Position numbers and translations under genes: made by a program. From contig JBBTED010000018.1 in NCBI GenBank assembly GCA_038042445.1, positions 1-64,000 of the forward strand: a stretch of DNA of 64,000 nt, written 5' to 3'. Of this stretch, positions 1 through 64,000 are shown one piece after another. Source of the stretch: Candidatus Firestoneibacteriota bacterium. Its GTDB lineage: Bacteria > Oederibacteriota > D2-FULL-39-29 > JBBTED01. The notes below the pieces were generated by a model. The model did not search any database. It was not told where the DNA came from and worked only from the letters and a program-made list of their open reading frames with translations. The first letter of the stretch is position 1; every line of letters starts with the position of its first letter.

Positions 1-872
1 ATCCAGCAGGATTGGGTAATTATTGTAGTAGCCGATTTATCGGCGAATTAGAGTTGATGTATGCAAAGAAATATTTAGGAATAGATGAGGATAATTTAAG
101 TGACTGGTATTTGGGGTATGTAATGTCATTAGGAGAAATAGGAAGCATAGGAGTAGGAGATTTATTATTCACATCAGGCAAATACAAGGAGAACACAGGA
201 GTGATAAGCTATGGTAAGGAGTTTGGGAATATAAGTTGTGGAGTAAGTATAAAGTTAATGAGTGTGATGTATGAGGAAAATGAATACACGAGATTGGACC
301 CATTGTTTAATGCAAATGGATATAGCAAAACAAAAGTAGGAATAGATATAGGAATAATATATAGAATGAATGAAGAGTTGCGAGTAGGAGCAAGTGTGGA
401 GAATGCGAATAAGCCGAATATGACATTAGGAAATGTATCAGGCGAAGAATTGCCAATGATAATACGAATAGGCAGTTCATATAGAATAGGTAACTTCACA
501 CCAGCAATAGACGTGTCATACAGGGACAGGAATATCAACGGCAAAAAAGATGTGAATGTATATGGCGGAGTAGAATATATTGTAGGACAGTCATCCAGCG
601 GCACAGGACAAGCATTCAGCAGCATAGGACAGACATCTTGTCTGTCAGAAGTAGAACAGACGTCTGGTGTAGAGCAAGCATCTCGCATAGAACAAAATTC
701 CCGTCTGTCAGATCTAATCATCCGAGCAGGAGCAAATTTAGATGAAGTGTCACTTGGAGCAAGCTATAGTTTTATCAGTGGAATGAAAATAGATTACGCA
801 TTTATTTATCCATTTGCCGCAATAAAAGGCATATTAGGTTCTCACCGTTTTGGTCTCACATGGCAATTGTAA
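1..872 (+). CDS. PorP/SprF-like (type IX secretion-type) outer-membrane beta-barrel protein, 5'-truncated by window edge
   Basis: The frame is open upstream of the track start (nt 3: PAGLGN, matching NPAGLTN in the 59125 paralog). Shared motifs are DPLF, N.P...L, IDYAF.YP and GSHR, with an aromatic C-terminal strand. Confidence 0.65.
   Translation, partial: PAGLGNYCSSRFIGELELMYAKKYLGIDEDNLSDWYLGYVMSLGEIGSIGVGDLLFTSGKYKENTGVISYGKEFGNISCGVSIKLMSVMYEENEYTRLDPLFNANGYSKTKVGIDIGIIYRMNEELRVGASVENANKPNMTLGNVSGEELPMIIRIGSSYRIGNFTPAIDVSYRDRNINGKKDVNVYGGVEYIVGQSSSGTGQAFSSIGQTSCLSEVEQTSGVEQASRIEQNSRLSDLIIRAGANLDEVSLGASYSFISGMKIDYAFIYPFAAIKGILGSHRFGLTWQL
25..45 (+). repeat. GTAG-type REP-like palindrome, family A (GTAG-TW-GCCGA-TTTA-TCGGC), in frame inside CDS
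   Basis: gtagtagccgatttatcggcg; near-identical copies at 11960, 16813, 23779. Confidence 0.8.
582..713 (+). repeat. In-frame tandem array of six degenerate REP-like units (21,21,27,18,18,27 nt)
   Basis: Units begin gtagga/acagga/atagga/gtagaa/gtagag/atagaa. Unit 3 holds the hairpin gacagac-atctt-gtctgtc. The array encodes VGQSSSG-TGQAFSS-IGQTSCLSE-VEQTSG-VEQASR-IEQNSRLSD. Confidence 0.7.
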
Positions 873-908
873 TACACCAATAATTCCATCATTTTTCACA
901 AAAAGTCA

Positions 909-937
909 TTGAAATAAATAAATAAATAAAATATAAT
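909..937 (+). promoter_or_regulatory. Putative sigma-70 promoter for the radical SAM/glycan cluster
   Basis: TTGAAA(909-914)-17 nt-TATAAT(932-937); the AT-rich background lowers specificity. Confidence 0.5.
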
Positions 938-1001
938 AATTTTTTAATGCAAATATGCTTTATAAATGAAGTTTTTTTAGAACTAAGAGGGTATATAAAA
1001 A

Positions 1002-2108
1002 ATGGCAAATAAAATTTTAAGGTGGGTCAAAACTATTAATTATCCATCATACGTGATATTTTTTGTTACAGCGAAGTGTAATGCAAATTGCAAGATGTGT
1101 TTTTATAAAGATAATATGATAAAGATGGAAGGCGCTAAAAATGAATTAACAGTAGAAGAGTATGAAAAAATAAGTAAAAGTTTGAAATTGATAAATATAT
1201 TGGGTATTTCAGGAGGAGAGCCATTTTTACGTGATGATTTGTCTGAAATTATAAAAATTCTTTATAAAAACTGTTCTCCATTAGTTGTTGACCTTCCTAC
1301 AAATGGATTTTATACACAAAAAATAGTGTCACAGGTTGAGGATATAGCTAAACATTGCAAGAATATGACTGTTGATGTGCAGCTTTCCATAGATGGTCCA
1401 GAAAAAATACATAATGAAATACGAGGTCTTAAAGATGGATTCAGCAGGCTTAAAGAGACATATAAAGAATTGTCAGAGTTAAAGAAGAAATATAAAAATT
1501 TATATTTAAAAGGGTGCGTGGTTTATTCATCGTATAATCAGAATAGTATTGAAGAACTTTTTGACATACTTAATAAAGATTTTAAAAATTTTGACAGAAT
1601 ATTATTTTCTGTTGCGCATGGTAGTGTTAGTAATGCAGAAGTTTTTAATTTTGACTGGGACAAATATTTTAGGATTTGTGATAAAATTAGAAACACAGCT
1701 GTTGTGAAAAATATTACAGATTTTCATTCTATATTTACTATAGCTTTAAGAATGCTTAAGAATGATAGATTGAAAGAAGTTTTAAAAACAAAAGATATGT
1801 ATAAAAAATGTGGGGCAGGTAAGAGAGTAATAGTTGTTAATGAAACTGGCAAGGTTTTTCCTTGTGAACCATTATGGCAGCCTGTTGGCGATTTAAGAGC
1901 AAATAATTACAATATGGAAGAAATTTTAAACTCAAAAGAAATGAAAGATTTTAAAAAGAATATTATTAAGAAAAAATGCACTTGTCATTGGGGATTGCCT
2001 TTATCAAATACATTGATTTACACACCCAAATATTACCCTAAAATATTGCTTGAAATGTCAAAAATAATTGGTAGAAGTATGTCATCTGAAGGTAGCCGCG
2101 GGCTTTAG
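1002..2108 (+). CDS. Radical SAM protein with SPASM/twitch-type C-terminus
   Basis: CNANCKMC, SGGEP, SIDG, C-terminal CGAG...G.VFPC...CTC. Confidence 0.9.
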   Translation: MANKILRWVKTINYPSYVIFFVTAKCNANCKMCFYKDNMIKMEGAKNELTVEEYEKISKSLKLINILGISGGEPFLRDDLSEIIKILYKNCSPLVVDLPTNGFYTQKIVSQVEDIAKHCKNMTVDVQLSIDGPEKIHNEIRGLKDGFSRLKETYKELSELKKKYKNLYLKGCVVYSSYNQNSIEELFDILNKDFKNFDRILFSVAHGSVSNAEVFNFDWDKYFRICDKIRNTAVVKNITDFHSIFTIALRMLKNDRLKEVLKTKDMYKKCGAGKRVIVVNETGKVFPCEPLWQPVGDLRANNYNMEEILNSKEMKDFKKNIIKKKCTCHWGLPLSNTLIYTPKYYPKILLEMSKIIGRSMSSEGSRGL

Positions 2109-2114
2109 CCCACG
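2092..2114 (+). repeat. GTAG-type REP-like hairpin overlapping the stop codon
   Basis: gtagc-cgcgggc-ttta-gcccacg; GC-rich in AT-rich DNA; supplies the last codons and the TAG at 2106-2108. Confidence 0.65.
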
Positions 2115-2123
2115 TCAATTTAT

Positions 2124-2951
2124 ATGTCTTTAAAATTAGACTTGCATGTTCATTCTGCATCACGTGGAGAAATTTTTATAAATGCAAATCAGTTACGCAA
2201 ATATTTAGAACACAACAAGATAAATGGAGTTGCAATAGTTAATTTTTTTGATATTTCTCATGCTATTTCACTTAAAGATGAAATTAAGGACTATATAATA
2301 ATAGTAGGTCAGGAAATATGGTCAAATGAAGGGCATATAATAGGTTTGGGGCTAAAAAATAAAATACAGGATTTTCAAAGTGCAAAAGAAATTATAGATT
2401 GTATTCATAAGCAAGGAGGTATTGCTATAGCTCCTCATCCGTATGTATTCTTGGGCGCAGGTGAAAAAGTTATGTCATTTGGAATAGATGCGATAGAGTC
2501 TTATAATGCATTTATGGGCGCAACTATAATTCCAAATTATTTGGCTATGAAATCTGCAAAAAAAAAGAATATTCCACAAGTTGCTTCTACAGATACAACA
2601 GGCGCAAGATTTATAGGTTTAAGTCATACAGAAGTTATGGTTGAAGATCCTAATTTGATATTTGATGCGATTAGGTCGGGAAATGTTCGGTTGCACAAGA
2701 AAGCATTGCCAATTCCATTCAAATATATTTTAAAAAATATATTTGAATTTAAAGATGTAGAACCATGTTTAACTCATGCAGTCCCGTGTTTTGTATGTGG
2801 AAAGTCTATGACAATTAGATTATTTAAGAGAAAGTTTCAGTGTATTGATTGTGGTGTAGTCCAAAATTCACGAATTGCATGTTGTAATGGACATTATTTG
2901 TGTATGAAATGTATTATAAAAAGAGATATAACTATTGCAGAGAAATTATGA
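2124..2951 (+). CDS. PHP-domain protein (degenerate metal motifs) with C-terminal Cys-rich Zn-finger-like domain
   Basis: DLHVHS, GQEI, GHII, APHPY; C-terminal CFVC..CIDC..CCNGHYLCMKC. Confidence 0.75.
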   Translation: MSLKLDLHVHSASRGEIFINANQLRKYLEHNKINGVAIVNFFDISHAISLKDEIKDYIIIVGQEIWSNEGHIIGLGLKNKIQDFQSAKEIIDCIHKQGGIAIAPHPYVFLGAGEKVMSFGIDAIESYNAFMGATIIPNYLAMKSAKKKNIPQVASTDTTGARFIGLSHTEVMVEDPNLIFDAIRSGNVRLHKKALPIPFKYILKNIFEFKDVEPCLTHAVPCFVCGKSMTIRLFKRKFQCIDCGVVQNSRIACCNGHYLCMKCIIKRDITIAEKL

Positions 2952-2964
2952 AAAAGGAAAAACA

Positions 2965-4434
2965 ATGAAGGTTTTACTTATCTATCCACAATATCCACAC
3001 AGTAGTGAGTTTGATTCAAGAGCTCCTTCAATGTCATTGGTATATCTTGCTTCTACTCTTGAACGTTATGGCCATACTGTGACTATTTACGATGCATCTT
3101 CAGGACCAATTACTAAAATTGATAAAGTATTTCGTTATGGATTTTCTGAAGAGGATGTCTATGATTTTTTGAAAAGTCAAAGTTTTGATATTGTAGGTAT
3201 AACTTGTTCTTTTACTGCCAGATGGAGATTTGTTGCGAAGATTGTAAACCAAGTAAAAGAAATATATCCTAATGTTCCAGTTGTTGTAGGAGGTTTATTC
3301 CCAACTACAAGTTGGGAATATTGTTTAAATAATTCTAAAGCAATAGATATTATAATGCTTGGTGAAGCAGAGTTGGGTTTTGCAGAAATAGTTAATAGTA
3401 TTTCTAAAGGAGATAGTATTGTTGATGCTTGTAAAAATGTAGATGGTGTGGTTTACAGAAATGCAGATAAAATACTTTGCAATCCTAAAAATAAGTATAA
3501 TGATAAGCTTGATGATTTGCCTTTTCCTGCATGGCATTTAGTTGATTTGAAAAAACAATTTTTGCTACAAAAAAATATCTATGAACTTCCGACACCTTGT
3601 CTCCCTATTTTATCATCAAGAAGTTGTCCCAACAGGTGTAAATTTTGCAATATGTATATCACACATGGTTCTGTCTGGCGTGCTCGTTCTGCAGAAAGTG
3701 TTCTCAATGAATTGGAATATTTAATAAAGAAGTTTAATATTCACAATTATTATTTTGTTGATGATAATTTTAGTATTAATCGTGAAAGGGCAAAAAATAT
3801 TTGTAAAGGTATTATTGCAAGAAAGCTTAATATAAAATATAATTTTCATAATGGGTTAAGTATTAAAACTATAGATGAGGAATTAGTGCAATTGATGAAA
3901 GTGTCCGGTTGTACAAGTGTTTGTTTAGGAATTGAATCAGGGAGCGAACGTATTCGCAATGGAGTGTATGGAAAAAATCTTAGCACTGAAAGAATAATTG
4001 AGGTTTGTGAATTATTTCATAAAGCAAAAATTCCTGCAATTGGATTTTTTATGGTAGGGGCACCGGGTGAGGATAGATCTGATTTTGAAAAGACAAAAGA
4101 GTTGGTAAAAAAACTTCCAATGTGTCTTGCAACTGTTGGTAATTATATGCCATATCCGGGAACTGAACTTTATGATGAATGCAAAGAAAAAGGTTGGCTT
4201 ATTGAAATGTCTCCTGATGATCCAAATAGGGTTGAGATGTTTTCCGCTATGTTAAAAACTCCTGATTTTGGTCCAGAAGATATAGCTAAATGGAAGAAAG
4301 AGTTGTATCTCACTTTTATACGATATCATTGGTGGACTTTGTTTAAAGAGGCATTTCGTCCTTTTGGTGTTGTTAATCTTGATATGATTGGAAAATTCTT
4401 TGGGGTTTTTAAGTTTCATCGCGCAAAACATTAG
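2965..4434 (+). CDS. Cobalamin-binding-domain radical SAM protein
   Basis: N-terminal KVLLIYP...VGIT...VVGG...GEAE; SRSCPNRCKFC; DDNF; GIESGS; PYPGT. Start moved to ATG 2965 after an AGGA element. Confidence 0.9.
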   Translation: MKVLLIYPQYPHSSEFDSRAPSMSLVYLASTLERYGHTVTIYDASSGPITKIDKVFRYGFSEEDVYDFLKSQSFDIVGITCSFTARWRFVAKIVNQVKEIYPNVPVVVGGLFPTTSWEYCLNNSKAIDIIMLGEAELGFAEIVNSISKGDSIVDACKNVDGVVYRNADKILCNPKNKYNDKLDDLPFPAWHLVDLKKQFLLQKNIYELPTPCLPILSSRSCPNRCKFCNMYITHGSVWRARSAESVLNELEYLIKKFNIHNYYFVDDNFSINRERAKNICKGIIARKLNIKYNFHNGLSIKTIDEELVQLMKVSGCTSVCLGIESGSERIRNGVYGKNLSTERIIEVCELFHKAKIPAIGFFMVGAPGEDRSDFEKTKELVKKLPMCLATVGNYMPYPGTELYDECKEKGWLIEMSPDDPNRVEMFSAMLKTPDFGPEDIAKWKKELYLTFIRYHWWTLFKEAFRPFGVVNLDMIGKFFGVFKFHRAKH

Positions 4435-4455
4435 TTGTTTTAAATAAATATTTTT

Positions 4456-5490
4456 ATGAATAAATATATTTCTTATAGTAAGGGAATTATAAAAGGACAT
4501 TTTTTAAATAAGAATATTCCATTAAATATTACACTTTGTGTTACCAATAGATGTAATTTAAGATGTATATATTGCTATGAAGAGTATTATGATAGAAATC
4601 ATAAAGAATTTACAACACAGGAAATATTGAGTCTAATTGATGAGCTTGTTAGTATGGGAACAAAATATATTTCTATAAATGGTGGAGAGCCGCTTTTAAG
4701 AAATGATATTGGAATTATAGTTGATAAAATTAAAGAAAAAAATATACTGTCTCATATTAGCACCAATGGACTTCTTATAAAAAACAACATTTCTGTTGTC
4801 CGAAAATTTAATTCTGTTGCGATAAGTATTGATGGAGGGAAAGAAAGTACAGATAACAATAGGGGTAAAGGAGTTTATGATAAGCTTATTGAAGCTTTTG
4901 AATGTTTGAAAGAAAATAACATTAAATTTCATACACAGACTGTTCTTACTAAGAATAACAAAAATGCAGTTGATGAAATTATGTCTCTTGCTTTAAAATA
5001 TAAATTTGACGCTCAGTTTAGTCCATTACGATGTGAGGATTCTCCATCTAAGAATATAAGTTTGAGTGATGATGAACTAAAAGAAATTACTAAGAAAATC
5101 ATAAAATATAAAAAATCCGGATTACCTATTTTCTATTCAGGGGAAGCATATAAAAATATATTAAATTGGCCATTTTCGTATGATAAACAGATAATTTTGG
5201 ATGAAATACCTAAAAATTATGAAGCTGTAAAATGTTATATAAAAAGATTTGCATGTCATATTGAAGCGAATGGTTTAGTGTATCCTTGCATAGTTTTGGT
5301 TAATAAATTTAAAGCATTGAATTTATTAGAAGTTGGTTTTAAAAAAGCATGGGAAAATTTATTAGATAATAATTGCAAAGCTTGTTATAATGTTTGTTGT
5401 AATGATTTCAATTTGATTTTTGGATTTAATATTAAGGTACTGTTAAATGCAATAAATATTGCTTTGGGTCGTATTTTTCATAAAATATAA
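4456..5490 (+). CDS. Radical SAM protein with SPASM/twitch-type C-terminus
   Basis: CNLRCIYC, GGEPLLR, STNG, SIDG, G.VYPC...CKAC...C. Confidence 0.9.
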   Translation: MNKYISYSKGIIKGHFLNKNIPLNITLCVTNRCNLRCIYCYEEYYDRNHKEFTTQEILSLIDELVSMGTKYISINGGEPLLRNDIGIIVDKIKEKNILSHISTNGLLIKNNISVVRKFNSVAISIDGGKESTDNNRGKGVYDKLIEAFECLKENNIKFHTQTVLTKNNKNAVDEIMSLALKYKFDAQFSPLRCEDSPSKNISLSDDELKEITKKIIKYKKSGLPIFYSGEAYKNILNWPFSYDKQIILDEIPKNYEAVKCYIKRFACHIEANGLVYPCIVLVNKFKALNLLEVGFKKAWENLLDNNCKACYNVCCNDFNLIFGFNIKVLLNAINIALGRIFHKI

Positions 5491-5505
5491 TATAGAGAGA
5501 AAATT

Positions 5506-6594
5506 ATGAAATATAAAGTAGCAATTGGTAAATATCAGGAGTTTGAGGATGTTCTTAAAAAAATTGGTGGTCTTGAAAAATTTGTAAAGCCTAATGACAA
5601 AGTTTTTATAAAACCAAATTTTTGTGCCACTAAATCTTATGATACAGGAACAGTCACCAATCCTTATTTGATTGAAAAACTACTCATTTTATTAAAAAAG
5701 ATAACAAATAATATTACAATAGGAGAAGGCCCTATTCCTGTTTTTGGTAAATTATCTAAAACAGTGCATCCATTAGTATATGAGATTGCAGAAAAATACA
5801 ATGTTGAAATACTTGATTTGAATTATACAGACAAAGAAACAATAGGGTCATTTGTTGTTGCTAAACCTATATTGGAAGCAGATGTCCTAATAAATATGCC
5901 GGTTTTAAAAACACATGTAAGAACAGGAGTAACAATTTCTCTTAAAAATATGATGGGTGCTGTTCCACTTAGGTTAAAGCATGAAATGCACAAAAATGGA
6001 CTTGATATTAGAATTGTGGAATTGGCAAAAGTTATAAAACCACATTTAAATATTGTTGATGCTACTATATGTCAGGAAGGTGAGGGGCCTACTGCTGGAA
6101 CACCTGTTGGATTGGATTTGGTAATTGCAGGTGATAATCAAGTTGCAGTTGATTCAATGTGTTGTAAAATTATGAAGGTAAATCCACGTATTATTACACA
6201 TATTAGATTAGCAGAAAAAGCAAAATTGGGTTCTATAAGTGATGTAGAATTTATAGGGTTTAAACCTGAATTTGTACACAAGTTCAAACTTGCTTCTATG
6301 TATAAAAATATGTTTATAAGGTTGGGTATGCAGATAGCAGAGGGCTCAATTATACAATTTTTTGAAAGAAATAATGGTATTTTAATCGATAAAAGTAAAT
6401 GTACAAAATGTAATAAGTGTGTCCAAGCATGTCCTGTTACTGCATTGGTTATGTTTGATGAGGGGCCTGTTGTAGAGAATAAAAAATGTATTTTATGCTT
6501 ATGTTGTCATGAAGCATGTTTGAATAAAGCAATAATGATTAAGAAAAAAGGAATTACAGGATCCGGTATAATAAATAGTATGAAAACAAAATAG
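5506..6594 (+). CDS. DUF362-domain protein fused to 2x[4Fe-4S] ferredoxin domain
   Basis: V.IKPN, TNP, INMPVLKTH, LKN.MG, EGEGP..G, D.VAVD; CTKCNKCVQACP and CILCLCCHEAC. Confidence 0.85.
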   Translation: MKYKVAIGKYQEFEDVLKKIGGLEKFVKPNDKVFIKPNFCATKSYDTGTVTNPYLIEKLLILLKKITNNITIGEGPIPVFGKLSKTVHPLVYEIAEKYNVEILDLNYTDKETIGSFVVAKPILEADVLINMPVLKTHVRTGVTISLKNMMGAVPLRLKHEMHKNGLDIRIVELAKVIKPHLNIVDATICQEGEGPTAGTPVGLDLVIAGDNQVAVDSMCCKIMKVNPRIITHIRLAEKAKLGSISDVEFIGFKPEFVHKFKLASMYKNMFIRLGMQIAEGSIIQFFERNNGILIDKSKCTKCNKCVQACPVTALVMFDEGPVVENKKCILCLCCHEACLNKAIMIKKKGITGSGIINSMKTK

Positions 6595-6624
6595 TAAAAT
6601 TATATAATAATAAAAGGAGGGTAA

Positions 6625-7662
6625 ATGTCTAAAATAAAAGATATCGTGAATTTAACGAGGAAGGCGAGATTGTATGCGAGGGTTGGGTTAAAAGGGGTTA
6701 CATTATCAAAGTTTTATGTAATGGTGAGGTATTGGATTTTAACTAATGTGTTTAAGAAAGCAATACCATGGCTTGTGGAATTTTCAGTTACATATAGGTG
6801 TCAATGTAAATGTCCACATTGCTCAGTAGGAGACTACTTGGATAAAGCAAGCAAAAAAGATGAGTTGACTAATGATCAAATAAAAGGTGTTTTAACACAG
6901 ATATCTGAAATGGGAATACCAAAAGTTGATTTTTTTGGTGGGGAACCATTGATTAAAGAAGGTATTGCGGATTTAATTGAGTTTGGTGCAAAAAAAGGAT
7001 TGTATATGTCAGTTACTACTAATGCATGGTTACTTACAAAAGAAAAGACAAAAGAGTTAAAACGCGCAGGTATTAGTTGTATAAATATAAGTTTGGATAG
7101 TACATCTGAAGAACTTCATGATAGGCTTAGGGGTTTGCCCGGGCTTTACAAAAAAGTGTTAGATGGAATACAGTATTGTTATGAAGAAGGTATTCCTTGT
7201 ATAGCATCAACTTATGTAACTAAAAATAGTATAAAAAATTTTGGTACAGGAAAAACAGATGATAGCGCATTAACCCAAATAATTAATTTATCAAAAAAAT
7301 CAAAAGCTTCAGGAATACGAATTCTATTTCCTATACTTTCAGGAAGATGGGAAAAAGATAAAAAGAAAGAGTTTACTGAAGAAGAAAAAAGAATGGTTAT
7401 AGAAAAATTAGATTGTTCTTTTGCTTTTATTGAAGGTGCCTATTCTGTGAAAAAAGGAGAGAAGGTTTGTCAATCTTTATGTGGAAAAATGTTTAATATT
7501 TCTCCTTATGGAGAAGTTCAAATTTGTGTTACTTTCCCAGATAGTTTTGGTGATGTTAAAACTACTCCTTTAACAGATATATTAAAAGGAATGTATAGCC
7601 ATGCGGTTTATCTTAAAAATAAAGATGGCAGATGTTGTGACACTACGGGTTTAATAAGATAA
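6625..7662 (+). CDS. Radical SAM protein with twitch/SPASM-like C-terminus
   Basis: CQCKCPHC, GGEPL, ISLDS...HD.LRG, C...ISPYGEVQIC. Confidence 0.9.
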   Translation: MSKIKDIVNLTRKARLYARVGLKGVTLSKFYVMVRYWILTNVFKKAIPWLVEFSVTYRCQCKCPHCSVGDYLDKASKKDELTNDQIKGVLTQISEMGIPKVDFFGGEPLIKEGIADLIEFGAKKGLYMSVTTNAWLLTKEKTKELKRAGISCINISLDSTSEELHDRLRGLPGLYKKVLDGIQYCYEEGIPCIASTYVTKNSIKNFGTGKTDDSALTQIINLSKKSKASGIRILFPILSGRWEKDKKKEFTEEEKRMVIEKLDCSFAFIEGAYSVKKGEKVCQSLCGKMFNISPYGEVQICVTFPDSFGDVKTTPLTDILKGMYSHAVYLKNKDGRCCDTTGLIR

Positions 7663-7678
7663 TAAGAACAGAATTATA

Positions 7679-7751
7679 TGTCACCCTGAACTTGTTTCAG
7701 GGTCTCAAAACACATTGATTTTATAGATGCTGAAATAAATTCAGCATGACA
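7679..7751. repeat. Intergenic double-hairpin element, family B (long form)
   Basis: TGTCACCCTGAACTTGTTTCAGGGTCT...AGATGCTGAAATAAATTCAGCATGACA with TGTCA/TGACA inverted ends; 4 copies in window. Confidence 0.9.
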
Positions 7752-7758
7752 AAAAATA

Positions 7759-9282
7759 ATGAATATTACATTAATACGTCCTCCTGCATATAGTGTGGGT
7801 TTAATGGGTGCACAGCTGGTTCCTTTTCTTGGAATCCTCTATATTTCAGCAGTGGCTAAAAAAAATGGCCATAATGTTGATATTATAGATATGTGTGGAG
7901 AAGATATAAATCACACAGAAATTGTGCATGGCAAATATGTTGCCTATGGTATGCCGTTTTCCAAACTAAATGAACGTTTAAAAAAATCTGATGTAATTGG
8001 TTTTACTTGTACGTTTTCACAGGATTGGGTGTTTAATAAAGAATTAATTCAGTATGTTCGCAAACTTTATCCTGCAAGTATTTTTGTTGCAGGTGGGGAA
8101 CATATTTCTGCGTTGCCAGAATATTGTTTGGAAGATTGTCCGGAATTAAATATTTGTGTTGCTGGTGAAGGAGAAGAAGTATTTGTTAAATTATTAGATG
8201 TATTAGAAAAAAAAGGTGATTTGTCAGAAGTTCCAAGTTTAACTTATCGTGAATCAAACAGTAAAACAATTTGTAATACACCAAGAGGAAACCGTATTAG
8301 AAATATAGATGAAATTCCATTGCCGTCTTGGGACCTTATTCCGTTAGAAAATTATCTTTCAAAAGGATTGAATTATCACATAAAACGAGGTCGCACAATT
8401 CCTATGCTTGCAACACGTGGGTGTCCATATAATTGCACTTTTTGTTCTAATTCTAATATGTGGGGAAATCTTTGGTTTGCGCGTGATGCTAAATTAGTTG
8501 TTGATGAAATGGAGTATTATATCAAGCATTATAACGCAAACAATTTTGTATTCTCTGATCTCACCGCAGTAGTGAACAAAAAAAGCATCATTGATTTATG
8601 CAATGAAATTTTAGCTCGCAAAATTAATATTACATTTCAGCTTCCAACATTGCGAACAGAAGCTTTGGATTATAGTGTATTAAAGTTGATGTTCGATGCT
8701 GGTTGCAGGGAATTAGATTTTGCAATTGAATCTGCTTCTAAAGAGGTATTGAAAAGTGTTAACAAAAAAAATGATCCAGGTAAAATAGTTCAATTAATGA
8801 GAGATGGATTAAATATTGGTATTAACTTGAGCACTAATATAATTATAGGGTTACCAAAAGAAGGGTGGAAAGAATTATTAACAACATATTTTTTAGTTAT
8901 AAAATTAGCTTTTGTTGGGTTACAAGAAGTTAATATTTTTCCTTTTATTCCATATCCGGGCTCAAAATTATTTAAAGATTTTTTAGAGAATAAAAAAATT
9001 GAACTCAATGATGATTATTTTTTAAATCTTTTTGCGTATGCAGATTTAGCAAGAGCAATATCATGGTCTGAAAATTTTAGCCCAAAAGTTTTAAGTTTTA
9101 TGAGAATATTTTTAATGGCTAATTTTTATTGTTTTATGTTTATTTTGCATCCTAAACGTATTGTAAAGTTAATTTTAAATACTATAAAAGGAACTCCAGC
9201 TACAAAATTAGAAGGTGTAGTAAGTAGAGTTATAAAAAACATTAAAATATCGTCATTCTCGCGAAAGCGGGAATCCATTTAA
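7759..9282 (+). CDS. Cobalamin-binding-domain radical SAM protein
   Basis: ITLIRPP, AGGEH, GEGE, TRGCPYNCTFC, IES, PYPGS. Confidence 0.9.
   Translation: MNITLIRPPAYSVGLMGAQLVPFLGILYISAVAKKNGHNVDIIDMCGEDINHTEIVHGKYVAYGMPFSKLNERLKKSDVIGFTCTFSQDWVFNKELIQYVRKLYPASIFVAGGEHISALPEYCLEDCPELNICVAGEGEEVFVKLLDVLEKKGDLSEVPSLTYRESNSKTICNTPRGNRIRNIDEIPLPSWDLIPLENYLSKGLNYHIKRGRTIPMLATRGCPYNCTFCSNSNMWGNLWFARDAKLVVDEMEYYIKHYNANNFVFSDLTAVVNKKSIIDLCNEILARKINITFQLPTLRTEALDYSVLKLMFDAGCRELDFAIESASKEVLKSVNKKNDPGKIVQLMRDGLNIGINLSTNIIIGLPKEGWKELLTTYFLVIKLAFVGLQEVNIFPFIPYPGSKLFKDFLENKKIELNDDYFLNLFAYADLARAISWSENFSPKVLSFMRIFLMANFYCFMFILHPKRIVKLILNTIKGTPATKLEGVVSRVIKNIKISSFSRKRESI
9252..9277 (+). repeat. GTCATTCYCGCGAAAGCGGGAATCCA-type palindromic element forming the CDS C-terminus
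   Basis: gtcattctcgcgaaagcgggaatcca encodes SFSRKRESI; resembles widespread RPE/dRS3-like ATTCCCG...CGGGAAT hairpins; single copy here. Confidence 0.6.
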
Positions 9283-9299
9283 TAAAGGAGTATTTTCAA

Positions 9300-10127
9300 G
9301 TGAAAGAGAAAATACACAAATTGGAAGAAAAAGCAAATTGGGTTCGAAAACAGGTTTTAGAAATGATTGCTTCTGCTGGTAAAGGACATATTGGAGGTGC
9401 TTTTTCCTGTACAGATATTTTAGTTGCTTTGTATTACGGAGGGATTTTACGATTCAATCCTGATGATAAAAATTGGGATGGACGTGATAGGTTTATTTTG
9501 AGTAAAGGTCATTCTGGTGCTGCTTTATATGCTATACTTTCGGATCTTGGATATTTTTCTCCTTCTGAGTTGTGTAATTATCAGAAAAAGGGTTGCATAT
9601 TGGGTGGGCATCCTGACAAAAAAATCCCAGGTATAGAAGCTGATACAGGTTCTTTAGGTCATGGTCTTGGTTTAGGGGCAGGACTCGCATTAAGTGCAAA
9701 AATGGATAAGAAAGATTTTATGACTTTCGTGTTACTTGGAGATGGTGAATCTTATGAAGGGTCAGTATGGGAAGCATCTATGTTTGCAGGTCATCATAGA
9801 TTAAATAATCTTGTTGCAATTACAGATAGAAATGGGTTATGTGTTACTGATTTTCTCAAAGATTGTCTTGAAATAGATCCCTTAGAAGATAAATGGAAAG
9901 CATTTGGCTGGGATGTTGTTATTGTTAATGGGCATTCTTATGAAGAACTTCTTTTTGCTTTAAAAGATTTTCGTTCAAGAAAATCAGATAAGCCACTAAT
10001 GATAATTGCAAAAACTATTAAAGGCAAAGGTGTTTCTTTTATGGAAAGCAATCTTGATTATCATCACAGTGTTCCAAAAGGCGAACAACTCGAAATAGCG
10101 AGAAAAGAATTAAATGAAAAATTATGA
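9300..10127 (+). CDS. Transketolase-like, N-terminal (TPP-binding) subunit
   Basis: GHIGG, RDRFILSKGH, TGSLGHGL, LGDGE..EG..WEA, TIKGKG. Confidence 0.92.
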   Translation: MKEKIHKLEEKANWVRKQVLEMIASAGKGHIGGAFSCTDILVALYYGGILRFNPDDKNWDGRDRFILSKGHSGAALYAILSDLGYFSPSELCNYQKKGCILGGHPDKKIPGIEADTGSLGHGLGLGAGLALSAKMDKKDFMTFVLLGDGESYEGSVWEASMFAGHHRLNNLVAITDRNGLCVTDFLKDCLEIDPLEDKWKAFGWDVVIVNGHSYEELLFALKDFRSRKSDKPLMIIAKTIKGKGVSFMESNLDYHHSVPKGEQLEIARKELNEKL

Positions 10128-11065
10128 ATATGAAGATGAGTGATATTGATTTGCGTGTTGCATTTTTTGATGAATTGTATGAGATAGCTAAGATTGATTC
10201 TAATGTTATTTTTCTAACTGCAGATATGGGAGCTTATAGTCTTGGCAAGTTTAAAAAAGATCTTAAAAAACAATATATTAATGTAGGTATAGCTGAACAA
10301 AATATGGTTAGTGTAGCTGCTGGTTTGGCATTGGGTGGAAAAACTGTTTTTATATATACAATAGTTCCATTTGCAACTTTGCGTTGTTATGAACAAATCA
10401 AAATTGATTTATGCTGTATGAATTTGCCTGTAACTATTGTGGGAGTTGGCGTAGGGCTTACTTATGGAAGTGATGGACCGACACATCATGGGACACAAGA
10501 TATTGCTGTTATGCGGGCGCTTCCTGAAATTACTATATTGAGCCCATCTGATTCTGCTATTACTGCAGCATCTGCTAAAATAGCATATAAAAATTCTGGT
10601 CCAACATATATACGAATTGATAAAGGTAAATATCCGGCACTTTATGAAAAAGAAAGTGATTTTTCAGATGGGTTATCTATGTTAAAAGAAGGTAAAGACA
10701 TAATTATTATTTCTACTGGAATTATGGTTCATCAGGCTTTAAAAGTAGCCCAAAATCTTGCTAATCATTCCATATCAGTTGGAGTTATTGATTTGTATAG
10801 AATTAAACCGTTAAATACAGAATTGCTATTAAAATTTATTAGCAATTCTAAACGTATTGTTACATTAGAAGAAAATACAATTATCGGTGGAATTGGAAGT
10901 ATTGTAAGCGAAGTTTTAAGTGATTATGAAAGAAATATTTCTTTGAAACGTATAGCAATTCCAGACAAACATTGTTTTGAGTCAGGAGATAGAGAATACT
11001 TGCATACATTGCACAACTTAGATGTTGACAATGTTGTAAACACTATTTTACAATGGTCAAATTGA
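10124..11065 (+). CDS. Transketolase-like, C-terminal (pyrimidine-binding) subunit
   Basis: NVGIAEQNM, RCYEQIK, DGPTHH, TLEEN..GG.GS. Confidence 0.92.
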   Translation: MNMKMSDIDLRVAFFDELYEIAKIDSNVIFLTADMGAYSLGKFKKDLKKQYINVGIAEQNMVSVAAGLALGGKTVFIYTIVPFATLRCYEQIKIDLCCMNLPVTIVGVGVGLTYGSDGPTHHGTQDIAVMRALPEITILSPSDSAITAASAKIAYKNSGPTYIRIDKGKYPALYEKESDFSDGLSMLKEGKDIIIISTGIMVHQALKVAQNLANHSISVGVIDLYRIKPLNTELLLKFISNSKRIVTLEENTIIGGIGSIVSEVLSDYERNISLKRIAIPDKHCFESGDREYLHTLHNLDVDNVVNTILQWSN

Positions 11066-11086
11066 TGTTGTATTACAATAGTTTTT

Positions 11087-11145
11087 TGTCACTCTGAACT
11101 TGTTTCAGGGGCTAAAAGAGATGCTGAAATAAATTCAGCATGACA
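11087..11145. repeat. Intergenic double-hairpin element, family B (short form)
   Basis: tgtcactctgaacttgtttcaggggct-aaaag-agatgctgaaataaattcagcatgaca. Confidence 0.9.
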
Positions 11146-11166
11146 GAACGAGTCAAAAGGAAAGCT

Positions 11167-11952
11167 ATGGACTTGAAAATTAAAGGAAAATATGCGCTTG
11201 TTACAGGTGGAACTCATGGTATTGGTTTAAGTATTGCATTGGCATTAGCTGATGAAGGTTGTAATGTTGCTGTTTGTTCACGAGATAGTGAACGTGTAAA
11301 AAAAACAGTATCAGAATTAAAAGCAAAAGGTGTGGATTGTATAGGAATACAGGCTGATGTTATGATTGAATCTGATATTAAAAAAGTAATGAAAACTGTT
11401 ACAGCTAAATGGGGTACAATTCATATTTTAATAAATAATGTTGGTGGTGGTGGTAGATGGGGTAGTGAAATAGTTGAAGAGACAAAAGAAGAAGTATGGT
11501 TAGAAGTATATAATAAGAATGCATTATCATCAATACGATTTACTACTTTAGCTATTCCTTTTATGCGTAGGCAAAAATGGGGCCGTGTAGTTACAATAAC
11601 TTCAATATTTGGTAGAGAAGGCGGTGGCAGGCCATGGTTTAGTATGGCAAAAACAGCTCAGACAAGTCTTATGAAAGCATTGGCAATTAAACATTATTTG
11701 GCTGAAGATGGTATTACTTTTAATAGTGTAGCTCCAGGTGCCATAATGATACCAGATACAGGTTGGGAAAAATTAGAAAAAGAAAATCCTAAAGAACTAA
11801 AAGAATTTATTGACAAAGAACTACCTTTGGGACGTTTAGGAACTCCTGATGAAATAGCAAATGTTGTAGTTTTTATGTGTTCTGAGAAAGCAAGCTTACT
11901 CAATGGTACGTCTGTTCCTGTAGATGGTGGCCAAAGTAAAAGTAACATTTAA
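11167..11952 (+). CDS. Classical SDR oxidoreductase (FabG-like fold)
   Basis: TGGTHGIG, LINNVG, N.VAPG, PLGRLG.P.E, VDGG. The track start at 11140 lies inside the repeat, so ATG 11167 is preferred. Confidence 0.88.
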   Translation: MDLKIKGKYALVTGGTHGIGLSIALALADEGCNVAVCSRDSERVKKTVSELKAKGVDCIGIQADVMIESDIKKVMKTVTAKWGTIHILINNVGGGGRWGSEIVEETKEEVWLEVYNKNALSSIRFTTLAIPFMRRQKWGRVVTITSIFGREGGGRPWFSMAKTAQTSLMKALAIKHYLAEDGITFNSVAPGAIMIPDTGWEKLEKENPKELKEFIDKELPLGRLGTPDEIANVVVFMCSEKASLLNGTSVPVDGGQSKSNI

Positions 11953-11959
11953 TGATAAT

Positions 11960-11980
11960 GTAGTTGCCGATTTATCGGCG
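11960..11980 (+). repeat. REP-like palindrome, family A
   Basis: gtagttgccgatttatcggcg. Confidence 0.85.
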
Positions 11981-11999
11981 TTTTAATAGGAGTTTTCAA

Positions 12000-12683
12000 A
12001 TGAAAGTATCACTGGTTATTTTTTCATTAAATGAAATAGACGGAATGAAAGCCATTATGCCACAGATTAAAAAAGAATGGTATGATGAATTGATTATTGT
12101 AGATGGTGGTTCTACAGATGGAACTATTGAATATGCTAAAGAGAACGGCTATTTTATATTTATTCAAAAAGAAAAAGGTACAGGCGCTGCATTTGCAGAA
12201 GCTATGGAAAAAGTAACAGGAGATATAGTTGTTATATTTAGCCCTGATGGAAATTCTATTCCTGAAGCAATTCCAAAATTAGTAGACAAGATGAAAGAAG
12301 GGTATGATATGGTTATTGCTTCCAGATATTTAAAAGGCGCTAAAAGTTATGATGATGACAGAATTACTTCTTTTGGGAATTGGATGTTTACTACATTAAT
12401 AAATGTATTATTTGGAGCACATTATACAGATTCTTTGGTTATGTACAGAGCGTTCAAAAAAAATCTGGTTAAAGACTTGAATGTATATACAAAACTTCCT
12501 GCATGGGGAAGTTCAATGTTGATACGCGCTACAAGAAAAAAATTAAAAGTCACTGAAATTTCTGCAGATGAACCAAAAAGAATAGGCGGGGAAAGAAAAA
12601 TGCAGCCTTTAAAAAATGGCTTATGTGAGTTAACTGTAATTCTTAAGGAATTTTTTACGAGAAATCAAAAAAATGGCAAATAA
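12000..12683 (+). CDS. GT2 glycosyltransferase, DPM1/polyprenol-phosphate glycosyltransferase-like
   Basis: NE, VDGGSTDGT, SPDG (DxD variant), GYDMVIASRY, TDS, E..RIGGERK; AGGAG before ATG 12000. Confidence 0.85.
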   Translation: MKVSLVIFSLNEIDGMKAIMPQIKKEWYDELIIVDGGSTDGTIEYAKENGYFIFIQKEKGTGAAFAEAMEKVTGDIVVIFSPDGNSIPEAIPKLVDKMKEGYDMVIASRYLKGAKSYDDDRITSFGNWMFTTLINVLFGAHYTDSLVMYRAFKKNLVKDLNVYTKLPAWGSSMLIRATRKKLKVTEISADEPKRIGGERKMQPLKNGLCELTVILKEFFTRNQKNGK

Positions 12684-13650
12684 TTATTTTGAGGGGAAAA
12701 AAGTTTTAGTAACGGGTGGAACTGGTTTCATTGGAGCAAATCTAATAAAAAGACTTCTTTTATTAAATGCAGATATTACTGCTACTATTCATAAAAAAGA
12801 TCCTGTTATAGTAGATGAGAAAATCAAATATAAAAAATGTGACTTGACTAAAATGGAAGATTGCAAGCATGCAGTAGATGGTATGGATTATGTTTTTGTA
12901 TGTTCGGCAAATACTTCAGGTGCTGCTACAATTGATAAAACCCCTTTGGTTCATGTTACTCCAAATATTCTTATGAATTCACAGTTGCTTGAAGCTGCTT
13001 ATTTTGCGAGAGTGAAAAAATTATTATGGATTGGTAGTTCAACAGGTTATCCGCCTTCAGGAGATAGAAAGATTAAAGAAGAAGAAATGATGAATGGAGA
13101 TCCGTATGACACATATTTTGGTGTTGGATGGATGAAAAGATATACTGAAATTCTTTGCAGATTGTATTCTGAAAAACTGAAAAATCCTATGACAACAGTT
13201 GTTTTAAGGCCTACAAATATTTATGGAGAATATGATGATTTTGAATTTGAAACATCGCATGTTTTTGCAGCTTTAATTAGAAGGGTTGTTGAAAAGCGTA
13301 ATCCAATTGAAGTTTGGGGAACTGGCGATGATGTTCGAGATTTGATGTATGTTGATGATTTTGTTGATTCTATGTTGCTTGCAATGGAAAAAGTGAATTG
13401 CTATAATCCTATTAATATAGGTTATGGTAAAGGATTCAGTATTAAAGAGCTACTTAAAATAATGCTTGAAATTGATGGATATACTAATGCTAAGGTTGTT
13501 TTTAATTCTTCTAAACCTTCAATGATTCCTATACGGTTGGTAGATACAACTAAAGCTGAAACTGTTTTAGGGTTTAAGCCAAAAACTGAATTGAAGGAAG
13601 GAATAAAAAAAACAATTAAATGGTATAGAGAAAATAAAAAAGAAGGATAA
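12673..13650 (+). CDS. Extended SDR, NDP-sugar epimerase/reductase (GDP-fucose synthase-like)
   Basis: TGGTGFIG, RPTNIYGEYD.F...SHV, VWGTG...RD.MYVDD. Confidence 0.85.
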   Translation: MANNYFEGKKVLVTGGTGFIGANLIKRLLLLNADITATIHKKDPVIVDEKIKYKKCDLTKMEDCKHAVDGMDYVFVCSANTSGAATIDKTPLVHVTPNILMNSQLLEAAYFARVKKLLWIGSSTGYPPSGDRKIKEEEMMNGDPYDTYFGVGWMKRYTEILCRLYSEKLKNPMTTVVLRPTNIYGEYDDFEFETSHVFAALIRRVVEKRNPIEVWGTGDDVRDLMYVDDFVDSMLLAMEKVNCYNPINIGYGKGFSIKELLKIMLEIDGYTNAKVVFNSSKPSMIPIRLVDTTKAETVLGFKPKTELKEGIKKTIKWYRENKKEG

Positions 13651-13654
13651 TAAA

Positions 13655-15211
13655 ATGACAAGTGAAGTTTTGCAAAATAAAGATGTTGATGTGTTATTAA
13701 TTTATCCAAAAACAGGGATAGATATTGGAGCAACAGTGGCTCCTCCACATGCTCTTTTGACGATTGCTGCACCACTTCATAATAAAGGATATAAAGTAAA
13801 AATAATTGATCAAAGGGTAGAGCATAATTGGAAAGCTCATTTGGTTGCTTCTTTGCAAAAAAAACCGATTTGTATTGGAATTTCTTCTATGACTGGTACA
13901 CAGATTTATTTTGCTATTGAAATAGCAAAAATTATTAGGAAAATCACAGATGGAAAAATTCCAATAATTTGGGGTGGGGCTCATCCTTCTAGTGTTCCAG
14001 AACAAACTTTACAAAGTGAATATGTGGATGTAGTGTGCATTGGAGAAGGTGATATAACTTTTTTGGAAATAGTGGAAGCTTTACAAGGCAATAGATCTTT
14101 AAACCAAATCAATGGAATCGTTTTTAAAGATGGTGAACAAATAATAATGACTCCTAAACGTGTTTTACTTGATGTGGAAACACTTTTGCCTGTGCCTTGG
14201 GAGTTAATAAATGTTGAAAATTATATTCATAGGGATTTTTATATCAAAGGTACTAACAGAAGTTTAGATATTGGTCAAACCAGCAGAGGTTGCCCTTTTC
14301 AATGCGGTTTTTGTTCAAGTGCAACTTTAAGGCAGAGAAAATGGCGAGATATGTCAGTTGAAAAATCATTAGATAGGATTTTAGAGCCAATAAAAAGATT
14401 TAATCTTGATGGTATATGGATAAGGGATGATGAATTTTATATAGATAGAAATAGAACACATAAAATATGTGAAGGAATAATTAAATCAGGTTTCAAAATA
14501 AGATGGTATACATCTGGCACTCGTGTTGATATTTTTAATAAATGGACTGATGAAGAAATAATGATATTGAAAAAAAGTGGAGCTGATACTTTAAAATTTG
14601 GCGCTGAATCTGGATCCAACAGAATTTTAGATTTAATGAAAAAAGGTATACATCGTGAAGATACAGTAAAAGCAAATTTAAAAGCAAAAAGATGTGGTAT
14701 AATTCCGGTTTTTGCTTTAATGGTTGGTTTTCCAACAGAGACATTTGATGATATAAATCAAACCATAGATCTTTTTATACAGCTTAAAAAAGATAATCCT
14801 AAAGCACAATTCGAGACCATTGGTGCGTTTACGGCTTTACCTTTAACTCCTTTATTTGATTTAGCATTAAAAATGGGATTAAAATCGCCACAAAAATTAG
14901 AAGAATGGATGGATTGGCTTTCTGATGAATATGATCTTGAAGGCAGAAAAATGCCATGGTTTACTTATTCTGAGAGAAAAAAAATAGGGAATTTAACTTA
15001 TACAAGTATACTTGCAAATGCTTCAAAAAATGCTATAGGTAGCGTAGATAATGATTTTTTACGATTTTTCTTAAAAGCGGTATTTATACCAATTAGTATT
15101 TTTGAGAAATTTAAACTTAAAAGAAAATGGTATGGTTTTGCTCCGGAGTTACCTATGGCAAGATATCTTCGGAAGAAAATTTTCTATCAACGCAGTAAAA
15201 GTATAAAATGA
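13655..15211 (+). CDS. Cobalamin-binding-domain radical SAM protein
   Basis: VLLIYP, GISSMTG.Q, WGGAHPS, GEGD, SRGCPFQCGFC, GAESGS, GFPTET. Confidence 0.92.
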   Translation: MTSEVLQNKDVDVLLIYPKTGIDIGATVAPPHALLTIAAPLHNKGYKVKIIDQRVEHNWKAHLVASLQKKPICIGISSMTGTQIYFAIEIAKIIRKITDGKIPIIWGGAHPSSVPEQTLQSEYVDVVCIGEGDITFLEIVEALQGNRSLNQINGIVFKDGEQIIMTPKRVLLDVETLLPVPWELINVENYIHRDFYIKGTNRSLDIGQTSRGCPFQCGFCSSATLRQRKWRDMSVEKSLDRILEPIKRFNLDGIWIRDDEFYIDRNRTHKICEGIIKSGFKIRWYTSGTRVDIFNKWTDEEIMILKKSGADTLKFGAESGSNRILDLMKKGIHREDTVKANLKAKRCGIIPVFALMVGFPTETFDDINQTIDLFIQLKKDNPKAQFETIGAFTALPLTPLFDLALKMGLKSPQKLEEWMDWLSDEYDLEGRKMPWFTYSERKKIGNLTYTSILANASKNAIGSVDNDFLRFFLKAVFIPISIFEKFKLKRKWYGFAPELPMARYLRKKIFYQRSKSIK

Positions 15212-15247
15212 CAATTTGATAGTGTCAAAAGTAGTATGAAAGGATAT

Positions 15248-15306
15248 TGTCACCCTGAACTTGTTTCAGGGTCTAAAATAGATGCTGAAATAAATTCAGC
15301 ATGACA
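15248..15306. repeat. Intergenic double-hairpin element, family B (short form)
   Basis: tgtcaccctgaacttgtttcagggtct-aaaat-agatgctgaaataaattcagcatgaca. Confidence 0.9.
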
Positions 15307-15325
15307 GTTTAAAGGGGATTTTTAA

Positions 15326-16816
15326 ATGAAAAAGAAAATAATACTTGCAACTGTTAATGCAAAGAAAAATCTTTATGCTGCTACAGCTGATGAATTTTCA
15401 GCTATTGCACCTAATTTGCAAATGGGGTTATTAACTGCGTATATAAAGTCAAAAAATATAGATGTTGATATGATTGATTCAGAATTAAATAGAATATCAA
15501 TTGATGGATTGATTGATATAATAGAAAAAGAAGAACCATTGCTTTTAGGTATTATTTGTTCTGGAGCTAATCCTTCATCTTCAACAATGACAATGTCAGG
15601 AGTTATAGAATTTTTCAATAAATTTAAACAAAGAAATCTTAAAGTAATATCATTTGTATGGGGTGCTCATCCTACAGTTTTACCTGAAAGAACATTAAGA
15701 GAGACAAATGCAGATTTTATTGTAAGGGGAGAAGGGTATGAAACTATAGTAGAATTATTTAATGCTTTGTCTTGTAATTCCAAAATAGATAATGAGGAAT
15801 TGATAAAATTCCGAATGGCAGGTATTTCTTATTTGCAAAAAATTGGATTAAATGCTGAAACTAAATATATACAAAACAATGATGTCCCATTGCTTAAGAA
15901 TTTAGATGAATTGCCAATGGTAGATTGGGAGACAATGCATCCATCTAAGTATAGGGCTCATAACTGGCATTGTTTTGGAGATATAAATAACAGAACCCCT
16001 TATGCAATTATTTGGACAAGTTTTGGATGTTCATTTAAATGTGTTTACTGTTCTATTAATAATTTGTTTGGCAGAAGAATACAACGTTTTAGGAGTGTGG
16101 ATAGCGTTATTAAAGAAATAAGCGTATTAGTGGAAAAATATAATGTGAAACATTTAAAAATACTGGATGAACTTTTTGTTATTAATCCTAAAAGAATGGA
16201 CGAATTTTGTGACAGACTTGAGGAAAAAGGATATAATTTAAATATGTGGGCATATTCCAGGGTAGATACTATAAATAGACATTTACTTAAAAGATTAAAA
16301 AAAGTAGGACTAAATTGGATTTCTTATGGATTTGAAACAGCAACTCCTGAAATACTTAAAAGCATAGAAAAAGGGTGTGCTCATAATTATGATGAAGTTG
16401 TAAAAATGACACAGGATGAAGGCTTGTCTATTTGCGCAGATGTTATGTGTGGATTGCCAGATGATGATGCAGATGCAATGAAACGAACCTATGATTTTCT
16501 AGTAAAGTATAATTTTGAATGGGTAAATATATATCCTATGTTTGCATATCCGGGAACAAAACTTTTTAAAGATACAGGCGATGCTAATTTATGGAAAACT
16601 TATGCGTTGTATGGATATGAATGTTCGCCTGCAGGGACAAAGTATCTTACTCCAAAAGAAGCGCTTAAATTTCGCGATGAAACATTTGCAAAATATCATA
16701 GCAGAAGTGAATATCTTAGTATGATTGAAAAAAAATTTGGGGTTGATACAAAAGACCACATAATAAAAATGGTCAATACTCCACTTAAAAGAAAAATATT
16801 AGAAAGCAATGTGTAG
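15326..16816 (+). CDS. Cobalamin-binding-domain radical SAM protein
   Basis: WGAHPT, RGEG, SFGCSFKCVYC, DELF, GLP.D, AYPGT. Confidence 0.9.
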   Translation: MKKKIILATVNAKKNLYAATADEFSAIAPNLQMGLLTAYIKSKNIDVDMIDSELNRISIDGLIDIIEKEEPLLLGIICSGANPSSSTMTMSGVIEFFNKFKQRNLKVISFVWGAHPTVLPERTLRETNADFIVRGEGYETIVELFNALSCNSKIDNEELIKFRMAGISYLQKIGLNAETKYIQNNDVPLLKNLDELPMVDWETMHPSKYRAHNWHCFGDINNRTPYAIIWTSFGCSFKCVYCSINNLFGRRIQRFRSVDSVIKEISVLVEKYNVKHLKILDELFVINPKRMDEFCDRLEEKGYNLNMWAYSRVDTINRHLLKRLKKVGLNWISYGFETATPEILKSIEKGCAHNYDEVVKMTQDEGLSICADVMCGLPDDDADAMKRTYDFLVKYNFEWVNIYPMFAYPGTKLFKDTGDANLWKTYALYGYECSPAGTKYLTPKEALKFRDETFAKYHSRSEYLSMIEKKFGVDTKDHIIKMVNTPLKRKILESNV

Positions 16817-16832
16817 TTGCCGATTTATCGGC
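16813..16832 (+). repeat. REP-like palindrome, family A; its GTAG supplies the TAG stop of 15326..16816
   Basis: gtagttgccgatttatcggc, TAG at 16814-16816. Confidence 0.85.
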
Positions 16833-16866
16833 ATTAATTGTATTTGTTTCTTAAAAGGATAAAAAT

Positions 16867-17811
16867 ATGAAAACAAAAAAAACAATTCTTGTTACTGGTG
16901 CAGCTGGATATATAGGTTCAGTGTTAGTTCCTGCATTATTGAAAAAGGGTTATAAAGTAATTGCTGTGGACAGTTTTATATATAGTCAAACTTCTTTAAC
17001 TGATTGTTGCTATGATGAGAATTTGACTATAGTAAGAGGTGATGCCCGTGACAAAAATTTGATTTCAAAATATTTAAAAAATGCTGATGTTATTTTCCCA
17101 TTAGCATGTCTTACAGGCGCTCCTATTTGTTCAGTAAAGCCTATTGAAGCAACTACAACAAATTTAGATGCTATAAAATTATTATTAAAACTTCGCAGTC
17201 CAAATCAGTCTGTTATATTTCCAACAACTAATAGTGGGTATGGGATAGGGCAAAAAGGAAAATTTTGCGATGAAAATACACCTTTAAATCCTATTTCTCT
17301 TTACGGTAAATTAAAAGTAGATGCAGAAAATGCTATTTTAAATTCAGGTAATAGTATTACATTAAGGCTTGCTACTGTATTTGGGGTAAGTCCGAGGATG
17401 CGTCTTGACCTTTTAGTTAATGATTTCACTTATAGAGCAGTATTTGATAAATTCATTATACTTTTCGAATCACATTTTAAAAGAAATTATGTACATATAC
17501 GTGATGTTGTTAAAGTTTTTATCCACTGTTTTGAGAATTTTAGTAAAATGAAAAATGAATCCTATAATGTTGGATTAAGTAGTTGCAATATAAGTAAATT
17601 GGAATTATGTCAGGAGATTAAGAAACAAATTCCTAATTTTTATTTTGTGGAATCTGCAATAGGAGAAGATCCGGATAAAAGAGATTATATTGTAAGTAAT
17701 GCCAAAATTGAAAAAACAGGTTTTAAACCTGGTTTTTCTCTTTCTATGGGTATTACAGAACTAATAAAAGGATATCAAATCTTGAGAAACAATAAGTATT
17801 CTAATATTTAG
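16867..17811 (+). CDS. NAD-dependent NDP-sugar epimerase/dehydratase (extended SDR)
   Basis: TGAAGYIG, YGKLK, LRLATVFG.SPRMRLDLLVN, D.RDY. Confidence 0.88.
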   Translation: MKTKKTILVTGAAGYIGSVLVPALLKKGYKVIAVDSFIYSQTSLTDCCYDENLTIVRGDARDKNLISKYLKNADVIFPLACLTGAPICSVKPIEATTTNLDAIKLLLKLRSPNQSVIFPTTNSGYGIGQKGKFCDENTPLNPISLYGKLKVDAENAILNSGNSITLRLATVFGVSPRMRLDLLVNDFTYRAVFDKFIILFESHFKRNYVHIRDVVKVFIHCFENFSKMKNESYNVGLSSCNISKLELCQEIKKQIPNFYFVESAIGEDPDKRDYIVSNAKIEKTGFKPGFSLSMGITELIKGYQILRNNKYSNI

Positions 17812-17816
17812 TGGGT

Positions 17817-17852
17817 TTCCCCTCTTTGAAAAAGAGGGGGTAGGGGAGATTT
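17817..17852. repeat. CCCCT..AGGGG hairpin element, family C
   Basis: ttcccctctttgaaaaagagggggtaggggagattt; the reverse complement resembles the copy at 58491-58525. Confidence 0.7.
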
Positions 17853-17859
17853 TGTAAAT

Positions 17860-18840
17860 ATGATTATAAGTAAAACACCTTTTAGAATCTCATTTTTTGG
17901 TGGTGGAACAGATTATCCTGCATGGTATATGAAACATTGTGGGGCTGTACTTTCTACTACAATAAATAAATATTGTTATATAACTTGTAGGTATTTGCCA
18001 CCATTTTTTAAACACAAATATAGAATAGTTCATTCGAGGATTGAAAATATAAATAATGTAAATGAAATAGAACACCCTGCTGTCCGAGGTGTGTTGCAGT
18101 TTTTGAATATTAAAGAAGGACTTGCAATACATCATGAGGGGGATTTGCCTGCACGGTCAGGTATAGGTTCAAGTTCTTCATTTACAGTAGGATTACTTCA
18201 TTCACTTTATGCTTTGAAAGAATTGATGCCTACAAAGATGAAATTGGCTAAGGAATCTATACATATTGAACAGGATATATTAAAAGAAAATGTAGGTTCT
18301 CAGGATCAGGTTGAAGTTGCTTATGGTGGATTAAATAAAATAAGTTTTAATACTGATGGTGAATTTCAGGTGGAACCGATAATTTTGAATAAAGAAAGAC
18401 TTCAGTTGTTTCAGGATCATCTACTCTTTTATTTTACAGGTTTTTCAAGAAATGCTTCTGAAATCGCTAAAGAACAAATTAAAAATACGGAAAATAAGAA
18501 GAAAGAACTTAATATTATGCATCAAATGGTTCAGGAAGGAGTACAAATTTTAACAGGCAATTCAGATATTACTGAATTCGGAAAATTGTTAAATGAATCA
18601 TGGAAACTTAAACGTAGTTTGACTAATAAAATATCAACTCCTGATATTGATAATTTATATGAAATAGCTATGAGATCTGGTGCAGTTGGCGGAAAATTAC
18701 TTGGCGCTGGCGGCGGTGGATTTATATTGTTTTTTGCAAGTCCGTCTGCTCATAAAAAGATAAAGGAAAAACTTAAAAATATTTTAAATGTATCTTTTAA
18801 ATTCGAAAATTATGGAAGCCAGATTGTTTTTTATGCATAA
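17860..18840 (+). CDS. GHMP-family sugar kinase, HddA (heptose-7-phosphate kinase)-like
   Basis: TPFRISFFGGGTD, P.RSG.GSSS, GSQDQ, GGKLLGAGGGGF. Confidence 0.88.
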   Translation: MIISKTPFRISFFGGGTDYPAWYMKHCGAVLSTTINKYCYITCRYLPPFFKHKYRIVHSRIENINNVNEIEHPAVRGVLQFLNIKEGLAIHHEGDLPARSGIGSSSSFTVGLLHSLYALKELMPTKMKLAKESIHIEQDILKENVGSQDQVEVAYGGLNKISFNTDGEFQVEPIILNKERLQLFQDHLLFYFTGFSRNASEIAKEQIKNTENKKKELNIMHQMVQEGVQILTGNSDITEFGKLLNESWKLKRSLTNKISTPDIDNLYEIAMRSGAVGGKLLGAGGGGFILFFASPSAHKKIKEKLKNILNVSFKFENYGSQIVFYA

Positions 18841-18855
18841 CTCAATTTTTTAAAT

Positions 18856-19839
18856 ATGTATACCAATAAAAAAATTTCCCCCAAAATTCTTTTGAAACTT
18901 TATACTATTATCTTTAAGATTAGAAAAGTTCAACTAAAAATTGAGGAATTATATCCTAAAGATGAAATGAAAACGCCTGTTCATCTTTGTATTGGACAGG
19001 AAGCAGTTGCTGCAGGAGTGTGTATAAATTTAAAGAAAAAAGATTATGTATTTAGTAACCATCGTGGGCATGGTCATTATATAGCTAAAGGTGGAAATTT
19101 AAAGTCAATGATATCTGAGTTGTACTGTAAGGAAACAGGTTGTTCTAAAGGAAGAGGCGGTTCAATGCACTTAATTGATACATCAGTTGGGTTGTTAGGT
19201 TCTTCTGCAATTGTAGGAGGTGGAATACCTGTAGCTACTGGAGCGGCATTATCATCTTATATTAAAAACGACAATAAAGTTACTGTTGTTTTTTTTGGCG
19301 ACGGTGCTTCTGAAGAAGGTACTTTATATGAAAGTCTTAATTTTGCAAAACTAAAAAATCTTCCAATAATATTTGTTTGTGAAAACAATTTATATTCGGT
19401 TTATACGTATATTGCAAAAAGGCAGTATGGCAAAGATATTTATTTAAAAGCAAAAGGATTTGGAATACCTTCTTTTAGTGTAGATGGAATAAATGTTTTT
19501 GATGTGTATTCAAAAGCTAAAGAAGCAATTGAAAGAGCACGTAAAAAGCAAGGTCCAACATTTTTAGAATTTAAGGTTGCAAGGTGGAGAGACCATGCTG
19601 GTACAGGGGATCATTATAAAAATGAGTATAGAAATATAAAAGAACATGAAGAACATTTGAAAAAATGTCCGCTTGAAAAACTACAAAATAGTTTAATAAA
19701 ATTAAAGTTGTTAAATTCTAATAAAATAAAAGAAATTAGTAAAAAGTTGGACTTAGAGATAGAGAGTGCTTTTGCGTATGCTCAAAAAGGTCCTTTGCCG
19801 GACAAGAACGAATTAACAAAACATCTTTTTTCGGAGTAA
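18856..19839 (+). CDS. TPP-dependent dehydrogenase E1 alpha-like subunit
   Basis: HLCIGQEA, HRGHGH, GRGGSMH, FFGDGA.EEG, CENN. Confidence 0.92.
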   Translation: MYTNKKISPKILLKLYTIIFKIRKVQLKIEELYPKDEMKTPVHLCIGQEAVAAGVCINLKKKDYVFSNHRGHGHYIAKGGNLKSMISELYCKETGCSKGRGGSMHLIDTSVGLLGSSAIVGGGIPVATGAALSSYIKNDNKVTVVFFGDGASEEGTLYESLNFAKLKNLPIIFVCENNLYSVYTYIAKRQYGKDIYLKAKGFGIPSFSVDGINVFDVYSKAKEAIERARKKQGPTFLEFKVARWRDHAGTGDHYKNEYRNIKEHEEHLKKCPLEKLQNSLIKLKLLNSNKIKEISKKLDLEIESAFAYAQKGPLPDKNELTKHLFSE

Positions 19840-19882
19840 ATTATACTGTATCCTTAAAACATACAGCATAAGGGAAAAAATT

Positions 19883-20920
19883 ATGCCTTGGAAAGAATTT
19901 TTTATTGAAAGAGAACCTGGATTTGAGTTAGTTGAGAAGACAAATGTAAGGAAAATTACTTATGCTGAAGCTATAAACGAAACATTTCATCAAATGATGG
20001 CTTCAGATAAAAGTATATATATTATGGGCCAAGGAGTAGATGATCCTTTAGGAATGTTTGGAACAACATCAGGGCTTCAGGAAAAATTTGGCAAAAAAAG
20101 AGTTTTTGATACACCTTTATCTGAAAATGCTCTTACAGGAATTGCTGTAGGTTCAGCTTTATCTGGGATGAAACCTGTATATATTCATAATCGTCCGGAT
20201 TTTCTACTTTTAGCTATGGATCAGATTGTTAATCACGCTTCTAAATGGAATTTTATGTTTGGTGGTAAAAGATCAGTTCCTTTAGTAATTATGGCTACTA
20301 TTGGAAGAGGATGGGGGTCTGCAGCACAACATTCTCAAGCTATACATTCATTATTTATGCATATTCCGGGTTTAAGACTTGTTATGCCAAGTATTGCCTA
20401 TGATGCGAAAGGGCTTTTAATAACCTCAATTTTAGATAATAATCCAGTGATTTTTATTCAGCATCGTGGAATTTTGAAACATAAAAGTTCTGTGCCTGAG
20501 AAAATGTATTCTATTCCATTTGGTAAAGGAATAATCAGAAGAAAAGGAAAAGATGTAACTATAGTAGCTATATCTTATATGGTAATAGAAGCTATTCGTG
20601 CTGCTGAAAAACTTGAGAAGGAAAAAATAAATATAGAAATAATTGATCCTCGCACTTTAAAACCATTAGATGAAGATATAATACTTAATTCAGTAAAGAA
20701 AACAGGAAGATTAATTATATGTGATGTAGGGTGGAAGACAGGTGGAGTAGGCGCAGAAATTGCTGCAGTGCTAATGGAAAAAGGAATGAAATATTTTAAA
20801 GCACCTATTAAAAGAGTTTCATCACCAGATATTCCTACACCAAGTAGTTATATTCTAGAAGAAAAATTTTATCCAGGTATGGAAGAAATTATTGCCGCTG
20901 TAAAAGAAATAATAAAATAA
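19883..20920 (+). CDS. TPP-dependent dehydrogenase E1 beta-like subunit
   Basis: RVFDTPLSE, AMDQIVN, AAQHSQ, DAKGLL, ID.RTLKPLD, SVKKTGRL. Confidence 0.92.
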   Translation: MPWKEFFIEREPGFELVEKTNVRKITYAEAINETFHQMMASDKSIYIMGQGVDDPLGMFGTTSGLQEKFGKKRVFDTPLSENALTGIAVGSALSGMKPVYIHNRPDFLLLAMDQIVNHASKWNFMFGGKRSVPLVIMATIGRGWGSAAQHSQAIHSLFMHIPGLRLVMPSIAYDAKGLLITSILDNNPVIFIQHRGILKHKSSVPEKMYSIPFGKGIIRRKGKDVTIVAISYMVIEAIRAAEKLEKEKINIEIIDPRTLKPLDEDIILNSVKKTGRLIICDVGWKTGGVGAEIAAVLMEKGMKYFKAPIKRVSSPDIPTPSSYILEEKFYPGMEEIIAAVKEIIK

Positions 20921-20934
20921 GGTTTTACTTGTAA

Positions 20935-20967
20935 CCCCCTTTATTAAAGGGGGACTAAGGGGGAATT
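20935..20967. repeat. CCCCT..AGGGG hairpin element, family C
   Basis: ccccctttattaaagggggactaagggggaatt. Confidence 0.7.
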
Positions 20968-20990
20968 AAAAGAATTTTTAGCTGAATGAT

Positions 20991-21509
20991 ATGCAGAAAT
21001 TAAAAAACTCAAATAATAAAGTTTTAACAACAAAATGGTTTGAAATTGACAAAGTCCCATGTAGTCCAACAAATAATGAGCCATACTATAGACTTTTATG
21101 TAGTGATTCCGTAGAGATTATTGCTGTTACACCTGAGAAAAAAATTGTATTAGTGCGGCAATTTAGGCCAGCAATAGGAATATATATGTTAGAATTGCCA
21201 GCTGGGCATATAAATAAAAAAGAATCAAGCAAAAAAGCTGCACAAAGAGAATTAAAAGAAGAAACAGGATTTGTTTGTCCATCAGTAACTCATATTGGAA
21301 ATCTTGTAATTCATTCCAGTAGAGTTCATAATAAATTGCATAGTTTTTATGGTAAAGATGCTAAGCTGTCAAAAAATGTAAAAAATATAGATGCTGAAGT
21401 TGTATTGCTTTCAGAAGCTGAATTTAAAAAAGCCATTTTAAAAGGCGAATTTTTTGAAACAGCAGGTTTAGCAACTTATTTGTTATCCAAACTACGGGGG
21501 GTATTATAA
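20991..21509 (+). CDS. NUDIX hydrolase (ADP-ribose/NDP-sugar pyrophosphatase-like)
   Basis: LVRQFRP, ELPAG.....E....AAQRELKEETG Nudix box. Confidence 0.9.
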   Translation: MQKLKNSNNKVLTTKWFEIDKVPCSPTNNEPYYRLLCSDSVEIIAVTPEKKIVLVRQFRPAIGIYMLELPAGHINKKESSKKAAQRELKEETGFVCPSVTHIGNLVIHSSRVHNKLHSFYGKDAKLSKNVKNIDAEVVLLSEAEFKKAILKGEFFETAGLATYLLSKLRGVL

Positions 21510-22700
21510 ATGGAAATTACATTTGGAACTATAACAATTACAGAGAAATCAAAAAAAATAATAAACGAAATTCTTGCTTCAAATAGAGTTTCGAGTGGAA
21601 AATATGTTAGAGAATTTGAAAAACAATTTGCTAAGCTAATTGGGACAAAAGAAGCAGTTGCAGTTAGTACTGGAACTGATGCAGATGCTTTGGCATTGGC
21701 GGTGTTGTATGATTTTGGTGCAAAACGTGGTGATGAGATAATTATTCCAGCTTTGTCTTTTGTAGCTACTGGAAATGCAGTTTTGCAAGCAGGGTTTATA
21801 CCAGTTTTTGTAGATGTTGAAAAAGATACCCTGAATATAATTCCCTCAAAAATTGAAAAAGTAATTACAAAAAAAACAAGAGCAATAATGCCTGTTCATC
21901 TTATGGGTAAACCTGCAGAAATGGATGCTATTTGTCCGATAGCAAAAAAACATAAGCTATTTGTAATTGAGGATGCAGCTGAGGCACATGGAGCAGTTTA
22001 TAAAAATAAAAATATTGGTACATTTGGCGATATGGCGGCATATAGTCTATATGCTGCGCATATTATTACTACAATAGAAGGCGGAGTTATTACTACCAAT
22101 AGAAGTGATTTTGCTGAAGTTTTGAGGTCATTGAGGTCACATGGAAGAGCTTGTAAATGTAAAGAATGTGTAATGAATACAAAATCAGGATATTGTGCAA
22201 AAAGATTTAAATATCATGAAGATATAAGATTTGTTTTTGAAAGAATTGGATATTCATCAAAAATGAATGAAATGGAAGCTGCTATAGGTATCGGTAATCT
22301 TGAAATTTATAATGAAATTCTTGAAAAGAGAAGGAAAAATTTGTATTTAATGATGAAAAAATTCAAAAAATTTGATAAATACTTTATAACATTTAAAGAA
22401 AATTCAGGTGAAAAAATAGGTCCCCATGCTTTCCCTATTACTCTCAGAGAAAATATTGGTTTTAATAGGAATCAATTAGTGGATTTTCTTGGAAAAAACA
22501 AAATTGATACAAGAAATCTTTTTTCTTCAATGCCAACTCAATGTCCGGGTTTTGCTTTTCTTGGATATAAACTTGGATCTTTTCCAAATGCAGAATATAT
22601 TGGAAATAATGGTTTGCATATAGGAGTTCATCAGGATTTAAATGAAGAACATATAGATTATATAATTAATACCTTTGATAGGTTTTTGAAAAACATGTGA
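21510..22700 (+). CDS. DegT/DnrJ-fold PLP enzyme, ColD/E1(RfbH)-type NDP-4-keto-6-deoxysugar 3-dehydratase candidate
   Basis: EIIIPALSF.AT, PVHL.G, EDAAEAHG; SLYAAHIITTIEGG has His where aminotransferases have Lys; HGRACKCKEC...YC. Confidence 0.8.
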   Translation: MEITFGTITITEKSKKIINEILASNRVSSGKYVREFEKQFAKLIGTKEAVAVSTGTDADALALAVLYDFGAKRGDEIIIPALSFVATGNAVLQAGFIPVFVDVEKDTLNIIPSKIEKVITKKTRAIMPVHLMGKPAEMDAICPIAKKHKLFVIEDAAEAHGAVYKNKNIGTFGDMAAYSLYAAHIITTIEGGVITTNRSDFAEVLRSLRSHGRACKCKECVMNTKSGYCAKRFKYHEDIRFVFERIGYSSKMNEMEAAIGIGNLEIYNEILEKRRKNLYLMMKKFKKFDKYFITFKENSGEKIGPHAFPITLRENIGFNRNQLVDFLGKNKIDTRNLFSSMPTQCPGFAFLGYKLGSFPNAEYIGNNGLHIGVHQDLNEEHIDYIINTFDRFLKNM

Positions 22701-22723
22701 ACATCGTGTTATAATTAGGTTTT

Positions 22724-22797
22724 TGTCATCCTGAACTTGTTTCAGGATCTCAAAACACCTTGATTTTATTAGATGCTGAAATAAATTCAGCATGACA
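22724..22797. repeat. Intergenic double-hairpin element, family B (long form)
   Basis: tgtcatcctgaacttgtttcaggatct-caaaacaccttgattttatt-agatgctgaaataaattcagcatgaca. Confidence 0.9.
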
Positions 22798-22834
22798 AAG
22801 AAATGGAACTGTGTTTGCTGAATATTAAAAAATT

Positions 22835-23764
22835 ATGGACAAAAATTCTAGCATTTACGTAGCTGGTCACACTGGGCTTATTGGTTCAGCAATTGTTAGT
22901 AAATTAAAAAAATCAGGTTATAAAAATATAATTGTCCAAGAACATAATAAGCTTGATCTAATTAACCAAAAATCTACGGAAACATTTTTTAAAAAATATT
23001 TGCCTTCTTATGTGTTTTTAACTGCTGGAAAAACAGGTGGTATTTTTGCTAATAATACTTATTCTGCTGATTTTATTTATAACAATATAATGATACAAAG
23101 CAATGTTATTCACTTTTCATATAAATATAAAGTTAAGAAATTATTATTTTTAGGATGTTCTTGTATGTATCCAAAAGAGTGTCCTTCACCTATAAAAGAA
23201 GAATATCTATTAACAAATAAAATTGAGCCTACTAATGAACCATATGCTATAGCAAAAATATCGGGTTTGAAAATGTGCCAAGCGTATAATAAACAATATA
23301 AAACAAATTTTATCTCAGCAATCCCATCAAATGTTTATGGTGTTAATGATAATTTTGAAGATGGAGGCCATGTAATCGCAAATTTAATCAAGAAATTTCA
23401 TAAGGCTAAAATTGAAAATCAAAATAGTGTTACAATATGGGGAACAGGAAAACCAACAAGAGATTTTATTTATGTAGATGATGTAGCAGATGCTTGTATT
23501 TTTCTTATGAATAATTACAATAGTAGTGATGCTATAAATATAGGAAGTGGTTGTGAAGTTTCCATACAGAAATTGGCTAGTTTTGTTAAAAAAACAGTTG
23601 GATTTAAATGTAAAATTATATATGACAATACAAAACCAGACGGTATAATGAGAAGACTTTTAGATATAACAAAAATTAAAATTTTAGGGTGGCATTCAAC
23701 AATTTCCATCCAGAACGGTTTAAAATCAACATACAACTGGTATAAAAAATTAGTAACAGGTTAA
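22835..23764 (+). CDS. fcl: GDP-L-fucose synthase family epimerase/reductase (Fcl/ColC-like)
   Basis: IYVAGHTGLIGSA, GGIFAN, LG.SC.YP, EPTNEPYAIAKI.G, WGTG.P.RDF, KPDG. Confidence 0.85.
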   Translation: MDKNSSIYVAGHTGLIGSAIVSKLKKSGYKNIIVQEHNKLDLINQKSTETFFKKYLPSYVFLTAGKTGGIFANNTYSADFIYNNIMIQSNVIHFSYKYKVKKLLFLGCSCMYPKECPSPIKEEYLLTNKIEPTNEPYAIAKISGLKMCQAYNKQYKTNFISAIPSNVYGVNDNFEDGGHVIANLIKKFHKAKIENQNSVTIWGTGKPTRDFIYVDDVADACIFLMNNYNSSDAINIGSGCEVSIQKLASFVKKTVGFKCKIIYDNTKPDGIMRRLLDITKIKILGWHSTISIQNGLKSTYNWYKKLVTG

Positions 23765-23774
23765 TCATTTTAAG

Positions 23775-23864
23775 TTATGTAGTTGCCGATTTATCGGCGT
23801 TGTGGTTTCTTAAAAATATAAAGCGATTATTTTTAAAAACGCTGATAAATCAGCAACTACATAA
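23775..23864. repeat. REPIN-like inverted pair of family A REPs
   Basis: ttatgtagttgccgatttatcggcgtt (23775-23801) and aacgctgataaatcagcaactacataa (23838-23864). Confidence 0.85.
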
Positions 23865-23910
23865 TTAATTAAAAATTTGTTTATAATAGGTAATTTAACA
23901 CAAAAATTCT

Positions 23911-25602
23911 ATGTTGAAAAATAAGAATTCAATTTACTACGTTTTATTTTTTATCCTTTTTGGCATATTTTTTGTTTATAATTTATTTAGTTTGCCTAAA
24001 GAAATGGATGAGCAAAGTGTATTTGATGTTGATGTTAGACTTGTAGAATATAAGAATAATAATAACTTTAGCTTGGAGCAAATAAGAGAAGTTTGGAGTT
24101 CAATTACAGGTTCTCCTTCTTCTGAATGTAATATATATGTTAATATAAAAAGCACCCCTTTTTATTCACTAGTTAGATTTTATTTATTAAAACTACCAAT
24201 TCATCCACAGGTAACATTCAATATTTTTAATTTAATTATTTCTATTTTGGTTTTTTATAGTTCCTATTTATTGATAAAATTACTTTTTGACAATATCACA
24301 GCTATTAAAAGTTTGATAATTATGCTTTCGTTCTATGGTTTATACACTGTAACCAGGTTTTCAGGCAGAGGATATATGGTTATAGGTTTGGTTTTTATAC
24401 TTTTTGGCTGTTATTTTATTTGGAAATCTATTCTTTCAGGAAAACAACACTATCTGATTTATGGTGGTGTTTTTATGGGTCTTTCGTGGAATACAGGTAA
24501 TAATATGACGAAATTAACTCCGGGGTTTTTATTAATAACATTAATATTTTATATAATACACTATTTAAAGCAAAACAAATTTTCATTTAAAAAAATATTT
24601 GACTTAGTTTTAAATATTTTACTTTTTAGCGGATTTTTAATTGTTACAAGTGTGTTTGTTGCTAAAATCATTGCATATACATTTGAGGTAGATACTAATT
24701 TCTGGTCTTTTCTTCTCAATAAAGAATTTAGAAAAGATATACCCGTGACAGCATCTTTTAATGTAGGTTTTAATGAAATATTCAGAAGGTTGCGTTTGTT
24801 TATATTTTTCCCTAAATTTAATGATGTTATTAATCATATGGATGAATTTTTTTACAACCAAGCTCTAATACCTGAATTTTATGTAGTGTTTTTAATTCTA
24901 TCAATATTTTATTTAAAGAAGAATTTTAGAACATCACCTTTAAAATTTAGCTATATAGCAGTTTTTACTCTTGTGCCATTTGCATTAATTTTTACCTTAT
25001 ATCCTCAATGGGAAATACGATATCAACTTATATTTTTACCTTTTTTAGCTTTACTTGTAGTATTGGGAATGCAATATTATTTTGAAGTTTTAGCAATTAA
25101 AATAAAAAAAGAAATTTATAGAAGGATTATATCAGGAGTCATAATAATTATTGTAGGTGTAATATTTTTAAGCAAAATATATAACGTTACTTTTGGTGAT
25201 TATGCTAAATCATGGAATAATTGTCAAAGTATGGCTGGTCATAGATTTACATCAGATGCTTTAAAAGTGATGTATAAAAAATATGATAAAACTATGACGC
25301 TTATGCAGGATTTTATGTATTCAGAGGGTATATGTGCATATCTAGGTTTTGATATTAATCATAGATATAAAATGTTAGGTTCTTGTGCTCCAACAACAGA
25401 AGATTCTATATCTAAGTTTTTTGATCAATATACAAAAGAAAATGGCAAAGTGTTTATTGTTGTAGCAGATGGTTGGCATTATGGAAGGCTTGTTGGGTGG
25501 TATCCAAATATAAAATTAGAATTAATCAAGAAAATAAAATTGCCAAAGGTAAGAAGTTTTCATGGAACAGGTTTAAGCTTGTATTGTGTAAATGGAATTT
25601 AA
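23911..25602 (+). CDS. Multi-pass membrane protein, putative GT-C fold glycosyltransferase (ArnT/PMT-like), paralog 1 of 4
   Basis: About a dozen hydrophobic segments; DE pair after TM1 (KEMDE); P.Y, RY.L.FLPF.ALL; soluble C-terminal domain. Confidence 0.6.
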   Translation: MLKNKNSIYYVLFFILFGIFFVYNLFSLPKEMDEQSVFDVDVRLVEYKNNNNFSLEQIREVWSSITGSPSSECNIYVNIKSTPFYSLVRFYLLKLPIHPQVTFNIFNLIISILVFYSSYLLIKLLFDNITAIKSLIIMLSFYGLYTVTRFSGRGYMVIGLVFILFGCYFIWKSILSGKQHYLIYGGVFMGLSWNTGNNMTKLTPGFLLITLIFYIIHYLKQNKFSFKKIFDLVLNILLFSGFLIVTSVFVAKIIAYTFEVDTNFWSFLLNKEFRKDIPVTASFNVGFNEIFRRLRLFIFFPKFNDVINHMDEFFYNQALIPEFYVVFLILSIFYLKKNFRTSPLKFSYIAVFTLVPFALIFTLYPQWEIRYQLIFLPFLALLVVLGMQYYFEVLAIKIKKEIYRRIISGVIIIIVGVIFLSKIYNVTFGDYAKSWNNCQSMAGHRFTSDALKVMYKKYDKTMTLMQDFMYSEGICAYLGFDINHRYKMLGSCAPTTEDSISKFFDQYTKENGKVFIVVADGWHYGRLVGWYPNIKLELIKKIKLPKVRSFHGTGLSLYCVNGI

Positions 25603-25622
25603 AATGATGGAGGGTATTTTTT

Positions 25623-27365
25623 ATGATTAATATTATTGTAAATAAATGGTTTGCAGGAAAAAATAATCAAAAATTTTATTATATTCTATTCTTTGTGCTT
25701 TTCGGATTATTTTTTGTTTTTAATTTATTAAGTTTACCAAAAGAAATGGATGAGCGAGGTATGTTTGATGAGAATATTAGATTTTTAGAATATAAAAATA
25801 CTAATAATTTAAGTTTAGAAAAAGCATTTGAAGATTGGGATGCAATTATTGGTGAAAAAAGTCGTTCTTTATACATAACTACATATATAACTGGTTCTCC
25901 TTTTTATTCACTAATCAGGTTTTATTTGTTGAAATTACCAATTCATCCAGTGGTAACTTTTAACATATTTAATTTAATTGTGGCAATTTTATTTTTCTAT
26001 GCAGCGTATTTATTAATTAAATTACTTTTTGACAATATTATTGCTATTAAAAGTTTAATAATTATGCTTTCATTCTATGGTGTATATACTGTAACAAGAT
26101 TTTCAGGCAGAGGATATATAGTTATAGGATTAGCATTTATTCTTTTTGGTTGTTATTTTATTTGGAAATCTATGCTTTCTGGAAAACAATACTATTTAAT
26201 TTATGCTGGTATTTTTATGGGGCTCTCATGGACAGCAGGTAATCATATGACAAAATTGACTCCAGGCTTTTTAATAATCACATCAATATTTTATACATTT
26301 AATTATTTTAAGCAGAATAATTTTAGTTTTAAAAATCTTTTAAAACTTTTTTTAAATTTCTTTTTTCTTGTTGGTTCATTTACCATAATAAGTGTTGTTA
26401 TTATAAAAATTATGTCATATAAGTTCAATCTGGATTTTTCATCATTGTTATTACAGACAGGATTTATGAAAGACAGGGCAGTAGGTCCCGGTTCTAATGT
26501 GGTTGTTACTGAAATATTAAGACGTTTACGTTTATTTATATGTTTTCCTAAATTTAGCGATGTAATTCTCTGGTGGGATGAATTTTTTTATGGACACTCG
26601 TTAATACCAGAGTTTTTTATATCGTTTTTAATTCTATCAATATTTTATCTGAAGGAAAATTTTAAAATATATTTTTTTAGGTTTGTTTATATAACAATTT
26701 TTGCATTGTTGCCTTTTATATTTATTTTTACTCTATCAGAATGGGAAATACGGTATCAACTTATATTTTTGCCTTTTTTAGCTGTATTGATAGTATTTGG
26801 ACTTAAATATTACTTTGAAGTTATAGCAGTTAAAATTGAAAACATTAGTGGCAAAACTTGCTATAAAATTTATAGAAGAATTATATCAGGGATTATAATA
26901 ATTGTTATTGCAATTATATATTCAAGCAAAATATATAATGTAGCTTTTGGTGATTATGCTAAATCATGGAATAATTCCTATAATGGGCCTGGGCATAGGG
27001 CTACAGCAGATGCTTTAAATATTATGTATAAAAAATACGGTGAAAGCATTAAAACTATTACACTACTTCAAGATTTTATGTCTCCAGACGGTATGCTTGT
27101 ATATCTTGGTTTTAATCTTGATCACAAGTATAAAATGTTAGGGGCTTGTGGTCCAACTACGGAGAATTCCATACCTAAGCTTTTTGATCAATATACAAAA
27201 GAAAACGGTAAAGTGTTTATTGTAGTAGCAGATGGTTGGCATTATGGAAGGCTTGTTGGATGGTATCCAAATATAAAATTGGAGTTGATAAAAAAAATAA
27301 AATTGCCAAAGGTAAGAAGTTTTCATGGAACAGGTTTAAAATTGTATTGTGTAAATGGAATTTAA
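25623..27365 (+). CDS. Putative GT-C glycosyltransferase, paralog 2 of 4
   Basis: Collinear with paralog 1; KEMDE; last ~60 aa nearly identical to paralog 1. Confidence 0.6.
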   Translation: MINIIVNKWFAGKNNQKFYYILFFVLFGLFFVFNLLSLPKEMDERGMFDENIRFLEYKNTNNLSLEKAFEDWDAIIGEKSRSLYITTYITGSPFYSLIRFYLLKLPIHPVVTFNIFNLIVAILFFYAAYLLIKLLFDNIIAIKSLIIMLSFYGVYTVTRFSGRGYIVIGLAFILFGCYFIWKSMLSGKQYYLIYAGIFMGLSWTAGNHMTKLTPGFLIITSIFYTFNYFKQNNFSFKNLLKLFLNFFFLVGSFTIISVVIIKIMSYKFNLDFSSLLLQTGFMKDRAVGPGSNVVVTEILRRLRLFICFPKFSDVILWWDEFFYGHSLIPEFFISFLILSIFYLKENFKIYFFRFVYITIFALLPFIFIFTLSEWEIRYQLIFLPFLAVLIVFGLKYYFEVIAVKIENISGKTCYKIYRRIISGIIIIVIAIIYSSKIYNVAFGDYAKSWNNSYNGPGHRATADALNIMYKKYGESIKTITLLQDFMSPDGMLVYLGFNLDHKYKMLGACGPTTENSIPKLFDQYTKENGKVFIVVADGWHYGRLVGWYPNIKLELIKKIKLPKVRSFHGTGLKLYCVNGI

Positions 27366-27369
27366 TCTA

Positions 27370-29061
27370 ATGAAGAATAATAAAATTTATTATATTTTAT
27401 TTTTTGTGCTTTTTGGTATTTTCTTTGTATTTAATTTATTTGGATCGCCTAAAGATAGGACAGACATTGCTTATCTTGATACAGGAGTTAGGGTTGTTGA
27501 ATATCAAATTTGCAATAATTTAAGTTTGGCAGAAATACATAAAGTATGGCAGTTGGTTTCTGGCGATATGACTTATAAAGATGGAGAATTTGGGCTTTAT
27601 AAAGCCACTTTGTATCCATCTCCTCTTTATGCATTAGTGAGATTTTACCTATTGAAATTACCGATAGATTCAATGATAACGTTTAACATATTTAACTTAA
27701 TTGCAGCAATTTTGTTTTTCTTGGCAACGTATTTATTAATAAAATTACTTTTTGATAATGATACAGCAATTAAAAGTCTGCTAATTTTGCTTTCGTTTTA
27801 TGGGGTATATACTGTAATGAGATTTGCAGGTCGTGGTTATTTGGTTATAGGGTTGGATCTTATTATTTTTGGGTGTTATTTTATCTGGAAGTCTATGATT
27901 TTAGAAAAACAACGTTATTTAATTTATGCAGGTATTTTTATGGGGTTGTCTTGGACAGTGGGTAATCATATGACGAGATTAACACCTGGATTTTTATTAG
28001 TCACATTGATATTTTATATTATGGATTATTTTAAACAAAATAATTTTTCAGTCAAAAATTGTTCAAAGCTTTTATTGAACCTCTCAGTTTTTTCTGTTTT
28101 TTTTGTTGTTACAAGTGTTGTTATAATAAAAATTATATCATATAAATTTAACTTCGATTTTTATCCGCTATTATTTAATACAGCATTTTTGAAAGATAGA
28201 GGGTTTAATATATCTCCAGTGATAGATATCTATGTGGTTTTTAGAAGACTACGGTTGTTTACAGGTTTATTTAAACTCACCGATATTTATAGCGAACACG
28301 AAGAATTTTTGTATGGATATGCACTAATCCCTAATTTTTTTATGCCATTTTTAATTCTATCAATTTTTTATTTAAAAAGAAACTTTAAACTTAAGCCATT
28401 ACAGTTTACTTATGTGTTAATTTTTGCTGCAATGCTTTTTATAGTTATGTTAATGTATCCGTTATGGGGAATACGATTTACCATTATATTTTTACCATTT
28501 TGGGCATTGCTTGTATTTTTTGGTATTAAATATTATTTTGAAGTTTTAGCAATTAAAATTAAAAATAATAATTATAAAAAGATTGTGTCAGGCATTATAA
28601 TAGTTGTTATGACAGTAATATATTTAAGTAGAATGTTCACCGTATTTTTTGGTGATTATGCTAAATCCTGGAATAATCCTCAATTCTTTGCCGGCCATAG
28701 ATTTGCTGCAGATGCTTTGAGACCGATGTATAAAAAATACGATAAAACAATTACTTTATATAACGACTTTATGTATTCAACTCTTTTGATCGCATATCTT
28801 GGTTTTAATCCAGATCATAAGTATAGGTCAATATCTGAGTGTTTGGATTTAAATGCAGAAGAATCACTGCCTAAACTTTTTGAAAAATACACAAAAGAGG
28901 GTGGAAAAGTTTTTGTTATTGTATCAGATGGTTGGCATTATGGTAGGCTTATTTCAACTTATCCAAATATCAAATTAGAGTTAATAAAAAAAATAAAATT
29001 GCCAAAATTAAGAAGTTTTCATGGGACTGGTTTAAAATTATATTGTGTAAATGGGATTTAA
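27370..29061 (+). CDS. Putative GT-C glycosyltransferase, paralog 3 of 4
   Basis: Collinear; same ...RSFHGTGLKLYCVNGI end; start set at the second ATG by alignment with paralog 1. Confidence 0.6.
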   Translation: MKNNKIYYILFFVLFGIFFVFNLFGSPKDRTDIAYLDTGVRVVEYQICNNLSLAEIHKVWQLVSGDMTYKDGEFGLYKATLYPSPLYALVRFYLLKLPIDSMITFNIFNLIAAILFFLATYLLIKLLFDNDTAIKSLLILLSFYGVYTVMRFAGRGYLVIGLDLIIFGCYFIWKSMILEKQRYLIYAGIFMGLSWTVGNHMTRLTPGFLLVTLIFYIMDYFKQNNFSVKNCSKLLLNLSVFSVFFVVTSVVIIKIISYKFNFDFYPLLFNTAFLKDRGFNISPVIDIYVVFRRLRLFTGLFKLTDIYSEHEEFLYGYALIPNFFMPFLILSIFYLKRNFKLKPLQFTYVLIFAAMLFIVMLMYPLWGIRFTIIFLPFWALLVFFGIKYYFEVLAIKIKNNNYKKIVSGIIIVVMTVIYLSRMFTVFFGDYAKSWNNPQFFAGHRFAADALRPMYKKYDKTITLYNDFMYSTLLIAYLGFNPDHKYRSISECLDLNAEESLPKLFEKYTKEGGKVFVIVSDGWHYGRLISTYPNIKLELIKKIKLPKLRSFHGTGLKLYCVNGI

Positions 29062-29065
29062 AATA

Positions 29066-30778
29066 ATGAAAAACACCAAGATTTATTATATTTTATTTTT
29101 TGTTCTTTTCGCTATTTTCTTTATATTTAATCTATTTAAATCACCTAAAGATATGATTGAGCCTTGCTATTTTGATACAGCAATTAGGGTTGTCGAATAT
29201 CAAATTTGCAATAACTTAAGTTTAGCAGAAATGGATAAAATATGGCGTTCGGTTTCTGGTTCTACTTCTATATATTCTATAGATGGACAATATGGTTTAT
29301 ATACAACGACTTTATATGGAGCACCACTTTATTCTCTAATCAGGTTTTATCTTCTAAAACTTCCATTTCATCCTATGATAACGTTTAATATTTTAAACTT
29401 AATTGTCGCAATTTTATTTTTCTATGCATCGTATTTATTAATAAAATTACTTTTTGATAATGATACAGCAATTAAAAGTTTGCTAATTTTGCTTTCGTTT
29501 TATGGGGTATATACTGTAACTAGATTTGCAGGCCGTGGTTATTTGGTTATAGGGTTAGCATTTATTCTTTTTGGGTGTTATTTTATATGGAAGTCTATGA
29601 TTTTAGAAAAACACCGTTATTTAATTTATGCTGGTATTTTTATGGGTCTTTCTTGGACAGCAGGTAATCTTATGTCGAGATTAACACCTGGGTTTTTATT
29701 GGTCGCATTGATATTTTATATCGCGAATTATTTTAAACAAAATAATTTTTCAGTTAAAAATTGTTCAAAGCTTTTATTAAATCTCTCAGTTTTTTCTATT
29801 TTTTTCGTTGTTACAAGTGTTGTTATAATAAAAATTATATCGTATAAATTCAATCTGGATTTTAATTCTCTACTGCTAAACAAGAAATTTAGAATAGATG
29901 TGGCAGTAATTCCAATGGATTATGGGGGTGTTAATGCATTGCCAAGATTATTGCGTAGATTACGTTTGCTAACAGGTTTTATTAACTATGGTGATTATAG
30001 AGATCATACCGAAGAATTTCTCTATGGATATGCACTAATACCCAATTTTTTTGTACCATTTTTATGTTTATCAATTTTTTATTTAAAGAAGAATTTTAAA
30101 CTTAAAAAATTTCAGTTTATTTATGTATTAATTTTTGCTGCATCGCTTTTTGTAATTATGTTTGTTACCCCACAATGGTCAATACGATATACCATTGTAT
30201 TTTTACCATTTTGGGCATTGCTTGTATTTTTGGGTATAAAATATTATTTTGAAGTTTTAGCAATTAAGATTAAAAATGAAATTTATAGAAAGATTGTATC
30301 AGGAATTATAATAATTGTTATAGCAATAATATACTTAAGCAAAATACATAATGTATTTTTTGGTGATTATGCTAAATCATGGAATAATTCTCAATTTTTT
30401 GCCGGTCATAGATTTGCTACAGATTCATTAGTCCCAATGCGTAAAAAATATAATAAAACCATTACTTTATATAATGATTTTATGTTTTCAGATCAATTGA
30501 TTGCATATCTTGATTTTAGTCCAGACCATAAGTACAAGTCAATATCTTCTTGTTTAGATTTAAAGGCAGAAGAATCAGAGTCATTGCCAAAACTTTTTGA
30601 AAAATACACAAAAGAATGCGGAAAAGTCTTTGTTATAATTTCAGATGGTTGGCATTATGGAAGACTTGTTTCAGCTTATCCAAATATAAAATTAGAATTA
30701 ATAAAAAAAATAAAATTACCAAAGCTAAGAAGTTTTCATGGAACAGGTTTAAAATTATATTGTGTTAATGGAATTTAA
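29066..30778 (+). CDS. Putative GT-C glycosyltransferase, paralog 4 of 4
   Basis: Collinear; shares VVEYQICNNLSLAE and NNFSVKNCSKLLLNLSVFS with paralog 3. Confidence 0.6.
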   Translation: MKNTKIYYILFFVLFAIFFIFNLFKSPKDMIEPCYFDTAIRVVEYQICNNLSLAEMDKIWRSVSGSTSIYSIDGQYGLYTTTLYGAPLYSLIRFYLLKLPFHPMITFNILNLIVAILFFYASYLLIKLLFDNDTAIKSLLILLSFYGVYTVTRFAGRGYLVIGLAFILFGCYFIWKSMILEKHRYLIYAGIFMGLSWTAGNLMSRLTPGFLLVALIFYIANYFKQNNFSVKNCSKLLLNLSVFSIFFVVTSVVIIKIISYKFNLDFNSLLLNKKFRIDVAVIPMDYGGVNALPRLLRRLRLLTGFINYGDYRDHTEEFLYGYALIPNFFVPFLCLSIFYLKKNFKLKKFQFIYVLIFAASLFVIMFVTPQWSIRYTIVFLPFWALLVFLGIKYYFEVLAIKIKNEIYRKIVSGIIIIVIAIIYLSKIHNVFFGDYAKSWNNSQFFAGHRFATDSLVPMRKKYNKTITLYNDFMFSDQLIAYLDFSPDHKYKSISSCLDLKAEESESLPKLFEKYTKECGKVFVIISDGWHYGRLVSAYPNIKLELIKKIKLPKLRSFHGTGLKLYCVNGI

Positions 30779-30869
30779 AGCTATTATGTTTGACGAAAAA
30801 TATAAACCATAGGCAAATAATTATAAATTCTCTTCTGTAGAATATACCTATATTTGCACAATAAATTTC

Positions 30870-30898
30870 TTGAATAAGCTTGGTTTTACTGATATAAT
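30870..30898 (+). promoter_or_regulatory. Putative sigma-70 promoter of the MNT-HEPN module
   Basis: TTGAAT-17 nt-TATAAT with TG extended -10. Confidence 0.55.
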
Positions 30899-30930
30899 TT
30901 CATATAGATTTTAAATGAGGCAAATCGGAT

Positions 30931-31248
30931 ATGAAAACAAAAGATTATGAAATAGCAAAACAGTTAAAAGAACAATTGTCCTTTATTGTGTCCATAATTG
31001 ATTTTAGGGTTTTTGGTTCAAGGGTTCGGGGTGATGAAAATAAATTCTCTGATATGGACATTTTTATAGAAGTTGAACAGATTAATAAACAACTGAAAAA
31101 AAAAATCAGAAATATAATATGGGAAGTAGGATTTGAAAATTCTGTTTATGTATCTCCTCTTATCTTTACCCGCTATGAGATTGAAGATTCTCCGTTAAGA
31201 GTTTCTCCTATAGTAAAAAATATTCATGAAGAAGGAGTTAAAATATGA
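30931..31248 (+). CDS. Minimal nucleotidyltransferase (MNT, antitoxin-type)
   Basis: FGSRVRGD...SDMDI motif, 105 aa, ends NI..EGVKI; overlaps the next ATG. Confidence 0.9.
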   Translation: MKTKDYEIAKQLKEQLSFIVSIIDFRVFGSRVRGDENKFSDMDIFIEVEQINKQLKKKIRNIIWEVGFENSVYVSPLIFTRYEIEDSPLRVSPIVKNIHEEGVKI

Positions 31249-31585
31249 CAGATAGAAACACACTTTTTTTCTATCGTTTTAAACAAGCAGAAGAGACTCT
31301 TTCAGATGCCAAAAAGATGCTGGAAAGTGGTTTAAGTCCCAGATCTATTACCAATCGTGCGTATTATTCTGTGTTTTATGCAATATTGGCTCTATTTTTG
31401 ATAGAGAATTTGTGAAGACAGGAAAGATTGATAAACATTATTCGGAAATACTTCATGATATTTTTGATGCAAGACTGGAAAGTGATTATAAGGAATGTAT
31501 TGAAATAACGATTGATGATGTGACAGAACATGTTAAACTTGCAGAGGAATTTCTAAAAATCATTAAAGAATTTACAGAAAAATAA
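31245..31585 (+). pseudogene. HEPN-domain (UPF0332-like) partner gene with frameshift and probable internal deletion
   Basis: Frame 1 reads MTDRNTLFFYRFKQAEETL...NRAYYSVFYAILALFL and stops at 31413-31415. A second frame from ~31400 reads DREFVKTGKIDKHYSEILHDIFDARLESDY...EFTEK* to 31585. Confidence 0.8.
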
Positions 31586-31649
31586 AATTGCCTAAAAAAG
31601 AAGTTTTCATGGGACTAGTTTAAAATTATATTGTATAAATGGAATTTAA
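31578..31649 (+). repeat. Degenerate fifth copy of the GT-C paralog 3' end (direct repeat)
   Basis: aaaaataaaattgcctaaaaaagaagttttcatgggactagtttaaaattatattgtataaatggaatttaa aligns with the last ~73 nt of all four paralogs, with a small deletion. Confidence 0.9.
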
Positions 31650-31659
31650 AAATTAATAT

Positions 31660-33165
31660 ATGAATTATTTTGATGTAGTATTATTTTCACCACCATCGCG
31701 TATGATTAATCACTACAGGCCTCCTGTGGGTTTATTGTATATTGGTGGATATTTGACACATAAGGGATTGAAAGTAAAAATTATTGATATTCCTTTAAAG
31801 GAACAGATAAGAACAAAAGAATTTTTTGATAATGTTGATAAAGTTATTGACGATGTGCATCAAAAAATGATTAGTGAATTTAAGCAGATAAAGACTAAAG
31901 TAGTAGGAATTTCTTGTTATACTCCTGAGTATTTTGAAGTTGTAAAATTGGCAAAAGACATAAAAAAGATAGATAATTCAGTAAAAATCATAGTTGGTGG
32001 AATTCACTCAACTTTTTACCCGCAGGATTTTTTTGATGAAGATACAGGTGTTGACATTTGTGTTCTTGGCGAAGGCGAATTAACAATGTATGACTTATGC
32101 CAACATATTCTAAATAATGACAAAAAAGATCTAAATGAAATTAATGGAATAGCATATTTTGATAGTAGTTCGCGGAAAGTTGTTTGTGCACCAAAAAGAA
32201 TTTTATCTGAAAATCTGGATGATATTTCATTTCCTGACTATAGTTTGATAGATATGGAATATTATACAAATGCAAATCCGTATGCAATAAGAGGTTGTTT
32301 TTTGAGATCAATGTATTTGTTGGCAACACGTGGATGTCCTTCGCAATGTACATTTTGTGTCGCAAAAAAATTACGGGAATTTACAAGTTCCAGCAGGGTT
32401 CGTAGTGCTAAAAGTTTAATAAGAGAACTTGTTGAATTGAAAGAAAAATATTCTATAGATTCCTTTTATTTTATAGATGATTTATTTACTATTAATAAAG
32501 ATAATGTTAAAGAATTTTGTAGTATGTTGAAAACCAATAAATTGAATTTGCTTTGGGGGTGTTCTTCAAAAGTTGTTACTCTTAATGAAGATGTGATAAA
32601 AGCTATGTCAGAATCAGGATGTGTTCAGATAGATTTTGGTGTTGAACGGGGTTCAGATAAAGCTCTGCGGTTACTAAAAAAAGGCCAAAATGTATCAATT
32701 ATAAAAAACATTTTTGGCTATTGTCATACTTATGGTATTAGAACTTTTGCAAATATGTTGACAAATCTTCCAGAGGAAACAGAGGAAGATCTTAATGATA
32801 TTCTTAAATTATTAGATGAAATAAATTCTGAGATAGTTAGTATAAATATATTTACTCCATATCCAGGTACAGAAATATATGATAATTCAAAATTCAAATA
32901 CAAAAAAGAAGAGTATGCTTATTTAACAAGGGATATTACCTGGCTTATTAAGACATATCCTGAAAGGTTTAGATATTCTTCTCATAATATTAATTTAGAA
33001 GAATGGGTTGTCCAACATAATAAACAATATAATAAAATTTTTCCAAATCTTAAATTTTATTTAAGTGGAAAGTATTTAAATGTTCTGTTAAAATCAAAAG
33101 AAAAGATGAATTACTTAAAGCAATTTAATTTGTTATTTAGGGAGTTTTTAAATCAAAAATTTTGA
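31660..33165 (+). CDS. Cobalamin-binding-domain radical SAM protein
   Basis: VVLFSPP, PP.GLLY, VGGIHST, GEGE, TRGCPSQCTFC, DDLF, PYPGT. Confidence 0.92.
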   Translation: MNYFDVVLFSPPSRMINHYRPPVGLLYIGGYLTHKGLKVKIIDIPLKEQIRTKEFFDNVDKVIDDVHQKMISEFKQIKTKVVGISCYTPEYFEVVKLAKDIKKIDNSVKIIVGGIHSTFYPQDFFDEDTGVDICVLGEGELTMYDLCQHILNNDKKDLNEINGIAYFDSSSRKVVCAPKRILSENLDDISFPDYSLIDMEYYTNANPYAIRGCFLRSMYLLATRGCPSQCTFCVAKKLREFTSSSRVRSAKSLIRELVELKEKYSIDSFYFIDDLFTINKDNVKEFCSMLKTNKLNLLWGCSSKVVTLNEDVIKAMSESGCVQIDFGVERGSDKALRLLKKGQNVSIIKNIFGYCHTYGIRTFANMLTNLPEETEEDLNDILKLLDEINSEIVSINIFTPYPGTEIYDNSKFKYKKEEYAYLTRDITWLIKTYPERFRYSSHNINLEEWVVQHNKQYNKIFPNLKFYLSGKYLNVLLKSKEKMNYLKQFNLLFREFLNQKF

Positions 33166-33170
33166 ACATT

Positions 33171-34037
33171 ATGCTTTGTAAATTATGTAGTGGTGATGCC
33201 CAAAAAATATTTGATGCTAATAATATTCATGGGCGACATATATTTTCTGTAGATGAAAAATTTGAAGTTTATAGATGCAATAAGTGTAATGTGGTTTTTA
33301 TAGCTAATGTTCTTATTGATTCAGCATACTACGGAAAATATTATCCTAAAAATTATTATAATGAACTATATGGTAAGGTGTTACAATATATAATAGAACA
33401 AATAGGTAATGTAGCAATAAGATCCAGAGAAAAACAAATTTTAAGCAATTTAAGTTTGAATGATGGAGTAAAAGCTAAAATTTTAGATGTAGGTTGTGGT
33501 AGTGGAGGGTTTTTAAGTGGTATAAGTGACAACAATTTTGAAAAATATGGAATAGAAATCAATCCTGAAGGTTATAAAATATGTAAGGATAAAGGTATAA
33601 AGGTATACAATCAAGATATTAAAAATATAAGTTTTGGAGATAAATTTTTTGATGTTATTACTTTATGGCATGTGATTGAACATATTGCTACGCCTTATGA
33701 AATAATATCAGAAATAAAAAGAATATTAAAAGATGATGGAGTATTGGTGATTACTATGCCTAATACTGACAGTTTTGGGTTTAAATACGGGCAAAAATTT
33801 TGGTTTCATTTAGATGCTCCAAGGCATTTAATTTTGTATAATATGAAAAGTTTGACTCAGCTTATGAGCAAAGCAGGGTTTAGTATTTTAAAAAAGAAGA
33901 ATATGTTTTTTGAATTTCCTCTTGATTTGTTTTGGTCAATAAGGAAGTCTTGGGTAAGATATTTTATTTATCCATTTTATCCTATGTTTAAAATCTTATC
34001 AGAAGAAACAATATTATTGGTTTGTAAAAAACAATAA
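33171..34037 (+). CDS. Class I SAM-dependent methyltransferase with N-terminal Zn ribbon
   Basis: CKLC...CNKC, ILDVGCGSG, FDVITLWHVIEH, LDAPRHL; alternative TTG start at 33162. Confidence 0.9.
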   Translation: MLCKLCSGDAQKIFDANNIHGRHIFSVDEKFEVYRCNKCNVVFIANVLIDSAYYGKYYPKNYYNELYGKVLQYIIEQIGNVAIRSREKQILSNLSLNDGVKAKILDVGCGSGGFLSGISDNNFEKYGIEINPEGYKICKDKGIKVYNQDIKNISFGDKFFDVITLWHVIEHIATPYEIISEIKRILKDDGVLVITMPNTDSFGFKYGQKFWFHLDAPRHLILYNMKSLTQLMSKAGFSILKKKNMFFEFPLDLFWSIRKSWVRYFIYPFYPMFKILSEETILLVCKKQ

Positions 34038-34055
34038 ATGGAGATATAATATTAT

Positions 34056-35639
34056 ATGGATATACTTTTAATTAATCCTTATTATAGTCAACGCAAAGAA
34101 TATCATTCCTTTATTGTTCCTGCTCCACCATTAGCCCTTTTATATCTTACAGGTTATTTAAGGAAATATAATGTGGATTGTAAAATATGTGAATTTGGAG
34201 TTTTTGATCCAAGCGATGCAATTAATATTGGAGAAAGAGTTAGGTTTGGAATTTCAGATGAAGAGATTAAAAAAATCATTAAAAAAGAAAATCCTAAAAT
34301 AGTCGGCATAACAAGTATGTATTCTATATATTATGCTGATGTAGTTGATATTGCAAAAACTATAAAGAAAATTAACAATGATATTAAGATTGTGCTTGGT
34401 GGTAATCATGCTTCTTCGTATTATCCATATATTTTAAAAAATCAAAATATTGATATAGTAGTTATTGGTGAAGGCGAAAGAGCATTTTTAGATTTATGTA
34501 ATGTTTTGCTCAATAATGGTGCATTAAAAAATATTAAAGGTATAGCCTATAAAGAGAATGGTAATATAATAAAAAATGAACCAGCTGAAGTATTTTCAAA
34601 TTTAGATGAAATACCATTTCCTGCAAGAGATAGTATAGATTTTAAAAAATACATTCCACCTAGACATATGGTTCCATATTTGATGCGTTATCCAGCAGCA
34701 ACTATTATTACAAGTAGAGGATGTCCAGGTAAATGTGTTTATTGTACAGTTAAAGCAGTATGGGGAAGAACTTGGCGAGGAAGAGGTGCTAAAAATGTTG
34801 TTGATGAGATTGAAATGCTTGTCCATGATTATGGTATAAAAGAAATTGTTGTTTTAGATGATAGTGCTAGTATTAATAAGCAAAGATGGAGTGATATATG
34901 TGATGAAATTATTAATAGGAAAATAGATATAAAATGGAGCACACCTAATGGTATAGCACATTGGACTCTTGATAAAAATATACTTGATAAGATGAAAAAA
35001 GCCGGGTGTTATAGGGTTACTTTTGGCATAGAATCAGGTAATGCAGAAACTAGAAAATTTTTGGGTAAGCCGTATAGTCTTCAGCAGGCAAAAGAGATGT
35101 TAAAATATGCCAATAAAATTGGAATGTGGACAATTTGCACCAATATTTTAGGGTTTCCTTATGAAAAAGAAGATTCAATTCGCGACACAATTAATTTTGC
35201 AAAAAAATGCGGGACAGATTTTGCGACATTTTACCTTTTAATTCCACAGCCTACATCTGATGTATACGGTTATTTTAAAAAAGAAAATCTCTTAAATCTT
35301 GATGCTTTTTTTGAAAATGAAAATCCAGATTGGTATGAATTTGAAAAAATTAACTATATTTTGAGTGAAACAGGGACAGATACAATGTTTTTTAAAAAAG
35401 AAGAACTTAGAAGGTTGCAAAAAAATGCTTATCGCTCTTTTATAATATACAGATTTCTATCTTATGCTTTTGTTCCATGGAAAATATTGCATAAATTAAA
35501 TAGCTGGGAGGATTTTCTTTATTGCATGAAATTATTTAAAAATGGAGCATTAATTTTGTTTAGGCTATTAAATCCATTTAAAATAGGAACTGTGCATTTT
35601 TTATACAAAAAAGGCCACGTAAAAAAAGATACCAAATAA
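34056..35639 (+). CDS. Cobalamin-binding-domain radical SAM protein
   Basis: ILLINP, PPLALLYL, LGGNHAS, GEGE, SRGCPGKCVYC, GIESG, GFP.E. Confidence 0.92.
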   Translation: MDILLINPYYSQRKEYHSFIVPAPPLALLYLTGYLRKYNVDCKICEFGVFDPSDAINIGERVRFGISDEEIKKIIKKENPKIVGITSMYSIYYADVVDIAKTIKKINNDIKIVLGGNHASSYYPYILKNQNIDIVVIGEGERAFLDLCNVLLNNGALKNIKGIAYKENGNIIKNEPAEVFSNLDEIPFPARDSIDFKKYIPPRHMVPYLMRYPAATIITSRGCPGKCVYCTVKAVWGRTWRGRGAKNVVDEIEMLVHDYGIKEIVVLDDSASINKQRWSDICDEIINRKIDIKWSTPNGIAHWTLDKNILDKMKKAGCYRVTFGIESGNAETRKFLGKPYSLQQAKEMLKYANKIGMWTICTNILGFPYEKEDSIRDTINFAKKCGTDFATFYLLIPQPTSDVYGYFKKENLLNLDAFFENENPDWYEFEKINYILSETGTDTMFFKKEELRRLQKNAYRSFIIYRFLSYAFVPWKILHKLNSWEDFLYCMKLFKNGALILFRLLNPFKIGTVHFLYKKGHVKKDTK

Positions 35640-35652
35640 TTTAATTTAAAAT

Positions 35653-38600
35653 ATGAAAAATTTGCTTAAAAAAATAAATAGTTATTTTTTTTGTGCATTT
35701 ATTTTTGCAATTTTACTTGCAGCTGTATTATTACCGTATTATTCTAATGGTAATATTATTTTAGGTGGTGAAGGAAATTATGTTTTAGATTTTAATGTGC
35801 TTCTTGGAAAATTAAATTATACCTGGCAAAATTGGGGTGTAGGTTTTCCAGCTACCAGTTCAAATTATAATTATTTTATTGTATTCTTTTTTGCATTTCT
35901 TCAAAAAATAATTCCAGATATTCAAGTTGTAAATTTCATTTTTATATTTATTTTGTATTTTTTGCCATTTTTTTCCGCTTTGTTGGTTTGTCGAGTTTTA
36001 AATTTAAAACCATTCTTGTCATTTTTAATTTCGTATTTCTATGTTGTTAATCCTTTTTCGTTATACTACTTAGGAACATGGGTAAATCATTGGAATTCCT
36101 TAGTTTTGTTTATTATACCACTATATTTCTTTATTATATTTAAATATTATGAAAAAAACAAATTGCTATTTTTATTTTTTGGATTGAATTCTGCGCTTTG
36201 TGCTTTTACAAATGCAAATCCTCCATTGATGGTAGTAAATCAAATTTCTATTATTATATCACTTGTTTTTACTGGTATTTATAAAGACCCGAATTTTTCA
36301 TTTAATAAGTTTGCAAAAAAATATTTTGTTGTTTTAACGTCATTTTTTCTTTTTAATATTTGGTGGATTTTGAACTGGATGAGTGTAATGGTCGATATCC
36401 CACAGATGTATTCTACAGGATTTGCATTAGGATGGGCTGATTCGTTTAAAATTTTTCCTAACCTAATATGGAGAAATTTTACATTTACATCTTTATTCCC
36501 TATTAATTTTTCTGTAGATTTTGTCATAAATTTATACAGTTCTAACTTTAGTTTTTTAATAGTAACAATCCCTATTATAATTGTTATATATTTTGTTATG
36601 AAATATAAATCATATTCTCCAGTTGTTAAATTTCTTCTTGTTTGTATACTTATTACACTATTTTTAATGAAGGGTATATTGCCACCATTTGGATTTATAT
36701 ATAAGTTTATGATTATATATATCCCATTTTTTAGTGTTTTTAAAACTCCAATAGAAAAATGGGGAGTTCTATATCTTTTTCTTTTTATTTTGTTGTTCAT
36801 AATTCTTTTGAAAGATAATGATAAGAAAAAGGAATATAAATTTTTGTTAGGATTATTTTTGTTTTATCTGTCCTATGTGAGTTTTCCTTTTGTAACAAGT
36901 AAATTTATTTCAGACTATAAAATGTTTGATGGTAACATTGCGACACGTAAATATATTGATAAAAAAGAATATAAAGATTTGAGGAAAAACCTTAGTAATG
37001 ATCCAGTTGATTATAGAGTATTTAGTCTCCCTGGAAGTTTAAATTATCAGATAGCACTTACAATGCCCAACGACAAATTTTATACAGGAATGGATCCTGT
37101 TTTAAATAGTATAAACAGACAGTTTATTGCTCAATACAGTAATACTTTAATAAATAACTTTGATGTATTGTACGATAATATTTCAAGTGAAAAATTTTCT
37201 CGTTTATTAGCATTATATAATATTGGTGCAATTGTTTTAAATAGAGATATACTTCCTTGGTTTGGTTTTAAAGAAAAAGAAGAAATGCAGGATTTGGAAA
37301 ATATATTTAATAATGAAAAAATATATAAAAAAGAGCAATTAATTCCAGGAACAGTTTCTTTGTATAAATTACAAAATGAGCATTTTTTGCCTCATATATA
37401 TTCTTCTGCATCGATTGTGCCAATTGTAGGAAAAAATCGTTCTTTGTCATCATTAACTTATACTACTTATCTTGATAGCTATCCTGCAATTGCTTTTACA
37501 TCTCAAGTCTTAGAAAAAGGTAATTTTGAAAAAATCATTAAAGATAATATATTGTTTGTAAATTCACAACTTTCGGATTTAGCACTTGATTTTGTCGATA
37601 AAAATAAATCTTTGCAATTATTGTTGGATGAACAAGGGCAAGCTGAGTTTAAAATAAAACAAAGCGCTATTTATGAAGTATTGGTACAATTTAAAAGTTC
37701 GGTTTCAGATAAAAATGATAAAACATTAATTTTAATAGTTGATAATAATATATTGCCATTACCTGGTAATTGTTTCCAAAATCAGCAATGGATAAGATTT
37801 GAAAGTGTTTCTCTAAATAAAGGAAAACATAGGATCAGAGTATTTTTCAGAAATGACAGAGGAAAAATCGAAAGCATTAAAATAGTTCCCCAAAAAATGA
37901 TGCAACAAATATTGAATGAAACTGATGTATCTTTTAAAAATAATGAGATCCAAACGACCTATTTATTTTATAAAGATGAAACATATTTTCAGGAGCAAAA
38001 TGATAAATATAGATGGAATATTTTAAAACCCAGTAATTATAAAATAAAAATGATACTTTCTCCTAAGGCAGAGTTTATTAAACAAAAAGATACTGAAAAA
38101 GATACATTTTGGCATCTTACAGATTTTAATGAAAATATTTTGAATGCTGATATGCAAAAGCATAAAAGCATTGGAACGAATAGTTCTAATGTGTTTTCTG
38201 AAAATGATGAAAATATACCATTATCTGTAAATCTTGATTGGAATCATAATAATGAGAAGTCTGAAAAAATAATACAGAAATCTTTTAAAAATTTAAAACT
38301 AAACAATTTGCCGTATTTTTCTATGATTTTCAAAAAGGATGATTCAGTAAAAGATGTTGCAATTAAATTTTTTGTAAGTAAATATAAAAATGGATTTTTA
38401 AAGAAAAGTTTTACTTTGGAAAATCAGTATTCGAATCATTTTTTTATATCTTCTACTCAAACTTTTATTGCTGATATTTACAAAGAAGCAGTAAAAGTAT
38501 TGAGATTGCCTGTAGATGCAGACTGTTTTTTGATGAAAATAGAGATTAGCGTAATTCGAGTTAAAAAGGGGGAATATAAGATATTGAGTCCTCACAAGTT

Positions 38601-39684
38601 TGAAATTTATAATGCTGAATTTCATACAGAACTGCCTTTTATAATTGAGAATTCTCCACTTGATGAGAAAAAATTGCAAGGTAAAGGTATTGATACATTA
38701 TCTGAAATTTCGTTCGGCAAAGATAAAATCTTAAAATTGCAGTTAGAAACCAAGTCGTATGTAGATTTAAAAACTGATTCTCAACTTAGAATGATTTTTA
38801 AAAAACCAGAAGAGAAAATAAAAAGTAGAGAAAATTTAAAAAATCTTAGATTGTTACTTGATTTGGATTTTGATGGAGATGGTAAAAGTGACAAAAAGGC
38901 TGAATATGAAGTTCCTATTATGCTTATTCAATCTGATTATGTAATGATTTATTTTGACGTTTATGATGCAGTAAAATCTGAATTTCCCGGTAAAAAAAAT
39001 TATCATTTGAATGCATTAAAAATCTCTAAAAATTCCGATATTGATAAAAAGTGGTATAATACACCAATAGTAGTGAGTCGTACATGGTTAAAAAAGAAAC
39101 TAATTGATTGTAAGGATTGGAATATGAGCGCCCCAATTTTTGAATTAAATAATAAAAAGTATTATTTAAAGAATATGAACATGAAAAAAATGGAAAATGG
39201 AAAATTGTATTTGGAAATTGATTCTATTTATTTTCCAAAAGGGGAACATTTGTTTTCTACAATTGTTAATTCTCAATGGCAAGTGAATTTTGCAGAAATT
39301 GAACCTGTTAGTATAGATGTTGAAAATAAATGGAAAAATAGTGATAATTTGCATTTACCAAAAATCTCTTTTAAAAAGATCAATACTACGAAATATGTTG
39401 TTGATGTTGAGACCAGTAAACCTTGGACATTGGTATTTAGTGAGGCATATCATCCAAAATGGGAAGCATTCATAAATGGTGAAACAGTATCTTCTAAAAA
39501 TCATTTTGTGGTTAATGGATATGCAAATGGATTTTGTATTGACAAAACAGGCAAATATCAAATTGTTATTGAGTATGCAACTCAGAAATATTTTAATATA
39601 GGTTTAATTGTTTCTGCTATTACATTATTAAGTTGTGTTGGCTATTTGGTCGTAAGAAAACGCAGTGGCAAGTTATTGCTATGA
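35653..39684 (+). CDS. Large membrane protein: N-terminal multi-TM (putative GT-C, AftD/YfhO-like), large extracytoplasmic region, C-terminal YfhO-like domain and TM anchor
   Basis: About 420 aa hydrophobic N-terminus (FY..NP, KG..PPFG, F.P.EKW, YRV..LP); C-terminal F.KIN.TKY.V...LVFSEAYHPKW...NGYANG then TM. Confidence 0.6.
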   Translation: MKNLLKKINSYFFCAFIFAILLAAVLLPYYSNGNIILGGEGNYVLDFNVLLGKLNYTWQNWGVGFPATSSNYNYFIVFFFAFLQKIIPDIQVVNFIFIFILYFLPFFSALLVCRVLNLKPFLSFLISYFYVVNPFSLYYLGTWVNHWNSLVLFIIPLYFFIIFKYYEKNKLLFLFFGLNSALCAFTNANPPLMVVNQISIIISLVFTGIYKDPNFSFNKFAKKYFVVLTSFFLFNIWWILNWMSVMVDIPQMYSTGFALGWADSFKIFPNLIWRNFTFTSLFPINFSVDFVINLYSSNFSFLIVTIPIIIVIYFVMKYKSYSPVVKFLLVCILITLFLMKGILPPFGFIYKFMIIYIPFFSVFKTPIEKWGVLYLFLFILLFIILLKDNDKKKEYKFLLGLFLFYLSYVSFPFVTSKFISDYKMFDGNIATRKYIDKKEYKDLRKNLSNDPVDYRVFSLPGSLNYQIALTMPNDKFYTGMDPVLNSINRQFIAQYSNTLINNFDVLYDNISSEKFSRLLALYNIGAIVLNRDILPWFGFKEKEEMQDLENIFNNEKIYKKEQLIPGTVSLYKLQNEHFLPHIYSSASIVPIVGKNRSLSSLTYTTYLDSYPAIAFTSQVLEKGNFEKIIKDNILFVNSQLSDLALDFVDKNKSLQLLLDEQGQAEFKIKQSAIYEVLVQFKSSVSDKNDKTLILIVDNNILPLPGNCFQNQQWIRFESVSLNKGKHRIRVFFRNDRGKIESIKIVPQKMMQQILNETDVSFKNNEIQTTYLFYKDETYFQEQNDKYRWNILKPSNYKIKMILSPKAEFIKQKDTEKDTFWHLTDFNENILNADMQKHKSIGTNSSNVFSENDENIPLSVNLDWNHNNEKSEKIIQKSFKNLKLNNLPYFSMIFKKDDSVKDVAIKFFVSKYKNGFLKKSFTLENQYSNHFFISSTQTFIADIYKEAVKVLRLPVDADCFLMKIEISVIRVKKGEYKILSPHKFEIYNAEFHTELPFIIENSPLDEKKLQGKGIDTLSEISFGKDKILKLQLETKSYVDLKTDSQLRMIFKKPEEKIKSRENLKNLRLLLDLDFDGDGKSDKKAEYEVPIMLIQSDYVMIYFDVYDAVKSEFPGKKNYHLNALKISKNSDIDKKWYNTPIVVSRTWLKKKLIDCKDWNMSAPIFELNNKKYYLKNMNMKKMENGKLYLEIDSIYFPKGEHLFSTIVNSQWQVNFAEIEPVSIDVENKWKNSDNLHLPKISFKKINTTKYVVDVETSKPWTLVFSEAYHPKWEAFINGETVSSKNHFVVNGYANGFCIDKTGKYQIVIEYATQKYFNIGLIVSAITLLSCVGYLVVRKRSGKLLL

Positions 39685-40361
39685 AAAATTTTGATAAAAA
39701 TATTTTTTTAAATGGCAAGTTAATTTATTTATTAATTGCTGACATAATAATTTCCATTTTTTCATGGAGTTTGGCAATTTATTTATATAATATTTTTGGT
39801 GAAAAAACGCTGACTTTTGAAGTTCTGACTAGACATTCTTATATTATTCTAATTGTAAGCGGTGTTTTGGGATATATATTAACATTGGGAGGATTTAGAG
39901 TTGTTTCCTTAAAAAAGATGCAAGATGTTTTTTTGTATAAAAGTAGGATTTTAATTGCTATAATTTTGTATTGTAGTATTATAGTTTTATTTTTTTGTTT
40001 TACACCTCCACATTCTATTAGGGCATGGATAGTTTTACTGGTTTATCTGACATCTATTTCTGTTTTTACTTTTATATGGCATAAATGGGGAAAATATATA
40101 TATCAATTGTTTTGTGTTACTTTCTTGGAACAGGATTTTAAAAGATATGTTCCTCCTATTTTATTTGAAAGATTTCCCAAAGGAAAAGAAAATTCCGGAA
40201 AAATTTTTATTGGAATTTTTATTGTACTGATTTTATTTTGTACATTATTGCTAATGTTTCAAAATAAGGAATTGGCTGATTATGTAGATGATTATGCCTA
40301 TTTTTCATTGGTTATCGGTGTTGGAATAGAATTATATAGGGGTAGAAAACATTCTAAATGA
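39681..40361 (+). CDS. Hypothetical multi-pass membrane protein
   Basis: About 6 hydrophobic segments; ATG 39681 overlaps the previous stop (ATGA). Confidence 0.65.
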   Translation: MKNFDKNIFLNGKLIYLLIADIIISIFSWSLAIYLYNIFGEKTLTFEVLTRHSYIILIVSGVLGYILTLGGFRVVSLKKMQDVFLYKSRILIAIILYCSIIVLFFCFTPPHSIRAWIVLLVYLTSISVFTFIWHKWGKYIYQLFCVTFLEQDFKRYVPPILFERFPKGKENSGKIFIGIFIVLILFCTLLLMFQNKELADYVDDYAYFSLVIGVGIELYRGRKHSK

Positions 40362-41887
40362 TTAAATATTTCTATTTGCCACTTCTATTATTTGTCGTAA
40401 TCGCAATTTTTCAAAAAATTTTTAATAAGTCCAATAGTGTAAATCATAGTTTGTCATCTGCGGAGGCTTTGCAATTACAAAATAAATTATTTTATATATT
40501 GTGTGCATTGTATATTGTTATTTTTGGAGTATTAAGTATTTTGAGATATGTTTCACTGCATAGTACTTTTTGTGATATGGGAATTTTTGAAAACACAATA
40601 TGGAAGATAGCATATAATAAGGATTTTTATTTGATTTCATTTGGACATTTTTGGCCAATTTTACTTGTTTATGCATTAATTTATAAAATATTTTCATCAG
40701 GTATAACTCTTCTTTTGCTTCAGACAATTGCAATTACTGTAGGTGCATATCCACTATATAAAATAGCTCAAAAGCATTTAAAGGGGGTATTCCCAATAGT
40801 AATTGTTTTGTCATACTTCTTGTATTTTGGAGTCGAATATAATAATTTATTTGATTTTCATCCAGACCATCTTTTTATGACACTATTACTTTTCGGGTTT
40901 TATTTTCTGGAAGAAAAAAACATCAAAGGTTTTATGGTTATTTCTGTTTTAGCTTTATTTATTAAGGAGCCTTTGCTTTTGTCCCTTAGTTTGTTTGGTT
41001 TATATGCAGGAATAAAACACAAAAATTACAAAGAAGGGTTTTTTATTTTTGTTATAGCTATACTGTTTTTTATTGTAGTTACGCAAATTACTATACCTTT
41101 TTATTTTAAAGGTAAGTATCCTTTTGCCAGCAGTGCAATTTCTTCTAAATTTAACTTAGGTTTTTTAGAAATTATCAAAAGTGTTATTTTGCATCCATCC
41201 AGTTTGATAGTAGAATTGTTTTCTTGTAAAGAAAAATTAATTTATCTTTTTTGCATATTTGCTCCACTATTGTTTGTTCCATTGCTTTCACCTTTAGCGC
41301 TTTTGCCAACCTTGCCTATGATATTTATAGCTATTTTATCTCAGGCATATAATTATTATTCTTTGCAAAGTCATTATTCTGCAAGTATTATTCCAGGCCT
41401 ATTTGTGGCATTTATTTATGGATTAAAAAAAATAGAAAAAGTAAAATGGCTTGCTGTTTATGTTGTAAGTTTTTCAATATATTTTAATGTGGTATTAAGT
41501 TCTTCTCCTTCGTCATTATTATTCTGGGAAGGTAAGGATTGGATATATTCAAAGAATGCGTATTTGACTACTAATAGAGATAAAATGATAAATGTTGCAA
41601 TAAAAAAATATATTCCTGTGGATTCAAAAATCAGTGTTACTACACAAAATTCAATTAATAGCGGTAAATTAGCTAAAAGGGACAAATATTTATTATTTCC
41701 TCAATCACAAGATTTTAATAAAAGTGATTATGTAATATTAGATTTAAAAAGGGCGCTTTTTGCCGTGGATAGAACTGATGGGGAAAAAATTGTTAATGAT
41801 ATTTTAAAAACACGAAAAATACTTTTTGAAGAAGACGGTTTTTATATTTTGACAAAAAAATGTGGTTTGGTGGAAAAAGATGACTGA
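40358..41887 (+). CDS. DUF2079-like membrane protein (putative GT-C glycosyltransferase)
   Basis: DMGIF..TIW, GHF.PIL, LL.LQ, DFHP, IKE, HYSA..IP; multi-TM. Confidence 0.75.
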   Translation: MIKYFYLPLLLFVVIAIFQKIFNKSNSVNHSLSSAEALQLQNKLFYILCALYIVIFGVLSILRYVSLHSTFCDMGIFENTIWKIAYNKDFYLISFGHFWPILLVYALIYKIFSSGITLLLLQTIAITVGAYPLYKIAQKHLKGVFPIVIVLSYFLYFGVEYNNLFDFHPDHLFMTLLLFGFYFLEEKNIKGFMVISVLALFIKEPLLLSLSLFGLYAGIKHKNYKEGFFIFVIAILFFIVVTQITIPFYFKGKYPFASSAISSKFNLGFLEIIKSVILHPSSLIVELFSCKEKLIYLFCIFAPLLFVPLLSPLALLPTLPMIFIAILSQAYNYYSLQSHYSASIIPGLFVAFIYGLKKIEKVKWLAVYVVSFSIYFNVVLSSSPSSLLFWEGKDWIYSKNAYLTTNRDKMINVAIKKYIPVDSKISVTTQNSINSGKLAKRDKYLLFPQSQDFNKSDYVILDLKRALFAVDRTDGEKIVNDILKTRKILFEEDGFYILTKKCGLVEKDD

Positions 41888-41931
41888 AAGGAGTACTGGA
41901 AGTGCAAACCATAGTTTTAAAAATGAAGCAA

Positions 41932-41960
41932 TTGACAGAAGAATGATTTGGTTATATAAT
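41932..41960 (+). promoter_or_regulatory. Consensus sigma-70 promoter of the PTS operon
   Basis: Exact TTGACA(41932-41937)-17 nt-TATAAT(41955-41960). Confidence 0.8.
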
Positions 41961-41968
41961 TTAGAGAT

Positions 41969-41984
41969 TATGGTATATACCATA
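41969..41984. promoter_or_regulatory. Perfect 16-bp palindrome, putative repressor operator
   Basis: TATGGTATATACCATA, 8 nt after the -10 box; related copies at 53766-53795. Confidence 0.6.
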
Positions 41985-42032
41985 GCTAAAAAATTAGAAT
42001 TCATAATTTGAATTAGAGAGGGGGATTATATA

Positions 42033-42497
42033 ATGAGAATATTAGATTTTTTAGTTGAAGATGCTATAAAAATAAATTTGGAAGCAAAATCCAAAGAAGA
42101 GGTGATAAAAGAGTTAGTGAAATTGTTGAAAGAAGCTGGAAAAATCAGTGATGAAAAGAAAGCGTTGCAAATTTTGATGGAGAGAGAAGAGCTTGGAAGT
42201 ACAGGTGTAGGACAGGGGGTTGCAATTCCACATGGTAAAACTATTGCAGTGTCTGATTTGGTTTCTGCATTTGGTTTATCTAAAGAAGGTGTGGATTTTG
42301 ATGCTCTTGATGGTGCGCCGGTTCACTTGTTTTTCTTGTTATTAGCTCCAGAAGGTGCTGCGGGTTCACATCTTAAAGCATTGGCACGGATTTCAAGCTT
42401 ACTCAAAGATAAATATTTTAGAAAGGCGCTTATAGATGCTAATAGTTCAGCAGATGTATTAAAAATAATTCGTGAGGAAGAGGAGTTAAGGCATTAA
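42033..42497 (+). CDS. PTS EIIA, fructose/nitrogen-regulatory (PtsN-like)
   Basis: ERE.LGSTGVG.GVAIPHG, GVDFDALDG.PV. Confidence 0.92.
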   Translation: MRILDFLVEDAIKINLEAKSKEEVIKELVKLLKEAGKISDEKKALQILMEREELGSTGVGQGVAIPHGKTIAVSDLVSAFGLSKEGVDFDALDGAPVHLFFLLLAPEGAAGSHLKALARISSLLKDKYFRKALIDANSSADVLKIIREEEELRH

Positions 42498-42910
42498 TGG
42501 TTAATGTATTAGTTGTTTCACATGGCTCATTTGCAAAAGCATTGCTAAAAACAGCAGAGATGATAATTGGTAAGCAAGCGAATGCTATTAGTGTGTCTAT
42601 TAATACAGGTGAAGGATTAGATGAATTGAGAGATAAAATGAATACAGTTCTAAAGAGATTTAAAGGAGAAGTGTTGATTTTATCGGATATGTGTGGGGGG
42701 AGTCCATCATTGGTTAGTTTATCTCTTGTTAAAGAATATAATAATGTGGAAGTTATTGTAGGTGTAAATTTGCCGGTTCTTTTAGAAGTAATGCTTAATA
42801 GAGATAAGAGTTTAAAAGAACTTGCAAAGCTGGCAGTTAAAAGAGGTTTGGAAAGTATAGGTAATATTACGCAGAAGATGAATACGTTAAAAAAATGCAG
42901 TTCATTTTAA
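42497..42910 (+). CDS. PTS mannose/fructose/sorbose family EIIA
   Basis: VVSHG.FA, LSD..GGSP, GVNLP. Confidence 0.92.
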   Translation: MVNVLVVSHGSFAKALLKTAEMIIGKQANAISVSINTGEGLDELRDKMNTVLKRFKGEVLILSDMCGGSPSLVSLSLVKEYNNVEVIVGVNLPVLLEVMLNRDKSLKELAKLAVKRGLESIGNITQKMNTLKKCSSF

Positions 42911-42934
42911 ATACGGTGGACTACTAGTTAAAAA

Positions 42935-43450
42935 ATGCAAATCGTTTTAGCACGAATAGATGATAGATTAATACATGGACAGGTAGTAGTTGGATGGGTG
43001 ACTTATACTGGGGCAAATCATATAGTGGTTATAAATGATACAGTTGCTAAAAATGAAATGCAAAGAACTTTGCTTGAAATTGCAGTTCCAGTTCATTTAA
43101 GAGTTACAATCTGTACAGTTGATGAGGCACCATCTAAAATTAATGATGTAGAATTTAAAAATGACAAGGGACTATTGCTTTTTACTAATCCTATTGATGT
43201 GCAAAAATTACTCGGAAAATGCAATGCATTTGAAAGTCTGAATGTTGGTGGAATGAAATTTTCTCCTGGAAAAAAAGAAGTATTAAAGTCTGTGTATCTA
43301 AATACACGAGATGCTATTACTTTGCTGAAGTTGAATGAATGTGGAATTGAGATTGAAGGGAGAATGGTTCCTACAGATAAAAAAGTAGATGTAGTAAAAT
43401 ATATAAAAGATCATAGAGAAAATTTCTTAGGAAAGAATGAAAAAAATTAA
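42935..43450 (+). CDS. PTS mannose/fructose/sorbose family EIIB
   Basis: RIDDRLIHGQV, LNVGGM, VP.D. Confidence 0.93.
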   Translation: MQIVLARIDDRLIHGQVVVGWVTYTGANHIVVINDTVAKNEMQRTLLEIAVPVHLRVTICTVDEAPSKINDVEFKNDKGLLLFTNPIDVQKLLGKCNAFESLNVGGMKFSPGKKEVLKSVYLNTRDAITLLKLNECGIEIEGRMVPTDKKVDVVKYIKDHRENFLGKNEKN

Positions 43451-45599
43451 TTTAATATTTGGCACACATAATCATCAGCCAGTTGGAAATTTTGACTCAA
43501 TTTTTGAAGAAGCGTATAGTAGGGCGTATTTGCCATTTATTGAGACTCTTATAAAATTTCCAAGTATAAAGATTACTGCTCACTATTCTGGAGTATTGCT
43601 TTCCTGGATATCAAAAAAACATCCGGATTTTATCGATAAACTCAAAAATTTGGTTAATGCAAACAGAATAGAATTTATTGGTGGTGGTTTTTATGAACCA
43701 ATTTTTTCAATAATACCAGATTCAGATAAAATAGGACAAATAAAGATGCTTTCAAGTTTTTTAAAAAACAATCTGAATTATTCACCAAAAGGAATGTGGC
43801 TTACTGAAAGAATATGGGAGCCACATCTTGCAAAACCGATACAGGAAGCAGGAATTGAATATACAATATTAGATGATTCTCATTTTAAATCTGCAGGTCT
43901 TCCTGCAGATAAGATGTATGGTTATTTTACAACTGAAGAACAATCCTGTTTGCTTAAAATTTTCCCTATAAGTCAGCAACTCAGGTATTTTATTCCATTT
44001 AGACAACCACAGGAAGTAATAGAATTTTTAAGAAGCATCGCTACAGAATCAGGAAATAATACTGTTGTTATTGTTGATGATGGAGAGAAATTTGGGATAT
44101 GGCCGCATACTTATGAATGGGTATACGAAAAAAAATGGCTGGAAAACTTTTTTTCTGCATTAGAATCAAATAAAGAATGGTTAATTACTACGACATTTGC
44201 TGAAAATATGCAAAATTTTCCACCACTTGGGCGTTTTTATATTCCATGTGGTTCTTATGCAGAAATGATGGAGTGGGCGTTGCCTGCAGAAACAACTTTA
44301 GAATATCAATTATACATGGAAGAACTTAAAAAAACAGGAAAATATGAAAATGTTGGTAAATTTTTTAAAGGTGGATTTTGGAGAAATTTTCTTGTGAAAT
44401 ATCCAGAAGCTAATAATATACAAAAAAAGATGTTTTATGTTAGTAGTAAAGTGAATAAATTAATAAAAAAAACAAGAAAAACATCCCCAAATATGCCTGT
44501 ATTGGAAAAAGCACAAGATGAATTGTGGAAAGGACAGGCAAGTTGTGCATATTGGCATGGAATATTTGGAGGGATATACCTCAATCATCTTCGTTATAGT
44601 TTATATAATCATTTAATTAATGCAGAAAATTTGATTGATACAATTAACTATGGCAATGTAGATTGGCAAAAAACTGAAGAAATTGATTTTGATTGCGATG
44701 GATTTACCGAAGTTTTGATAAATTCAAACAAGTTAAATATATATGTTGATCCCTTAGATGGTGGGTCAATTTTTGAAATGGATTGTAAGCCTTATGGATT
44801 TAATATTTTAAATACACTTGCAAGGCGAAAAGAAGCTTATCATAAAGATTTATCTTTTGATAAATTGCATACTTCGGCAACTTCTTTAACTAATGCTGGC
44901 AGTATTCATGATTTGTCACGTACATTTGAAGTAGGATTGGAAAAATTGTTGAAATATGATTGGTATCGTAGAGTGTCTCTTTTGGACCATTTTTTGGGAA
45001 ATAATACTAAACTTGAAGATTTTGCTGGATGTAACTACAGTGAGCAGGGCGATTTTATTAATCAGCCTTATAGTTATAAAATAACAAAAGCAGATGACAA
45101 ATTATTATTAGAGTTAGTTCGTGATGGAAACGTATGGGTTTCTGATAGAAAATATCCTGTAAAAATAAAAAAAATAATACAGGTTGCAAAAGGTGAATCA
45201 AAATTAAAAATTAATTATGAATTAACAAATTTATCCGTAAGTGACATAAATTTATGGTTTGGAGTGGAATTTAATTTGTCAATGTTGACAGGTGATGCTT
45301 CAGATAGGTATTACAAATTTACAAACATAAATATTAAAGATCGAACTATGGGAAGTGTTGGAGAGATAGATTGTGTGAAAGAATTTAGGGTTGTAGATGG
45401 GTGGCATAAATTTGAGATGATATTTGAATTTAATAAAGATATAAAATTATGGCGTTTTCCAATAGAAACAATTTCACAATCTGTCGGTAAATTGGAAAAA
45501 TCTTATCAGAGTTCTGTTATTTTTCCAAACTGGAAATTTAGTCTTAAACCAAATGAAAAGTGGAATGTAGTAATTACTCAGGAATTCAAAGGATTATAA
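43437..45599 (+). CDS. GH57 alpha-amylase/4-alpha-glucanotransferase
   Basis: HNHQP.GN, GGFYEPI, GMWLTERIWEP, DDGEKFG.WP, SY.EM.EW, AYWHG.FGG.Y. Confidence 0.92.
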   Translation: MKKINLIFGTHNHQPVGNFDSIFEEAYSRAYLPFIETLIKFPSIKITAHYSGVLLSWISKKHPDFIDKLKNLVNANRIEFIGGGFYEPIFSIIPDSDKIGQIKMLSSFLKNNLNYSPKGMWLTERIWEPHLAKPIQEAGIEYTILDDSHFKSAGLPADKMYGYFTTEEQSCLLKIFPISQQLRYFIPFRQPQEVIEFLRSIATESGNNTVVIVDDGEKFGIWPHTYEWVYEKKWLENFFSALESNKEWLITTTFAENMQNFPPLGRFYIPCGSYAEMMEWALPAETTLEYQLYMEELKKTGKYENVGKFFKGGFWRNFLVKYPEANNIQKKMFYVSSKVNKLIKKTRKTSPNMPVLEKAQDELWKGQASCAYWHGIFGGIYLNHLRYSLYNHLINAENLIDTINYGNVDWQKTEEIDFDCDGFTEVLINSNKLNIYVDPLDGGSIFEMDCKPYGFNILNTLARRKEAYHKDLSFDKLHTSATSLTNAGSIHDLSRTFEVGLEKLLKYDWYRRVSLLDHFLGNNTKLEDFAGCNYSEQGDFINQPYSYKITKADDKLLLELVRDGNVWVSDRKYPVKIKKIIQVAKGESKLKINYELTNLSVSDINLWFGVEFNLSMLTGDASDRYYKFTNINIKDRTMGSVGEIDCVKEFRVVDGWHKFEMIFEFNKDIKLWRFPIETISQSVGKLEKSYQSSVIFPNWKFSLKPNEKWNVVITQEFKGL

Positions 45600-45600
45600 A

Positions 45601-46383
45601 ATGCAAAAAGCAATAATTGTAGGAATTTTAGGTGGGTTATTTAATTTAGAGGGCAGAGCGATTGGTGAGCTAATGTTTTCTCAGCCATTGGTTGCTGGAA
45701 CAATAACAGGATGGTTGTTGGGGGATATACATACAGGTTTGATTATTGGTGCAATACTACAGTTGATATGGATAAATATGCTTCCAGTTGGAGCAAGTAT
45801 TCCTCCTGATTCATCTTTGGCATCTGTGTTAGGTGTGACATTTGCTATATCTTTACTTTCTAGTCATAAGTTGCCTTCTGATATCATAATGGCATATTCA
45901 GTGGCATTAGCAATTCCATTGGGTCTTGTTGGTAAATGGATGGATTTTCATTTAAGGGAATTCAATGCGAATTTATCGCATAGAGTTTCTATGTATGCAT
46001 CACAGGGAAATACAGTTGCTATTGATTTAATCACTGGAGCGGCAGTAGTGCTTTCATTTTTTAAGGGGTTTATACTATGTTTTATTGCAACACTTCTGGC
46101 AGATAGAATTTTGTTGGATATATTGGTATCACTGCCGCATCAGATTAAAGATGGATTGAGGTTATCCTGGAAATTTTTTCCTGCGATAGGAATTGCTGTG
46201 ATAATAAATATGTTTTGTGTAAAAAAGTTTATTTCATTTTTTATTGGAAGTTACCTATTTGTTGTTATTCTTTTAGCAGTAGCAGGGTTTAGCAAGATAA
46301 TTTTATTTTTAATTGTGTTATCTATTGCAATATTGATGGCATTTGAAATGAGAAAATTTCAAAAAGATGGAGAGATTTGCTAA
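45601..46383 (+). CDS. PTS mannose family EIIC
   Basis: SQPLVAG...G.LLGD...GL.IGA.LQL, PVGA.IPPD. Confidence 0.88.
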   Translation: MQKAIIVGILGGLFNLEGRAIGELMFSQPLVAGTITGWLLGDIHTGLIIGAILQLIWINMLPVGASIPPDSSLASVLGVTFAISLLSSHKLPSDIIMAYSVALAIPLGLVGKWMDFHLREFNANLSHRVSMYASQGNTVAIDLITGAAVVLSFFKGFILCFIATLLADRILLDILVSLPHQIKDGLRLSWKFFPAIGIAVIINMFCVKKFISFFIGSYLFVVILLAVAGFSKIILFLIVLSIAILMAFEMRKFQKDGEIC

Positions 46384-47156
46384 TGAAACTTTCTAGATTC
46401 GATTTAATAGTTACAATGTATCGCTCGCTTTTTGTTGAAACTGTTTGGAATTTTGAAAGAATGCAAAGTGTTGGATTTTTATATGCGATTATTCCTGCAA
46501 TAAGGAAACTCTATCCAAATAAAATAAAAAGGATTTCTGCATTAAAGAGACATTTGAAGCCATTTAGTACACATCCATATATGACTGGTATAATTTTGGG
46601 GGTTATCCTTAAAAAAGAAGAAGAGATAGCCTGTGGCACAGAGGAAAATACAAAAGTTATTGATGATATTAAATCAAATATGATGGGTCCTTTAGCTGCA
46701 CTTGGGGATTCATTTTTTTGGTCAGCATGGCGTCCTTTAATTGCTCTTTTAGGAACAACGATAACTATGCTTTCTGTGAAAAATCAATGCAGTATTATCT
46801 TGGGTCCTGTAGTTTTTTTAATAATATACAATATTCCTCATTTTTATTTGCGATGTATAGGATTTATAAAAGCGTATAACAGTGGTTTGGGGATAATATC
46901 AACCATAAGAAATTTGAATATTCAAAAACTTGTGGAAAGATTATATCTTATTGGTGCAATTATGGCAGGATGTGTTATTGCATTGCTTTTTTCATGGGAT
47001 AAATTTAAACTTTTAGACATAGAATTTATTAGGAATATATTTTTTTTTAGCGTTATTCTTTTGCTAACAGTTGCGTTAAAGTTCCAAATAACAGCAACAA
47101 AGCTTTTATATATAATAATAATAATATGCACAATTAGCGTATATTTTGGATTTTAA
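46383..47156 (+). CDS. PTS mannose family EIID
   Basis: WNFERMQ..GF, RHL..F.THP, MGPLAALGDSFFW. Confidence 0.92.
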   Translation: MKLSRFDLIVTMYRSLFVETVWNFERMQSVGFLYAIIPAIRKLYPNKIKRISALKRHLKPFSTHPYMTGIILGVILKKEEEIACGTEENTKVIDDIKSNMMGPLAALGDSFFWSAWRPLIALLGTTITMLSVKNQCSIILGPVVFLIIYNIPHFYLRCIGFIKAYNSGLGIISTIRNLNIQKLVERLYLIGAIMAGCVIALLFSWDKFKLLDIEFIRNIFFFSVILLLTVALKFQITATKLLYIIIIICTISVYFGF

Positions 47157-47183
47157 TAAATATGATAATGATAAAAAAATATT

Positions 47184-47471
47184 ATGACAACTAAAGCTAA
47201 TTATTTAGAGAAAGAAGTTGAGATAGCAAATAAACTTGGATTGCATTTGCGTGCTGCTGCACTTTTTGTTAAACTTGCAAATCAGTATAAAAGTGAAGTA
47301 TTTGTGAAAAAAGGCGTCCAGCAGGTAGATGGTAAGTCTATAATGGGGATAATGACTTTAGCAGCTCCGTTTGGTTCTAAAATAAAAATAATGTCAAAAG
47401 GGTCAGATGCAAACGAAATGCTTAATGCTTTGGAAAAACTTATAAAAATTAAATTTGGAGAAAAAGAATAA
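47184..47471 (+). CDS. ptsH: Phosphocarrier protein HPr
   Basis: NKLGLHLRAAA, VDGKSIMGIMTL. Confidence 0.93.
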   Translation: MTTKANYLEKEVEIANKLGLHLRAAALFVKLANQYKSEVFVKKGVQQVDGKSIMGIMTLAAPFGSKIKIMSKGSDANEMLNALEKLIKIKFGEKE

Positions 47472-47490
47472 TGGCAAGGATTTCTATGAA

Positions 47491-49260
47491 ATGGCAGGAA
47501 TTATTATGAATGAATCAAATACTTTAAAGGGTATTTCTGCATCTGCCGGGATAGTTATAGGGAAAGCTTTTATATATAGTCCGGAAGATATTGTTATTTC
47601 TAAATATTCAATAGATATATCTGATGTAAAAAATGAAATTACCAGATTTCAAATTGCTTTAAAAAAAACCAGGCAGGAAATAATAGTATTAAAAGACAAG
47701 CTTGGTAAAGAAATAGGGAAAGTGCACGCTAATATTTTTACAGCGCATCTATTAATACTTGATGATCCTATGCTTACTGCTGATACAATAAACGAAGTAA
47801 AAAAATCAAAATTCAATATTGAACACGTATTTTCTCAATCTTTGGCAAAGCTTACTCAAATGATAGAGTCTGTAGACGACCCATATTTTAAAGAACGTGG
47901 AAATGACATAAAAGATGTAGGCAGACGTGTCCTAAAAAATCTTGTTGGTAAAAACAGAGAAACATTGGTTGATCTTAAAGAAGAAGTCATAGTTTTTGCA
48001 AAAGATCTTTCACCTTCGGATACTGCAACTATGCACAAAGAAAAAGTTATAGGTTTTGCAACTGATATTGGCGGCAAAACTTCACATACTGCAATAATGG
48101 CACGTGCATTGCAAATTCCGGCAGTTGTGGGTTTAGGTAATGTTACTGAGAAAGTAACAGAGGGTGATATTGTAATAGTTGATGGCAATAGGGGTATAAT
48201 TTTAATAAATCCAGATGAAGAAACTATTAAAAAATATTCTATTGAGCTGGAAAAATTTATTGCATTTGAACGTGAACTTGCAAATTTAAAAGATTTAAAA
48301 GCACAGACAAAAGATGATTATCTAATAAAGATTAATGCAAATATTGAAATTCCGGAAGAAATTCCACTTGTTCATAAACATGGAGCAGAGGGCATAGGAT
48401 TATATAGAACAGAATTTTTGTATTTAAACAAGCCAAATCTTCCGAGTGAGGAAGAACAGTTTAATGCGTATAGATTTGTAGTTGAGGAAATGGCACCAAA
48501 ACCAGTTATATTGCGAACTCTTGATGTTGGTGGCGATAAATTTTTATCACATTTAAATCTTGCCAAAGAGATGAATCCATTTTTAGGATTAAGAGCAATC
48601 AGACTTTGCTTGGCGCATCCTGATATATTTAGAGTGCAATTACGTGCAATATTGCGCGCAAGTGCTTATGGTAAATTAAAAATAATGTTTCCAATGATAT
48701 CAAGTGTAGAAGAATTAAAGAAAGCAAAAGAATTTTTGGAAGAGGCAAAGAAGGAATTAAAGACAGATGGTTTTGCTTTTGACGAGAATATTGAGGTAGG
48801 TGTAATGATAGAAGTTCCATCAGCAGTTTTGATTGCTGATATATTAGCAAAAGAAGTTAGTTTTTTCAGTATTGGAACTAATGATTTAATTCAATATACT
48901 TTGGCAATTGATAGGATAAATGAAAATATTGCACATTTATACAATCCTTTACATCCTGCAATTTTACGTTCTATAAAATTAATCATTGATGCAGCGCATA
49001 AAGCAAATATAGTAGTTGGAATGTGTGGAGAAATGGCAGGAGATTCTATATATACTTCAATATTACTTGGATTAGGGTTGGATAGCTTAAGTATGTCTCC
49101 TATTGCTATTCCAGAGGTGAAAAAGATAATTCGTTCTACGACGTTAAGAGAAGCAAAAGATTATGTTGGTAAAATATTTGCAATGTCAACAGCAGATGAA
49201 GTAAAAAAATTTGTTAATAGTAGCATTACAAAAAGGTATACAGTTGTTAAAGAATTTTGA
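47491..49260 (+). CDS. ptsI: PEP-protein phosphotransferase, PTS Enzyme I
   Basis: GG.TSHTAI.AR, GIGLYRTEFL, E.NPFLGLRAIR, FSIGTNDLIQY, GMCGEMAG; start 47491 or 47506. Confidence 0.95.
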   Translation: MAGIIMNESNTLKGISASAGIVIGKAFIYSPEDIVISKYSIDISDVKNEITRFQIALKKTRQEIIVLKDKLGKEIGKVHANIFTAHLLILDDPMLTADTINEVKKSKFNIEHVFSQSLAKLTQMIESVDDPYFKERGNDIKDVGRRVLKNLVGKNRETLVDLKEEVIVFAKDLSPSDTATMHKEKVIGFATDIGGKTSHTAIMARALQIPAVVGLGNVTEKVTEGDIVIVDGNRGIILINPDEETIKKYSIELEKFIAFERELANLKDLKAQTKDDYLIKINANIEIPEEIPLVHKHGAEGIGLYRTEFLYLNKPNLPSEEEQFNAYRFVVEEMAPKPVILRTLDVGGDKFLSHLNLAKEMNPFLGLRAIRLCLAHPDIFRVQLRAILRASAYGKLKIMFPMISSVEELKKAKEFLEEAKKELKTDGFAFDENIEVGVMIEVPSAVLIADILAKEVSFFSIGTNDLIQYTLAIDRINENIAHLYNPLHPAILRSIKLIIDAAHKANIVVGMCGEMAGDSIYTSILLGLGLDSLSMSPIAIPEVKKIIRSTTLREAKDYVGKIFAMSTADEVKKFVNSSITKRYTVVKEF

Positions 49261-49287
49261 TGATAGTGAATATAAAGGAGGGTAAAA

Positions 49288-50343
49288 ATGGTTTTGAATG
49301 TTGAAGAAATTAGGAAAATAGATAAAAAAAATATGTTGAAACTGCTTATGGATTTTCCAGAGCAATGTGAATATGCTTATAAGTTGGCATGTGATTTCAA
49401 GTTGCCCAAAAAATTAAGCAGGATATCTTCTGTTATTGTTACAGGGCTCGGTGGTTCAGCAATAGGTGGAGATTTGTTAAAAGCATATTTAAATTCTGAA
49501 ACTAAAATACCAATTGTAGTTAACAGAAATTATATATTACCGTCATGGGTTAATAAAAACACACTTATATTTGCAGTGAGTTATTCCGGAAATACTGAGG
49601 AGACTATTAGTGCCTATAAAGCTGCAAGAAAAATCGGAGCAAAAATTATATGTATTACAACAGGGGGAGAGTTGTCTGAATTATCCAAGAAAGATAATGT
49701 TCCAACGGTTTTTATTCCAACAGGGTATCCGCCAAGAACTGCTTTAGGATATTTATTCCTGCCTATATTAGTTTTGATGAACAAGTTAGGATTAATTGAT
49801 AATAAAAGAAAAGAAATTCAAGATATGATTTTTCTATTGCGAAAGCTAACAAAACAATATGCGCCAGATGTTTCAATAAATTCAAATTTTGCAAAGAAAA
49901 TAGCTACAAAATTACATAATAAACCAGTAGTAGTTTATGGAGTATCAGATTGGACAGAAGCTGTTGCTTTGCGTTGGAAAGGACAATTAACTGAAAATGG
50001 CAAGGTACTTGCTTTTGTTAGTTTATTGCCAGAAATGAATCATAATGAAGTAGTAGGGTGGGATATTTTAAAAGACAAATTGAAAAATTTTGCAGCTATA
50101 TTTTTAAGAGATGATTCAGATTTATCAAGAATAAAAAAGAGAATAGAGATAACAAAATCAATAATAACAAAAAGAGCAGGTTGTGTTCAAGAAGTGTATT
50201 CATCGGGAGGTAATTTGCTGTCTAGATTAATGTCTTTAATCTGTTTAGGTGACTTCGTAAGTATTTATGTTGCCATCTTAAATAAAGTTGATCCTACACC
50301 TGTTGCAGTTATTGATTATCTTAAAAAGCAATTAAAGAAGTGA
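49288..50343 (+). CDS. Bifunctional phosphoglucose/phosphomannose isomerase (SIS)
   Basis: GLGGSAIGGD, SYSGNTEET, ENGK, PEMNHNE. Confidence 0.92.
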   Translation: MVLNVEEIRKIDKKNMLKLLMDFPEQCEYAYKLACDFKLPKKLSRISSVIVTGLGGSAIGGDLLKAYLNSETKIPIVVNRNYILPSWVNKNTLIFAVSYSGNTEETISAYKAARKIGAKIICITTGGELSELSKKDNVPTVFIPTGYPPRTALGYLFLPILVLMNKLGLIDNKRKEIQDMIFLLRKLTKQYAPDVSINSNFAKKIATKLHNKPVVVYGVSDWTEAVALRWKGQLTENGKVLAFVSLLPEMNHNEVVGWDILKDKLKNFAAIFLRDDSDLSRIKKRIEITKSIITKRAGCVQEVYSSGGNLLSRLMSLICLGDFVSIYVAILNKVDPTPVAVIDYLKKQLKK

Positions 50344-51107
50344 ATTCTGTGCTGAAAAAAATTGACATTTTAGATGTCAAAGTGGATAATGTTGTTTTAA
50401 ATGATGTAATAGATGTAATAAAAAAGTCTATAAAAGAAAAAAAATTTTGTAATATAGTATCAATTAATGCATTAACAGGTATTCAGGCAAAAAGAGATAA
50501 AGAATTTAAGAAAATAATGAATACTGCAAATTTAGTTTTGGCTGATGGTATGGGAATAATATTAGCATCTAAGTTACTTGGTAAATCTTTGAAAGAAAGA
50601 ATTGCCGGTATAGATTTGATTCCACGTTTATGTAAATTTTCAGAAGAAAATGGGAGTTCTATTTTCTTTTTTGGATCTTTGCCTGGAATAGTAGAAGATG
50701 CAATTTTAAAACTTAAGCAAAAATTTCCTAAAATGAATGTTTCTGGTGTTCAAAATGGATATTTTGATAAAAATATGGAAGGTGAAATAATTAATAGAAT
50801 TAATTCTTCTGCTACAGATATTCTATTGGTTGGATTAGGTCAGCCAAGGCAGGAGAAGTGGATATATAATAATAGAGATAAAATAAATTCTGTATGTATT
50901 GGTGTTGGCGGGAGTTTTGATGTGATTTCTGGTAGGGTTTCGCGGGCTCCTAAAATTTTACAAGAGCTTGGTTTAGAATGGTTGTATCGTTTAATCTTGC
51001 AACCGTATAGATTTAAACGTATATTATGGTTGCCATATTTTATATGGCTGGTATTAGTTGAGTTTTTAAACGCAAAATGGAAATCGAAAAACGTAAAACT
51101 AATGTAA
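50340..51107 (+). CDS. WecB/TagA/CpsF family glycosyltransferase (GT26)
   Basis: ADG.GI, ERIAGIDL, VGLG.PRQEKW, GVGGSFD, RAP, LEWLYRL. Confidence 0.93.
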   Translation: MNSVLKKIDILDVKVDNVVLNDVIDVIKKSIKEKKFCNIVSINALTGIQAKRDKEFKKIMNTANLVLADGMGIILASKLLGKSLKERIAGIDLIPRLCKFSEENGSSIFFFGSLPGIVEDAILKLKQKFPKMNVSGVQNGYFDKNMEGEIINRINSSATDILLVGLGQPRQEKWIYNNRDKINSVCIGVGGSFDVISGRVSRAPKILQELGLEWLYRLILQPYRFKRILWLPYFIWLVLVEFLNAKWKSKNVKLM

Positions 51108-51141
51108 GTTTTTAGTTTAATATAATTAAGGAGGATTAAAA

Positions 51142-52293
51142 ATGAGGAAGGATAAAAATTTTATTTTTACTTCTGAATCTGTAACAGAAGGACATCCAGA
51201 TAAAGTTTGCGATCAAATTTCAGATGCAATACTGGATGCTATAATGAAAGATGATCCAATGGGGCGTGTGGCTTGCGAAACATTGGTGACTACTGGTTTG
51301 GCAATGGTGGCTGGTGAAATTACCACGAGTTGTTATGTTGATATGCCTAAAGTTGTACGTGATACAATAAAAGAGATTGGTTATTCAGATGCGAAAATGG
51401 GTTTTGATTGGGAGACTTGTGCTGTAGTTACCGCAATACAAGAGCAATCTCCTGATATTTCTATGGGTGTTGATAAAGAAGGAGCTGGAGATCAAGGAAT
51501 GATGTTTGGATATGCAGTAAATGATACTCCTGAACTTATGCCAATGCCAATAATGTTAGCACATAAATTAGTGAGGCGTCTTACTGAATTGCGTAAGAAG
51601 AATATATTAAAATATTTACGTCCAGATGGAAAATCTCAAGTTACAGTAGAATATGAAAAGGGAAGGCCTAAAAGAGTAGATGCTGTTGTAATTGCAGCGC
51701 AGCACAATCCAAATGTTAAATATTCTACCTTAAAAAAAGACATTTTCGAAAAAGTTATAAAGACTATAATTCCTGCAAAACTATTAGATAAAGGAACAAA
51801 AATTTTTGTTAATCCTACAGGTAAATTTGTAACTGGTGGTCCTCAAGGAGATACAGGGGTTACTGGAAGAAAAATAATTGTAGATACTTATGGTGGAATG
51901 GGAAGACATGGAGGTGGATGTTTTTCCGGGAAAGATTCTACTAAAGTTGATCGCTCTGCTTGTTATATGGCAAGGTATATAGCAAAAAATATTGTTGCTG
52001 CAGGTCTTGCTGATGAATGTGAATTGCAGGTTTCTTATGCAATAGGAGTAGCTGAACCAACTTCAGTTATGGTTAATACTTTTGGCACAGGAAAAGCTGC
52101 GGAAGAAAAATTGATAAATCTTGTCCGAAAACATTTTCCACTTACTCCACGTGGTATAATTGATCATTTAAAATTGCGTAGACCAATATTTAGAAACACA
52201 GCTGCGTATGGTCATTTTGGAAGAACTGAACAAGAATTTACATGGGAATGGACAGATAAAGCAAAAATACTTAAAGAAGAAATAGAGGGATAG
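51142..52293 (+). CDS. metK: S-adenosylmethionine synthetase
   Basis: [38 protein letters not shown]. Confidence 0.98.
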
Positions 52294-52298
52294 TGAAA

Positions 52299-52319
52299 TC
52301 CCCCTTTTGCAAAGGGGGA
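52299..52319. repeat. CCCCT..AGGGG hairpin, family C (partial)
   Basis: tcccccttttgcaaaggggga between metK and ahcY. Confidence 0.6.
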
Positions 52320-52341
52320 ATAAGAGAAAATAGGAGAATAA

Positions 52342-53601
<1,260 letters not shown>

Positions 53602-53636
53602 GCTAAGTGTAAAGTAATTCCTCAGTTATAGGTATT

Positions 53637-53695
53637 TGGTAGACGCCCGGCCTATGCGGGCGTGAAATACCGCAGGCTGAAGCCTGCGACTACCA
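53637..53695. repeat. REPIN-like pair of GTAG-flanked hairpins (may also act as terminator after ahcY)
   Basis: tggtag-acgcccg..cgggcgt-gaaatac-cgcaggc-tgaa-gcctgcg-actacca. Confidence 0.7.
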
Positions 53696-53729
53696 CTAGT
53701 AAGGACATACATTAGCTGCAATTTTAGGC

Positions 53730-53795
53730 TTTACATATTTAATTTTTTATATATAATATTAAATATATGGTATATAGCATACGTTATATACCATA
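53730..53795 (+). promoter_or_regulatory. Putative sigma-70 promoter plus two overlapping copies of the TATGGTATATACCATA operator
   Basis: TTTACA-16 nt-TATAAT(53752-53757); TATGGTATATAGCATA (53766-53781) and TACGTTATATACCATA (53780-53795). Confidence 0.6.
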
Positions 53796-53806
53796 GCTAA
53801 AAACTT

Positions 53807-54721
53807 ATGATTTCAAAAAAATTACGACAGAATTTAATTGGGTTTTCTTTTTTAGCACCCAACATGTTAGGTTTTTTTACATTTACCTTCCTTCCTGTTT
53901 TGGCTTCTCTTATGTTATGTTTTACTGATTGGGATATACTTACAGAGATAAGATATATAGGATTTTCTAATTTTATAAATTTACTTGGTTTTCATCGTGA
54001 TATAGTTGCTAATACATTAGTAGCAAATGATCCGTTGTTTTGGAAATATTTAGGGAATACTCTTTTCTTTGTTTTAGGTATACCTATAGGGATGACAGTT
54101 TCTCTTGCTTTAGCTTTGTTTATGAATCAAAAACTTAAAGGTATAATAGTATTTAGAACAATTTATTTTTTACCTGTTATATCATCACTGATTGCGTGTG
54201 CTTTGGTATGGAGGTGGATATACAATCCTGATTTTGGTTTGTTGAATAGTTTTTTAGCGAAATTTGGAATTAGAGGTCCTGATTGGCTTTCAAGTACTGT
54301 ATGGGCAAAACCTGCTTTGATGATGATGGGGATATGGAAAGGCGCAGGTTATAATATGCTTTTATATCTTGCAGGTCTTCAAGGGGTTCCTGAAGAATTT
54401 TATGAAGCTTCATATATAGATGGAGCCAGTGAAAGGCAGCAATTTTTTTACATTACTTTTCCCATGCTTGCACCTGTCCACTTTTTTATAATAATAATGG
54501 GAATGATAGGAACTCTACAAATTTTTGGTGAAGCTTTTGTGATGACAGGTGGTGGTCCAGCTGGGGCTACAACTACAATTGCATACTATATATATAATAA
54601 TGCATTTCAATGGTTTAAAATGGGTTACGCAACTACAATTGCATGGGTTTTGTTCTTTTTAGCTTTTAGTGTAACTATGTTTCAATGGAAATTTTTAGGT
54701 AAAAAGGTACACTATCAATGA
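53807..54721 (+). CDS. Carbohydrate ABC transporter permease (MalF/UgpA-like)
   Basis: F.AP, G..NF, FRTIYFLP, LAGLQ.VP...YEA..IDGA EAA motif. Confidence 0.93.
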   Translation: MISKKLRQNLIGFSFLAPNMLGFFTFTFLPVLASLMLCFTDWDILTEIRYIGFSNFINLLGFHRDIVANTLVANDPLFWKYLGNTLFFVLGIPIGMTVSLALALFMNQKLKGIIVFRTIYFLPVISSLIACALVWRWIYNPDFGLLNSFLAKFGIRGPDWLSSTVWAKPALMMMGIWKGAGYNMLLYLAGLQGVPEEFYEASYIDGASERQQFFYITFPMLAPVHFFIIIMGMIGTLQIFGEAFVMTGGGPAGATTTIAYYIYNNAFQWFKMGYATTIAWVLFFLAFSVTMFQWKFLGKKVHYQ

Positions 54722-55539
54722 AAAAAAGTTTACTAACTAAAATAATACTATATGCTATGTTATTAACAGGAAGTATAATTATGATTATGCCATTTTTATG
54801 GATGTTGTCTACTTCTTTAAAAGAATCCGGTGATGTATTTACTTTTCCTCCTAAATGGATACCAAATCCAATAAAATGGGAGAACTATATAAATGCCTGG
54901 AACGCAGTTCCATTCGGTATGTTTTTCATCAATAGTGTAATTATTGCTATTTCTGTTACATTTGGAAAAGTAGTGACTTCGTCATTAGCTGCATTTGCTT
55001 TTGCGCGGCTTAAATTTTTTGGAAGGGATAAATTGTTTCTGGCATATTTAGGGACTATGATGGTTCCAGGCCAGGTTACAATGATACCTGTTTTTATTTT
55101 ATTAAAAAAATTAAACTGGATTGATACATATCAGGCGCTTATTTTGCCTGGCCTTTTTACTGCTTATGGTACATTTATGTTAAGGCAATTCTTTATGACT
55201 ATACCTATAGATTTAGAAGAAGCGGCTATAATAGATGGATGCAGTACTTTTAGAGTATACTGGAACATAATAATACCTCTTTCTAAACCAGCATTGGCAA
55301 CTTTAGCTACTTTTGTATTTTTAGGTAGTTGGAATGATTTTATGTGGCCATTAATTGTTACCAATTCTATGGAAATGAAAACACTGCCAGTTGGTCTTGC
55401 TTCTTTTCAGGGTTTATATAGCACAGATTGGACGTTACTTATGGCAGCTGCGACTATAGTATTGATACCTGTTTTAATTGTATATATCTTTAATCAGAAA
55501 TTCTTTGTCCGCGGTATAGTTTTAAGTGGTATAAAATAA
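54718..55539 (+). CDS. Carbohydrate ABC transporter permease (MalG/UgpE-like)
   Basis: PF.WM..TSLK, RQFF.TIP.DLEEAA.IDG, WNDF.WP. Confidence 0.93.
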   Translation: MKKSLLTKIILYAMLLTGSIIMIMPFLWMLSTSLKESGDVFTFPPKWIPNPIKWENYINAWNAVPFGMFFINSVIIAISVTFGKVVTSSLAAFAFARLKFFGRDKLFLAYLGTMMVPGQVTMIPVFILLKKLNWIDTYQALILPGLFTAYGTFMLRQFFMTIPIDLEEAAIIDGCSTFRVYWNIIIPLSKPALATLATFVFLGSWNDFMWPLIVTNSMEMKTLPVGLASFQGLYSTDWTLLMAAATIVLIPVLIVYIFNQKFFVRGIVLSGIK

Positions 55540-55668
55540 ATCTATGGTTTTGATAAAATGAAGTTATATGTGATAAACTTCGGAAAGGAGACGATATATT
55601 GAAAATTTAGGAGTGTGGTAAAATAATGAATTCAAAAAAAGTAACGATTCAAAAAAAACAAGACTAAA

Positions 55669-57306
55669 ATGTTATCCAAAATTCCAACAAGAATCCTAAT
55701 AATTGATAATAATCAAGTCCAAAACGAATTATATTCTAAGTTAAAAAATAAAGGTTATGAAGCAATAGTTGTTTCTAATTCTGATGAAGGGATAAAAACA
55801 ATAAAAGAGAACAAATTTGGTGTAATTATTATTAATACAAAGATAGTAGACAAAAAAACTATTAGCGTAATGAGAAAGATAAAAGAAATGGACTCCAGAA
55901 TAGAAAGAGTTGTAATTTGTAAGAATACTAAAGATGCAAAAATGGAATATTTTGACCGAATTATTAATAAATCTATGAATGTTGAGGATGTGGTTGTTAT
56001 AATAGAAAAAACATTAGAAAAATACCAATTGAAAGAAATGGTTGCTATGTATGAAAGAACGATGGATGTTTTTTCAACTTTAGAGTTCAATGAGTTGCCG
56101 AAGGTTATTATTGATTCTACTGTAGAAGAATTGAGAGCTGATGATGCTTCTTTAATGCTTTTTGATGATAACAAAAAACAACTATATATTGTTGATTCAA
56201 ATGGTTTATCTAAAGAAATTATAAGTGCAACCAAAATGTCTGTTGGTGAAGGAATATCCGGGTATGTAGTAAAAAATAGGAGACCACTGCTTCTAATAGA
56301 TGGTTTAGAAAATGATCCAAGATTTAAACATATAAAACAAAAAGGTGTGCAAAGGAAAAATCCTATAACATCTTCTATTGTTGTGCCTTTGATAAAAAAT
56401 AATAAAGTATTAGGGATTTTAAATATTAATCGTAGAAATATTATTGAGCATTTTACTGAGCATGATTTACATAAGGCAAATACAGCTGCTTCTTTGATAA
56501 GCGTTGCAATTGAAAATGCAAAGATGCATTCTCATATTAAGAAAACCGGGGAACAGGAATTATTGAAAGTCCATGATGAACTTCAAGAAGCATCTGAAAA
56601 GATAAGACAGATGCAGGTGCAACTCATTAGAGAAGAAAAGTTTTCCTTGCTGCATAAATTGACTTCATCTCTTGTGCATCAATTACGTACTCCTTTAAGT
56701 ATAATTGATTTATCAGCTCAGTTTTTAAAAAAAGAAATTCAAGGTTCAGAAAAAATCATTTCAACTTTAAATACTATACAAAGAAATATACAACGTGCTA
56801 GTGATATTCTTCAGGATATGTTTGAGATGGTGCTTATTAAGGCTGAGACAATGAAATTTGAACGGTGTAGAATAGGAGAGATACTGGAAAAAGCAATAGA
56901 AATAATGCAACCAAAATTAAATGGAGCAGGAGTTAATGTTAGAATGAAATGTGCAAAAGAAGAATTGCAATACATAAATATAAATAAACATTATTTGGAG
57001 CATGTGGTTGTAAACTTAATTTCTAATTCAATAGATGCTATGTCTGAAGGTGGAGAAATAAATATTGACTTAAGTGTAGATCCAAAAAGCGAAAAAATTG
57101 TTATGACTTTTGTTGATACAGGTAAAGGTGTTAAAGAAGAACATTTAAAAGAATTATTCACTCCTTTTTTTACAACCAAAGAAAAAGGTATAGGACTTGG
57201 GCTTTTTACAGTATTACAAATTATTGAAGCTCATCGTGGCGATATTAAAGTGAAAAGTGAATTAAATGTAGGAACAACATTTATTATTTCCCTTCCAATT
57301 AAGTAA
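55669..57306 (+). CDS. Sensor histidine kinase: degenerate receiver, GAF, HisKA, HATPase
   Basis: ILIIDNN pseudo-REC; ASLML...GEGISG.V...PL..K.LG.LN GAF; HQLRTPL; NL.SNS.DAM, DTGKG, PFFTTK, G.GLGL. Confidence 0.9.
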   Translation: MLSKIPTRILIIDNNQVQNELYSKLKNKGYEAIVVSNSDEGIKTIKENKFGVIIINTKIVDKKTISVMRKIKEMDSRIERVVICKNTKDAKMEYFDRIINKSMNVEDVVVIIEKTLEKYQLKEMVAMYERTMDVFSTLEFNELPKVIIDSTVEELRADDASLMLFDDNKKQLYIVDSNGLSKEIISATKMSVGEGISGYVVKNRRPLLLIDGLENDPRFKHIKQKGVQRKNPITSSIVVPLIKNNKVLGILNINRRNIIEHFTEHDLHKANTAASLISVAIENAKMHSHIKKTGEQELLKVHDELQEASEKIRQMQVQLIREEKFSLLHKLTSSLVHQLRTPLSIIDLSAQFLKKEIQGSEKIISTLNTIQRNIQRASDILQDMFEMVLIKAETMKFERCRIGEILEKAIEIMQPKLNGAGVNVRMKCAKEELQYININKHYLEHVVVNLISNSIDAMSEGGEINIDLSVDPKSEKIVMTFVDTGKGVKEEHLKELFTPFFTTKEKGIGLGLFTVLQIIEAHRGDIKVKSELNVGTTFIISLPIK

Positions 57307-57313
57307 TACTTAT

Positions 57314-58924
57314 ATGCCTACCATTCTTATTGTTGATGACGAAAAAGATTTTTGTAATTCCCTTTCTGATTTACTTCAAAGTGAAGGATATGAAACTATA
57401 AGTGCATTTGGAGGCAGAGAAGCTATTTTCATATTAGAAAACAAATCTATAGATTTAGTATTTTTAGATATTAATCTTCCTGGAATGAAGGGAATTGAAG
57501 TTTTGGAGAAAATTAAAAATATAGAAGAAAGTCTACCTGTTATAATGCTTACAGGTTATGGAGAGATAAAATCAGCTGTTGACTCAATGAAAAAAGGAGC
57601 CTTCCATTACCTGACCAAACCATTTAACAATGACGAGTTGTTAATTGTGATTAAAAAAGCTATTGAAATTAAAAAATTAGGCAGAGAGGTTTATTTACTT
57701 AAAGAAAGATTACAGAAGCATGAAGAAAAAACAAAAATTATTTGTAAAAGCGAGAAAATGGAAAGGATGCTTGATGAAGTGAAACGCGTTGCACCAACGG
57801 ATATGACAGTAATAATTCAAGGTGCTTCTGGTACAGGAAAAGAGTTGATTGCAAGATTTATTCATGAACTAAGTAAAAGAAAAACAGGCCCATTTATAGC
57901 GATAGATTGTGGGGCATTGCCTGAAAATTTAGTTGAGAGTGAACTTTTTGGTTATGAGAAAGGTGCTTTTACAGGCGCTGACAAGGTGAAGCCTGGACAT
58001 TTTGAACTTGCAGATGGGGGCACTTTATTTCTTGATGAAATTAGTAACTTATCACAAACTGTTCAAATGAAGTTGTTGCGTGTTTTGCAGGAAAAAAAAG
58101 TTCAACATCTTGGAGATAAAAAAGAAATAGGGGTTGATATTCGTATAGTTGTTGCAAGCAATATAAATCTTGATGAACTAATGCCCAAAGGTCTATTTCG
58201 TGAAGATTTATATCACAGGTTAAATGAATTTACTATTAATTTGCCGTCACTCAAGGAAAGAAAAGAAGATATACTAATATTAGTTGAACATTTTTTGAAA
58301 CAAGCCAATTGTGAACTTAGCAAGAAAATCAAAGGTGTTGCTCACAATGCAATGGAAATTCTCAGTGAGTACAGTTGGCCTGGTAATGTGCGGGAGTTAA
58401 AAAATACTATTAAAAGAGCAGTATTATTAACAGAGGGAGATATAATTCTTCCGGAGCATATTAAATTGACAGATAATGCTTTGTCACATAAAATCTCCCT
58501 TAATCCCCCTTTGCTAAAGGGGGAAATTTCCTTAAAACAGATGCTTAATGCAATTGAGAGGGAATTGCTGATAAAAGCTTTAATGCAAACGAATTATCAT
58601 AAAAGTAAGGCATCAAAACTTCTTGGAATAGATAGAAGTGTATTGTCTGATAAAATTAAAAAATATAAAGTATCTTCATCGAGTTTTTTAAAAAATTTCA
58701 GATATACAAACAATTTAAAAATAGGTAGTAAACATAGTCTTAAAAAAATAATTGATGATATAGAAAAACAAAAGATTACTGATGTTTTAAAAGAAGTAAA
58801 TTATAAAATAGCCCAAGCATCAAAAATTCTTAAAATCACAAGAACAGATATTTATTACAAAATCAAAAAACATAATATAACATTACCTATTGCAAATAAG
58901 TCTGTTGTCAGGCATCCTGCCTGA
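57314..58924 (+). CDS. Sigma-54-dependent response regulator (NtrC family) with two tandem Fis-type HTH domains
   Basis: ILIVDDE, LDI.LP, GASGTGKE, ESELFG.EKGAFTGA, LFLDEI, WPGNVREL; two HTH segments. Confidence 0.95.
   Translation: MPTILIVDDEKDFCNSLSDLLQSEGYETISAFGGREAIFILENKSIDLVFLDINLPGMKGIEVLEKIKNIEESLPVIMLTGYGEIKSAVDSMKKGAFHYLTKPFNNDELLIVIKKAIEIKKLGREVYLLKERLQKHEEKTKIICKSEKMERMLDEVKRVAPTDMTVIIQGASGTGKELIARFIHELSKRKTGPFIAIDCGALPENLVESELFGYEKGAFTGADKVKPGHFELADGGTLFLDEISNLSQTVQMKLLRVLQEKKVQHLGDKKEIGVDIRIVVASNINLDELMPKGLFREDLYHRLNEFTINLPSLKERKEDILILVEHFLKQANCELSKKIKGVAHNAMEILSEYSWPGNVRELKNTIKRAVLLTEGDIILPEHIKLTDNALSHKISLNPPLLKGEISLKQMLNAIERELLIKALMQTNYHKSKASKLLGIDRSVLSDKIKKYKVSSSSFLKNFRYTNNLKIGSKHSLKKIIDDIEKQKITDVLKEVNYKIAQASKILKITRTDIYYKIKKHNITLPIANKSVVRHPA
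58491..58525. repeat. Family C element in frame in the AAA+-to-HTH linker
   Basis: aaatctcccttaatccccctttgctaaagggggaa encodes KISLNPPLLKGE. Confidence 0.7.
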
Positions 58925-58926
58925 CA
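58906..58926. repeat. REP-like hairpin overlapping the regulator stop codon
   Basis: tgtcaggca-tcc-tgcctgaca; similar to gacagacatcttgtctgtc at 628-646. Confidence 0.6.
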
Positions 58927-58980
58927 AATTATATGATTATGAATATTTCATGTCCATATTGTGTCAAATATAACCACATA

Positions 58981-59020
58981 GCTGTAAAATTTTACAGCAT
59001 TTAGCTGTATTATTTTACAT
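58981..59020. promoter_or_regulatory. Putative tandem upstream activator sites for the sigma-54 activator
   Basis: Perfect palindrome GCTGTAAAATTTTACAGC (58981-58998) and imperfect copy GCTGTATTATTTTACAT (59004-59020). Confidence 0.6.
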
Positions 59021-59095
59021 ATTTGGGTTAAATATTTTCATCTCTTAAAACCCCTTTGTTTTATTAGAGTTTAATTCGCATTTTCTATGTAATAT

Positions 59096-59111
59096 TGGCA
59101 CGAAAATTGCA
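59096..59111 (+). promoter_or_regulatory. Sigma-54 (-24/-12) promoter
   Basis: TGGCACG-AAAA-TTGCA exact consensus, immediately downstream of a GAFTGA-containing activator gene. Confidence 0.85.
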
Positions 59112-59124
59112 TTATATAATAATC

Positions 59125-60537
59125 ATGGTAAAAATTACAAAATGGGGTAGGGGTAGAGACGTATTGCAATGCTTTTCTACATTTATAATTTTATCATTTT
59201 TTTCTTCAATTGGTTATGCTGATTTTGAGGATCTTGGTGTTGGGGCAAGATCATTTGGAATGGGTAATGCTTTTTCTGCATTGGCAAATGATGCGAGTGC
59301 GATTTATTATAATCCAGCAGGACTTACTAATATTAAAAATGCTCAAATAATGACTGCTTATGACAGACTTTACCTTGGACTTTCTGATAAAAGTATTTTA
59401 GGGGATGGATTTGTATCGGTTGTTTCTCCTCTTGATGAGGTTACTGGTATTGGAATAAGTTATGTAAATTTTCATCTTGTTAATTATTATCAGGAACATA
59501 CGTTTGTTCTTTCTTATGGCAATAAGATATTTTCTCAGTTGTCTGCCGGTATAAATGTTAAAGGTTTATCCAGAGGTTTAAGTGAAGATATCTATACAAA
59601 AGTTGACCCATTATTTTTGGAAAAAGGGTATACAAAAACAAATTTTAGTTTTGATACAGGTTTGCTCTATAGACCATTTCCAAGTTATTCATTTGCACTT
59701 ACAGCTTATAATATAAATCAACCGGATTTAGGTTTAAAAGACAAAGATATTGTTCCTATGAGTTTAAAATTAGGTTTTGCGTATCGTTATCATGCAAGCG
59801 ATTTTGTTGTAGATTTTGCATATACTAATAAAGATTGGGATGTATATTTTGGAACTGAGAACTGGTTTTTTGAAAGATGTTTTGCACTAAGAGGCGGTGT
59901 TAAAACTGGAAGCAGAGCAGACAATGATTTGAGTGTTGGAATCGGATATAATTCTGGAAACATACAGTTTGATTATGCAGTTCAATATCCATTAAGTGGA
60001 ATAAAAAATACTTTTGGTTCACATCGCATTTCTTTTGGAGTGAAATTTGGAGATGTGCTTCCGGAGTCAGATGATGAATTCGGATATATTCCTATGGTAC
60101 CAAAAGAAGAAATTGAAAAAATCCAAAAAGAAGCAGAAGAGTCTGCACAAATGGTTCAAAAACTAAAAGAGGAGATTGAAAACTATAAAAAGAATTTAGA
60201 AGCCCTATCTGCAGAAAATGAAAAAAATAAAGAAAAAGAAGCAGAAGAATTAACAAAAAAAATTGAGCAATATAATAAAGAAATGACAAAAGCTCTAAAA
60301 TCTGAAGTAGATGCAAGAGAAAAATTAAATAAAATAACTGTAAAAAATACAACATCTATAAAGGTAGATAAAAATACTTATGTAGTTGAAAAAGGTGATA
60401 CTTTAAAATCTATAGCAATAAAGTTATATAATGATGAATCTCGGTGGGTTAGTATTTATAATCTTAACAAAGATAGAATTAAGCAAGGGATTGTTGAGTC
60501 TGGGCAGATTTTGATTTTACCTGAGGAGAGGAAATGA
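59125..60537 (+). CDS. PorP/SprF-like beta-barrel + coiled coil + C-terminal LysM protein
   Basis: Signal peptide ending IGYA; GARSFGMGNAF.A.A.D.SA.YYNPAGL; GSHRIS; E/K-rich coil; YVVEKGDTL..IA..LY....W..IY..N...GQ.L.LP. Confidence 0.75.
   Translation: MVKITKWGRGRDVLQCFSTFIILSFFSSIGYADFEDLGVGARSFGMGNAFSALANDASAIYYNPAGLTNIKNAQIMTAYDRLYLGLSDKSILGDGFVSVVSPLDEVTGIGISYVNFHLVNYYQEHTFVLSYGNKIFSQLSAGINVKGLSRGLSEDIYTKVDPLFLEKGYTKTNFSFDTGLLYRPFPSYSFALTAYNINQPDLGLKDKDIVPMSLKLGFAYRYHASDFVVDFAYTNKDWDVYFGTENWFFERCFALRGGVKTGSRADNDLSVGIGYNSGNIQFDYAVQYPLSGIKNTFGSHRISFGVKFGDVLPESDDEFGYIPMVPKEEIEKIQKEAEESAQMVQKLKEEIENYKKNLEALSAENEKNKEKEAEELTKKIEQYNKEMTKALKSEVDAREKLNKITVKNTTSIKVDKNTYVVEKGDTLKSIAIKLYNDESRWVSIYNLNKDRIKQGIVESGQILILPEERK
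59153..59180. repeat. GTAG...CTAC REP-like imperfect palindrome in frame within the signal peptide
   Basis: gtagagacgtattgcaatgcttttctac, encoding (G)RDVLQCFST. Confidence 0.55.
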
Positions 60538-63500
60538 ATAACAGGTTAGCGGTTCTAAAAATATCCAATGTTATTGTAGCCGCAGAGCGAAGCTCTGCTA
60601 AAAAAGTAGTTGCAAGGTTAAAGACAGCAAAGCTTACGCTTTGCAGCTACATAAATCATATCAAATATATGAGTTTGTTGAATTTTAGAATGGTTAATCT
60701 ATTACCTATTGCTTTTATTTTACTATTAACGGGCCAGGTTTTTGCAACAAGCAGAACAATGAGCGGTACCGTATACACGGATGAGGGAGTGACTAATATT
60801 GGTTCTGGCAAAAATATGGCAATATCAGTTAATGGTGGTGTTGCAACTACTTTTGTAACAGGAGCAAATGGTGTTTATTCAGTAGCTGTAAATGTTACTA
60901 CTAATGACAAAATATGTGTTTACTTAGATAATGAAACAGAAAAAGCTACTTTAGTTACTATAATTCTTGATGCTGACTTAAGTGGATTTAATTTGTACCA
61001 AAATCATTTAATTTTGCGTAAAGAAACAGGTGGTGCTGGAATTAACAATACTGATTTATCAGGTGCAGATAATGGTGATGCTGATATTCTTTATAATGTA
61101 AGTGGAGCTAATTTAACTGTTAATGCAGGAGTTGAATTGTATGTTTGGACAGGACATACTTATGCGTCTGATGGTAATATTAATGCTGATGCAATAAAAA
61201 TTAACGGGATTTTTACTAATACGACTGCAGGTTCAATAATTACTTGTGATGATGCAGGAAGTATTACTGTGAATGGAACTTGGACATTAACTGGAGGTGT
61301 AGGCAATTTAATTTCTTTAAAGTCTGATTTAGCAGGAAGTCAGTTTGATGTAATTAATAACGGTACAGTAAATTTGAGTTATGTTGATTTAAAAGATTGT
61401 AATGCTTCTTCTTCGATTATTGTGACTGATGGAAATGATAGTGGAAATAACACATACGTTATTTTTCAGCCTGCTGTATATGATGGTGCAGTGTTAACAG
61501 GAGATGGTGCTGGAAGTAATTCAGTATCTATTGATTCAATAAGTGGTGTTACAACAGGTGTTCAGATACTTTGCTTTAAAATCAGTAATCCTGCGAGTAC
61601 GGGAAATCAGGCAATAAAAATAGATCAGTTCACAATACATTTAGATGGCTCAAGTACAGCAGTAATTACTAATATTGCAGAAATTGCATTATCAGGTGCA
61701 GTAACTTCAACAGTTACTACTCCTGTTTCTAATGATATTACCTTTGGGACTCCTAATGTAGGTTTTGATGGTGGCATATTGAGTGTTTCTAATAATACTA
61801 CTTCTTCTGATATTGTTGTGAAAATTAAATTAAAAACTACTTTAACTGCTACAGAAACTCAATTCTGGAAATTCAATGTTGATGATGATGATGTTTCAGA
61901 GTCAAATTTGACATCAGATATGATGGGTACAACTGGAGTAGATATAGCTGGTTCAAGTTGTGCATTATCAATTGTTGCTACGAAGTTAGTATGGACAACG
62001 CTTCCTGCAGACACCAGAATAGTAGACGTAAGTGATGAAGTAGTGAGTGGGTTAGTATGGCAGACACAGCCTGTAGTAAAGGCAGTGGATGCAAATAATA
62101 ATGTAGATATAGATTCAGTAGAAACAGTAACATTAAGTTTGGTAGGTGGAGCAGGAACATTTGCTGGAACATTAACAGAAGGATGTGTAAGTGGAGTGGC
62201 AAATTTTGTTGGTAATGGAATAAAGTATACAGTAAGTGGAAATAATGATGGTGAAGGATTTGTCCTAAGAGCAAGTGGAGGTGCATTAACAACAGCAGAT
62301 ACAAGTGGATTATCAGCAGATGTAGTAGCAACGAAATTAGTATGGACTACAGTTCCAGCAGATAGCAGGAGAGTAGATGTAAGTGATGAAGTAGTAAGTG
62401 GATTAGCATTTGAGACACAGCCAGTAGTAAAGCCAGAGGATGATGATAATAAAGTAGATGCAGATTCAACGCAAATAGTAACATTAAGTTTAATAAGTGG
62501 AGTAGGAACATTTGCAGGAACATTAACTAAAGCTTGTGTTCTTGGGGAAGCAAATTTCAGTAGCAATGGAGTAAAGTATACAGTATCAGGTAATAATGAG
62601 GGGGAAACATTTGCAATAAGAGCAAGTGGAGGTAGTTTAACAGCAGCAGATACTGGTTTATTATCATCAGATATAGTAGCAAGTCAGTTGGTGTGGACAC
62701 AATCAGCAAGTCATAGTGGAGTACCGAATGGAGACATAATAAGTGGAGTAGTATTTAATACACAGCCAAAAGTGGAGACAAGAGATGCAGATAATAAGTT
62801 GGATACTGATTATGTGAGTTCAGTAGTTTTAAGTGAGACAGGTGCTGGTTTTTTAAGTGGCACAACATCAGTAGCAGCAGTAAGTGGAGTGGTAACATAT
62901 ACTGGGATAGCATATAATGTGAATGCGGACCAGGAGAGTTTCACATTAAAAGCGGACAGTGGAAGTTTAACACAAGGGTCAGATACAAGTAAGGTGGCAG
63001 ATGTAGTAGCAACGAAATTATCTTTTACTGTCCAGCCACAAGAGACAGGGCAAGCAGCAAATACAATAGTATCAGGTAATGTATTTGACACACAGTCTCA
63101 AGTAGAAGCAAGGAATAATAGTGATAAAAAGGATGTAAATTTTATAGATACAGTTACAGTAGTTGAAACAGGAACAGGTAGTTTAAGTGGAACAAGTTCA
63201 GTAGCAGCAGTGGCAGGTGTAGTAACATTCACTAATTTAGTATATACAGCGGTTGTAGACAATGAGATGTTTAAGTTAAGTGCAGATGATACTCCTGGAG
63301 GGCAGGAAGGAAATTTAACCGGAACATTTGAGTCTGCGAATACAACAGCGAATGTCCTTGCAACAAAATTAGTGTTTGATGTCCAACCTTCATCAAGTGT
63401 AGTTATGAATATTGATGTGGTAATTCATCCTGTCCTTAAAGCTTTAGATGCAAATAATACAATAGATGTTAATAATACTGATACACTTACGATTAGTGCA

Positions 63501-64000
63501 GTATTATCAGCAGATTTGTCACCTGCCCCAGGAATTCTTACCATAACACCTTCTTCTGGTAGTAATATGATAAGTGGTAGTTGGACATCTACACTATTAA
63601 GACATAATACTCCAAATTTAATTAAGATAAAAGTTATTGGAAGTACTGTAGTTGGGCCTTATTATTCTAATGATATAAATGTACTTTTAGATACAACTTT
63701 ACCATCTTCAATTATGGATCTTAGTGCTTCTACAGGAGCTCTTGAAGGAGAAATAAATCTAACATGGACAGCACCAGGTGATGAGGGAAATAGTGGGACG
63801 GTTACAGGTTATCTTGTCCGATATTCAACAAGTCCGATAAATAATCAAACTGATTTTGATAATGCCACTACTTATACACAAAGTTGGTCACCTTTATCGT
63901 ATGGTAATACTGAAAATCAAACTATTACTATGCCAGTAAATGGTGTTACTTATTATATTGCTATTAAAGGTTTTGATGAGGTGCCGAATTATGCTCCATC
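60534..64000 (+). CDS. Very large secreted/surface protein with five Ig-like repeats and an FN3-like domain, 3'-truncated by window edge
   Basis: Not in the ORF track, consistent with no stop before the window end. ATG overlaps the previous stop (alternative starts 60669, 60690). Signal peptide ends GQVFA. A(T/S)(K/Q)L.(W/F) repeats start at 61977, 62328, 62679, 63009, 63360. LTWTAPGD...Y.VRYST lies near 63760-63830. Confidence 0.85.
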   Translation, partial: MNNRLAVLKISNVIVAAERSSAKKVVARLKTAKLTLCSYINHIKYMSLLNFRMVNLLPIAFILLLTGQVFATSRTMSGTVYTDEGVTNIGSGKNMAISVNGGVATTFVTGANGVYSVAVNVTTNDKICVYLDNETEKATLVTIILDADLSGFNLYQNHLILRKETGGAGINNTDLSGADNGDADILYNVSGANLTVNAGVELYVWTGHTYASDGNINADAIKINGIFTNTTAGSIITCDDAGSITVNGTWTLTGGVGNLISLKSDLAGSQFDVINNGTVNLSYVDLKDCNASSSIIVTDGNDSGNNTYVIFQPAVYDGAVLTGDGAGSNSVSIDSISGVTTGVQILCFKISNPASTGNQAIKIDQFTIHLDGSSTAVITNIAEIALSGAVTSTVTTPVSNDITFGTPNVGFDGGILSVSNNTTSSDIVVKIKLKTTLTATETQFWKFNVDDDDVSESNLTSDMMGTTGVDIAGSSCALSIVATKLVWTTLPADTRIVDVSDEVVSGLVWQTQPVVKAVDANNNVDIDSVETVTLSLVGGAGTFAGTLTEGCVSGVANFVGNGIKYTVSGNNDGEGFVLRASGGALTTADTSGLSADVVATKLVWTTVPADSRRVDVSDEVVSGLAFETQPVVKPEDDDNKVDADSTQIVTLSLISGVGTFAGTLTKACVLGEANFSSNGVKYTVSGNNEGETFAIRASGGSLTAADTGLLSSDIVASQLVWTQSASHSGVPNGDIISGVVFNTQPKVETRDADNKLDTDYVSSVVLSETGAGFLSGTTSVAAVSGVVTYTGIAYNVNADQESFTLKADSGSLTQGSDTSKVADVVATKLSFTVQPQETGQAANTIVSGNVFDTQSQVEARNNSDKKDVNFIDTVTVVETGTGSLSGTSSVAAVAGVVTFTNLVYTAVVDNEMFKLSADDTPGGQEGNLTGTFESANTTANVLATKLVFDVQPSSSVVMNIDVVIHPVLKALDANNTIDVNNTDTLTISAVLSADLSPAPGILTITPSSGSNMISGSWTSTLLRHNTPNLIKIKVIGSTVVGPYYSNDINVLLDTTLPSSIMDLSASTGALEGEINLTWTAPGDEGNSGTVTGYLVRYSTSPINNQTDFDNATTYTQSWSPLSYGNTENQTITMPVNGVTYYIAIKGFDEVPNYAP
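60575..60651. repeat. REPIN-like inverted GTAG/CTAC hairpin pair at the 5' end of the giant gene
   Basis: tgtagcc-gcagagc-gaa-gctctgc ... gcaaagc-ttac-gctttgc-agctaca. Confidence 0.7.

Follow-up and report, generated by a model that had tools for sequence, protein, structure and literature searches.

The window analyzed here is a stretch of 64,000 nucleotides from an uncultured bacterium found in groundwater. Every gene at positions 1002–41887 lies in the same direction (forward strand) with short gaps. These genes include nine radical SAM (rSAM) genes, and each of the nine proteins has one CX3CX2C motif, as a sequence-only reading of this DNA had claimed. Consistent with that reading, Pfam matches to both B12-binding and Radical_SAM domains were found in all six putative cobalamin-type proteins (2965–4434 with an alternative start at 2935, 7759–9282, 13655–15211, 15326–16816, 31660–33165, and 34056–35639). 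The three putative SPASM/twitch-type proteins (1002–2108, 4456–5490, and 6625–7662) all have a Radical_SAM domain, but SPASM was found in the first and the last only. Given 71 Radical_SAM domain matches in the whole 2.81-Mb genome, about one rSAM gene would be expected per 40.9 kb, compared with the nine seen. Further rSAM-rich glycan clusters are present in the same genome (C1, C2, and C72). Pfam and NCBIfam also support the presence of two ThDP enzymes (split transketolase, 9300/10124; E1 alpha/beta, 18856/19883), a GHMP sugar kinase (17860), a Nudix protein (20991), a methyltransferase (33162), a GT2 (11964), and the NDP-sugar enzymes DegT (21510) and SDR/Fcl-like (11140, 12673, 16867, and 22835). 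The predicted lack of GT4, Wzx, Wzy, exporter, and nucleotidyltransferase genes agrees with the Pfam families Glycos_transf_1, Polysacc_synt, Wzy, ABC-2, and NTP_transferase, which matched none of 33 ORFs. Our literature searches found no paper describing such a gene composition, and this enzyme mix (nine rSAM and two thiamine enzymes) is not known to have been studied in any sugar pathway.

The window starts at a contig end, so the locus may extend further upstream. The first gene (12–872, forward strand) encodes a PorV/PorP-like outer-membrane protein (Pfam PorP_SprF/TraF_2). Its paralogs with 78–87% identity are found on C96, C116, and C160, and those on C96 and C160 come after CarboxypepD_reg surface proteins. 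This gene probably ends an operon for surface proteins further upstream rather than belonging to the glycan locus. Contig pieces from run X1 cover positions 22001–42000 with even depth (8.7–10.7) and zero differences, and one piece bridges 30727–33484. These pieces break at REP-like hairpins (22748–22773 and 23800–23832), so the adjacency of the gene at 22835 and the first GT-C paralog is given by the original assembly only; this junction crosses a genome-wide repeat.

When co-occurrence in other genomes was checked, we found 19 genes of 1002–23764 in a genome of the phylum Omnitrophota (G172), subsets in many loci of kinase relatives, and a cassette corresponding to 31660–37500 in at least nine loci. 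The 19 genes in G172 are in near-identical order with 52–78% identity and include 1002, 2124, 5506, 6625, 7759, both transketolase halves, 11140, the GT2, 12673, 13655, 15326, Fcl, E1 alpha/beta, and DegT. Just upstream in G172 are the ortholog of 16867, the kinase, HddC, a second GT2, and a PMT_2 GT-C (31 bits against a cutoff of 26.1). The G172 membrane proteins have no sequence relation to those of the window; thus, the block was seen next to these particular GT-C genes only here.

Seven of the rSAM genes belong to this block. The rSAM/SPASM proteins are 1002–2108 (CX3CX2C at 26; 73% identical to the G172 ortholog), which has generic PDB matches only, and 6625–7662 (63%), for which the best PDB match is the cytosylglucuronate decarboxylase BlsE (E = 9e-12). 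The protein encoded by 4456–5490 has a C-terminal Cys cluster (Cys 307, 310, 314, and 315) and no counterpart in the G172 block; its relatives include a paralog on C2 (41%) and genes located 5′ of the second cassette in L007 and L008 (32%). Among the B12-binding proteins, 7759–9282, 13655–15211, and 15326–16816 have G172 orthologs (67, 72, and 66%, respectively), whereas 2965–4434 has no counterpart in that block, with G172 matches of just 24–28% and a best NCBIfam score of 170 bits against a cutoff of 575. The gene at 15326 accompanies the kinase cassette, with relatives (28–40%) in 17 of 45 kinase loci, and its best PDB match is AprD4 (E = 3e-11). No rSAM protein reached an NCBIfam equivalog cutoff (best of the six B12 types, 190 bits against 575), and the kinase and the GT2 also scored far under theirs. 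A DUF362 protein fused to a 2x[4Fe-4S] ferredoxin (5506–6594; Pfam DUF362 and Fer4 families; 67% in G172) is a candidate electron donor to the rSAM enzymes.

The sugar kinase (17860–18840; Pfam GHMP_kinases_N/C) is HddA-like (NCBIfam HddA, 149 bits against a cutoff of 600) and belongs to a very large conserved family. We compared 45 kinase loci, which are related rather than independent and lie on contigs that differ in extent. An HddC-like gene is present in 25 of these loci and lies directly 3′ of the kinase in all five annotated ones, GmhB adjoins the kinase in 13, GmhA in four, and RmlC-like genes are also carried by loci of kinase relatives. Inside the locus examined here, no nucleotidyltransferase, GmhA, or GmhB was found; the missing nucleotidyltransferase adjoins the kinase in relatives. 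The best HddC-like genes of this genome are only 31–34% identical, and Gmd was not found in the genome. The SDR encoded by 16867–17811 is close to PDB 6vo6 (397 bits, E = 4e-118, residues 5–313 of 314), which we take to be Cj1427, the GDP-heptose C4-dehydrogenase. Its ortholog is 70% identical in G172, and matches with at least 50% identity occur in 12 of the 45 kinase loci. Based on these sequence relationships, the substrate of the block can be named as a putative GDP-heptose-type sugar.

The DegT gene (21510–22700; 69% in G172) encodes a PMP-dependent sugar 3-dehydratase of the E1/ColD type, with E1 (3bcx, 218 bits) and ColD as the best PDB matches. A His replaces Lys at the position aligned to E1 His220 (Lys in the 3bb8 mutant chain), and Cys residues are located at 215, 217, 220, and 229. 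The product had been suggested to be one or a few deoxy, branched, and C-methylated sugars; the likeness to E1/ColD supports 3-deoxygenation at the sequence level, whereas we infer the branching and C-methylation. Two genes resemble Fcl, namely, a GDP-sugar epimerase/4-reductase (22835–23764; NCBIfam 427 bits against a cutoff of 500; PDB 7anh, 324 bits, and Escherichia coli Fcl, 309 bits) and an SDR epimerase/reductase (12673–13650; NCBIfam GDP-fucose synthase, 172 bits against 500; PDB Fcl, 133 bits; 73% in G172). Another gene encodes a classical SDR that is FabG/glucose dehydrogenase-like (11140–11952; Pfam and NCBIfam; 78% in G172). The Nudix hydrolase (20991–21509; Pfam NUDIX) has relatives in two of the 45 kinase loci and no match within the G172 stretch. 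The PHP-like metallophosphoesterase (2124–2951; weak CehA/McbA and PHP_C matches, no match in a PDB search) has an ortholog at the same position in G172 (61–62%) and none in 98 other genomes of its own phylum; it is a candidate sugar-phosphate phosphatase.

Both ThDP systems are encoded as gene pairs. The split transketolase (9300–11065; N half 9300–10127, C half 10124–11065; Pfam Transketolase_N, Transket_pyr, and Transketolase_C) has G172 orthologs with 75 and 67% identity, and a transketolase is present in 12 of the 45 kinase loci. We consider it a putative enzyme for C2 transfer to a keto-sugar. The E1 alpha/beta pair without E2 (18856–20920; alpha 18856–19839, beta 19883–20920; Pfam E1_dh, Transket_pyr, and Transketolase_C) is 57 and 67% identical to its G172 counterparts, and such pairs are present in 10 of the 45.

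The GT2 (12000–12683) probably starts at the ATG at 12000 rather than the listed TTG at 11964. The claim of a DPM1-like enzyme held, as seven of eight PDB matches are the polyprenyl-phosphate sugar synthases DPMS, ArnC, or GtrB. Its best NCBIfam scores are 112 bits for AglJ and 85 bits for Dol-P-hexose transferase, both under cutoff. Orthologs are found in G172 (68%) and in four of the 45 kinase loci (52–58%). No transmembrane segment was found in the GT2, and no GtrA-type flippase was found in the genome.

Downstream of the block, four tandem paralogous membrane proteins (23911–25602, 25623–27365, 27355–29061, and 29051–30778; 58–76% identical) have a putative GT-C fold. In Foldseek, ranks 1–23 and 25–30 were GT-C glycosyltransferases and rank 24 was a PIG-U subunit, also of GT-C fold; VIA Z was 5.8–10.7, and the PMT_2 match was weak (E = 0.004). 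Only 11 relatives of this family were found among 1.84 billion representatives; the four paralogs are almost unique to their own lineage. The six polytopic proteins that had been proposed as GT-C are present (23911, 25623, 27355, 29051, 35653, and 40358; approximately 10–15 hydrophobic segments each), and two families, the paralogs and 35653, model as GT-C with middling confidence (pLDDT 68 and 72; TM-scores 0.3–0.54). After the paralogs, we found an MNT-like nucleotidyltransferase gene followed by a HEPN-like gene in two frames (30931–31585; Pfam NTP_transf_2); the HEPN-like label is our reading of two ORFs without a family match (31245–31415 and 31412–31585). This MNT/HEPN pair is an insertion and was rejected as a pathway member. 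It is followed by what is left of a fifth GT-C paralog, a piece of its C-terminus (31596–31646; profile match) that reads KRSFHGTSLKLYCINGI and then a stop.

The second cassette (31660–41887) opens with a B12-binding rSAM gene (31660–33165), followed by a SAM methyltransferase with an N-terminal CxxC...CxxC (33162–34037; Pfam Methyltransf_23/11; Cys 6, 9, 39, and 42) and the B12-binding rSAM gene used as an anchor (34056–35639). The latter has 119 other relatives among the matches listed (52–67% identical), and we surveyed 57 loci around such relatives. Orthologs of 31660 (49–63%) lie beside those of 34056 in L006–L009, L015, L031, and L034, and orthologs of the methyltransferase in the cassette are 36–48% identical. 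The next gene (35653–39684) encodes an AftD-like GT-C of 1343 aa whose external region is large and whose C-terminus carries a transmembrane helix. Its N-terminal model (pLDDT 71.7, pTM 0.79) best matched AftD (6w98, E = 8.6e-7, TMq 0.54) in Foldseek, followed by other GT-C proteins. Residues 1–600 are 30–43% identical to ORFs 3′ of the rSAM pair in nine loci, and Glu40 in the LGGEG loop is invariant. A small polytopic protein (39633–40361; approximately 5–6 hydrophobic segments) has no Pfam family, and its atlas matches are all below the bar; speculatively, it may be a flippase or accessory subunit. The last gene (40358–41887) encodes a polytopic DUF2079 protein (Pfam 198 bits; atlas 0.99 to DUF2079 clusters), presumably a member of the GT-C clan, and a DUF2079 ORF also lies beside the second cassette in L019. 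The four-gene arrangement of rSAM, methyltransferase, rSAM, and AftD-like GT-C recurs in at least nine loci, and it occurs in many phyla without the kinase. The claim of one 41-kb locus thus stands in that the cluster is real but gives way to a modular structure: a conserved block, lineage-specific GT-C genes, and an independently spread cassette. The kinase was not found in any of five tested genomes with the second cassette, so parts one and three need not share a product.

With slightly better than even confidence, we read 1002–41887 as a composite cell-envelope glycan-decoration locus in three parts that works as follows. What was observed is the gene content, the folds, the homologies, and the conservation of gene order; from there we infer the substrate order, the C2 branching, the individual rSAM roles, the lipid carrier, and the acceptors. 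The likely overall outcome is that an activated sugar with seven carbons is extensively remodelled and attached, as a surface sugar, outside the cell membrane. In the first part (1002–23764), which would tailor a GDP-heptose-type sugar, the HddA-like kinase may produce the nucleotide heptose together with GmhA, GmhB, and guanylyltransferase encoded elsewhere in the genome. The Cj1427-like SDR would oxidize C4, the E1/ColD-type PMP enzyme would remove the 3-hydroxyl, and the split transketolase and the E1 alpha/beta pair may add two-carbon units to the keto-sugar. Epimerization and reduction would be carried out by the Fcl-like and SDR enzymes, and further radical chemistry, such as C-methylation, by the seven rSAM enzymes, with electrons probably supplied by the DUF362-ferredoxin. 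The GT2 would then load the finished sugar onto polyprenyl phosphate, and after flipping, GT-C enzymes would attach it to acceptors beyond the cytoplasmic membrane. The four paralogs of the second part (23911–30778) probably serve one acceptor or linkage each. The separately distributed third part (31660–41887), from the rSAM pair and methyltransferase through the AftD-like GT-C to the small membrane protein and DUF2079, may contribute a second radical/methyl modification and a transfer activity.

Alternatively, these could be adjacent but separate modules, with the GDP-sugar of 1002–23764 passing to cytoplasmic glycosyltransferases elsewhere and then Wzx/Wzy or ABC export, while the GT-C proteins and 31660–41887 use another lipid-linked donor to decorate something else. 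We regard this as unlikely. The independent spread of the cassettes would fit, as no ortholog-grade match to 31660 or 34056 was found across the 45 kinase loci, and so would the change in GC from 0.30–0.33 to 0.26–0.28 after 22 kb and the junction at which a toxin-antitoxin pair is inserted and a piece of a paralog remains. KpsM-like or GT4 genes are present in related kinase loci, Wzx and GT4 genes in loci related to the second cassette, and Wzx-like genes elsewhere in this genome. However, the window and G172 both have the DPMS-like GT2 within the conserved block, which in G172 also contains the PMT_2 GT-C, and the GT2 of L127 adjoins a DUF2079-like ORF. The shared gene orientation with short gaps, and a fifth paralog that formerly abutted 31660 directly, also argue for the composite locus.

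A narrower alternative concerns the ThDP enzymes, which may be metabolic helpers: the transketolase would supply sedoheptulose 7-phosphate and the E1 pair would be an ordinary 2-oxoacid dehydrogenase component, leaving a sugar that is deoxygenated, epimerized, and perhaps methylated without branch or chain extension. In L085, a B12-rSAM gene separates GmhA and the kinase from a transketolase pair two genes 5′ of them. This genome also has several other split transketolase and E1 sets, and one of these, on C72, comes with an E2. Yet transketolase and E1 swap in one cassette position (L152 compared with L148), E1 is unable to supply sedoheptulose 7-phosphate, no E2 was found in 80 and 57 related loci, and both pairs are kept within the block in the window and G172. 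Furthermore, among the non-independent kinase loci, B12-rSAM genes are present in 17 of 20 with a ThDP enzyme compared with six of 25 without. We consider the helper role quite improbable. A product other than an envelope glycan, namely, a lipid (hopanoid/ether-lipid tailoring), an aminoglycoside-like metabolite, or a modified peptide, appears very improbable. The best sub-threshold NCBIfam scores of the B12-rSAM proteins are to HpnJ, BchE, PhpK-type, and ApyD models, 15326 is weakly like AprD4, and 1002 and 6625 weakly match the lipid enzyme GDGT-MAS, but all characterized rSAM family scores are far under cutoff. No squalene-hopene cyclase was found in this 90%-complete genome, a Pfam scan and reading of the gaps revealed no precursor-sized ORF or peptide-maturation gene, and all close contexts are nucleotide-sugar or glycan genes. 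In line with the earlier claim, no known pathway matches the locus gene for gene.

In capsular GDP-heptose modification of Campylobacter jejuni, the sections of PMC10680097 that outline the pathway include HddA/GmhB/HddC, the Cj1427 C4-dehydrogenase, a C3-dehydratase, C3/C5-epimerases, and C4-reductases. Similarly, an HddA-like kinase, a 6vo6 homologue, a PMP-type 3-dehydratase, and Fcl-type reductases are present here, and HddC, GmhA, GmhB, and RmlC-like genes are found in relatives. Unlike the scheme in those sections of PMC10680097, which has no rSAM or ThDP enzyme, the block includes seven genes for rSAM enzymes and a gene pair for each of two ThDP enzymes. Also, HddC, GmhA, and GmhB are missing from the copy here, and a GT2 and GT-C route would take the place of capsule ABC export.

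ThDP enzymes add two-carbon branches to keto-sugars in YerE (yersiniose) and the E1 alpha/beta-like AviB1/AviB2 (avilamycin). As in those systems, a ThDP enzyme lies in a deoxysugar cluster beside a 3-dehydratase, and an E1 alpha/beta-type pair has no E2. Instead of their CDP- or dTDP-hexose substrates, a GDP-heptose is the probable substrate in this locus, and two different putative ThDP systems are present. GT2 and GT-C proteins carry out lipid-linked decoration in GtrA/B/C, ArnC/ArnT, CsbB/YfhO, and mycobacterial Ppm1 or DPA with Aft/Emb. The structure matches to our GT2 and GT-C proteins include AftD, ArnT, DPMS, ArnC, and GtrB; a DPMS/ArnC/GtrB-like GT2 and GT-C folds, including an AftD-like one with a large external region, are shared, as are several GT-C genes per carrier system with mycobacteria. 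Differences are the lack of a GtrA-type flippase, a GT2 without transmembrane helices, a paralog family with 11 detectable relatives, and a donor sugar that would come from an rSAM-rich pathway. Among class B (cobalamin) rSAM enzymes that act on sugars, GenK, GenD1, and Fom3 are C-methyltransferases and AprD4 is a diol-dehydratase. The six proteins here likewise have a B12-binding domain and a CX3CX2C core and are encoded beside sugar-tailoring genes, but none reaches the curated cutoff of any characterized family. Whereas those enzymes act on antibiotics, the proteins here would act on heptose derivatives that are linked to a nucleotide or a lipid and belong to primary envelope glycans.

The large ORFs of the window all lie on the + strand, with a GC content of 0.26-0.33, and the 33 ORFs between 12 and 41887 were scanned with Pfam and NCBIfam. 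The scans bore out the gene list that the sequence-only reading had given for 1002-41887. Besides radical SAM (rSAM) genes, we found a split transketolase (9300/10124; genes are named by their start coordinates), an E1 alpha/beta pair (18856/19883), a GHMP kinase (17860), a Nudix protein, a DegT-family protein (21510), a methyltransferase, one GT2 glycosyltransferase (11964/12000), and four SDR/Fcl-like proteins. Six polytopic membrane proteins are encoded in the same region and on the same strand. The claimed absence of GT4, Wzx, Wzy, ABC-2, and sugar nucleotidyltransferase families also held, as Pfam matched none of them in the 33 ORFs. Since these ORFs include no initiating phosphoglycosyltransferase, Wzx, Wzy, or Wzm/Wzt, the locus does not fit an O-antigen or capsule cluster of the Wzx/Wzy or ABC type. 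The 71 rSAM domain matches found genome-wide predict about one in 40.9 kb, against the nine present.

This metagenome-assembled genome (2.81 Mb, 181 contigs, 90% complete) is generally rich in rSAM genes, and has further rSAM-rich glycan clusters on contigs C2, C1, and C72. The C2 cluster (1500-17200) contains seven rSAM genes in ~14 kb with GT2 genes. In the C1 cluster (21900-33400), cobalamin-binding rSAM (B12-rSAM) genes are found alongside Wzx, GT2, GT9, and short E1-like ORFs. C72 (14400-18500) is one of the further rSAM-rich or ThDP-containing (thiamine-type) glycan clusters, the yersiniose-like set on C96 (23600-35000) includes an acetolactate-synthase-type ThDP enzyme as well as an HMGL-like aldolase, and C151 carries a B12-rSAM gene together with a split transketolase and a GmhA-like gene.

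The window covers the initial 64 kb of a 97-kb contig, and the locus starts at the contig end. The junction between 22835 and the first GT-C paralog spans a REP-like repeat (107 genome copies) at which public contig pieces break; no contig pieces bridging 22748-22773 or 23800-23832 were found. Read depth is even (8.7-10.7, run X1), and one contig piece spans 30727-33484. Among the sequencing runs listed, none was of RNA. Promoter and terminator scans gave sites no more numerous than in shuffled sequence. The best sigma-70-like site (41932-41960, 12/12 matches) is consistent with a new transcription unit after 41887. A locus-specific signal role for two intergenic hairpins was rejected because both are genome-wide repeats. 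There are two kinds of REP/MITE-like repeat, a composite two-hairpin unit of ~55-75 nt with the end sequence ATGCTGAAATAAATTCAGCAT (54 genome copies) and a TGCCGATTTATCGGC hairpin (107 genome copies). Hairpin repeats are found at 7690-7752, 11090-11146, 15245-15307, and 22725-22798, and also at 30-45, 11965-11980, 16818-16833, and 23784-23799; those in the locus are mostly intergenic and always in + orientation.

On the 3' side of the locus, 42033-49260 encodes a mannose-type PTS (IIA, IIB, IIC, and IID), a GH57 amylase/4-alpha-glucanotransferase, and Enzyme I. The adjoining 49288-53601, 8-12 kb downstream of the locus, encodes a PGI/PMI-type SIS isomerase, a WecG/TagA glycosyltransferase (at 50340, 8 kb downstream), MetK (SAM synthetase), and AhcY (SAH hydrolase). 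The position of metK and ahcY near a SAM-demanding locus could be a coincidence or a supply link. At the other end, the PorV/PorP-like outer-membrane gene at 12-872 recurs at 78-87% identity on C96, C116, and C160, and the copies on C96 and C160 come after large CarboxypepD_reg surface proteins. At the window end, 59095-63998 holds a related OMP-like gene along with a gene for a protein of >1155 aa.

Six of the rSAM genes (2935/2965, 7759, 13655, 15326, 31660, and 34056, all on the + strand) encode a B12-binding domain joined to a radical SAM core, the class B architecture, and all six proteins exceeded the Pfam cutoffs (46-74 bits for PF02310 and 64-102 bits for PF04055). Each of the nine rSAM proteins has one CX3CX2C motif. 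None of the six B12-rSAM proteins reached the equivalog level of NCBIfam (best 135-190 bits vs. cutoffs of 481-750) when compared with HpnJ, HpnR, BchE, PhpK/Sden_1168, KedN5-type, AprD4, BzaD, and MCR methyltransferase models. Among the other three, 1002 (26.4 bits) and 6625 (21.9 bits) matched the SPASM domain (PF13186, cutoff 21.5 bits); 4456 did not match, but it has C-terminal Cys residues at 307, 310, 314, and 315. PDB searches with these three proteins gave generic rSAM matches only. Hopanoid tailoring, which had been raised as an alternative, found no backing. The HpnJ, HpnH, HpnR, and HpnA scores were far under the NCBIfam cutoffs, and the 90%-complete genome has no PF13243 squalene-hopene cyclase, which speaks against hopanoid side-chain tailoring by an HpnH/G/I/J/K/O/P/R set. 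The family assignments of the rSAM proteins, the kinase, and the GT2 all score under curated NCBIfam cutoffs.

Several enzymes in the first part of the locus (1002-23764) resemble those acting on heptoses. The SDR protein 16867 matched PDB 6vo6, which we take to be Cj1427, over its full length (397 bits, E = 4e-118; query 5-313, chain 3-311), and by this similarity is a putative Cj1427-type GDP-heptose C4-dehydrogenase. The chemistry of Cj1427 is described in PMC10680097. For the DegT-family protein 21510, the nearest PDB relatives are the 3-dehydratases E1 and ColD. Its segment "yaaHiit" aligned with "ypaHhit" of 3bcx, and K occupies the same site in the 3bb8 chain. This alignment points to a predicted E1/ColD-type enzyme in which His replaces the Schiff-base Lys of DegT aminotransferases. 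In the same alignment, Cys 215, 217, 220, and 229 pair with a Cys-rich part of the E1 dehydratase; a [2Fe-2S] Cys motif is a mark of the E1 subtype only. The protein 22835 belongs with the Fcl-type epimerases/reductases (427 bits); 12673 is Fcl-like as well, at a greater distance. Kinase 17860 is an HddA-related GHMP kinase of a distinct, very large family (64-74% identity); its score against NCBIfam HddA (149 bits, E = 2e-43, cutoff 600) is below the equivalog level.

No GmhA, GmhB, or HddC was found in the window with Pfam. Elsewhere in the genome, C150 and C151 carry GmhA-like genes, and C67 and C74 carry GmhB-like ones; matches to HddC-like genes have 31-34% identity only, and Gmd was not found. 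The PHP-like protein 2124 has no PDB match, and its matches in the 98 other genomes of its own phylum are all distant and partial. The small contig C31 (L068; 1-2217, 2.2 kb) carries diverged copies of the 16867 C-terminal part (68%) and the 22835 N-terminus (61%), ~1.7 kb apart, and these could belong either to a further variant cassette or to a variant strain in which the genes are ordered differently.

To place these genes in a wider setting, 80 metagenome loci around kinase relatives were fetched, and the 45 with a length of at least 6 kb were analyzed. Genes in these loci, the extra ones being named with NCBIfam, include those for an HddC-like guanylyltransferase (25/45), GmhB (13/45), an RmlC-like protein (12/45), and GmhA (4/45). 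The gene types of the window are also represented, namely, Fcl-like (26/45), B12-rSAM (23/45), DegT-like (20/45), 16867 type (14/45), transketolase (12/45), E1 pair (10/45), and GT2 (4/45). B12-rSAM genes occur in 17 of the 20 loci with a ThDP enzyme vs. 6 of the 25 without; these counts are descriptive and carry no statistical test, as the loci are mutually related and unequal in length. Transketolase and E1 swap at the same cassette position (L152 vs. L148, two of these loci), and no E2 was found in any of 137 related loci (the 80 kinase loci and 57 others). Together, these two patterns suggest that the ThDP enzymes perform a two-carbon addition.

A syntenic block was found in another phylum. 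Searching 121 genomes of the Omnitrophota (the phylum of the relative locus L007) with the PHP-like protein 2124 gave one clear ortholog (62% identity), in genome G172. The gene order there starts with GT2 (54%), 16867 (70%), a 585-aa PMT_2 GT-C protein (31 bits vs. a cutoff of 26.1), the kinase (63%), and HddC. It continues with 1002 (73%), 2124 (61%), 5506 (67%), 6625 (63%), 7759 (67%), the transketolase N- and C-terminal parts (75 and 67%), 11140 (78%), GT2 (68%), 12673 (73%), 13655 (72%), and 15326 (66%), and ends with Fcl (52%), E1 alpha (57%), E1 beta (67%), and DegT (69%). This shared order argues that the heptose enzymes and the GT2 form one unit with the ferredoxin, the two ThDP pairs, and the upstream rSAM genes. 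By synteny, five further rSAM genes are assigned to the block, of which the window appears to hold the largest version. The genes 2935, 4456, and Nudix have no counterparts in G172, and profile-profile comparison revealed no sequence relation between its membrane proteins and those of the window. The G172 block adjoins Wzi, Wza-like, Gmd, and UDP-glucose dehydrogenase genes. Because G172 lies outside the window's own phylum (it is absent from the 99 genomes of that phylum), the block was probably transferred between phyla. Directly 3' of the block, G172:C2:77747-93930 (L158 and L159) holds a second, different cassette. This cassette contains a HemN-like rSAM gene, two B12-rSAM genes, a class I/II aminotransferase, an HMGL-like enzyme, a shortened E1 alpha/beta-like pair, two more B12-rSAM genes, a second DPMS-like GT2, and polytopic proteins of 772 and 508 aa that lack a Pfam family.

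The sequence-only reading had further proposed a lipid-carrier route from GT2 to GT-C enzymes. For the GT2, seven of eight PDB matches belong to the polyprenyl-phosphate group (DPMS, ArnC, and GtrB), and the best four of seven NCBIfam matches are AglJ, Dol-P-hexose transferase, PgfS, and ArnC, all under cutoff (112 vs. 325 bits). It has no C-terminal TM helices. A Gtr-type three-component system is not indicated, as no GtrA flippase (PF04138) was matched in the genome.

The second part of the locus consists of four tandem paralogs (23911-30778, + strand) that are 58-76% identical. An exhaustive profile search of 1.84 billion representatives gave 11 relatives, of which two are nearly full-length. 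A search of 40 related genomes from the class and phylum detected no member of the family, two collection scans gave no confirmed relative, and a word-index search with one paralog returned only the window's own copies. The GT-C structure models are of middling confidence, and the AlphaFold model of a paralog has a pLDDT of 68. With this model, Foldseek ranks 1-23 and 25-30 are GT-C glycosyltransferases (including STT3, ArnT, ALG9/12, AglB, PglB, AftA, Emb, and DPY19), and PIG-U, a subunit with the GT-C fold, takes rank 24; E-values go down to 1e-5. The best 40 rows of the VIA aligner are all GT-C-fold proteins, with Z of 5.8-10.7, a range (<~13) that is common for helical bundles. One paralog has a weak PMT_2 match (E = 0.004), and position 42, where the acidic residue of the first external loop was sought, is Asp or Glu in 6/6 aligned sequences. 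The fold of the model agrees with the GT-C assignment of the four-paralog family.

The tails of the paralogs (25501-25599, 27264-27362, 28960-29058, and 30677-30775) share 31 invariant residues among the last 33, and their DNA differs at 7-12 of 99 sites, mostly at third codon positions. Such conservation with mostly synonymous changes points to purifying selection rather than recent gene conversion. Perhaps the tail serves a shared partner or acts as a sorting signal. The last 17 codons of a fifth paralog remain at 31596-31646, just 5' of rSAM 31660. The stretch 30931-31646 includes an MNT-like nucleotidyltransferase gene and a putative HEPN-like gene split into overlapping frames (31245-31415 and 31412-31585), which have replaced most of this fifth paralog.

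The third part (31660-41887) contains further membrane proteins. Hydrophobic segments of the 1343-aa protein at 35653-39684 fall within residues 4-415, with one more at 1316-1334. The model of its residues 1-620 (pLDDT 71.7, pTM 0.79) has mycobacterial AftD (6w98) as the best Foldseek match (E = 8.6e-7, TMq 0.54), with other GT-C enzymes ranking next. A GT-C module, a large external region, and a C-terminal TM helix make it AftD-like, in agreement with the earlier GT-C call. It has an invariant LGGEG loop after the first helix. The protein itself matched no Pfam family, and a related ORF in locus L019 matched Pfam GT-C_AftD (37.7 bits vs. a cutoff of 26). The protein 40358 is a DUF2079 member (PF09852; 198 bits vs. 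a cutoff of 28.2; atlas score 0.99, which carries no fold information), a family that we take to be in the GT-C clan. For the 242-aa membrane protein 39633, no family was found, and all atlas leads are sub-threshold. Profile-profile comparison did not connect the paralogs, the AftD-like family, and DUF2079 with one another.

The rSAM protein 34056 has many relatives at 52-67% identity. In 57 loci with such relatives, all taken from named records, recurrent neighbors are a 31660-like rSAM (49-63%), a 33162-like methyltransferase (36-48%), and often another B12-rSAM. Directly downstream, L006, L007, L008, L009, L014, L015, L016, L023, and L025 encode a membrane protein that shares 30-43% identity with residues 1-600 of the 1343-aa protein. 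The surroundings include GT4, GT2, Gmd, Fcl, DegT, Wzx, DUF2079, a Pfam GT-C_AftD protein, and an acetolactate-synthase-type ThDP enzyme. The kinase was not found in any of five genomes with this second cassette, which implies that it works without the heptose block. The two cassettes are spread over many uncultured phyla, including, to judge from record titles, Omnitrophota, Planctomycetes, Verrucomicrobia, Patescibacteria, and some archaea.

Taken as a whole, 1002-41887 is probably, by a modest preference, a composite glycan-decoration system. The sequences support a GDP-heptose-type substrate, putative C4 oxidation, C3 deoxygenation, and Fcl-type reduction, a polyprenyl-phosphate-type GT2, and predicted GT-C transferases. 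Within this system, the PHP-like protein 2124 may substitute for GmhB, the transketolase and the E2-less E1 pair would add two-carbon units to a keto-sugar, and the rSAM enzymes would methylate or rearrange unactivated carbons with the DUF362-ferredoxin as a likely electron source. The GT-C paralogs may each serve a different acceptor. Alternatively, the modules may be functionally separate and merely adjacent. The independence of the second cassette from the kinase is in line with this reading, which we regard as rather unlikely. It is less likely still that the ThDP enzymes are metabolic helpers only, a reading that can overlap with the glycan-decoration system; the lack of E2 in the related loci and the swap of the two enzyme types at one cassette position speak against it. 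That the product is not a glycan seems very improbable.

Under the glycan-decoration reading, the product of 1002-23764 might tentatively be a higher-carbon (C9 or more), 3-deoxy, doubly C2-extended/branched, multiply C-methylated heptose derivative. Its synthesis would take two ThDP ligations and as many as seven radical SAM steps, acting on intermediates linked to GDP or polyprenyl phosphate, and it would be displayed via a GT-C family almost confined to this lineage. To our knowledge, such a sugar class has never been described. If this structure is correct, it and the second cassette would make the tailoring of primary envelope glycans by radical SAM enzymes a widespread, overlooked trait of uncultured anaerobes. 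With the cassettes present in many uncultured phyla, the chemistry, once found, would bear on the envelope make-up of groundwater microbes and explain part of its composition. It may also provide new biocatalysts for sugar C-methylation and chain extension. The four near-unique GT-C paralogs with their constrained tail are a separate small puzzle on acceptor choice.

Radical SAM and thiamine enzymes are tailors of antibiotic sugars, and we know of no such tailoring of bacterial primary surface glycans. No literature joining B12-rSAM with O-antigen, GT-C, heptose, or HddA/HddC pathways was found in a search that left subscription journals mostly uncovered, and nothing useful was found on DUF2079 with GT-C. 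Within the same scope, searches for B12-rSAM with glycosyltransferases in Omnitrophota, with C-methylation, or with transketolase likewise gave no account of a cassette of this kind, and an Omnitrophota preprint has no bearing on it. New here are the co-occurrence of the two ThDP systems, the location of the DPMS-like GT2 within the block, and the connection to GT-C transferases, among them a four-gene family that is nearly unique. The first steps of the block coincide with those of the Campylobacter heptose pathway, which is well studied. A substrate can therefore be guessed and prepared, and this opens the nine unassigned rSAM enzymes and the two unusual enzymes of C-C bond formation to direct tests in vitro.
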